Shown here in pieces: positions 1 to 32,000 of a DNA stretch of 32,000 nt. Under the pieces are notes generated by a model. It had not been told where the DNA came from. It worked only from the letters and a program-made list of their open reading frames with translations, and made no database searches. Position 1 is the first letter of the stretch. Every line of letters begins with the position of its first letter. The translations under genes were made by a program, and so were the position numbers. This DNA is from Neobacillus vireti (GTDB taxonomy: Bacteria > Bacillota > Bacilli > Bacillales > Cytobacillaceae), in contig NZ_JBALNB010000017.1 of NCBI RefSeq assembly GCF_036962345.1, positions 124,190-156,189 on the forward strand. Reading direction: 5' to 3'.

Positions 1-518
1 AAGATGTCTTTCATCACATTTTGGCAGAAATACTTTATCAAATTGGCGATGATTGGGAAAATGGCAAGATTACTGTAGCTCACGAACACTTTGCCTCTCA
101 ATTTGTCATAAACCGGTTTGCTCAGTTTTTAAGAATATTGCCTGTAAACAAGTCGCTGCCCAAAATATTAGCCTTTTGTCCTGAGGGTGAAGACCATCAT
201 ATTGGACTGATGTTGTTTAGCCTATTCCTGCGAAAAAAAGGACATGAAGTGATTTATTTAGGACCGAATACCCCTTTTGAGGGGTTATTGGATTTAATTG
301 AAACCCAGAAACTTTCTATCATTGCCATTTCCATGACCAATTCCGCTCCTTTAGTGAGAGTAGAAAAATGGATTCAAGCCTGTTTAGAAACGAATACCAA
401 TCTGAAGTTTGCCATCGGTGGTAAAGGTGTTCTTAGAAATCATCGAACAGATACACCATCGGTTTCTTATTTGACGGATTCAAATTGGGAATCATTGTAT
501 GAATCACAATTCCATTGA
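1..518 (+). CDS. MerR-family LitR/CarH-like regulator, C-terminal cobalamin-binding domain (5' end lies outside the window)
   Basis: The frame is open from nt 3 (DVFHHILAEILYQ...), so the track M at 21 is internal. It contains W-x9-E-H (DWENGKITVAHEH, nt 54-89) and E-x-H-x-x-G (EDHHIG, nt 189-206) about 36 aa apart, as in AdoB12-dependent CarH/LitR photoregulators. A B12-binding Rossmann-like segment follows (VIYLGPNTP...IIAISM). Confidence 0.8.
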   Translation, partial: DVFHHILAEILYQIGDDWENGKITVAHEHFASQFVINRFAQFLRILPVNKSLPKILAFCPEGEDHHIGLMLFSLFLRKKGHEVIYLGPNTPFEGLLDLIETQKLSIIAISMTNSAPLVRVEKWIQACLETNTNLKFAIGGKGVLRNHRTDTPSVSYLTDSNWESLYESQFH

Positions 519-533
519 TAAGGTGATGAATAT

Positions 534-1502
534 ATGAATCATTTCATAAAACCTGTTGTTGTGGTTAGCAGATGTTTGGGCTTTGACGCCTGTCGCTTTA
601 ATGGAGATATCATTCAAGATCATTTTTTAAATAAACTGAGAGAGTATGTTGAAGTGATAACCGTTTGTCCTGAGGCAGACATTGGTTTGGGGACACCTAG
701 AAATCCTGTCCGTCTGGTTGAATCCAAACAACAAGGGCTTCGCCTCATCCAGCCAGTTACAGGCAGAGACTTAACAGATTCTATGACGCACTATGCGGAA
801 ACTTTTATCGAAAAAATTCACAAGCCAATTGATGGATATATATTGAAAAGTCGTTCGCCAACCTGTGGAATAAAAGATAGTAAGGTCTATTCTGAAAAAG
901 GGACAGTTAACGGAAAAACGGCTGGGGTTTTTGCAAAAAAGATCGTGGAAAGCCAAAGTCATTTGGCAATTTCTGATGAAGGAAGACTAAAAAATTATCT
1001 CATCCGGGAAAATTTCCTTACAAAACTTTTCCTGCTTGCCTCGTTTAGAGAAAGGAAAAAACAAAACAGCATTCAGGCTCTGGTACAGTTTCAGAGTGAA
1101 AATAAATACTTATTTATGGCCTATCATCAACAAAAACAAAAAGAACTGGGACGAATCGTTTCTAATGGCGAAAATCAAAGCCTGGAGAATATTTTTGATG
1201 TATACGAACAAAAGTTACATGAACTTTTAGAACACTCTCGTTCGATTAAATCAAACATAAATGTCATGCACCATATATTGGGCCATTTCTCTAAACAGCT
1301 TCTTTCGGAAGAAAAGGCATTCCTACTAACCTTAATTGAAAAATATCGTGAAAAAAAAATCCCTCTTAGCAATCCCTTAATGGTTTTAAATTCCTGGGCT
1401 GTACGTTTCAATTCCAGCTATTTGTTGGATCAAACCATTTTTCAACCCTATCCCGAACAGCTAAACGATCTCACTGATTCTGGAAAGGGTCGAGATTATT
1501 AA
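534..1502 (+). CDS. YbgA-like protein (DUF523 N-terminal domain plus DUF1722 C-terminal domain)
   Basis: The N-terminus KPVVVVSRCLGFDACRFNG...SRSPTCGI is typical of DUF523. The helical C-terminal half (YLFMAYHQ...HILGHFSK) is typical of DUF1722. SD AAGGTGA lies 8 nt upstream. The gene starts 15 nt after the regulator gene, so the two are likely co-transcribed. Confidence 0.8.
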   Translation: MNHFIKPVVVVSRCLGFDACRFNGDIIQDHFLNKLREYVEVITVCPEADIGLGTPRNPVRLVESKQQGLRLIQPVTGRDLTDSMTHYAETFIEKIHKPIDGYILKSRSPTCGIKDSKVYSEKGTVNGKTAGVFAKKIVESQSHLAISDEGRLKNYLIRENFLTKLFLLASFRERKKQNSIQALVQFQSENKYLFMAYHQQKQKELGRIVSNGENQSLENIFDVYEQKLHELLEHSRSIKSNINVMHHILGHFSKQLLSEEKAFLLTLIEKYREKKIPLSNPLMVLNSWAVRFNSSYLLDQTIFQPYPEQLNDLTDSGKGRDY

Positions 1503-1580
1503 TATCATTTTCATGTATGGAATAAAGAAGATGGAATTCATACACAACTATATAAACAGTGTAAGGTTAAAAAATATTAG

Positions 1581-1620
1581 AAAAAGCTGATGAAGGAATA
1601 ACCCCTCCATCAGCTTTTTC
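1581..1620. terminator. Bidirectional rho-independent terminator between convergent genes
   Basis: AAAAAGCTGATGAAGG-aataacc-CCTCCATCAGCTTTTT forms an 11-bp stem with one mismatch. An A-run lies on one side and a T-run on the other. Confidence 0.6.
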
Positions 1621-3546
1621 TTATTTTAGTAGCCTCAAACTATTCAAAATAACTAATATGGTACTACCTTCATGCCCGATGACACCTAATGGTAAATCCA
1701 CCGCTTGTAAAAAGTTTGAAGCGATCAGAAAGACGATGACACTGATGGAGAAAACGACATTTTGTTTGACAATCCGATTCATCCTTTTAGACAAGTGAAT
1801 CGCTTCGGAAATCTTCGGTAAATCGTTTTTCATCAGGATGATATCTGCTGTCTCAAGGGCCACGTCCGTTCCGCCCCCCATCGCAATTCCCACATTGGCG
1901 GTTGCAAGTGCTGGAGCATCATTAATACCGTCGCCAACCATCGCAACATTCCCAAGTCTCCCTTTTAGCTGTTTCAAATGTTCTACCTTGTTTTCCGGCA
2001 AGCATTCAGCAATGAATTCATCCACATGACTTTCACCTGAAATCACTTTCGCTGTTTTGCCGTTATCCCCCGTCAACATGATTGTATAAATGCCTTGGGC
2101 TTTTAACTGATCAATGGCAAGTATCGTTTCTTTTCGAACCCGGTCCATCAGGCCGATACATGCCACTACTTTTCCAGCCTTTTGTACAAAGACAACCGTC
2201 TTCCCCTCATCAGCCAGCCTGCTAGCAGCTTGTTCAGCAAATCGTTCAGCCGCATCTTCCCCAACAAATCCTGCCTTGCCGATTTTCCACTCTTCTTGAT
2301 CAATAGTTGCTTTCACTCCCCAGCCAGCTGCATCCTCTATACTTTCCGGGTGAAGAAGATCACCCGCTAATTTTCCCTTTGTATACTTCACAATCGCATT
2401 GGCAAGCGGATGGGTGGAGTGGCTTTCAATCGAAGCCGTAATTCGTAATATATCTTCACCATTAAGCCCCTTTTGAACGATAAAATCTGTAACCTCCGGC
2501 TTCCCCTTTGTCAACGTACCCGTTTTGTCAAAAGCAATAGCTTTCAAATGGCTTAAATTTTCTAAGTGAACTCCACCTTTAAAAAGAATCCCATGCCTGG
2601 CACCATTGGAAATCGCCGATAAGGTGGCCGGCATGATGGAAGCGACAAGGGCACATGGCGAAGCCACAACCAGTAAAACCATCGCCCGGTAAAAGGTTTC
2701 TACCCAGCTCCATCCAAGAAGATAATGGGGAAGAAACATCATCACCGCTACTACAGCAAGCACGACTTTTACGTAAGTCCCTTCAAACCTTTCGATAAAT
2801 AGCTGGGATGGTGCTTTTTCACTCTGAGCAGACTGAACTAACTCAATAATCTTTTGGAATAAGGTTTCGTTTGCAGGTCTCATGATTTCAACAGTAATCG
2901 AACCGTTTAAATTCACGGTTCCAGCAAACACCTCATCTTGATTTCCTTTCGAAACAGGTATGGATTCCCCCGTAATTGCTGCCTCATCAACGGTAGTCAT
3001 CCCTTTGACAATTTTTCCATCGGAAGGCACTCGTTCCCCTGGTTTGATCAGAATGAAATCACCAATCTTTAGTTCCGATACATGAACGCGTTCCTCCATT
3101 CCATCCCTGACGCGTAACGCCTCTTCAGGCTGAAGTTCCATTAACGACGAAATTTCTTTATGACTTTTGTTCATGGTATAGGTTTCTAGCGCTCCGCTTA
3201 AAGCAAAAATAAAAATGAGGATGGCCCCTTCAATCCAATATCCGATAATAGCCGATCCAATCGCTGCTAAAACCATTAGCATCTCAACATTAAGTTCTTT
3301 ATTCGCAATCGTTTCTTCAATACCTTCTTTTGCTTTCGCATAGCCCCCAATGACAAAAGCAAGGAGAAACAATTGAACAGACGGCACTTCAAACCCTTCC
3401 CGCTGAACGAACCATCCAAGAAAAATGAGTACTCCGCATACGATGGCTGCAATTAATTCACCATTCGCTTTTATTCTTTCCCAGAGCTTTCCTTGTGGCT
3501 GTGGCTTTTTACTGTTCAGTACTTGTACTTGCGCTTCTGTTCTCAT
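1621..3546 (-). CDS. pfeT: P1B-4-type heavy-metal (Fe2+/Co2+/Zn2+) efflux P-type ATPase, PfeT/ZosA-like
   Basis: Contains DKTGTLT (phosphorylation site), TGES, GDGINDAP, an SPC motif in the transmembrane region (VVASPCALV) and HEGSTILVILNSLRLL near the C-terminus. There is no N-terminal metal-binding domain. The track start (TTG at 3558) directly abuts the GGAGG, so I prefer ATG at 3546, 12 nt after the SD. Confidence 0.85.
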   Translation of the reverse strand: MRTEAQVQVLNSKKPQPQGKLWERIKANGELIAAIVCGVLIFLGWFVQREGFEVPSVQLFLLAFVIGGYAKAKEGIEETIANKELNVEMLMVLAAIGSAIIGYWIEGAILIFIFALSGALETYTMNKSHKEISSLMELQPEEALRVRDGMEERVHVSELKIGDFILIKPGERVPSDGKIVKGMTTVDEAAITGESIPVSKGNQDEVFAGTVNLNGSITVEIMRPANETLFQKIIELVQSAQSEKAPSQLFIERFEGTYVKVVLAVVAVMMFLPHYLLGWSWVETFYRAMVLLVVASPCALVASIMPATLSAISNGARHGILFKGGVHLENLSHLKAIAFDKTGTLTKGKPEVTDFIVQKGLNGEDILRITASIESHSTHPLANAIVKYTKGKLAGDLLHPESIEDAAGWGVKATIDQEEWKIGKAGFVGEDAAERFAEQAASRLADEGKTVVFVQKAGKVVACIGLMDRVRKETILAIDQLKAQGIYTIMLTGDNGKTAKVISGESHVDEFIAECLPENKVEHLKQLKGRLGNVAMVGDGINDAPALATANVGIAMGGGTDVALETADIILMKNDLPKISEAIHLSKRMNRIVKQNVVFSISVIVFLIASNFLQAVDLPLGVIGHEGSTILVILNSLRLLK

Positions 3547-3599
3547 ATTTTGTGTCAACCTCCATTTCCCTCAATTATTTATTAATAATATTTTTCTTT

Positions 3600-3614
3600 T
3601 AATAATTATTTTAA
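3600..3614. promoter_or_regulatory. Candidate PerR/Fur-family 7-1-7 box upstream of the ATPase gene
   Basis: TAATAATTATTTTAA matches the PerR consensus TTATAATNATTATAA at 13 of 15 positions. It lies about 50 nt upstream of the ATPase start. The region is very AT-rich, so a chance match is possible. Confidence 0.3.
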
Positions 3615-3675
3615 TAAGGATTATATTCATATTTTAAAAAGTTGTCAATCACAAATGAGAAAATAATTTACTAAT

Positions 3676-3690
3676 TGAGAATAATACTCA
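3676..3690. promoter_or_regulatory. Candidate Fur-family-like 7-1-7 inverted repeat
   Basis: TGAGAATAATACTCA is an inverted repeat with one mismatched pair. It matches the Fur box TGATAATNATTATCA at 12 of 15 positions. Confidence 0.25.
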
Positions 3691-3740
3691 TCATCAATTC
3701 AGTATTAATAATAATTTTCATTATTCTCTTATACTAATAA

Positions 3741-3755
3741 TGATAATTATTATTA
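3741..3755. promoter_or_regulatory. Candidate Fur/PerR box in the divergent pfeT-mntH intergenic region
   Basis: TGATAATTATTATTA differs from the Bacillus Fur consensus TGATAATNATTATCA at one position. Confidence 0.4.
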
Positions 3756-3954
3756 TTTATTTCACGTCTTATATCCAGAAAATAGTAATATATATTCACC
3801 TAACTCTAAAGAGTTGCTCGTGGACAAAAATTATTTACAAATACAAGAAACAGAGTTAAAATCATCTCATAAAATATTTCGTAGCTATTTATAAAGAAAA
3901 AGTTGGTCTAATGAAATTTTTTTTACTTACTACATCTTTTGGAAGGGTGATTAC

Positions 3955-5289
3955 ATGGATTCTCAGGGCTGGTTAAAACAAAGCGCGAATGTGAGTTTAG
4001 AAGAGGTAAACAATACCGTGAGTATTCCAAGTAAAGGAGGATTTTGGCGGAAACTTCTTGCATTTATTGGACCGGGATCATTGGTTGCCGTAGGGTATGT
4101 AGACCCGGGAAACTGGGCAACTTCCATCGCCGGCGGGGCACGTTTCGGTTATACGCTGTTAATTGTCATTTTACTTTCAAATTTAATTGCCATGCTCTTG
4201 CAAGCATTATCTTCAAAACTTGGGATTATTACAGGAAGAGATCTTGCCCAGGCAACGAGGGATGCAACAGGAATGAAAACAGCCTTTGTCCTTTGGATAT
4301 TAACCGAATTAGCCATTATTGCAACCGACTTAGCAGAGGTCATTGGTTCAGCCATTGCCCTAAAGTTATTATTCGGCATTCCTTTATTACTGGGGATTGC
4401 CATCACTACATTCGATGTACTGCTTCTACTCTATTTGCAAAAGAAAAGCTTTCGCATTATTGAATCCATTGTCATCGTTTTAATGGTTACCATCTTTGTT
4501 GTCTTTGCATTTGAGGTCATTTTCTCAAAACCGGAAATGGCAGCTTTATTCGGCGGGTTTGTTCCCAAAGCTGAAATTGTCACAAATCCACAAATGCTCT
4601 TTATTTCATTAGGAATTTTAGGTGCAACGGTGATGCCGCATAATTTATATTTGCATTCTTCCATCGTGCAAACCAGACAATATAAAAGGACAACAGAGGG
4701 AAAAAGAGAAGCTTTAAAATTTTCTCTTATTGATTCCACCTTTTCGTTAACCGTTGCATTTCTGATTAACTCCGCCATTTTGATTTTGGGAGCGGCCGCT
4801 TTTTATGGTACCAATTTAGATGTATCCGAAATCGAAGCAGCCTATGAATTACTTAGTCCTACGCTCGGAATAGGGATAGCAAGTACGTTATTTGCAGTGG
4901 CCTTACTTGCATCCGGTCAAAACTCAACCATTACCGGAACGATTAGCGGGCAAATTGTGATGGAAGGATTTATTAACCTGCGAATTACACCATGGCTTCG
5001 CCGCTTAATCACACGTTTATTAGCCGTCGTTCCTGCGTTTATCGTGACCTGGGTAGCTGGCGCCAAAGGAACGGGTGAATTGCTGTTATGGAGTCAAGTC
5101 ATTCTAAGTTTAGCACTTCCATTTGCTGTCATCCCTTTAGTGCTCTTTACAAGCGATAAAAAGAAAATGGGTGAATTCGCCAATAAATTACCCGTGAAAA
5201 TTTTAGCATGGGGATGTACCGGTGTAATCGTTGTATTGAATATTTTCCTCATTGTATATACCGTTATGACAGGTCAAAATTTTGGATAA
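3955..5289 (+). CDS. mntH: NRAMP-family divalent metal (Mn2+/Fe2+):H+ symporter
   Basis: The DPGNWATSIAGGARFGY motif, MPHNLYLHS and about 11 predicted TM segments are typical of bacterial MntH. SD GGAAGGGTGA lies upstream of the ATG. Confidence 0.95.
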   Translation: MDSQGWLKQSANVSLEEVNNTVSIPSKGGFWRKLLAFIGPGSLVAVGYVDPGNWATSIAGGARFGYTLLIVILLSNLIAMLLQALSSKLGIITGRDLAQATRDATGMKTAFVLWILTELAIIATDLAEVIGSAIALKLLFGIPLLLGIAITTFDVLLLLYLQKKSFRIIESIVIVLMVTIFVVFAFEVIFSKPEMAALFGGFVPKAEIVTNPQMLFISLGILGATVMPHNLYLHSSIVQTRQYKRTTEGKREALKFSLIDSTFSLTVAFLINSAILILGAAAFYGTNLDVSEIEAAYELLSPTLGIGIASTLFAVALLASGQNSTITGTISGQIVMEGFINLRITPWLRRLITRLLAVVPAFIVTWVAGAKGTGELLLWSQVILSLALPFAVIPLVLFTSDKKKMGEFANKLPVKILAWGCTGVIVVLNIFLIVYTVMTGQNFG

Positions 5290-5298
5290 AAGGGAAAA

Positions 5299-5340
5299 GC
5301 CTAATTTCTCCGTATTAAAACAGGGAAATTAGGCCTTTTT
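5299..5340 (+). terminator. Rho-independent terminator of mntH
   Basis: GCCTAATTTC...GAAATTAGGC forms a 10-bp stem followed by CTTTTT. Confidence 0.7.
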
Positions 5341-5375
5341 AGGATTAAACATAAGGATAGAGCGGGAAGCAACAT

Positions 5376-5401
5376 TAAAAATACCAGCCTATTGGCTGGT
5401 A
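5376..5401 (-). terminator. Rho-independent terminator of ndk
   Basis: ACCAGCC-tatt-GGCTGGT forms the stem. On the minus strand it is followed by ATTTTT. Confidence 0.6.
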
Positions 5402-5409
5402 CTTAAGAA

Positions 5410-5871
5410 TCAACTAGATTGCCTGTCTTCGAATGGAAAGTCGTCCTCTAAGGTATATCTATTCAATAAACCAAAGAAATTTTCAATTTCCCGTTCTGCA
5501 CTTAAGCGAGAATCTGATCCATGGATTACATTTTCTTCTTTTGTAAACGCAAAGTCCCCACGGATCGTACCCGGAGCTGCTTCCAATGGACTTGTCTTTC
5601 CAATCATAAGCCGGGAAACTTCAATTATATTTTCCCCTTCCCAGACCATTGCAAAAACGGGTCCAGATGTAATAAAGTCCACTAACTCACCGAAAAACGG
5701 CTTGTCTCGATGTTCCATATAATGGTATTCTGCCTTTGTACGGTCCACAGTCATAAGCTCTGCGTTTAGTAGACTAAAGCCCTTTTGCTCAAAGCGCTTT
5801 ATGATTTCTCCTATTAACTGTCGTTTCACTCCATCAGGCTTTACCATAATGAATGTGCGCTGCATCGCCAT
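5410..5871 (-). CDS. ndk: Nucleoside diphosphate kinase
   Basis: [11 protein letters not shown], the catalytic-His region NVIHGSDS and a length of about 150 aa are all typical of Ndk. Confidence 0.95.
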
Positions 5872-5975
5872 AAAATCACCCCTAGTAAATATTCAACCAT
5901 CAACCTAAGATCTCTTTGGAAGATTAATGATTCTATCAACAATTATGGCAACATCTCACAGATTTCAAACCTTTA

Positions 5976-6080
5976 GAGACCAAAGGGACCAAAGTGGGGG
6001 AGACCAAAGGGACGGTTCTGGTGGCTTTTTCCTGCAGATTTGTTTAGTAAAAAAAGCCGGGAGAACCGTCCCCAAGGTCC
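5976..6080. repeat. REP-like palindromic element, copy A
   Basis: The arms are GGGACGGTTCT (6009-6019) and AGAACCGTCCCC (6062-6073), extended by GGTGGCTTTTT / AAAAAGCC. The left end GAGACCAAAGGGA occurs twice (5976-5988 and 6000-6012). Confidence 0.8.
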
Positions 6081-6190
6081 CATGGGATCGCTGCGGCGGT
6101 CTTATTTTTTGTTATGCTAACGATGCAGGTTCAAAAAACAAGGGGTTGAAAGAATAAATGATATAATTTCTAAAAAGGAGTGCTAAAAGT

Positions 6191-6577
6191 ATGAAATTAA
6201 AAGTTTTAGATTCAACTTTTTCCGTTGTGAAAATTCCTCCAACCGAAACAATACCATTGTGGGCATTAAACTCAGATATTTTTTCTATTACGCGAACAGA
6301 TGAGGAACTTTCTATCGTGTGTCCTTCAGAATGTTTATCCATGAACGAAGTATTTAAGGATGTTGAAAACGATTGGAAGTGTATAAAAGTAGAGGGAGTT
6401 TTAGACTTTAGTTTAACTGGAATATTATCTTCATTAGCAAAGCCATTAGCCGAAAATAAAATCAGTATCTTTGCTATTTCAACCTTTAATACAGATTACC
6501 TGCTTGTTAAAAGCCATTCAATTCAAAAAGCAAAAGTCGTATTAGAGAATGAAGGTCACACTTTTAACCATATTTAA
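6191..6577 (+). CDS. ACT-domain protein (small ligand-binding fold), function unknown
   Basis: The 128-aa product ends in a pattern typical of ACT_7-type domains (VLDFSLTGILSSLAKPLAENKISIFAISTFNTDYLLV). SD AAGGAG lies upstream. Confidence 0.6.
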   Translation: MKLKVLDSTFSVVKIPPTETIPLWALNSDIFSITRTDEELSIVCPSECLSMNEVFKDVENDWKCIKVEGVLDFSLTGILSSLAKPLAENKISIFAISTFNTDYLLVKSHSIQKAKVVLENEGHTFNHI

Positions 6578-6655
6578 AAAAGTTTATTGCACTTAAGGTG
6601 CTTTGTTTAAGATTTCGGCTTTCGTATTGGCAGCCTGATAGTCCAAGAAGTTATT

Positions 6656-6692
6656 ATGAAAGTAGAAATAGGACTCGTATTTCTACTTTCAT
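6656..6692. terminator. Perfect 15-bp stem-loop downstream of the ACT gene
   Basis: The stem is ATGAAAGTAGAAATA-ggactcg-TATTTCTACTTTCAT. There is no clear U-tract, so its terminator function is uncertain. Confidence 0.45.
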
Positions 6693-6856
6693 ATGAATTA
6701 CTAATTACACCTTTTGGCATTCATACCACTACAACTGTAGAGTTTACTTAGCGTTAGATACTATAATCATTTGTACTTTTAATGAACACACTAAAGTAAT
6801 TTACCAATATATTTTTACATCTATGGCATATCAGCTTTAACATCAGGGCGCTATGT

Positions 6857-7339
6857 TCAACGTCTCCTCGCGTAAAACTGACGATGGAGTTGACGAACTT
6901 GCTCCGCTAGTTCCGGAACAGGACCATCAATTGTGGTATCCCGAATAACATCTTGAATGGGAAGATTTCGAACGCGCGATGGAGCAACCCCCATTTCACT
7001 CAACCATTGTACCAGTTGCTCGGACGAACTTGCATAAACAATCCGACCTAAACCAACCCAGCCGTGGGCTGCAGCGCACATAGGGCAATGTTCACCCGAG
7101 GTATATACTGTCGCCTTTCCTCTTTCTTCAGTTGTCATGTTCCCGGCCGCCCATCGCGCCAAAGCAAATTCTGGGTGCTGGGTATGGTCACCATCTGCAA
7201 CGTGGTTATGGTCTTCTGCAAGAACGTCTCCGCTGGCTGAGACAAGAACAGAACCAAATGGCTCATCACCTTTCTCCAGCGCAGTTTTTGATAGTTCAAT
7301 ACAACGTCGCAGGTGCTTTAAATCAAAATCACTTATCAT
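6857..7339 (-). CDS. CMP/dCMP-type zinc nucleoside/nucleobase deaminase (TadA/guanine-deaminase-like)
   Basis: Contains the H-x-E motif (HPEF) and C-x-x-C (CPMC), the zinc ligands of the cytidine-deaminase fold. GGAGG lies 8 nt upstream. G+C content is markedly higher than in the neighbouring genes. Confidence 0.85.
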   Translation of the reverse strand: MISDFDLKHLRRCIELSKTALEKGDEPFGSVLVSASGDVLAEDHNHVADGDHTQHPEFALARWAAGNMTTEERGKATVYTSGEHCPMCAAAHGWVGLGRIVYASSSEQLVQWLSEMGVAPSRVRNLPIQDVIRDTTIDGPVPELAEQVRQLHRQFYARRR

Positions 7340-7384
7340 AATTGAAACCTCCTCAGCCTTTATTATTTTTTCATCAATATTTCA

Positions 7385-7651
7385 GGGGTGCCGCAGGGAC
7401 GGTTCTCATGGTTCGATTTAAGGAACATAATTGTCAATGATAAATACTGAAAACATTAATGGCTACTACATTGTTAAAAAACTTTTCTCCGAGAACCTCG
7501 AAAAGGTATAGTAAAATTGTTTCCCACATTATATAACCATGTATCATCTATATCCTAGTTTCATTTATACACATTCCTGTCACTAACCGAAGGTGAACAT
7601 CATTATATCCTAATACCATAATAAAAGGCCATCAGAACCGTCCCCACGGTC
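7385..7651. repeat. REP-like element, copy B (long-loop form) abutting the RAYT-like gene
   Basis: The left arm is GGGGTGCCGCAGGGACGGTTCTCATGGTTCG (core 7396-7415). The right arm is AAAAGGCCATCAGAACCGTCCCCACGG (core 7634-7645). The right arm ends 2-3 nt from the stop codon at 7653. Confidence 0.75.
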
Positions 7652-7652
7652 T

Positions 7653-8429
7653 TCACGCCTTAGAGATAAGTGTTCGTGAGATGCCTAAGATCCTTGATAG
7701 TTGGCGTTGTGATATGCCTTTGTTTTGTTTTGCCTTTTTAAGGATTTCATTTCTTTTGAGTTTTGGTAAACTTTTAACTTGGGCGATTTCAATTCCATCT
7801 AACAGTTTCTTAATCTTTTCCCTTGCTTCAATATCCGTTAATTTTCTTTCAGCCATATGGTCATCTAGACACTGATCCTGATTGACGCTTTCATTAAATT
7901 CTTTGAATCTTTCCCTAGCTACAATGTTTTCCTCCGAAAACTTTCCTAAAATGAATGTAGAATCCAAGAGTTCCCTGCCCTCATTACAAATTCTGTAATA
8001 ATATCGGCAGCTGCTCCACCTCCATTCATCCACCCTTTTGACGATACCTGCTTTAAGTGGATTTTGATGAATGTATCTTACTACAGTTAGTAAATACCGG
8101 AGATTTTCAACATTCTCACTCCTGAACCTGTCCTGAAAAAGATGCCCTGACGTTCCGTACTTCCCGTTATAGTACAAGGCAAAACTTACACCTATTCGTT
8201 TCATTGTGGTCGAAATATCTTCATTGCCTTCTCGTAACAACAGGTGGACATGATTACTCATCAAACACCAGCCGTAAATCTTCACGTTAGTTTGCAACTT
8301 ATATTTATGCAATAAATCGAGAAATCTTGAACAATCCTCATCATCGTGGAAGATTTCCTGTCTATTGGCACCTCTTAGCATAATATGATAAATTCCGCTT
8401 CCGCATTTCACTCTGGCTCTTCGAGGCAT
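7653..8429 (-). CDS. RAYT-like Y1 (HUH) transposase, IS200/IS605 Y1_Tnp fold with a C-terminal helix-turn-helix
   Basis: Contains the HUH motif SNHVHLLL (nt 8244-8252), the catalytic Tyr context VVRYIHQNP (Y at nt 8073-8075) and WRWSS, as in COG1943 REP-associated tyrosine transposases. The C-terminus GISQRQLSRILGISRTLISKA looks like a DnaA-C-like HTH. I prefer ATG at 8429 (SD AGGTGA 5 nt upstream) over the track GTG at 8438. Confidence 0.8.
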   Translation of the reverse strand: MPRRARVKCGSGIYHIMLRGANRQEIFHDDEDCSRFLDLLHKYKLQTNVKIYGWCLMSNHVHLLLREGNEDISTTMKRIGVSFALYYNGKYGTSGHLFQDRFRSENVENLRYLLTVVRYIHQNPLKAGIVKRVDEWRWSSCRYYYRICNEGRELLDSTFILGKFSEENIVARERFKEFNESVNQDQCLDDHMAERKLTDIEAREKIKKLLDGIEIAQVKSLPKLKRNEILKKAKQNKGISQRQLSRILGISRTLISKA

Positions 8430-9117
8430 CTTAATCACCTGAAGGAAACATCGTTCTACTCTTTTGCTCTTTTTCCCTATTTACTGTTTCTTTTAATTCC
8501 ATTCAAGCTTCTCCCTTGCATTTATTTGGATGAGTAGCAAGTTGCTTATGCTTATCTATCTTCCTTTATTTGTGCGGCCTCCATAAGAGCCACATCCGAT
8601 ATCGATTCTTCCTCATTTAAATCTAGCTAAACGGATAATCTTTATTTGCACTTGGATAATATGACCTTACTTAATTGTCATACTGCTGCTGTTTTCCAGT
8701 TCAAAGAGAATCGCCAATTAGTTTTTCAAGCGATTTTCTATTTCTCAAAAAAAATAATTGTAGGTAGATGGTTGTGAGTATTACTATCGAGTAAAGTGGT
8801 AATAGTTCGAATGATGATTTAGATGGGGGAGTAAAATAGAAGTTTGGAACAACATTATGTCACTTGTTCCAAAGCATGCTCTCGCTAAGGCTAAGACGAT
8901 TCTGAAATCAGTCGATGGCAAAAAAATAGCAGACGGGTCTCTTATAGATGGGGAAGAAAATATGTATTCGTGGTTAAAAAACACGCGTGGTAATCTTTAG
9001 TAGAATTAGTAAGGAAGAAACGATTTATATCAAACCTATCATACACCAATTTTCAAAATACTTCATTCAATTCTTCTGTGAAAATAAAAAACTCTTTGGC
9101 TAAGAGCTTCTCTCAGC

Positions 9118-9240
9118 CACAGTGTGAATTTAATTGGTCGATCTCACAAACCTTAAAATGGTTCAACCATCAATACCGACCACATTGTATGATGGCTGAT
9201 ACCACTAATAAAAGAATCATCAGAACCGTTACCGGACCTC
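9118..9240. repeat. REP-like element, copy C (degenerate, long form)
   Basis: The segment 9140-9233 aligns by eye with the interior and right arm of copy H (GATCTCACAAA...CGACCACATTGTATGATGGCTGATACCACTAATAAAAGAATCATCAGAACCGTTACC). The left arm has decayed. The right end abuts the stop codon at 9240. Confidence 0.55.
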
Positions 9241-9761
9241 TATTCGGGAATTACTTCATATGCAAGCTTAATAATAACATCCTTGTATTGAGGATATTTT
9301 GCCAAGAGATCAGCCTGTGTGAACAATTCAAAGTCCTGAAACTCAAAGCCTGGTGAAACCATACACCCTACTAAAGAAAATGTGTCGTCACCCATAACAG
9401 ACGATCCAAAGATAGAATTTTTTGGAACCAACGCTTGTGGTACTTCTCCTTGATCCAAGTCTAATCCTAATTTAAATTCTTTATATTCCCCATTCTCATC
9501 AATAATATGAACCGTTAATGGACTTCCTGCGTGATAATACCATAGCTCATCGGATTTCAAACGATGAAAATGAGATACGTCATTTGAAGTTAAGAGAAAG
9601 TAAATACTTGTATAAAGCCTGCGCTTCCCTTCAAAATTCACTGTTAATTCTTGATCAGAAGTCCTTTCCTCTGATGCAAATGTACTTTTATAATATCCAC
9701 CTTCTGGATGTGGCTCCAGCCCGAGCTTTGATACAAAATATTGTGGATCCATATTATCCAT
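9240..9761 (-). CDS. Cupin-superfamily protein (DUF985-like)
   Basis: HPEGGYY, SIYFLL and HRLKSDELWYYH are typical of the DUF985 cupin family. AGGAGG lies upstream. Confidence 0.75.
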   Translation of the reverse strand: MDNMDPQYFVSKLGLEPHPEGGYYKSTFASEERTSDQELTVNFEGKRRLYTSIYFLLTSNDVSHFHRLKSDELWYYHAGSPLTVHIIDENGEYKEFKLGLDLDQGEVPQALVPKNSIFGSSVMGDDTFSLVGCMVSPGFEFQDFELFTQADLLAKYPQYKDVIIKLAYEVIPE

Positions 9762-9940
9762 AGTAAAATACCTCCTGCTACAAAAGGATTGTGGTTTTTA
9801 GCTTACCAAACATACAATCATATAATCAAATGGTCTGAAGCCACGGAGATGGTTCGAAGCCACTGAGCCAATTTTTTTAAAAAACTGCTGGTTTTTTCAA
9901 TAATATGGTAAGAATGTGAAGTTAAAGGTAGGATATGTTT

Positions 9941-10013
9941 TCAGTGGCTTCGGACGGTTCTCTTGGTTCCTAATAAGGTTAGTTTGGACCACAAGAACCG
10001 TCCCCTTGGTTTC
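9941..10013. repeat. REP-like element, copy D (short form)
   Basis: The sequence is GGACGGTTCTCTTGGTTCC...GGACCACAAGAACCGTCCCCTTGGTTTC (cores 9952-9960 and 9994-10005). It differs from copy E at 5 of 64 positions by eye and overlaps the stop codon at 10012-10014. Its left flank TCAGTGGCTTCG (9941-9952) is the inverted repeat of CGAAGCCACTGA (9855-9866). Confidence 0.8.
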
Positions 10014-11967
10014 AAATTTCTTTTACAATCCTATATCCACCCATCTGCATGGTTTGATAAAGCTCCAGTACGACATCACTGTCATATTTTTGATAGTCTT
10101 CGCCTGTTATTTCTTCGATTTTCTTCAGGTCATCATAGGAGACTAAACAAGCATGAAGCCTTTTGTCAGGGTCTTTCGTTTTCCCATCAACAATTTCTTC
10201 AAGAATGTCCCACCCTCTAAGAAAATGGAAAGCATTCCAACGGTGATGTTCAGCGGCCCCTAGTAACGTAAGGTGTTCCTGCGCTGCTGCGATGTACTCT
10301 TCTGGTGTTAAGGCTTTATGACCGCTTTTCTCTATTTCACCTGCAGGAACTGCCTTTAACCCCATAAGCATAAGCTTTACTTCAGCATGATTGAGCTGAT
10401 TCCGATTGGATTCTTTTAAGAAGGTTGAAAGTTGGTCCCACGTTCCCTGTTTCTTTTTCGCCCCCTCTTCCTTGCTCTTTCGATAAGCTTCATGAATATT
10501 TTTTGCGCGATCTTCCAATTGGTCATTGACAACATAATCATAAGTCAATATTTCCTCATAGTTTCCAAAAAGATAAAGCTTGTTAAACTTCTCTGTGTTT
10601 GTGTGCAGCCAGTGACTGATTTGGGCTTTTTCACTTAATTTTAAGTAAATCGGGAGGTGAGGTATCGTTTTGCCAAGCTGAATGCCTGCTTTAAGATCGT
10701 CAAAATCATCTTTTAAACAAACAAAAATATGCGTGTAGGCTGCTTCTGCAGCATGGACATAATCATCAATCGAATCGGTTTCAATATCAATCGTATGAAA
10801 CGTTAAGTCTGCGACCCTTTTACTTTTTGGATAGTTCTCATACCACTCTTTTTTTACTTTCTCGGCATGCTTATCCAAAATAGTTATTTTGAGTTGTGCA
10901 GAATTTATATAATGTGCCCGTTCTATTGCCTGAAGTGCCAAATGTTGACCGGTTTGGCCAAATCCAATAAATAATAAATGCAATGCTTCTCCGTTCGGAT
11001 TCCGAAGTCGTTCTTCATATCCCTTATGAAGCGGGTATTCATTAAAGAGTTTTTCTGCCACTACCTTTTGTAAATTAAATGGTTTAACAGGAAGATAGTC
11101 CGCCCGGTTCGTTTTTAGGGAGAGATCTGTTTCGATTTCTTCAAACAGCTCATAGGATTGGTGATAAGCTAGATGTACGATCACCTGCTTTAAACTCAGT
11201 GATACACCAGTTTCCTTGACAAATTCATTTAATGCGAGTATTTCATTTAAATTCTTTGAATCTTCTTCATTAAAAATAATAAAATACTCGGCACTAGATA
11301 ATTTGCATTTTTTATATAAAGAGGTACTTCCTTGTTTTCCAATCAATAAAATAACTCCTAACTCACGCATATACGTCATTTGTGATTCAGAGATTTCTTC
11401 TACGATCAAAACAACCTTTTTCTGTTGTTTGCGCAGGTTCTCTATCAACACTTTGCTTTTATGATGATAACCAGAAATAACGATATGATTTCCAAAGATC
11501 CGATATAAAACTAGTTTGAAAGATTGATTGAAAAACAAATAAATTAATGAAAATAAAGTTGAAATTGTGTAGGCAGCAGCCGTCCAGCGCGCAATCTCTA
11601 TGGCAAGCGGGTAGGTTGTGAATTTACTGGCTGATTTTGAGAAAACAGGGTCTACATCCAGCAGGAACAGACGAAACGTTGAATACAATGCATTTGTAAT
11701 TGAATAATCTTCGATTGCGTGAAATTTAAATCCGTATACTCCTGAAGTGACCGCAACAATAAATAATAATAACTGTATACGGTTATTTTTAAGAATCTGA
11801 AAATAAAAAATAAACCAATATCCACATAGGACTATCGTAACCATTGTTGCTAAGAAGAGATTGGGCGTCCTTGTTTCCAGATGAAATCCCCATAAAAGAG
11901 CAACAATTATTAGAGTAAATATGCTATAGAAAAGGACAGAGGCATGCGTATGAATGATTTTTTTCAC
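10012..11967 (-). CDS. Membrane protein with two Rossmann/RCK (TrkA-N-like) domains and a C-terminal RyR-like region
   Basis: About 5 N-terminal TM helices (aa 1-165) are followed by two nucleotide-binding-like segments (HIVISGYHHKS..., LLFIGFGQTGQHLA with GxGxxG). The C-terminus (AEHHRWNAFHFLRGW...HACLVSYDDL...YQKYD) resembles RyR repeats. The GTG start lies 6 nt after the upstream stop codon. Confidence 0.7.
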   Translation of the reverse strand: MKKIIHTHASVLFYSIFTLIIVALLWGFHLETRTPNLFLATMVTIVLCGYWFIFYFQILKNNRIQLLLFIVAVTSGVYGFKFHAIEDYSITNALYSTFRLFLLDVDPVFSKSASKFTTYPLAIEIARWTAAAYTISTLFSLIYLFFNQSFKLVLYRIFGNHIVISGYHHKSKVLIENLRKQQKKVVLIVEEISESQMTYMRELGVILLIGKQGSTSLYKKCKLSSAEYFIIFNEEDSKNLNEILALNEFVKETGVSLSLKQVIVHLAYHQSYELFEEIETDLSLKTNRADYLPVKPFNLQKVVAEKLFNEYPLHKGYEERLRNPNGEALHLLFIGFGQTGQHLALQAIERAHYINSAQLKITILDKHAEKVKKEWYENYPKSKRVADLTFHTIDIETDSIDDYVHAAEAAYTHIFVCLKDDFDDLKAGIQLGKTIPHLPIYLKLSEKAQISHWLHTNTEKFNKLYLFGNYEEILTYDYVVNDQLEDRAKNIHEAYRKSKEEGAKKKQGTWDQLSTFLKESNRNQLNHAEVKLMLMGLKAVPAGEIEKSGHKALTPEEYIAAAQEHLTLLGAAEHHRWNAFHFLRGWDILEEIVDGKTKDPDKRLHACLVSYDDLKKIEEITGEDYQKYDSDVVLELYQTMQMGGYRIVKEI

Positions 11968-11973
11968 TTTTCC

Positions 11974-12279
11974 CTATTCCTTTCGAATGTCTTTTTCAAT
12001 TTTAAATCCTAATGATAAAATCATTTTTAACGTTTCCATTGCAGTGTTACGATCATAATCTTTGTCTTCTTCCGTTAACTCTTCATATGGAACGAGATTC
12101 GGATGCATCCTTTTGCGATCGTTCCGCTCTGGTCCATAGGTCCAACCTTGTTCTATTCTTTGTGATGCCCAGACCTCATGAATATTTTTAGCTAATTCCT
12201 CCTTGAGTTCCAGAACTTCTACTGGTAACCCAATTCCCGAAGTCACAATCGGTTCTGGTTTATACGTCATTACCCTCAC
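11974..12279 (-). CDS. Stand-alone RyR (ryanodine-receptor repeat) domain protein
   Basis: LAKNIHEVWASQRIEQGWTYGPERNDRKRMHPNLVPYEELTEEDKDYDRNTAMETLKMILSLGFKI closely matches the RyR domain consensus (PF02026, recalled from memory). An alternative ATG start lies at 12270. Confidence 0.85.
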   Translation of the reverse strand: MRVMTYKPEPIVTSGIGLPVEVLELKEELAKNIHEVWASQRIEQGWTYGPERNDRKRMHPNLVPYEELTEEDKDYDRNTAMETLKMILSLGFKIEKDIRKE

Positions 12280-12285
12280 CCTTTC

Positions 12286-12401
12286 TGTGCCAAAGGTGTG
12301 CCAAAGGGACGGTTCTCATGGTTCCGAATAAGGTTCGTTTGGACCACTAGAACCGTCCCCTTGGTTTCCCCATGGTTTCCCCATGGTTTCCCCCTGGTTT
12401 C
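12286..12401. repeat. REP-like element, copy E with stuttered termini
   Basis: The core is GGGACGGTTCTCATGGTTCC...GGACCACTAGAACCGTCCCC (12306-12360). The left end TGTGCCAAAGG occurs as 2 tandem copies (12286-12307). The right end TCCCCWTGGTT occurs as 4 tandem copies (12356-12399). The element ends at the stop codon of the next gene (12402). Confidence 0.85.
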
Positions 12402-12773
12402 TTATCTCCACCTCTTAGCCAAAAAAATGCCTAAGACTATGGAAAATAACGATAGATAGAATCCAATACCTGATAGTACATAATTTGTTCCACCTAGAAT
12501 AAACAGCGCTGCTCCCGCAATGAAGCCTGTAATACTCAAACCTTTCAATATGGAATGAGATTGTTGACTCTTTTTCGCTCGTTTGATGTACTGCATTCGT
12601 ACAAATTTTTTACCTAAATAAAAATTCTTCAGACGAAATAAGCCATACAAGACTGCGAGTGCCAGAAGAAAATTAAGAACGGTCTGGAGTCCAAAGTCAC
12701 CAAATACTATGGCAAGAAAAAAAATTCCTATTACGATAAAAATAGAATTAATCATTAAAGATAGAAATCTCAA
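12402..12773 (-). CDS. Small integral membrane protein (about 4 TM), unknown function
   Basis: The product shows a hydrophobic helix pattern. The start is TTG with AGGGG upstream. I recognise no family. Confidence 0.55.
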   Translation of the reverse strand: MRFLSLMINSIFIVIGIFFLAIVFGDFGLQTVLNFLLALAVLYGLFRLKNFYLGKKFVRMQYIKRAKKSQQSHSILKGLSITGFIAGAALFILGGTNYVLSGIGFYLSLFSIVLGIFLAKRWR

Positions 12774-12854
12774 GTTTAAACGCCCCTAACTCTCTTTACC
12801 TATTACATCATTTGATTTACGATAATGGTAGATTATCATTTTTGGGGTGGACTT

Positions 12855-13538
12855 ATGTACTTTTTCAACTATTATTTCCGTTTTATAAATATTCTGGTGT
12901 TAACCTTTGTTGTAGCATTTCCCATTTTCGGGTTTGCGCTCTTCCTATTTTTTGAGCCGCAGACAGAATATCAGCTATATTTTGAAGGAAAATTCCTGGC
13001 TTTCTTTACGGTTTTTATCATTTGCTTATTTATCAGCCGGCTTCTTAATAATTTACGGCATGAAAAAGCACCTAGTAACATCATACATATTCTTTGGATT
13101 GGTCTATTAACCATGCTTCTAATTTTTTCAAGTCTGTTCGGCTTGATGATGATGAAGCAATATTTCACAGCGTTCCAAGATGACCTTCCCGTTCAAACGA
13201 AAAGTACGTTGGCACAGGTCATTCCCATCGAAGAGGAATTATTCGGACCAATCGACAACAGTTTAGTTGGTCAGATTCCATACAATGCACGCGGTAACAT
13301 GCACCGATATGGGATTCAACTCATTGATACCAATCATCAGGTCTACCAAACCGCCTACTTTGATTCATTAGATGACTATACCTTTACACTTAAAAAATTA
13401 AGAGGCGAGGTCGGCAATACTATCATCATTGACCTGCTGCCAAAATCAAAGCGAATTGTTTCCATTGAGGTTCCAACTGAATCTGGGCCATTCTATGAAA
13501 ATGAATTTCTATCAAAAGGAGAAGAAGGGAGCTTTTAG
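12855..13538 (+). CDS. Membrane protein (3 TM plus C-terminal soluble domain), unknown function
   Basis: I prefer ATG at 12855 (SD GGGGTGGA) over the track start at 12825. The N-terminus has hydrophobic helices and the C-terminal half is soluble. Confidence 0.6.
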   Translation: MYFFNYYFRFINILVLTFVVAFPIFGFALFLFFEPQTEYQLYFEGKFLAFFTVFIICLFISRLLNNLRHEKAPSNIIHILWIGLLTMLLIFSSLFGLMMMKQYFTAFQDDLPVQTKSTLAQVIPIEEELFGPIDNSLVGQIPYNARGNMHRYGIQLIDTNHQVYQTAYFDSLDDYTFTLKKLRGEVGNTIIIDLLPKSKRIVSIEVPTESGPFYENEFLSKGEEGSF

Positions 13539-16500
13539 CTGGCCCCTTCTTTTTTTTGCGGAAAGTGGTATTCCTTCCTTTTCATCGTATTTCCTTCAAT
13601 TGTCTGTAATTTGTCCCCATTCCAGTACAAACCAATCATCGGTTCATTGGTATAAAAAAGCGCTGTTTCTTTTCCTTCTGTAAGCATGAAAACCTTTAGC
13701 CAGTTGCCCAGCCCCACAGCTAGATAGTTCCCCGTTTCATCCCAAGCCAGCAGGGAATTCGCACCCAATACTTGGCCAAACCGCTGAATCCTTTGTAAGT
13801 TTGCTTTCTCACTTTCTTGCTTGGCCATGTCTTCTAAACTAGCTATCTTCTCATGCGGCAGCAACATAATATCATGTAAATAGTCAGCAAGCGCATGTGA
13901 TACACCTGTTGGGAAGCAATCAAGCTGATGGACAACTTGCTTCAATTGGACCTGAACAACAATGAATTCAAACCGCATCCCTAAAAAAGCAATTTGTTTG
14001 CTATCATGGCTCCATTCATGGTTTTCCACCAATTGGTTTAAGCTTCCCTTGGCGATTAATTTTTCGTTTATTTTTCCCTTTTTTGTACCCGCAATCTGAT
14101 AAACAAAAAATTGATTGCCAATGCAAATAGACAAGTATTGACCATCCGGACTCCACTTCATAAGAATTTGCCCCTCACTTTCAGGGCCAGCATCCAGCAT
14201 CCAGCTCTTCCCATCATTTGTATTCAGATCGATCAAATCTATCAACCCGTCAGCGTGTACAATACAAATCACTTGTCCGTTCGTTGACCACCGTGCCGTA
14301 ATGATTTCACTACTTGATGTAAACGTCTTTTTTACATAACCGCTCCGAATATTCATGATCCACACTTGATCTTTTGTCCCGAACGCTGCCAATTTTTCAT
14401 CCGCAGATAGGTGACAAAACCGGATGTTCCCTGATTTAAACGGCTGATATTGAATGATAGAGTCCTCTTTGAGATTATGAATCTGCATGTATTGACCTAG
14501 ATGCCCTGTCGCTAAATAAGATTTTGATGAAGACAGCGAACTAGAAATGATCAACGAATCGATAAATTGGGTATTAACTTGTTTGGCAGCAAAGATGTCT
14601 TCTACCTGTTTGGATAAGGCTTTTCTCCGTGGTATGAGTACATCAAAGGCTCCAGCCAATCTGTTCAGCCAGTCTGCATAATGGGCAAACACCCATAATG
14701 GATGGGTATAGGCCCAATCAACCTGATCACCATTGCTGCTTTTGGCATCCAGCTGGCGGAAATCCCATATCGTTACCTTTCCGTCAACGGTAATCGTAGC
14801 AAGGAGCCCGTCCTTAAAATCGATTGTCAGCAAGGTTTCGGAAGCTGGCAAGGCAAGCCGCAGCTTGCCATGTCCAGATTTTCCCTCCCAAACAAAGATT
14901 TCGCCTTTATCTAAAACTGAAAGAATTTTCGTTTGATAAAAATAATGCCGGCCGATTTCCAAACCAATGGTACTATCTTCCCTTACGCCGCGTTCAATAT
15001 TCCAAACCATGATTCCAGTGCTTTCACTTGTCCATAAGAAGCCCTCATCGTCATAGTACATGTAATGATAGAGAGAGGTATCTGGCATGAGTTGATATTT
15101 CGAGCGCAGCACTTTCTTTTCGGTCTGGTTATGAACATCCCAAATCACCATTTTTCGATAATCTGAACTAAACTTTGCTTGATACCAGATCGCGAGTTCA
15201 TCCCCATCACGTCTCCAGGCTAATTGAAGAACGGCCTGATCGATGGGCTTACACGTAACCTTCTCTTGGGATGGCAGATGGATGATTTCAACTATCCCTT
15301 TCTCTGTGCCAACGGCTAGGTCTTCACCATTCGGCCTCCAAGCTAGATTTAAGATGGTCTCTTCTACCTGTGTCTCGTAAACACACGTAAAAGTAGATGA
15401 TTCCAAGATACTCAGTTTATGGTTACTGGCAAGCGCTAGGAGATCCTCCTCCTCCGAAAAAACAACGTGTTTAATCGTACCAATTCCCGGATAATGCTGA
15501 TTGATTTCTTCGCCTGTATAGATATCCCAAATTTTAATAACGTCGTCATGAATGGTTAATAATTGCCTGCCATTTGGATGCCATTTACAAAAAGATAAAT
15601 CAATATCTGGCAATTGAAAGGTATGTTGATAATAATCTAAATCAAGATCCTGACCTTGATTGGAAAGAAGATATTGGATACTTTTCTCTTCATACCAGCG
15701 TTTTGCCTCACGAAATACCTTTGAACCTTCAGGCATTCTGATCGCAAATGGTAAAATTTGCTCTGGGAACTGCACAAGTAAACTATGGTGAATTTGACAA
15801 AAACGTGAAAAATCATCTGCATACTGTGTGGAATGCCTGGAACCTTCCTGCAAGTTTTTCAGATTTTCATAGTCTCGCAGTAAATCATGAGAAAGTTTTG
15901 TTTGTATCTTTGACTGGAGGAAGTTGAAATCTGTTAACAGGCTTTCCATTTGTCGATCATATCCTGACTGATACAATTGGAGTGGAAGTTCGAATGCCTT
16001 GCGATGATTCGGAATCTGACTTTCTTCTCCGTCCAAAAAATTCTGCTTATCTTGAAAATAGTCGGCGATTTTTTCATGAAAATCTTGCTTTAAATAGGTC
16101 TCTTTAATTTTCCGGCCAATTTGACGGTGGTAAAAGCTATAGATATAGGAACCATTCTCATTTCTCTCCATCAAATAGGGCTCAAGATCATTAAACAAGC
16201 GCGCCCAAATGACTACGGGCAAGTTTTTCCCGAGATACTCATGCTTAGCCTTACTATAAAAATCTTCCATTACATCACTGTTTTCCGATAACAATGCAAG
16301 TAACTCAGCCTCTTCCAAGCCGTTCCTTGAGGCTGCCAAAAGGCCGAACACATGGTTGATTAAGACAGATCCATGGTTCGATGGATGGGACAATCGCTCA
16401 AAAAACTGCTCTAATATTCCATCAATGCTAGGGAGAAGAGGTCGCTTCTCTTGAAAGGAGGTCCATAATTTCACCTCTTCAAATGCAAGCTTTAAATATA

Positions 16501-24920: not shown

Positions 24921-24966
24921 ACATAAAATAAAAGGCATGAGTCCGGTTCAATACCGAATTCATGCC
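24921..24966 (-). terminator. Rho-independent terminator of the 101-aa membrane protein gene
   Basis: GGCATGAGTCCGGT-tcaat-ACCGAATTCATGCC forms the stem with two mismatches. On the minus strand it is followed by TTTTATTTTAT. Confidence 0.55.
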
Positions 24967-25011
24967 CAAGAAGCTGCCTAAATTTCGAAAAACCGAGGAG
25001 TGACAGGCATC

Positions 25012-25317
25012 TCACAAGCTCATATACCCAAGCATTTCAGCAAAGGGCAAAATAGAAAGGAAGAAAAATAACAAAAATAGACTTAGGCCAATTAAAAATG
25101 TCCTCTTATTCATGCGGTGTCTGTTGAATAAAATAACGGCAATCCAAATAGGAAACGCGATGACTATATTCAACACACTGACCCATATACTGATCCCAAC
25201 AAAGTAGATATTGATATCATGTTCGCTCCGCCCTCCGTTAACCATAAAATGGAGGACCATCATTACACTAAGAAACAACAGCAGGATTAAATGATAAGCA
25301 AGCCAGGCTTTTTTCAT
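25012..25317 (-). CDS. Small membrane protein (3 TM), unknown function
   Basis: The product is a hydrophobic 101 aa. GAGGT lies 5-6 nt upstream and a terminator lies downstream. Confidence 0.65.
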   Translation of the reverse strand: MKKAWLAYHLILLLFLSVMMVLHFMVNGGRSEHDINIYFVGISIWVSVLNIVIAFPIWIAVILFNRHRMNKRTFLIGLSLFLLFFFLSILPFAEMLGYMSL

Positions 25318-25405
25318 GATTACCTCATCATAATAATTATTTTATTACCTCTTACCTTACATTAAACTAATTTAACGTATTTATGGGAATAATTTCACCA
25401 TTGAG

Positions 25406-25500
25406 AAAACCGGAGGGAAAACCGGAGGGACGGTTCTCATGGTTAGATTTTGGGTTACCATTTCCTACTTGAAAGGCCAACAGAACCGTCCCCATGGTCC
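25406..25500. repeat. REP-like element, copy G with a duplicated left terminus
   Basis: AAAACCGGAGGG occurs as 2 perfect tandem copies (25406-25429) running into GGGACGGTTCTCATGGTT (from 25427). The right arm is CAACAGAACCGTCCCCATGGTCC (core 25482-25493). Confidence 0.85.
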
Positions 25501-25511
25501 TTCTCAAGACG

Positions 25512-25535
25512 AAAAAAATACCGCCATTGCGGTAT
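25512..25535 (-). terminator. Rho-independent terminator of the small ORF
   Basis: ATACCGC-catt-GCGGTAT forms the stem. On the minus strand it is followed by TTTTTTT. Confidence 0.6.
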
Positions 25536-25578
25536 TAGCTTTTCTAATTTCAAAATTGTTAGTGGAGCTATTGTTAAA

Positions 25579-25743
25579 CTAATCGACACTATTATTCTTT
25601 TTTATTTCGTCGCGTATTTCCTTTAGATATTCATTTCTTTGTTTCATTAACTTTAAGATAGTAATTACAACATAAATAGCAAACACGAGAATTCCTAAAT
25701 ATAATAAGATAGGAATAAGTCCTAAAAAAGCCATCATTTCCAT
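25579..25743 (-). CDS. Small single-pass membrane protein (54 aa), absent from the ORF track
   Basis: My own translation is MEMMAFLGLIPILLYLGILVFAIYVVITILKLMKQRNEYLKEIRDEIKKNNSVD. GGAGG lies 8 nt upstream of the ATG at 25743 and a terminator follows the stop codon. Confidence 0.5.
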   Translation of the reverse strand: MEMMAFLGLIPILLYLGILVFAIYVVITILKLMKQRNEYLKEIRDEIKKNNSVD

Positions 25744-25868
25744 ATGTTAATCCTCCAAAACTATGTTTCAACTTATATTACCATATTATTCCATGAATTC
25801 CTCGTTAATTTAAATTTATATAAAACAACAAAGTTAACGAAAACAGTCTGTCGTTAAAAGAATGACCC

Positions 25869-26000
25869 GGGGTCGGTTCTCATAATTCGATTATGGTTAG
25901 GTATCTCACAAATCTCAAAATCGTTCAACGATCACAACGACACATTGTGTGAGGGCTGACACCACCAATTAAAAAGCCATTAGAACCGTCCCCATGGTCC
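25869..26000. repeat. REP-like element, copy H (long form)
   Basis: The left arm is GGGGTCGGTTCTCAT. The right arm is AAAAAGCCATTAGAACCGTCCCCATGGTCC (core 25982-25993). The element ends 3 nt from the stop codon at 26003. Confidence 0.8.
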
Positions 26001-26002
26001 TG

Positions 26003-26801
26003 TTATTCCATTAGTCGAGGTTTAGCAGGATTACAGTTTGGCGGTTCAATATCTGCACTTTCTGCTAATTTCATTAAATAATAACATTCTTCTCGATACA
26101 TATGATCTGCCATTAAAGGCGCAAAAGTTCCTAATGCTTGCTTACTTAGTTTTAGTTCTTCCAGTTCAGATAAGAAATTTTGAAATAGCTTAATTTCTAA
26201 CTCAGCGTCCTTAGTCATTTTTTTCAAAGCTGGAAAGGCAGTCAAATTGGTTCTTAAATATCCTGCTAGCTCTACCGCTTTTAGGTAAAAACCTTCAAAG
26301 TCCTTTTTAAATGTGTTACTTTTCTCTCTTAATTTCTTTTCAACACCATCTAAATTGGAGGATATCGCTTCGGAATGTCCCGCAGCATCCAATAACCATA
26401 AAAGGATGATGATGGAGTTCATGGTAAACAGGAGGGTCTTGCCCCGCCATTAAATGTTTTAAAATTCTTAAATATTCCTCTAATTCATTTACCATATGGT
26501 TAAAAAAAGTAGGTGAAAGGTGAATCTTAATTTTTCCGACAAGGTGCTTTCTTAGTAATTCTAATTTAAATTCTCGTAATTTTAGTACCTCTTCTTCTGC
26601 TTGAGCGGTTAATTGCATCAATTCAGAGGAATTTGATTGATCTAAAAGTGTATCAAATGTATGAATAAAATTAGCGGCCTGCTCAATCTCAGCTTTTTGA
26701 ACAGGAGCAAGAGCTTCATAAATAAACCTAGAATGATCACCTAAAATCTGCAGCCAAAATCGGTGTTCAAATCTTGCATTCCTCTCAAATGTTTCATTCA
26801 T
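26003..26801 (-). pseudogene. DUF2935-family protein split by a 1-nt frameshift
   Basis: The two overlapping ORFs (26340-26831 and 26003-26422) correspond to the first and second halves of the intact paralog at 28214-29071. The frames join at CATCATCATCCTTTTATGG (about 26400-26415): ...PVYHELHHH then LLWLLDAAGHSEAI. The start is ATG at 26801, 7 nt after AGGAGG. Confidence 0.75.
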
Positions 26802-26870
26802 GTTGGTTCCTCCTAGGAAAAAAATATCCACACAAATTGATATATATTCCCGTAAAGTGCTCTTATGCCA

Positions 26871-26891
26871 GGGGGACGGTTCTCCTGGTTC
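26871..26891. repeat. REP-like element, copy I (left arm only)
   Basis: The sequence is GGGGGACGGTTCTCCTGGTTC. It is followed by an unrelated long hairpin instead of a right arm. Confidence 0.6.
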
Positions 26892-26893
26892 AG

Positions 26894-26954
26894 AAAAAGG
26901 TGCCTGTCACCGGATGTGTCCTTTCGTCAACACATCGGTGACAGGCACCTTTTT
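26894..26954. terminator. Long bidirectional terminator-like hairpin
   Basis: AAAAAGGTGCCTGTCACCGGATGTG...CACATCGGTGACAGGCACCTTTTT forms a stem of about 23 bp with one bulge. An A-run and a T-run flank it. Confidence 0.65.
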
Positions 26955-27242
26955 GGTTCTATATCTGAAAAATCTTATGGATGAGATTAAATTATTAATA
27001 GTCTCAGTGTAACGGGTTCTCTTAATGAGAGTAATTGAATTTAATAAGATGGTAACGATTAGAAGAACCATTCTTACAAATACCACTGCACCCGTTGTGT
27101 CCATAAGAGCAGACCAATCCTCGTTTTACCAGATAATGGCCATATAAGATTTGGAAATATAACGAAATAACACAAGCACTGATACTCATAATAGAAAGAG
27201 CAATCCAATTCTTGTGGGCATGCCTTTTATATATTCATTGTT

Positions 27243-27902
27243 TCAGACCTCTTTATTCATAACGATATTATTTTCATCAGCAACCTGACCGTTAATTCTT
27301 TGTTTCCAATAAGTATTTGTTCCATTATTTTTTAGAATTGCATGGTACGGAACCTGTTTAATTATAAGAAGGAGATTAAGGAGATCAACAGATGATGCCA
27401 TGGCATTTAGAATGATCAAAATTTTTAGTGTCGGTGTTAATAGCCCAAATGCACCTAATAGTAATGGCATAATGATTGAAATAATCATGAAAGGCGCAAT
27501 GGTAATGAAGATATATCTTGATTTTGAAATCTCCTCCTCCGTTAGGACAAAACCTCCGAAAAGAGTAAGACCTATATATGTTTTTTGGGATTGTATAAAG
27601 TGAGGAATGAAAATTAAATGAAGTAATTCGTGAAGGATGATCAGTAGAACAAGCAAAAAAATAATGCCTAAGTTAATGGATATTGATATTGAATCCGATG
27701 TAAATCCAAAATCGCTTAAAGCAATAGAGGAAAAGATATTTATGATCCCAATAGAGATGAATGCAGCGACAATCATGAAAGGAATTGATAACAAAATAGC
27801 ACTCATTACATTCTTAGGTTCTTTCATTGGAATCCATCCACTTTTAATTAGGTCCAAATGTAAATGCGGGTTACTTTTTGGCACTTTGTTTACTATTTTC
27901 AT
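27243..27902 (-). CDS. DUF3267-like membrane protein (putative zincin-type metallopeptidase, HExxH)
   Basis: It has multiple TM helices with HELLH embedded (LLIILHELLHLIFIP). I prefer ATG at 27902 (SD GGGGGTG) over the track start at 27920. Confidence 0.7.
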   Translation of the reverse strand: MKIVNKVPKSNPHLHLDLIKSGWIPMKEPKNVMSAILLSIPFMIVAAFISIGIINIFSSIALSDFGFTSDSISISINLGIIFLLVLLIILHELLHLIFIPHFIQSQKTYIGLTLFGGFVLTEEEISKSRYIFITIAPFMIISIIMPLLLGAFGLLTPTLKILIILNAMASSVDLLNLLLIIKQVPYHAILKNNGTNTYWKQRINGQVADENNIVMNKEV

Positions 27903-28039
27903 TAATACACCCCCGTACATACCTCAATTCAAGAAATTTGAAACTACCCTACCAAAAAAACTTAATGAACACGCTACATCCCTTTCTAAATATTAACATA
28001 TATATCCAGTAAACTTAAAAAGTTTTGTTTCAGAATCTG

Positions 28040-28117
28040 GGGGTGCCATAGGGACGGTTCTCATGGTTCGATTATGGGTTAGTATCACAAAAAACCATGA
28101 GAACCGTCCCCCTGGCC
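28040..28117. repeat. REP-like element, copy J (short form, best palindrome)
   Basis: GGGACGGTTCTCATGGTT (28051-28068) pairs perfectly with AACCATGAGAACCGTCCC (28094-28111). The left flank GGGGTGCCATA resembles that of copy B. Confidence 0.85.
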
Positions 28118-28213
28118 TGCCCGACTTGCCCCGTATTCAATCCTAGGTATATTTAATTAACTTTGTTAATAAGCTTAGAGCAATTGGATTATTTTATTGA
28201 GGGGGTTTTAAGA

Positions 28214-29071
28214 ATGAACGGTGAGGATCACATGTTACATGCTGATACTGGTGTTACATCTGTATTGTTTGTTGAGCGCTCTTTAAATGAAATACGTTTT
28301 TGGGCTAGGATCATGAAAGAACATTCTTTATTTCTTCGATTGGGTTTTAGAGCAGAGGATACTCAACTAATTCAAGAGGCCAATCAATTTTACCGTACAT
28401 TTGAACGTATCGAACAAGCCGCACATGCATTTACTAATCAAACGGATCCAGAACAAATTAGAAGATTTAATTCAGAAGTACAACAAGCTGCAACGAATAT
28501 ATATGTATTTAAACGAAAAATATTAGGCTTAATTATTACATGTCAGTTGCCAGGAGCCAATAATTTCCCACTGCTAGTTGATCATACAAGCAGGGAAGCG
28601 AATTACTTTAGAAAACGACTAATTCAATTAAATGAAGGTAAATTGGATGCCCTTCCAGACGCTATTATTAAAGAAAATGTCTTCTTCTTAAGGATAATGG
28701 CTGATCATGCTAAATTTATTGGTCATTTGCTGGATCCATCCGAAAGGAAATTAATTGATATGGCACATAATTTTAGTAATGATTTTGATCAATTATTGTA
28801 CCAAGCCAGAGATTTGGACTCGATGAGACCACAATCTCAAACAATTCCTCTTTTGGATCAATTTTTGGACCAAAACCGTGTATCGGTCTCATCCCTTCGA
28901 GACTTTAAGAAGACTGCACGTGATTTAATTGAGGAATGTAAAATTAAGAGTATCATTCATCCACTATTAGCAGACCATGTTTTTCGGGAAGCTGATAGGT
29001 TCCTTGAAATCATTGATATGTTTGATGCCCATCTTACTGCCGGCAGTCAAAAACCTAGAGATCAATATTAA
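28214..29071 (+). CDS. DUF2935-family protein (two-repeat helical-bundle putative metalloprotein), intact copy
   Basis: It contains two internal repeats, each with a FW/FL...MxEH/ADH motif (IRFWARIMKEHSLF and VFFLRIMADHAKFI) plus LVDHTSREANYF and LLADHVFREADRF. I prefer the start at 28214 (SD GAGGGGG). Confidence 0.8.
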   Translation: MNGEDHMLHADTGVTSVLFVERSLNEIRFWARIMKEHSLFLRLGFRAEDTQLIQEANQFYRTFERIEQAAHAFTNQTDPEQIRRFNSEVQQAATNIYVFKRKILGLIITCQLPGANNFPLLVDHTSREANYFRKRLIQLNEGKLDALPDAIIKENVFFLRIMADHAKFIGHLLDPSERKLIDMAHNFSNDFDQLLYQARDLDSMRPQSQTIPLLDQFLDQNRVSVSSLRDFKKTARDLIEECKIKSIIHPLLADHVFREADRFLEIIDMFDAHLTAGSQKPRDQY

Positions 29072-29103
29072 AGACCCCTTTAATAAAAACGTTAGGAGCC
29101 ACA

Positions 29104-29215
29104 GGGACGGTTCTAATGGTTCCATTTATACATAGAGGTGTCACTAACTAGTTAGGTGACACCTCTATTTACACATTCACAATCAAAAAAAGCCATCAGA
29201 ACCGTCCCCATGGCC
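29104..29215. repeat. REP-like element, copy K with an internal terminator-like hairpin
   Basis: The left arm is GGGACGGTTCTAATGGTTCC. The internal hairpin is ATAGAGGTGTCAC..GTGACACCTCTAT (29132-29168). The right arm is AAAAAGCCATCAGAACCGTCCCCATGGCC (core 29198-29209). Confidence 0.85.
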
Positions 29216-29227
29216 GCCCAAAGTTTC

Positions 29228-29365
29228 CTCGGCTTCGGACAGGTACTTGCTTTTTTTTGCCCTTCCTTGTCCGAAGTTGACACGGCTTCGGACTCGGCCT
29301 TGCTTTTTAATGTTCAGCAAACAAATGATAAATTGAAAAATGGCCGAAGTCGCAACTTCGGCCTT
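29228..29365. repeat. Cluster of hairpins built from GGCTTCGGAC / GTCCGAAG units
   Basis: GGCTTCGGAC occurs at 29231-29240 and 29284-29293, and its complement GTCCGAAG at 29269-29276. A perfect hairpin GGCCGAAGT-cgca-ACTTCGGCC lies at 29342-29363. Confidence 0.5.
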
Positions 29366-29443
29366 AAGAAAGAAATCATAGAGAAACCAACATGCTTTCA
29401 TGAGCATCAGCCCTTAGAAAAATTAATCGGGCTAGAAGACTAA

Positions 29444-29478
29444 CCATCAGTGGGGCATGGAGACCCCCCCACTGATGG
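29444..29478 (-). terminator. Stem-loop downstream of the sugar transporter gene
   Basis: CCATCAGTGGGG...CCCCACTGATGG forms a 12-bp stem 11 nt after the stop codon. There is no clear U-tract. Confidence 0.45.
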
Positions 29479-29488
29479 AAGTTCCACT

Positions 29489-30877
29489 TTATGCTGTTTT
29501 TTTGTTCGCTTGTCTATTTTCTCCGATTTTTTCAATTTCCTCCAGGGTATATCCACGAGTTTCAGGAACACATGTCCGGATAAAGAAAACTCCAAGTAAA
29601 CAAATAGCACCGAAGATTGCAAAAACAGCTTCCTGAGACATTGAAGCAGTCATAATTGGAAACATTAATCCAACTAAGAAAGAACCAATCCAGTTAAAGG
29701 ATGAGGCCAATCCTGACGCACGTCCACGAATCATCAATGGGAATATTTCTCCGACAATGACCCACGTTAAAGGAGCCCATGTGAATGAATAAAAGGCTAC
29801 ATAGATACTTAAAAAAACAACGATCATCATTGGACTTGCATTTGGAATGACTAGATTTATAATGGCTGGCAAAATAAAGGACAGCCCCATAACCGTTCCA
29901 CCTAGAGTTAATAAAGTCCTGCGCTTAAATTTATCAGCAATCAGTAGGAATAGTAATGAACCTAGAACGAGAATAATTCCTTGAATAATTGGCCACATCA
30001 ACGCTGAACTCGCTTCATTTCCTGTTGCTTTTTCGACAATTAAAGGAATGTAATAAAAAATTGCGTTTGCACCCTGGAATTGTTGAAAAGCAGCAACACC
30101 CACTCCGGCAATAACTAAATAACGGTATTTACCACTAAGCAGTGATCCCCATGAAACATTTTTACTTGCCAGTTTTTCCTCTTTAGCAGTGTCTTGTATT
30201 TGTTTAATTTCAGACTCAATTTCTTCTTTAGGACGAATGTAGCTCAACACTTTTCGTGCTTCATTAAGTTTATTATTTTTAATTAAAAAACGTGGTGATT
30301 CAGGTAACTTTAACACTCCAATAAATAAAATGATTGCAGGTACGGCCGCCATCGTAAGCATTAAACGCCACGCCGTTGTTACTGGTAAACCACTCAATAA
30401 AAAATCAACAATGTACGAAAGTAACATCCCGGAAACAATCATAGTTTGATTGATCCCTGACAACCGTCCGCGCAGACGTGCAGGGGCCATTTCCGACATA
30501 TAGGCAGGGACCAACGCGGAAGCAGCACCAACGGCCATCCCTAAGAAAACTCGAACAACAATCAAAAAGATACTTCCATTATGAGGAGCTACCCCTGACA
30601 AAATGGACCCAATCGTAAAAATGACAGCAGAGATTAAGATCATCTTGCGCCGTCCTAAACGGTCTGATAGTTGTCCGGCCATGGCACCTCCAAAAATTGC
30701 GCCAAACATGATCGAAGAGGTAATCCAGCCAATAGCTGTAGCGCTTTCAAGCCCCCAATCTTGTTGCAGAAAAGGCAAAGCCCCCGTCATCACCCCAATA
30801 TCATATCCAAACAAAATTCCGCCAAAAGCCCCGAAAAAATAAATGAAGCTACTTGAGACTTTCTTTTCATTAAGCAT
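29489..30877 (-). CDS. MFS sugar porter family sugar:H+ symporter (probably pentose/arabinose, by context)
   Basis: Contains GGILFGYDIGV, GRRKMIL, PAYMSEMAPARLRGRL, PESPRFL and PETRG, with 12 predicted TM segments. It lies directly downstream of araA on the same strand. Confidence 0.9.
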   Translation of the reverse strand: MLNEKKVSSSFIYFFGAFGGILFGYDIGVMTGALPFLQQDWGLESATAIGWITSSIMFGAIFGGAMAGQLSDRLGRRKMILISAVIFTIGSILSGVAPHNGSIFLIVVRVFLGMAVGAASALVPAYMSEMAPARLRGRLSGINQTMIVSGMLLSYIVDFLLSGLPVTTAWRLMLTMAAVPAIILFIGVLKLPESPRFLIKNNKLNEARKVLSYIRPKEEIESEIKQIQDTAKEEKLASKNVSWGSLLSGKYRYLVIAGVGVAAFQQFQGANAIFYYIPLIVEKATGNEASSALMWPIIQGIILVLGSLLFLLIADKFKRRTLLTLGGTVMGLSFILPAIINLVIPNASPMMIVVFLSIYVAFYSFTWAPLTWVIVGEIFPLMIRGRASGLASSFNWIGSFLVGLMFPIMTASMSQEAVFAIFGAICLLGVFFIRTCVPETRGYTLEEIEKIGENRQANKKTA

Positions 30878-31022
30878 TAAAGTTCCCCCCTAGATGTTAT
30901 ATAATTATATCTTTTTATTTCGGTAGATTAACGTTTTCATATATTCAAAAAGCTACAATCACGCTTGAGAATCCGAATGGTTCCTATTTTCATTCTTCAA
31001 CTTCTGGAATACCTATCTTTTC

Positions 31023-31051
31023 CCTCCAAGGAAGTAGAACTTCCTCGGAGG
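31023..31051 (-). other. Intercistronic stem-loop between araA and the transporter gene
   Basis: CCTCCAAGGAAGT-aga-ACTTCCTCGGAGG forms a 13-bp stem with one mismatch. No U-tract follows. Confidence 0.4.
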
Positions 31052-31060
31052 ATAAAGTCA

Positions 31061-32000
31061 TTACTTAATCACTACGTAATCCAAGTCAACAAGTTTTGCA
31101 TAGGTGATAATTTGGTCTGTTGTTAAATTCAATGAAACAACTGTATGGTGACCTCCGCCATTCTCGATCCAAGATTTCACCCCATCTTGGAAGTTAGGCT
31201 TGACTTCCCACAGTACGCGGGCGACTGGAAGGTTTGGTGCTGGAACAGTTGGCTCAAATGCAGAAACTTCATTAATTAATAGTTTGTAATGAGTACCAAA
31301 GTCCGCCATAGAAACAACAACACCGTCTCCTGCTTTACCGTCGAATACTAAACGTGCTGGGTCTTCACGGTCACCAATGCCTAATGGAGATAAAACAATC
31401 TTTGGTTTGTTACTTGCTAATGATGGGTCGACTTCAAGCATATGTGATTGAAGGATGGATTCCATGCCAGCAGCTAATTCATATGTGTAATCTTCCATAA
31501 AGCCAGTTGATTGGTTATGACTCATCACTTTCAGTAAGCGGTCGAGTGCTGCCGTCTTCCAATCCCCTTCACCGGCAAAACCATATCCTTGTGCCATCAA
31601 ACGTTGGACGGCTAGACCAGGTAGCTGTTTCATACCATGTAAATCTTCAAAGTTAGTTGTGAAGGCATTGTATCCGCCCTCATCAAGGAATCGTTTAATA
31701 GCGATTTCGTAGCTTGCTTGCACCTTTACGCTTTTCTCCCAATCTTCTCTACTATAGGTGCCATAGTCAAATTCATAAAGTCCTTCATATTCTGCAAATA
31801 AAGCATCAATTTCTTCATCCGTAACCGCATTTACATATTGAACAAGGTCTCCGATTCCAAAATAGTCAACTGTCCACCCAAATTGGATCTGCGCTTCAAC
31901 CTTATCCCCTTCGGTCACACCAACATTACGCATATTGTCCCCAAAGCGAGCGACTTTTATATTGAAGCCTTCGTTATAAGCAACCGCTACATCCATCCAT
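31061..32000 (-). CDS. araA: L-arabinose isomerase, C-terminal ~313 aa (5' end lies outside the window)
   Basis: FGDNMRNVGVTEGDKVEAQIQFGW, GFAGEGDWKTAALDR, FMEDYTY and HMLEV are all characteristic of AraA. The ORF runs to the window edge. Confidence 0.9.
   Translation of the reverse strand, partial: WMDVAVAYNEGFNIKVARFGDNMRNVGVTEGDKVEAQIQFGWTVDYFGIGDLVQYVNAVTDEEIDALFAEYEGLYEFDYGTYSREDWEKSVKVQASYEIAIKRFLDEGGYNAFTTNFEDLHGMKQLPGLAVQRLMAQGYGFAGEGDWKTAALDRLLKVMSHNQSTGFMEDYTYELAAGMESILQSHMLEVDPSLASNKPKIVLSPLGIGDREDPARLVFDGKAGDGVVVSMADFGTHYKLLINEVSAFEPTVPAPNLPVARVLWEVKPNFQDGVKSWIENGGGHHTVVSLNLTTDQIITYAKLVDLDYVVIK

Follow-up and report, generated by a model that had tools for sequence, protein, structure and literature searches.

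A family of inverted hairpin repeats in Neobacillus vireti and its probable partnership with a REP-associated tyrosine transposase

The repeats in the analyzed stretch of 32,000 nt from N. vireti, a soil Neobacillus (in the following, the window), probably represent a non-autonomous REP/REPIN-like family belonging together with a gene for a REP-associated tyrosine transposase (RAYT) at 7653-8438 on the minus strand, and most likely it is this RAYT that spreads them. The original prediction of REP/BIME- or MITE-like elements is supported, and REP/RAYT is the better of these two options, because the RAYT gene in the window adjoins one copy and because the core of the repeats flanks RAYT homologues in inverted orientation. 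The preference over MITEs of the DDE type also results from the target-site duplications, for which no signal above the control was found in 160 doublets, as expected for Y1 transposition. While the pairing of REP and RAYT is familiar in proteobacteria, it has so far not been described for the Bacillus group in the literature searched, which also agrees with the original remark about the scant characterization of these elements in Bacillaceae.

Arms and doublets in the window

A search for the arm GGGACGGTTCTNATGGTT on both strands with up to three mismatches yielded 19 matches in the window compared to 0.05 by chance, an amount reached in none of 100 shuffles. The 12-mer core GGGGACGGTTCT, with up to two mismatches, was matched 21 times (1.0 by chance). 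Nineteen of these matches are the same arms, and the remaining two, at 18803 and 30460, lie within genes and are chance-like. The arms comprise eight inverted doublets with 25 to 220 nt between their arms, and three solo or degenerate arms. Arms were detected in all eleven regions predicted before.

Each arm forms a hairpin about 26-30 nt long. The stem of 6-7 bp is free to vary in sequence provided that the pairing is kept, and the loop of 13-15 nt contains the core; the whole doublet can also fold as a single long hairpin. For 112 arms (112 loci, about 112 genomes), 69.4% of the stem cells were paired compared to 44.8% after shuffling (reached in 0 of 500), and the covariation score was 0.60 compared to 0.21 for shuffled stems and 0.15-0.20 with the partner slid. 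Since these 112 arms were chosen by their core, the conservation of the core among them is not independent of the selection. The flanking motifs, AAAAAGCCAYCAG 5' of right arms and GGTGCCRYA 5' of left arms, were found as predicted and make up the inner and outer stems of the hairpins formed by the arms.

Doublet 1 (5976-6081; cores 6008-6019 (+) and 6062-6073 (-)) is located between the divergent genes for NDK and an ACT-domain protein and folds with -22 kcal/mol (z -5.1). Its outer-stem unit occurs again on the left side (5976-6008), and a 24-nt extra terminal unit is missing from the N. vireti contig L121. The long doublet 2 (7389-7652; cores 7395-7406 (+) and 7634-7645 (-)), kept in L121, comprises about 220 nt between its arms, and 8 nt separate the end of its right arm from the RAYT stop codon. 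The degenerate long form at 9118-9240, which adjoins the stop of a Cupin_5 gene and is itself separated from the RAYT start, further downstream in the reading direction of the RAYT, by 780 nt, has a right arm as its only recognisable one (core 9222-9233 (-), GGTAACGGTTCT) and showed no significant fold (z -1.5); the orthologous arm in L121 is intact. The short doublet 3 (9944-10013; cores 9950-9961 (+, TCGGACGGTTCT) and 9994-10005 (-); z -3.5) is the single exception to the claim that every copy is intergenic, since it overlaps by 2 nt with the stop codon of the ORF at 10012-11967. It shares 94% identity across 62 nt with doublet 4 (12282-12400; cores 12305-12316 (+) and 12349-12360 (-); z -4.9), which occupies the entire gap between two genes and carries repeated terminal units, with two copies of GTGCCAAAGG on its left side and four of CCCCATGGTTT on its right side.

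Six copies are clustered in 24.8-29.2 kb. The solo arm between convergent genes at 24856-24888 (-) was present as predicted, but its core is located at 24870-24881 and not at 24869-24885. It is followed by doublet 5 (25405-25500; cores 25426-25437 (+) and 25482-25493 (-); z -2.5), whose left terminal unit GAAAACCGGAGG occurs twice, by the long doublet 6 (25860-26000; cores 25869-25880 (+, GGGGTCGGTTCT) and 25982-25993 (-); z -3.2) adjoining the stop of a DUF2935 ORF, and by a second solo arm at 26866-26901 (+, core 26872-26883). The short doublet 7 (28039-28118; cores 28050-28061 (+) and 28100-28111 (-)), between divergent genes, shows the most perfect pairing of all (-24.8 kcal/mol, z -6.7). 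The long doublet 8 (29092-29216; cores 29103-29114 (+) and 29198-29209 (-); z -8.0) lies between convergent genes and contains an internal hairpin of its own.

The long forms share internal sequence, as had been noticed before, with 88% identity between 9141-9172 and 25903-25934 and 80% between 7558-7587 and 29119-29148. The view of the short forms as deletion derivatives gains support from 28051-28110, which retains the left internal part of 25870-25912 (81%), a likeness that would fit an internal deletion.

The RAYT gene and its linkage to the core

The ORF at 7653-8438 (-), which the original prediction did not mention as a RAYT, encodes a REP-associated tyrosine transposase of the Y1/HUH type with 258-261 aa (ATG at 8429). 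It matched Pfam Y1_Tnp at 5.9e-16 and NCBIfam NF047646 (REP_Tyr_transpos) with 86 bits, above the cut-off of 80. PDB 4ER8, E. coli TnpA_REP bound to a REP hairpin, is the best solved relative by sequence (E 3.5e-7) and also the top Foldseek match of the predicted fold (E 4.9e-8, target-normalised TM-score 0.72). The protein contains the HUH motif (H60-V-H62), the catalytic tyrosine within RYIHQNP and a W-SS motif, followed by a C-terminal extension of about 110 aa with a helix-turn-helix (HTH) at its end; HUH, Y---NP and W-SS are invariant across the RAYT alignments. It shows 97% identity to an N. vireti protein, and with dN/dS values of 0.31, 0.18 and 0.09 compared to three Neobacillus orthologues it is under purifying selection. 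Each cluster of homologous proteins was found on essentially one contig, and the gene looks single-copy; on plasmids it is nearly absent (5 of 72,556 records). The protein fits the lineage described as RAYT Group 1, TnpA-Y1 subclass 2.1 or "TIRYT", which is regarded as REP-less in the literature.

The core is linked to RAYT genes. Among 80 metagenome loci found by the RAYT protein alone, about 75% of the homologues carry the core or its variant GGGGAC(G/A)G, and the commonest core is GGGGACGGTTCT. GGGAC[AG] was located at -150 to -30 of the RAYT start in 52 of 69 loci (median -64) and, in 48 of 67, its reverse complement no more than 110 nt downstream of the stop (median +24), compared to 3.2% of cases in control windows. 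In 51 of 54 cases, a RAYT and its nearest neighbour agreed in their core variant, and in one Clostridiales locus (L018) the gene is flanked by six tandem plus-strand and four tandem minus-strand cores. The RAYT in the window has no such stereotyped arm at about -64, its nearest upstream arm being the degenerate one 780 nt away.

Distribution, mechanism and alternative explanations

The motif also occurs outside the window. Copies were found in other N. vireti contigs (L121 15230-16979, L204 8846-9005), with about 20 arms within 20.8 kb of N. jeddahensis, and as an exact doublet pattern in other genomes from many phyla (at least 120 stretches); since this pattern demanded the exact core, the listing reflects spread and not an independent conservation of the core. 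Per kb, the window and N. vireti contain 0.53 arms, N. jeddahensis 0.96 and Neobacillus sp. C211 0.05, and loci of four further Neobacillus/Bacillus assemblies as well as two metagenome contigs contain none; between Neobacillus species, the density spans 0 to about 1. Plasmids carry almost no copies. In the approximately 15.5 kb alignable with N. vireti GCA_036961715.1 (96-97% identity), no site filled in one strain and empty in the other was observed. Recent transposition is therefore not demonstrated, since all eight comparable copies are common to both strains; the differences between strains are small and lie at the element ends. Doublet 8 is kept in L204, a contig of a draft genome which breaks off within doublet 7.

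By analogy to E. coli TnpA_REP and IS608/ISDra2, from which the mechanism is drawn, we infer cleavage, a role of the loop and present-day mobility. A dimeric RAYT would bind the hairpins formed by the arms where the DNA is single-stranded, replication forks being one example, read the loop bases directly and cleave the DNA via Tyr119 and a metal held by H60 and H62. Rejoining of the strands could then lead to doublets being excised and copied in trans to new intergenic sites, where they would insert without target duplication, and solo and degenerate arms would represent decay products.

Another explanation would be a relic or domesticated system, in which a RAYT lineage formerly spread the arms, while they are now immobile here and useful to the host as hairpins, be it as mRNA 3'-end stabilisers, as barriers or as targets to which a domesticated RAYT binds with its HTH domain. 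The retention of eight of eight copies between the two strains, the displaced or degenerate arms flanking the RAYT in the window, and its C-terminal HTH and purifying selection point in this direction, and Bertels et al. 2017 (PMC5581495) argue for RAYT domestication. We nevertheless consider it rather unlikely: doublets 3 and 4 are nearly identical despite unrelated flanks, the number of terminal units varies between strains, the density differs more than 10-fold among congeneric species, and a 3'-end function would be senseless for the two copies between divergent gene starts.

Classical MITEs, i.e. deletion derivatives of a DDE-type IS whose transposase moves them by arms acting as terminal inverted repeats, would account for inverted repeats of about 30 nt, an element length of 60-260 nt and the appearance of long and short forms. 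They are very improbable, given that target-site duplications did not exceed the control, that no arm-bounded DDE transposase occurred in the window or any locus read, and that a Y1 gene is instead bracketed by arms at fixed distances in about 75% of the homologue loci; moreover, covarying hairpins are unnecessary for DDE terminal repeats. It is hardly conceivable that the repeats form a family of intrinsic terminators or structured non-coding RNAs, although the hairpins are strong (z down to -8), many copies directly follow stop codons and one type of arm has a T-run after its inner stem. This T-run lies inside the long hairpin and not 3' of it, the arms were not called in a terminator scan of 7300-9300, and 5976-6081 and 28039-28118 lie between divergent promoters. 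Rfam gave no match at the gathering score, and none at E<=1 in 5900-12500, which holds five of the eleven copies. Palindromic elements of variable spacing, with a strongly species-dependent density and a core bracketing a transposase gene across phyla, also disagree with this explanation. Chance similarity or a purely local duplication, for which the clustering in 24.8-29.2 kb is the only point, has practically no probability left and is already refuted by the shuffles and by the same elements in other contigs and genomes; the flanks of the copies are likewise unrelated.

Relation to known systems

REP/BIME-TnpA_REP of E. coli and REPIN-RAYT of Pseudomonas (Nunvar 2010, PMC2817692; Bertels and Rainey 2011, PMC3116915; structure 4ER8) share with the family proposed here numerous copies of short hairpin units outside genes, inverted doublets foldable as one long hairpin, the absence of target duplication, protein clusters found on essentially one contig each, and a chromosomal Y1/HUH gene of the same fold and catalytic motifs, bracketed by inverted units. 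In contrast to these systems of Proteobacteria, the host belongs to the Bacillota, the RAYT carries an extra C-terminal HTH domain, the spacers between the arms are long and heterogeneous, and the GT(A/G)G tag at the hairpin foot (canonical GTAG of RAYT-cognate REPs) is absent. While classical REPs combine a GC-rich family-specific stem with a tiny loop, the conserved part here is the 12-nt loop sequence and the stem varies. CGTC-tagged REPs (Di Nocera et al. 2013) likewise occur mainly as head-to-head dimers, and CGTC is also present in the core when read on the reverse strand, AGAACCGTCCCC. The stems of CGTC-tagged REPs comprise 8-9 bp and their loops 4-5 nt, the tag is terminal on one side and no transposase is known for them, whereas here CGTC lies inside the 13-15 nt loop and a cognate RAYT is present.

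The MITEs bcr1 (Bacillus cereus group), RUP and Correia/NEMIS are also small, intergenic, bounded by inverted repeats and present in many copies of long and short forms, but they are DDE-mobilised with target duplications, while here none were seen and the partner is a Y1 enzyme. With IS200/IS605 elements (IS608, ISDra2), the RAYT has in common the Y1/HUH fold (Foldseek matches 2XMA, 2F4F and 2A6M), the lack of target duplication, a possible strand bias relative to replication and, by analogy, the presumed recognition of DNA hairpins close to the ends of the elements. These elements are autonomous and multi-copy, with direct subterminal hairpins and a short TnpA (about 130-150 aa) without HTH, whereas here small elements with inverted arms are multiplied and the HTH-containing gene looks single-copy.

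TIRYT or 'TIRtron' elements, together with the TIR repeat families belonging to them (Di Nocera et al. 2013, PMC3733652) correspond to TnpA-Y1 subclass 2.1 (Quentin et al. 2018, PMC6006769) and RAYT Group 1 (Bertels et al. 2017). They too comprise a long RAYT-like protein with C-terminal HTH, a gene between inverted repeats starting with GGGG, repeat families sometimes present as dimers or clusters, and a wide, patchy taxonomic spread. The sequence GGGGACAG of sister loci fits the published motif GGGG[AT][CG]A[CG], while the core GGGGACGGTTCT has G instead of A at position 7, and Bacillaceae are not among the accessible part of the published TIRYT examples. Quentin et al. described no REP-like structures beside subclass 2.1 genes, whereas every arm here is a covarying hairpin, and compared to the only about 12 genome copies of flanking 16-mers given for Group 1 by Bertels et al., 17-20 arms were found here within 21-32 kb.

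Repeat arms in the window and their fold

A search of both strands of the window with GGGACGGTTCTNATGGTT, allowing up to 3 mismatches, gave 19 matches compared to 0.05 expected, and the 12-mer GGGGACGGTTCT with up to 2 mismatches gave 21 compared to 1.0 expected. Nineteen of these 21 are the arms also found with GGGACGGTTCTNATGGTT, i.e. units of about 26-30 nt that carry a conserved 12-nt core, and the two remaining matches are intragenic and probably result from chance. This confirms the dense palindromic repeat motif of the original prediction. The arms are arranged in 8 doublets (two inverted arms 25-220 nt apart), 2 solo arms and 1 degenerate long form (9118-9240), which has lost its left arm. 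Altogether, the elements amount to about 1.2 kb, or 3.7% of the window. Two of them lie in gaps between divergent gene starts (5976-6081 and 28039-28118), two in gaps between convergent gene ends and the others between tandem genes. Based on the ORF map, the claim that every copy is intergenic holds, except that the copy at 9944-10013 overlaps a stop codon by 2 bases. The description of long forms and shorter derivatives holds as well, since the long forms comprise common internal sequence and, in the short form 28051-28110, the internal left portion of the long form at 25870 is retained.

Within one arm, the bases flanking the core on the outside and on the inside are mutually complementary, a feature which was not required by the search pattern. 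Over 418 arms the conserved block reads G(78%)G(98%)GGACGGTTC-T(94%), and positions 4-9 on either side of the core pair in 55-72% of the arms, in one register only, compared to about 30% if shifted or permuted. When 112 arms from 112 loci were aligned without gaps, 69.4% of the cells paired vs 44.8% after shuffling (0/500), the covariation score was 0.60 compared to 0.21 for shuffled and 0.15-0.20 for slid partners, and all 7 stem pairs were found changed on both sides. Because the complementarity of the flanks is register-specific and accompanied by covariation, the arm is a hairpin with a 6-7 bp stem, free in sequence but paired, and a loop of 13-15 nt bearing the core. A doublet is accordingly composed of two inverted arm hairpins, which is the logic of a REPIN. 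The window doublets also fold as single-stranded DNA into one long hairpin (z of -2.5 to -8), and no such fold was obtained for the degenerate copy at 9118-9240.

The motif is not confined to the window. A pattern scan with GGACGGTTCT-N25-55-AGAACCGTCCC in one genome per species found at least 120 stretches in many phyla, for an estimated chance expectation of less than 10. Among the matches listed were Bacillaceae (Neobacillus, Rossellomorea, Falsibacillus, Virgibacillus, Oceanobacillus and others) and many Clostridia, but also assemblies labelled as Coriobacteriia, Actinomycetota (including the type strain of Micropruina glycogenica) and Bacteroidales/Prevotella, and further ones labelled as Omnitrophota, Elusimicrobiota, Atribacterota, Nitrospirota, Spirochaetaceae and Syntrophaceae.

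Several other features of the window were noted. The solo arm at 24856-24888 lies within a segment of about 400 nt (24488-24895), which has an 80% identical counterpart at another site of the N. vireti genome (contig L121, 15215-15623). Both segments carry an arm, and some arms therefore travel inside larger repeated pieces. Just to the right of doublet 8 (29092-29216), a terminator-like hairpin (CGGCTTCGGAC...GCTTTTT) is present as a 53-nt tandem duplication at 29218-29308, and as a single copy in the N. vireti contig L204. The region 13535-24235 comprises a 1515-aa STAND NTPase (DUF4062, NACHT/AAA_16, APAF-1 helical, WD40) followed by an ankyrin-repeat protein and several ORFs without Pfam family. 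It looks like a defence-type island, and PADLOC gave no convincing defence-system match for the STAND NTPase cluster. At 26003-26831, two overlapping minus-strand ORFs of 139 and 163 aa contain one DUF2935 domain each. Intact relatives of about 280 aa contain two such domains, and the split probably reflects a frameshifted gene or a sequencing error. A DUF2935 protein encoded in the window has a 100% identical counterpart in N. vireti.

The transposase gene and its linkage to the arms

An ORF that had escaped the original prediction, 7653-8438(-), ends with its stop 8 nt from the right arm of the doublet at 7389-7652. Its product matches Pfam Y1_Tnp (5.9e-16) and NCBIfam NF047646, "REP-associated tyrosine transposase" (RAYT), with 86 bits at a cut-off of 80. 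By sequence, the only significant solved relative is the E. coli TnpA_REP structure 4ER8 (E 3.5e-7). With the AlphaFold model (mean pLDDT 87) as query, the same structure ranked first (target-normalised TM-score 0.72, E 4.9e-8), ahead of the ISDra2, IS200 and IS608 transposases. The alignments show no variation in the HUH motif (NHVHLLL), in RYIHQNP with its catalytic tyrosine or in a W-SS motif. In addition, the protein carries about 110 extra C-terminal residues ending in a helix-turn-helix: over its 258 aa, weak HTH_19/HTH_3 matches were found at residues 231-260 and model helices at 199-257, and a precomputed PF13384 (HTH_23) match exists for the orthologue P0094. The closest database protein, 97% identical, is named REP-associated tyrosine transposase of Neobacillus vireti. 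Together with the identical DUF2935 protein, this match places the window in N. vireti or a very close relative. An exact-sequence look-up of the window RAYT (with either start codon) and of the protein P0121 gave no match.

At E<=1e-10, 5,529 homologue clusters were obtained, and those listed are nearly all present on a single contig each. Compared to three Neobacillus orthologues, the window RAYT aligned without gaps, with dN/dS values of 0.31, 0.18 and 0.09. There was no sign of phage or plasmid carriage, since the doublet pattern occurred in only 8 viral-contig stretches and the RAYT had 5 distant homologue matches in 72,556 plasmid records. In two N. vireti strains the synteny of the gene is kept, and in Neobacillus sp. 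C211 and N. jeddahensis it lies among other neighbours. In Neobacillus sp. C211 (L122, 5255-9732), a RAYT of 83% identity lies directly between IS21-family copies (rve + IstB genes). This locus contains almost no arms, and a degenerate arm is kept after the RAYT stop.

The linkage of gene and core was tested from the protein side by scanning metagenome contigs with an alignment of RAYT homologues, which yielded 80 loci of 40-60% identity. In about 45 of the 80 loci, the start is preceded by a + core at a distance of 60-75 nt and the stop is followed by a - core at 11-50 nt. Loci that seemed negative carried variant cores at the same places, namely GGGGACGGGGTT, GGGGACAGGT(A/T)CC and GGGGACGTTCT. 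The looser motif GGGAC[AG] was found at -150 to -30 in 52 of 69 loci (median -64, interquartile range -72 to -62) and its reverse complement within 110 nt past the stop in 48 of 67 loci (median +24), compared to 3.2% in control windows. In L018, a locus of a Clostridiales genome, a RAYT of 37% identity lies between six tandem + cores and four tandem - cores. The nearest RAYT relative carried the same core variant in 51 of 54 cases, a figure inflated by close relatives in the sample. On average, RAYTs of one core type were as similar to each other as to those of other types (mean identity 0.475 vs 0.473; 761/2000 permutations), and clustering was thus observed only in the nearest-neighbour test.

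In the homologue loci the RAYT gene is bracketed by inverted units, as described for REP/REPIN systems, while this holds only partly for the window, where a doublet adjoins the stop codon and the first arm upstream, a degenerate one, is reached only after 780 nt. In L121 this arm is intact. The approximately 680 nt upstream of the RAYT start (8439-9117) contain no notable ORF, Rfam match or arm, unlike the relatives, in which arm and promoter lie within about 70 nt of the start. In many of these RAYT loci (L129-L201, for example L146, L165, L180 and L201), the upstream arm has TTGACA as its inner stem, with a TATAAT-like box about 17 nt further on. Based on these two sequence elements, the upstream arm seems to supply the -35 element of the RAYT promoter.

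Two models underlie the proposed mechanism, the second of which is the transposition of IS608 and ISDra2. The other is E. coli TnpA_REP, which cleaves single-stranded REP hairpins (PMC3733652, PMC6006769). By analogy, a dimeric RAYT would bind arm hairpins on single-stranded DNA and read the loop bases. It would cut via the tyrosine with an HUH-bound metal and then rejoin the strands, so that doublets would be copied in trans without target duplication, and solo arms would be decay products. A conserved loop on a covarying stem is expected if the protein needs a hairpin of any sequence which presents fixed bases.

Variation among strains and species, and alternative origins

Two contigs of the N. 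vireti assembly GCA_036961715.1 could be compared to the window. L121 (JBALND010000108) is collinear with 6804-18446 at 97% identity, and L204 is collinear with 28095-32000 at 96% identity. Within the approximately 15.5 kb compared between these two strains no empty site was found, and 8 of 8 comparable copies were present in both. Presence/absence polymorphism of whole copies was thus not observed, while small differences at the element ends were. At doublet 1 (5976-6081), the window contains a 24-nt extra terminal unit which is absent from L121. Also absent from L121 are a 720-bp segment with an ACT-domain gene (6082-6803), which starts exactly where the outer stem of doublet 1 has its last base (...AAGGTCCC|), and a 3.8-kb segment with P-type ATPase and Nramp transporter genes (1569-5368). 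The contig L204 ends inside the doublet at 28039-28118, as would be expected if the assembler broke at a dispersed repeat.

The number of arms per kb of the regions sampled, counting cores with at most 1 mismatch, was 0.53-0.55 in the window and both N. vireti contigs, 0.96 in N. jeddahensis and 0.05 in Neobacillus sp. C211. It was 0 in loci from two metagenome contigs and from four further Neobacillus/Bacillus assemblies. In other species, the orthologues of the DUF2935 gene are non-syntenic, and their regions provide density samples but no empty sites. In another Neobacillus species (GCA_030915525.1), 20.8 kb contained no arms with the GGTTCT core. Two other doublet families were observed there instead (L205 6386-6433, 13916-13963, 15327-15364 and 18133-18178; L206), with the cores GGGGACAGTCCCC and GGGGACAGGCAC, which both fit the motif GGGGWSAS of the RAYT-like "TIRYT" genes.

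The ends of the elements are often stuttered. The outer stem recurs at most 36 nt further out in 44 of 394 arms, compared to 2 in the control. Most periods measure 9-12 nt, corresponding to the outer stem plus GGG, and this unit occurs tandemly 2-4 times outside the arm. Four such sites lie in the window (5976-6008, 12282-12305, 25405-25426 and 12356-12400), and others were found in L017, L029, L030, L111, L123 and further loci. Since the 24-nt unit of doublet 1 is missing from the L121 orthologue, the stutter changes on a short time scale. Slippage or cutting by the RAYT inside the core may be the cause.

The two arms of a doublet also differ by subtype. In the window, + arms read AGGGACGGTTCT-CATGGTT and - arms GGGGACGGTTCT-GATGGC-TTTTT. 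Written as A-GGGACGGTTCT-CATGGTT vs G-GGGACGGTTCT-GATGGC-TTTTT, the distinction holds for all doublets of the window and for L123 and L033. All 6 A-type arms of the window lie on the + strand, at a GC skew of -0.08, while in N. jeddahensis (GC skew +0.08) the polarity is mostly reversed. In both N. jeddahensis and Rossellomorea, most copies have the T-run arm reading on the G-rich strand. The common polarity may reflect a replication-linked orientation bias. Since a crude automatic classifier of T-run polarity agreed with the sign of the GC skew in 28 of 44 cases over all loci (p ~0.10, not significant), this bias has to be regarded as an unproven observation.

A hairpin with a T-run might point to a terminator or another structured RNA, and a known family of this kind would have refuted the original prediction. 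The T-run of the one arm type, though, lies inside the doublet, a terminator scan did not call the arms, and Rfam gave no match at gathering score in the whole window and none of relevance at E<=1 in 5900-12500. The only match at E<=1 (6657-6694, E 0.62) is ascribed to chance. A known RNA or terminator family is therefore rejected. Short dispersed palindromes would also result from MITEs mobilised by a DDE-type transposase. The flanking direct repeats of 160 doublets were no longer than in the control, and because of this lack of target-site duplication a hallmark of such elements is missing. Beyond the G-rich termini, no target motif is conserved outside the element ends. Neither the window nor the approximately 1.5 Mb of loci read contained a parental insertion sequence with a DDE transposase and the arms as its ends; there, arms bracket no gene other than the Y1 gene. 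For the doublets and loci covered, a DDE-type MITE is thus very unlikely as well.

The Y1 gene itself could indicate an insertion sequence of the IS200/IS605 type. Such elements are autonomous and multi-copy, with direct subterminal hairpins and no inverted ends, whereas the arms of the window family are inverted and the gene occurs once per contig, which speaks against this assignment. An assignment to the CGTC-REPs was rejected, since the arms have CGTC as part of the loop and differ in stem and loop size. The REP-like reading of the original prediction is supported and can be sharpened to a RAYT-associated REP/REPIN-like family.

Comparison with known REP and RAYT systems

The observations support the assignment of the repeats to a RAYT-associated REP/REPIN-like family of the TIRYT/subclass 2.1 type in a Neobacillus, whose mobility we infer. 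Short, imperfect, extragenic palindromes in many copies are characteristic of REPs, and the window comprises 19 intergenic arms in 32 kb with a hairpin backed by covariation. As in REPINs, inverted units form a longer hairpin in 8 doublets, and the RAYT shows the HUH motif, the tyrosine in Y---NP and the Y1 fold. A GT(A/G)G tag at the 5' foot of the hairpin was not found, as the position logos of 418 arms contain no GTAG; the conserved bases are those of the loop GGGGACGGTTCT.

Beyond this family, it is tentatively proposed, as a reading we consider slightly less probable than its opposite, that the covarying-stem hairpin with the near-invariant loop GGGGACGGTTCT (variants GGGGACGGGGTT, GGGGACAGG and others) serves the largest RAYT lineage (Group 1/subclass 2.1/TIRYT) as its recognition element. 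This lineage would maintain REPIN-like populations in many phyla, including the first in Bacillota, with about 0.5-1 arm per kb in the regions of N. vireti and N. jeddahensis sampled. If true, a Y1 enzyme would recognise its substrate in a distinct way, by read-out of the loop and not of the stem or GTAG, and the repeated terminal units and the apparent polarity of the doublets relative to the GC skew would be footprints of replication-coupled single-strand transposition. Of interest to specialists would be that a RAYT lineage regarded as partnerless then has a conserved-loop hairpin at its side. For the question of what subclass 2.1 enzymes bind or cut, the 6-7 bp stem with its 12-nt loop offers a candidate short substrate, and Bacillaceae gain a candidate REPIN-like population for studies of within-genome evolution. 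In practice, the repeats could serve as a strain-typing and assembly-break marker for Neobacillus.

To our knowledge, REP/REPIN-RAYT systems have been studied almost only in Proteobacteria. RAYTs with abundant REPs were described only in gamma-proteobacteria by Nunvar et al. 2010 (PMC2817692), and REPINs were linked only to RAYT Groups 2 and 3 by Bertels et al. 2017 (PMC5581495). According to the latter, Group 1 is the largest and most widely spread group, which occurs also in Clostridia, with about 12 occurrences of its flanking 16-mers in a replicon. The TIRYT genes, with flanking inverted repeats that share GGGGWSAS, were described by Di Nocera et al. 2013 (PMC3733652). These repeat families are moderately abundant in a few species, and the word Firmicutes is absent from the paper. 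Quentin et al. 2018 (PMC6006769) equated TIRYT with subclass 2.1 and Group 1 and noted the C-terminal HTH domain, and their automatic and manual searches found no REP-like sequences beside subclass 2.1 genes. The function of Group 1 was thus left open by published surveys stating no REP-like partner. A full-text search for the core sequence gave unrelated primer matches only, and the literature searched contained nothing beyond annotation lines on RAYTs of Bacillus relatives.

Like the members of subclass 2.1/Group 1, the window RAYT is a long protein with a C-terminal HTH extension. Its core GGGGACGG differs from the TIRYT motif GGGG[AT][CG]A[CG] at position 7, whereas the GGGGACAG cores of sister RAYT loci and of another Neobacillus species fit this motif. 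Judged by architecture and motifs, the window RAYT probably belongs to subclass 2.1/Group 1/TIRYT.

Follow-up and report, generated by a model that had tools for sequence, protein, structure and literature searches.

The DNA analysed here, a 32-kb stretch of the Neobacillus vireti genome hereafter called the window, carries on its minus strand an ORF at 7653–8429 that begins with ATG and encodes 258 amino acids; together with the stop this makes 259 codons, the figure that the first-pass annotation had given as the length of the product. An alternative GTG start at 8438 would yield a protein of 261 aa. That annotation had described a RAYT-like Y1 transposase with three motifs, all of which can be read directly in the sequence: the HUH motif HVH at residues 60–62 (8244–8252), the catalytic tyrosine motif RYIHQNP at residues 118–124 (8058–8078), which includes Y119, and WRWSS at residues 136–140 (8010–8024), each encoded on the minus strand. 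In an alignment of 21 homologues (A1) the catalytic residues are all invariant, among them H60, H62 and the tyrosine motif, and so are W136, W138, S139 and S140. The Y---NP pattern present in the protein is a signature of class 2 TnpA_Y1 proteins (PMC6006769). The HMM check that had been proposed against Pfam Y1_Tnp (PF01797) returned E=5.7e-16, and the protein exceeds the cut-off of the NCBIfam RAYT model NF047646 REP_Tyr_transpos (86 bits, cut-off 80), whereas the IS200 model NF033573 gives 15.9 bits against a cut-off of 55. The best match in the PDB by sequence is E. coli TnpA_REP (4ER8, E=3.7e-8), which is again the best match in a Foldseek fold search (TM 0.70, rmsd 2.3 Å); further Foldseek matches, 2XMA, 2VJV and 2A6O, have the IS200/IS605 TnpA fold. 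Moreover, the gene is under purifying selection (dN/dS 0.08–0.31), its homologues are 62–83% identical across genera, and homologues in many Bacillaceae genera keep the length of 258 aa. Since this is the conserved full length, the idea that the repeat at the 3′ end had cut the gene short was rejected. Judged by its sequence, the gene is an intact RAYT-family Y1 transposase.

The protein has a C-terminal extension of ~110 aa that is conserved among homologues. An HTH had been assigned to this region earlier. The helical nature of the C-terminus stood up, with short helices at residues 223–234, 241–248 and 252–257 in the AlphaFold2 model, and so did a likeness to HTH families below the Pfam thresholds, but no HTH model scored above its gathering threshold: the window protein remains below it with HTH_19, HTH_3 and HTH_23, and HTH_23 matches 8 of 15 clade members, likewise below the gathering score. 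A PDB profile search of the C-terminal region gave weak matches (E≥0.03). No match to Bac_DnaA_C was found in this domain by Pfam on 15 members, by PDB profile search or by Foldseek with the full model. The sub-threshold matches and the predicted helices weakly support an HTH, which would correspond to an HTH-like segment at residues ~228–257 (7659–7748, minus strand).

Each flanking REP of the gene is itself a doublet, intact on the 3′ side (doublet B, 7384–7656) and decayed on the 5′ side (9118–9240). The right arm of doublet B (7622–7656, minus strand) has an exact core at 7634–7644 and scores 27.5 bits (E=3e-7) with R1, a covariance model built solely from RAYT-flanking arms of other genomes. 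Its stem ends at ~7650–7651, so that the spacing of 2–3 nt from the stop codon (7653–7655) reported in the first-pass annotation is confirmed. This arm has the gene's own orientation, opposite to that of the canonical downstream arm of homologous loci; it is the outer, left arm (7384–7418, plus strand, core 7396–7406, R1 26.7 bits) that is oriented as the canonical downstream arm. The long-form interior of the doublet (7419–7621, 203 nt) is conserved in the compared N. vireti sequence and includes, at 7486–7504 of the minus strand, a hairpin resembling a terminator. On the 5′ side, a clear REP had been reported as missing. This holds for intact arms, none of which was detected in 8430–9117 (model R1 without a match at E<5), but the upstream side is not empty, and the decayed long-form copy suspected to begin at 9118 is real. 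Its partner arm at 9118–9140 (plus strand) was recognised by reading the sequence, and its REP at 9212–9240 (minus strand), with the core AGAACCGTTAC at 9222–9232 carrying 2 mismatches, by aligning upstream regions; the interior at 9141–9172 is 88% identical to 25903–25934, in the interior of the copy at 25870–26000 (doublet G). The decayed copy (~9118–9240) occupies the position equivalent to that of the intact upstream REPs in the Neobacillus loci L001 and L002, and both N. niacini and N. jeddahensis have intact upstream repeats where the window has the decayed one. Downstream of the upstream REP lies a conserved promoter-like patch, TGGTGTATGATAGGTTTGATA (9011–9072, minus strand), found at the equivalent position in L001 and L002, which may act as a promoter. 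From this patch to the RAYT RBS runs a long leader (8430–9010, minus strand) that is poorly conserved in the alignment and matches no Rfam family.

The repeat that flanks the gene is abundant in the window. Its core occurs 18 times with at most one mismatch, a 21-nt pattern, CCANNGGGACGGTTCTNNTGG, is matched 15 times versus 0 expected by chance, and model R1 recovers 16 copies at E<1e-3. All 18 arms are extragenic, i.e. outside ORFs of at least 110 aa. Inverted doublets are formed by seven arm pairs with a core-to-core spacing of 43–238 nt, in which the 3′ stem halves always point inward, the same geometry as that of the RAYT gene's own flanks. Besides doublet B, core searches and model R1 delineated doublet A (5997–6084; arms 5997–6031 on the plus and 6050–6084 on the minus strand) and the long-form doublet G (25858–26004, left core variant GGGTCGGTTCT); R1 also identified doublets D (12294–12371), F (25415–25504) and I (28039–28122), the long-form doublet J (29092–29220) and single REPs at 24858–24892 (minus strand, 33.1 bits) and 26861–26895 (plus strand). 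Doublet C (9944–10016) consists of a variant left arm, CGGACGGTTCT, and a right arm at 9982–10016 (minus strand). Doublets C and D, at different loci, are 94% identical over 62 nt. Folding energies of the doublets range from −13.7 to −26.8 kcal/mol (z −3.1 to −6.3), with C at the weak end (−13.7, z −3.1), D at −19.9 (z −4.9) and I at the strong end (−26.8, z −6.3), whereas folding of lone arms of the window Neobacillus is weak (−1.7 to −4.4 kcal/mol) and no stronger than that of shuffled sequences. Doublets A and I are placed between divergent genes. The density of the repeat has parallels in other Bacillaceae loci, which contain 16–43 cores per 16–21 kb. A scan of the whole window with Rfam at gathering thresholds returned no family, and the repeat is therefore not a curated RNA. 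Some arms are preceded by stutters, partial copies of the 5′ part of the hairpin that end after loop nucleotides 2–4 and are polymorphic between near-identical strains. The one 5′ of the left arm of doublet A (5973–6008, plus strand) is a partial tandem copy comprising the 5′ stem and the start of the loop, and 24 nt of it are missing from the compared N. vireti sequence; the other, 5′ of the right arm of doublet D (12356–12399, minus strand), is an array of three 11-nt units (TCCCCATGGTT on the plus strand), and there the compared sequence is shorter by 17 nt.

An arm lies within 10 nt of the stop codon in 3 of the ~25 genes of the window, and because the repeat is so dense (18 in 32 kb), arm–stop adjacency within the window is not significant alone. 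Since adjacency in the window proves little, the case for a connection between hairpin and RAYT rests on comparison with 79 related loci; the bracketing counts cover 71 homologous loci across Bacillota that have enough flank. A core in the plus orientation is present within 150 nt upstream of the gene in 33 of the 71 loci (2.0% under random placement) and a core in the minus orientation within 100 nt downstream in 39 (1.0%), and in 26 loci inverted copies of the same 11-nt core occupy both flanks (0.07%). The bracketing cores are located 50–60 nt before the ATG and 8–30 nt after the stop codon, and the canonical upstream arm leads into TTGACA-N17-TGnTATAAT-RBS-ATG. Ten loci contain no cores in up to 20 kb apart from the two that bracket the gene. 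Many RAYT-bearing Clostridia have the two flanking copies and no others, so the presence of a RAYT alone does not produce a repeat population.

The hairpin consists of a species-specific stem of 5–8 bp and an invariant 11-nt loop, GGGACGGTTCT. Among 77 aligned arms, nine loop positions are invariant, and the columns of the 5′ flank contain neither GTAG nor any other consensus. The stem covaries over 6–8 bp: 84% of cells are paired, compared with 57% in shuffles and 35–50% in slid controls, and compensatory changes occur at all eight stem pairs. Most of the covariation signal comes from genera other than Neobacillus. Furthermore, the loop varies together with the enzyme. RAYTs whose flanking loop is GGGACAGGTyy, GGGACGGGGTT or GGGACGGTTCC cluster accordingly on the protein tree, and the dispersed copies in a genome show the loop variant that belongs to the RAYT residing there; when hairpins more than 300 nt from the gene were compared with the flank type, the counts were A→A 160, A→B 1, B→B 17 and B→A 0. 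The link between enzyme and repeat, which the first-pass annotation had inferred from one adjacency, is thus supported by bracketing, by the tracking of RAYT clades by loop variants and by the match of dispersed loops to the resident enzyme, and these comparisons strongly support the GGGACGGTTCT hairpin as the cognate partner of the RAYT across Bacillota.

The repeats might instead be host regulatory or structural elements, such as terminators, mRNA stabilisers or protein-binding sites, whose maintenance and spread do not depend on the RAYT, with the gene simply lying in intergenic DNA rich in repeats. Functions of this kind are established for E. coli REPs. The density of the repeat and the three genes with an arm close to the stop codon would agree with a host role. 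T-runs (GGCTTTTT) come after several of the arms, and many arms are located immediately downstream of genes, which also fits. However, a host role leaves unexplained why the gene is bracketed by exactly the GGGACGGTTCT hairpin in the 10 loci without another copy in 20 kb, and why loop variants track RAYT clades; a terminator, moreover, would make no sense between divergent genes, as at doublets A and I. A host role could exist alongside RAYT-dependent spread and is no substitute for it, and we regard spread independent of the enzyme as highly improbable.

As to mobility, no insertion or excision polymorphism of REPs was found in the ~13 kb common to the window and the compared N. vireti sequence (97% identity); the two differ by copy-number changes of the stutters and by two unrelated larger indels. 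Mobility of the REPs, if any, would be slow. There is one copy of the RAYT gene in the window, and its synteny, examined as a check for vertical inheritance, holds for N. vireti only and not for other Neobacillus species. Several genomes carry more than one unit: three of the related loci (L043, L046 and L061) belong to one Syntrophomonadaceae MAG, L064 (Sporomusa) has more core pairs with the same 868-nt spacing within 10 kb, and L031 contains two units.

These observations bear on whether the REP–RAYT–REP unit is still an autonomous selfish IS (a TIRtron, IS200-like), with the doublets as ordinary short-lived MITEs descended from it, rather than a domesticated single-copy RAYT that maintains a long-lived REPIN population. 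TnpA proteins of the IS200/IS605 family (IS608, ISDra2) have the same catalytic fold and recognise subterminal hairpins on single-stranded DNA. The genomes with multiple units and the lack of synteny between Neobacillus species other than N. vireti speak for a selfish element, as does the rating of Group 1 as the most IS-like RAYT group by Bertels 2017 (PMC5581495). Several features point the other way. The flanking hairpins are inverted and not co-oriented as in IS200/IS605, the protein carries the RAYT signatures Y---NP and WRWSS and falls far below the cut-off of the IS200 model, and no close homologues were found among 72,556 plasmids and 50,697 phage records. Strong purifying selection with 62–83% identity across genera likewise argues against such an element. 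In the window itself, the upstream terminal hairpin is decayed and 580–800 nt of unrelated leader precede the gene, so that the whole unit can hardly move. A selfish IS is, in our estimate, unlikely.

Somewhat less likely still is a protein that no longer transposes and acts as a sequence-specific DNA-binding regulator or nuclease. Its HTH would contact the hairpins in the service of the host, for example in processing of the replication fork or of chromosome structure, and the repeats would spread by recombination or slippage. The conserved HTH extension and the overlap between hairpin and promoter in canonical loci would suit a regulator, and targeting to the replication fork by a DnaA-like domain has been speculated upon by Quentin 2018 (PMC6006769). 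The lack of insertion polymorphism relative to the compared N. vireti sequence is also in line with this, and the sole recent changes in the repeats are in stutter copy number, which slippage could explain. By contrast, the invariance of the HUH motif, the tyrosine and every core residue, combined with purifying selection, argues for retained catalysis. Furthermore, near-identical doublets at unrelated loci (C and D, 94%) need a copying mechanism, and the geometry of the doublets is that of the gene's own flanks.

Among known enzymes, the RAYT protein best fits a class that goes under three names: TIRYT/TIRtron (Di Nocera et al. 2013, PMC3733652) is the TnpA_Y1 subclass 2.1 of Quentin et al. 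2018 (PMC6006769), and subclass 2.1 is RAYT Group 1 of Bertels et al. 2017 (PMC5581495). As in this class, whose C-terminal HTH is of the HTH_23, HTH_28 or Bac_DnaA_C-like type, the protein is a RAYT-like Y1 enzyme that exceeds E. coli TnpA_REP in length and carries a C-terminal extension, here putatively of HTH type, its distribution includes Clostridia, and the gene lies between inverted repeats with a GGGGWSAS-type motif, to which the window type GGGGACGG is a near match (7/8 positions) and GGGGACAG of sister Bacillota clades a full one (8/8). A homologue on a Pseudomonas plasmid, 38.6% identical over residues 1–167 (E. coli TnpA_REP, 24%), carries GGGGACAG as well and is flanked by AATAAA-GGGGACAGA-TTTATT hairpins. 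In the literature the flanks of TIRYT/Group 1 genes are treated as terminal inverted repeats; REP-like hairpins are not reported for subclass 2.1 genes (PMC6006769), and no REPIN association is reported for Group 1 (PMC5581495). REPIN ties are reported to be limited to Group 2 and 3 RAYTs (bioRxiv 10.1101/2021.07.10.451892), and the RAYT assays published so far all deal with Groups 2 and 3 (PMC8266576). Full-text literature searches with the core sequence returned unrelated primer or eukaryotic matches only, searches for RAYT or REPIN in Firmicutes or Bacillus were uninformative, and Bacillota names were not found in the supplement of Quentin 2018. In contrast to the published picture of TIRYT/Group 1, the flank described here forms a hairpin with covariation in the stem and an 11-nt loop that does not vary; in Bacillaceae this hairpin is amplified to about one arm per 2 kb and arranged in inverted doublets.

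Such an arrangement recalls systems outside Group 1. The gene between inverted hairpin copies, with the hairpin also dispersed in extragenic DNA, resembles the E. coli TnpA_REP/REPtron and the Pseudomonas Group 2–3 RAYT–REPIN systems, reportedly described by Nunvar 2010, Ton-Hoang 2012, Messing 2012 (4ER8) and Bertels & Rainey 2011. Further features in common with them are the HUH/Y1 fold, for which 4ER8 is the best match, inverted doublets that fold into long hairpins, and a cognate repeat for each RAYT clade. The window doublets have the REPIN layout of two inverted REPs separated by a short spacer and folding into one long hairpin. Compared with E. coli TnpA_REP, the protein has the additional C-terminal, putatively HTH-type region, and the host belongs to the phylum Bacillota. 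The hairpins differ as well. Classical GTAG REPs have a GTAG/GTGG tetranucleotide 0–2 nt 5′ of the hairpin, a stem of 7–20 bp and a loop of 2–5 nt, whereas the hairpin described here lacks the tetranucleotide at its foot and has a stem of 5–8 bp and a loop of 11 nt; moreover, its loop is invariant and its stem variable, whereas in Group 2–3 REPs it is the loop that varies. A variable stem with an invariant loop is architecturally analogous to Rep-type HUH origins (the nonanucleotide of geminiviruses and circoviruses, rolling-circle plasmids), which are served by a different enzyme family, Rep rather than a Y1 transposase. The core contains GACG, and CGTC-tagged REPs were considered and rejected: they have 8–9 bp stems, 4–5 nt loops and the tag at the foot, and they are not transposase-associated.

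We consider it probable, from the sequence comparisons, that the locus encodes an intact, Bacillota-wide RAYT whose cognate GGGACGGTTCT hairpin is moved or copied in trans in the form of doublets. The ancestral order would have been REP(+), promoter, RAYT, REP(−), each hairpin having its 3′ half toward the gene. Where the gene was lost from between its arms, inverted, REPIN-like doublets would have arisen, which became dispersed in the extragenic DNA of Bacillaceae. The enzyme is predicted to bind the folded hairpin when the DNA is single-stranded, for which the replication fork is the most likely place, and to recognise the conserved loop and not a GTAG foot as in E. coli. Cleavage would proceed via a 5′-phosphotyrosine link to Y119, with a metal ion held by H60 and H62, and would be followed by strand rejoining, so that REP doublets may be copied or moved in trans by the RAYT. 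Since the −35 box of the RAYT promoter lies partly within the canonical upstream hairpin, the gene is probably also autoregulated by hairpin binding, perhaps mediated by the HTH.

A broader proposal is more tentative. It is possible that Group 1/subclass 2.1/TIRYT RAYTs run a phylum-wide REP system in Bacillota whose specificity lies in an invariant GGGGAC-type hairpin loop and not in a GTAG foot, that it sustains REPINs numbering in the thousands in Bacillaceae, and that the stutters are footprints of the enzyme nicking the 5′ boundary of the loop, comparable to nicking at Rep origins. The locus belongs to a known type of system for which descriptions from Gram-positive bacteria are scarce. 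REP/RAYT biology has so far been worked out almost wholly in Proteobacteria, and the window locus and its 79 relatives show that a RAYT clade of Gram-positive bacteria has a hairpin that is clearly its cognate, with a loop invariant across the phylum. If the proposed explanation is correct, this clade would provide a genetically tractable Gram-positive model for RAYT function, with a different recognition logic, based on the loop versus the foot, and the 11-nt loop would be a simple handle for annotating thousands of Bacillaceae intergenic hairpins. Located near stop codons and promoters, these hairpins will affect predictions of terminators, sRNAs and promoters.

The window (G+C 39%) originates from a close Neobacillus relative of N. 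vireti: its top protein match is 97% identical, and N. vireti contig JBALND010000108 is collinear with ~13 kb of it at 97% DNA identity. The gene for the REP-associated tyrosine transposase (RAYT) is an ORF at 7653-8429 on the minus strand, with an ATG start and a product of 258 aa. All three motifs that the first-pass annotation had read in this protein are present (HVH at residues 60-62, RYIHQNP at 118-124, WRWSS at 136-140), and a profile search bears out its assignment to the Y1 transposases (Pfam Y1_Tnp, E=5.7e-16) and to the RAYT family (NCBIfam equivalog NF047646 ‘REP-associated tyrosine transposase’, 86 bits, cut-off 80); the IS200 model reached 15.9 bits against a cut-off of 55. E. 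coli TnpA_REP (4ER8) is the sole PDB match of a profile of 21 homologues (E=3.7e-8) and also the closest structure to the AlphaFold2 model (pLDDT 83.7; TM 0.70, rmsd 2.3 Å), followed by the ISDra2 and IS608 transposases. The enzyme is an intact HUH/Y1 protein under selection, with dN/dS of 0.31 against N. vireti, 0.10 against N. niacini and 0.08 against N. jeddahensis. The length of 258 aa is kept in homologues (62-83% identity) from Neobacillus, Metabacillus, Oceanobacillus, Virgibacillus, Aquibacillus, Gracilibacillus and Evansella, and thus the gene is not truncated by the repeat adjoining its stop codon. The C-terminal HTH proposed earlier is a plausible but weak candidate: generic HTH families matched only below threshold, and the helices of the AlphaFold2 model reach the last residue. 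The gene call is not new, because PGAP already names close homologues ‘REP-associated tyrosine transposase’.

The 11-nt hairpin loop of the repeat (core), GGGACGGTTCT, occurs in 18 copies in the window at up to one mismatch, nine per strand, and the 21-nt pattern CCANNGGGACGGTTCTNNTGG has 15 matches compared with 0 in shuffles. Every arm, i.e. single hairpin repeat (REP), in the window is extragenic with respect to ORFs of 110 aa or longer. Seven inverted doublets account for 14 of the arms, all with the 3' hairpin halves facing inward and with core-to-core distances of 43-238 nt. As previously noted, only 2-3 nt separate the end of one arm (7622-7656, partner 7384-7418) from the RAYT stop codon; arms also lie within 10 nt of the stop codons of two further genes, and gene-repeat adjacency inside the window alone is not significant. 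DNA folding is weak for single arms of this species (-1.7 to -4.4 kcal/mol) and strong for doublets (-13.7 to -26.8 kcal/mol, z -3.1 to -6.3). The minimum-energy DNA fold of the stop-adjacent arm 7622-7656 (minus strand) pairs ACCGT with the loop's ACGGT around a GGGG tetraloop and not in the consensus stem of the family, which suggests that Neobacillus arms may depend on doublet pairing. A BIME-like cluster at 24236-26002 carries five arms in 1.8 kb, interleaved with two small minus-strand ORFs (25012-25317 and 25579-25743) for predicted membrane proteins. An Rfam scan of the whole window matched no family.

Across Bacillota, the hairpin is structurally constrained and brackets the RAYT gene. 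A homologue scan with one genome per species yielded 79 loci (protein identity 42-76%) from Bacillaceae, Clostridia, Negativicutes, Syntrophomonadaceae, Desulfotomaculia and others, and the exact 11-mer of the window is found beside homologous RAYT genes. Of the 71 loci with sufficient flank, a ‘+’-oriented core lies no more than 150 nt upstream in 33 (usually 50-60 nt ahead of the ATG) and a ‘-’-oriented core no more than 100 nt downstream in 39 (usually 8-30 nt past the stop), compared with 2.0% and 1.0%, respectively, of random placements in the same loci; both cores are present in 26 of the 71, against 0.07%. Ten loci contain no cores in up to 20 kb except the bracketing pair, and core density reaches 16-43 per 16-21 kb in Neobacillus, Mesobacillus and Halobacillus loci. 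The stems of the flanking hairpins vary by species yet stay complementary (TAATCAAG/CTTGATTA, GACTCACG/CTTGAGTC, ATATCAGG/CCTGATAT), and the loop they enclose is invariant. Over 77 arms, 84% of stem cells are paired (57% in shuffles, 35-50% with slid partners), and double changes occur in 8/8 stem pairs with a covariation score of 0.71 against 0.21 in shuffles, the two arms of a locus being non-independent. Even single stem pairs vary among four to six Watson-Crick types from locus to locus. Moreover, a covariance model trained on foreign arms only recovered 16 window copies at E<1e-3.

The canonical order of a locus is REP(+), TTGACA, N17, TGnTATAAT, RBS, ATG, gene and REP(-), with TTGACA overlapping the 3' stem. 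The geometry of the dispersed doublets is that of the REP-RAYT-REP unit minus the gene, and these doublets correspond to the REPIN model. Each gene flank is in turn a doublet in Neobacillus and several other Bacillaceae, where a ‘+’ arm precedes a ‘-’ arm past the stop. Upstream of the gene, the order in N. niacini and N. jeddahensis is an intact REP, a conserved promoter-like patch, TGGTGTATGATAGGTTTGATA, a poorly conserved leader of ~300-500 nt and the RBS. The leader is ~300-600 nt in Neobacillus (~580 nt in the window, 8430-9010, minus strand; 4700-5200 and 9700-10000 in L001 and L002, RAYT loci of other Neobacillus genomes) and matched no Rfam family; in Clostridia, the promoter lies ~30 nt from the ATG. 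The first-pass annotation had described only a decayed long-form copy on this side. In agreement, the covariance model found nothing arm-like in 8430-9117, and the decayed copy is real: 9141-9172 matches the interior of doublet 25870-26000 at 88%, and a core with two mismatches follows at 9222-9232. It is precisely to the intact REP of N. niacini and N. jeddahensis that this copy aligns, so that the window retains the ancestral layout with its upstream hairpin eroded. Some genomes carry several REP-RAYT-REP units (Sporomusa acidovorans locus L064, 15161-19835; L031, 16200-17081; L043, L046 and L061 of one MAG), and their core pairs recur at a common spacing of ~868-881 nt, which suggests that the complete unit is still amplifying in these lineages, in the manner of an insertion sequence. 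Directly past the RAYT stop of Bacillus massilionigeriensis (L010, 10799-11010), five co-oriented variant cores, GGGACGGTTCG, recur with an exact 50-nt period, as a tandem array and not an inverted doublet.

Enzyme clade and loop type co-vary as cognates. Where the exact core is missing, the hairpins beside the homologue have the related loops GGGACAGGTyy, GGGACGGGGTT or GGGACGGTTCC, and loop types form coherent clusters on the RAYT protein tree. The check suggested earlier, whether RAYT type correlates with repeat subfamily, came out positive: hairpins dispersed >300 nt from the gene share the loop type of the resident flanks at 160:1 for type A and 17:0 for type B.

Among the 397 exact-core REPs of the window and loci, 82 carry a stutter, i.e. 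partial tandem copies of the 5' stem and the first loop nucleotides, 1-4, directly 5' of the hairpin, as in GTTCCACGGGA GTTCCACGG GTTCCACG followed by GGGACGGTTCT. When the 3' side is scored in mirror image, the figure is 15/397. The partial copy stops after loop nucleotides 2-4 in 56/73 cases, with a period of mostly 9-13 nt. For two arrays (5973-6008 and 12356-12399), N. vireti has another copy number, and these two plus a 6-nt indel in the decayed REP are the only indels of at least 4 nt from N. vireti in REP-containing aligned stretches. Other stutters occur at L001, L002, L004, L017, L023, L024, L026, L048, L054, L063 and L081 (1325-1360), and a like one adjoins a Pseudomonas homologue. 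The stutter could be a footprint of the enzyme nicking the 5' loop edge, or of replication slippage, which the G-runs flanking the 5' stem on both sides could promote. Larger differences from N. vireti include a 722-nt segment (6082-6803; ORF 6191-6577, 128 aa), absent there, whose left junction is the exact outer end of the right arm of the doublet at 5997-6084, and a 3.8-kb segment (1569-5368; ORFs 1621-3558, minus strand, and 3955-5289, plus strand), replaced there by ~98 nt, with no REP at its junctions. The window also encodes (13535-18082, minus strand) a 1515-aa STAND/NACHT NTPase that resembles an Avs/antiphage-type or signalling STAND protein; Pfam assigns DUF4062, AAA_16, an APAF1_C-like region and WD40-type beta-propellers to its N. 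vireti orthologue.

The locus belongs to the already known RAYT/TIRYT-repeat systems. RAYT-like genes whose flanking ‘terminal inverted repeats’ have GGGGWSAS in common were reported by Di Nocera et al. (2013) as TIRYTs/TIRtrons, in a paper whose main text names no Firmicutes (PMC3733652). Quentin et al. (2018) equated TIRYTs with their subclass 2.1, long proteins with a C-terminal HTH_23/HTH_28/Bac_DnaA_C-like domain, to which they mapped 291/292 of the Group 1 RAYTs in Bertels et al. (2017; PMC5581495), and their REP search, which required GTAG/GTGG and a 2-5 nt loop, found no REP-like hairpins in this subclass (PMC6006769). According to Bertels and colleagues, REPIN association is limited to Groups 2 and 3 (bioRxiv 10.1101/2021.07.10.451892). 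Judged by published class features, the window protein appears to fit TIRYT/subclass 2.1/Group 1: it has a C-terminal extension, its clade is also found in Clostridia, and its loop GGGGACGG agrees with GGGGWSAS at 7/8 positions (GGGGACAG of sister clades at 8/8). As a fourth point of fit, a Pseudomonas plasmid protein 38.6% identical to it over residues 1-167 is flanked by AATAAA-GGGGACAGA-TTTATT hairpins, whereas E. coli TnpA_REP is only 24% identical. In the open full-text literature, we found no prior description of the ‘TIR’ as an invariant-loop hairpin, of hairpin conservation across Bacillota, of loop/enzyme-clade co-variation or of very high doublet density in Bacillaceae.

Bracketing (26/71 loci against 0.07% at random) and loop/clade co-variation support the RAYT-repeat link proposed in the first-pass annotation, and on these sequence patterns RAYT and REP are very probably cognate partners; the mechanistic details are far less certain. 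By analogy with TnpA_REP and IS608/ISDra2, the enzyme would bind the folded hairpin on single-stranded DNA, cleave via Y119 while H60/H62 hold a metal ion, and join strands, whereby REP doublets would be copied or moved in trans. The underlying biochemistry comes from E. coli, Stenotrophomonas and Marinomonas TnpA_REP and from IS608/ISDra2 (PMC3479197, PMC8266576); unlike in the TnpA_REP enzymes so studied, the putative specificity element of the window-type system is an invariant loop, and the hairpin has no GTAG foot. Furthermore, the upstream hairpin overlaps the -35 box, a hint that RAYT may autoregulate its promoter, perhaps through the HTH. More widely, it is credible that Group 1-type RAYTs run REP/REPIN systems with loop-based specificity.
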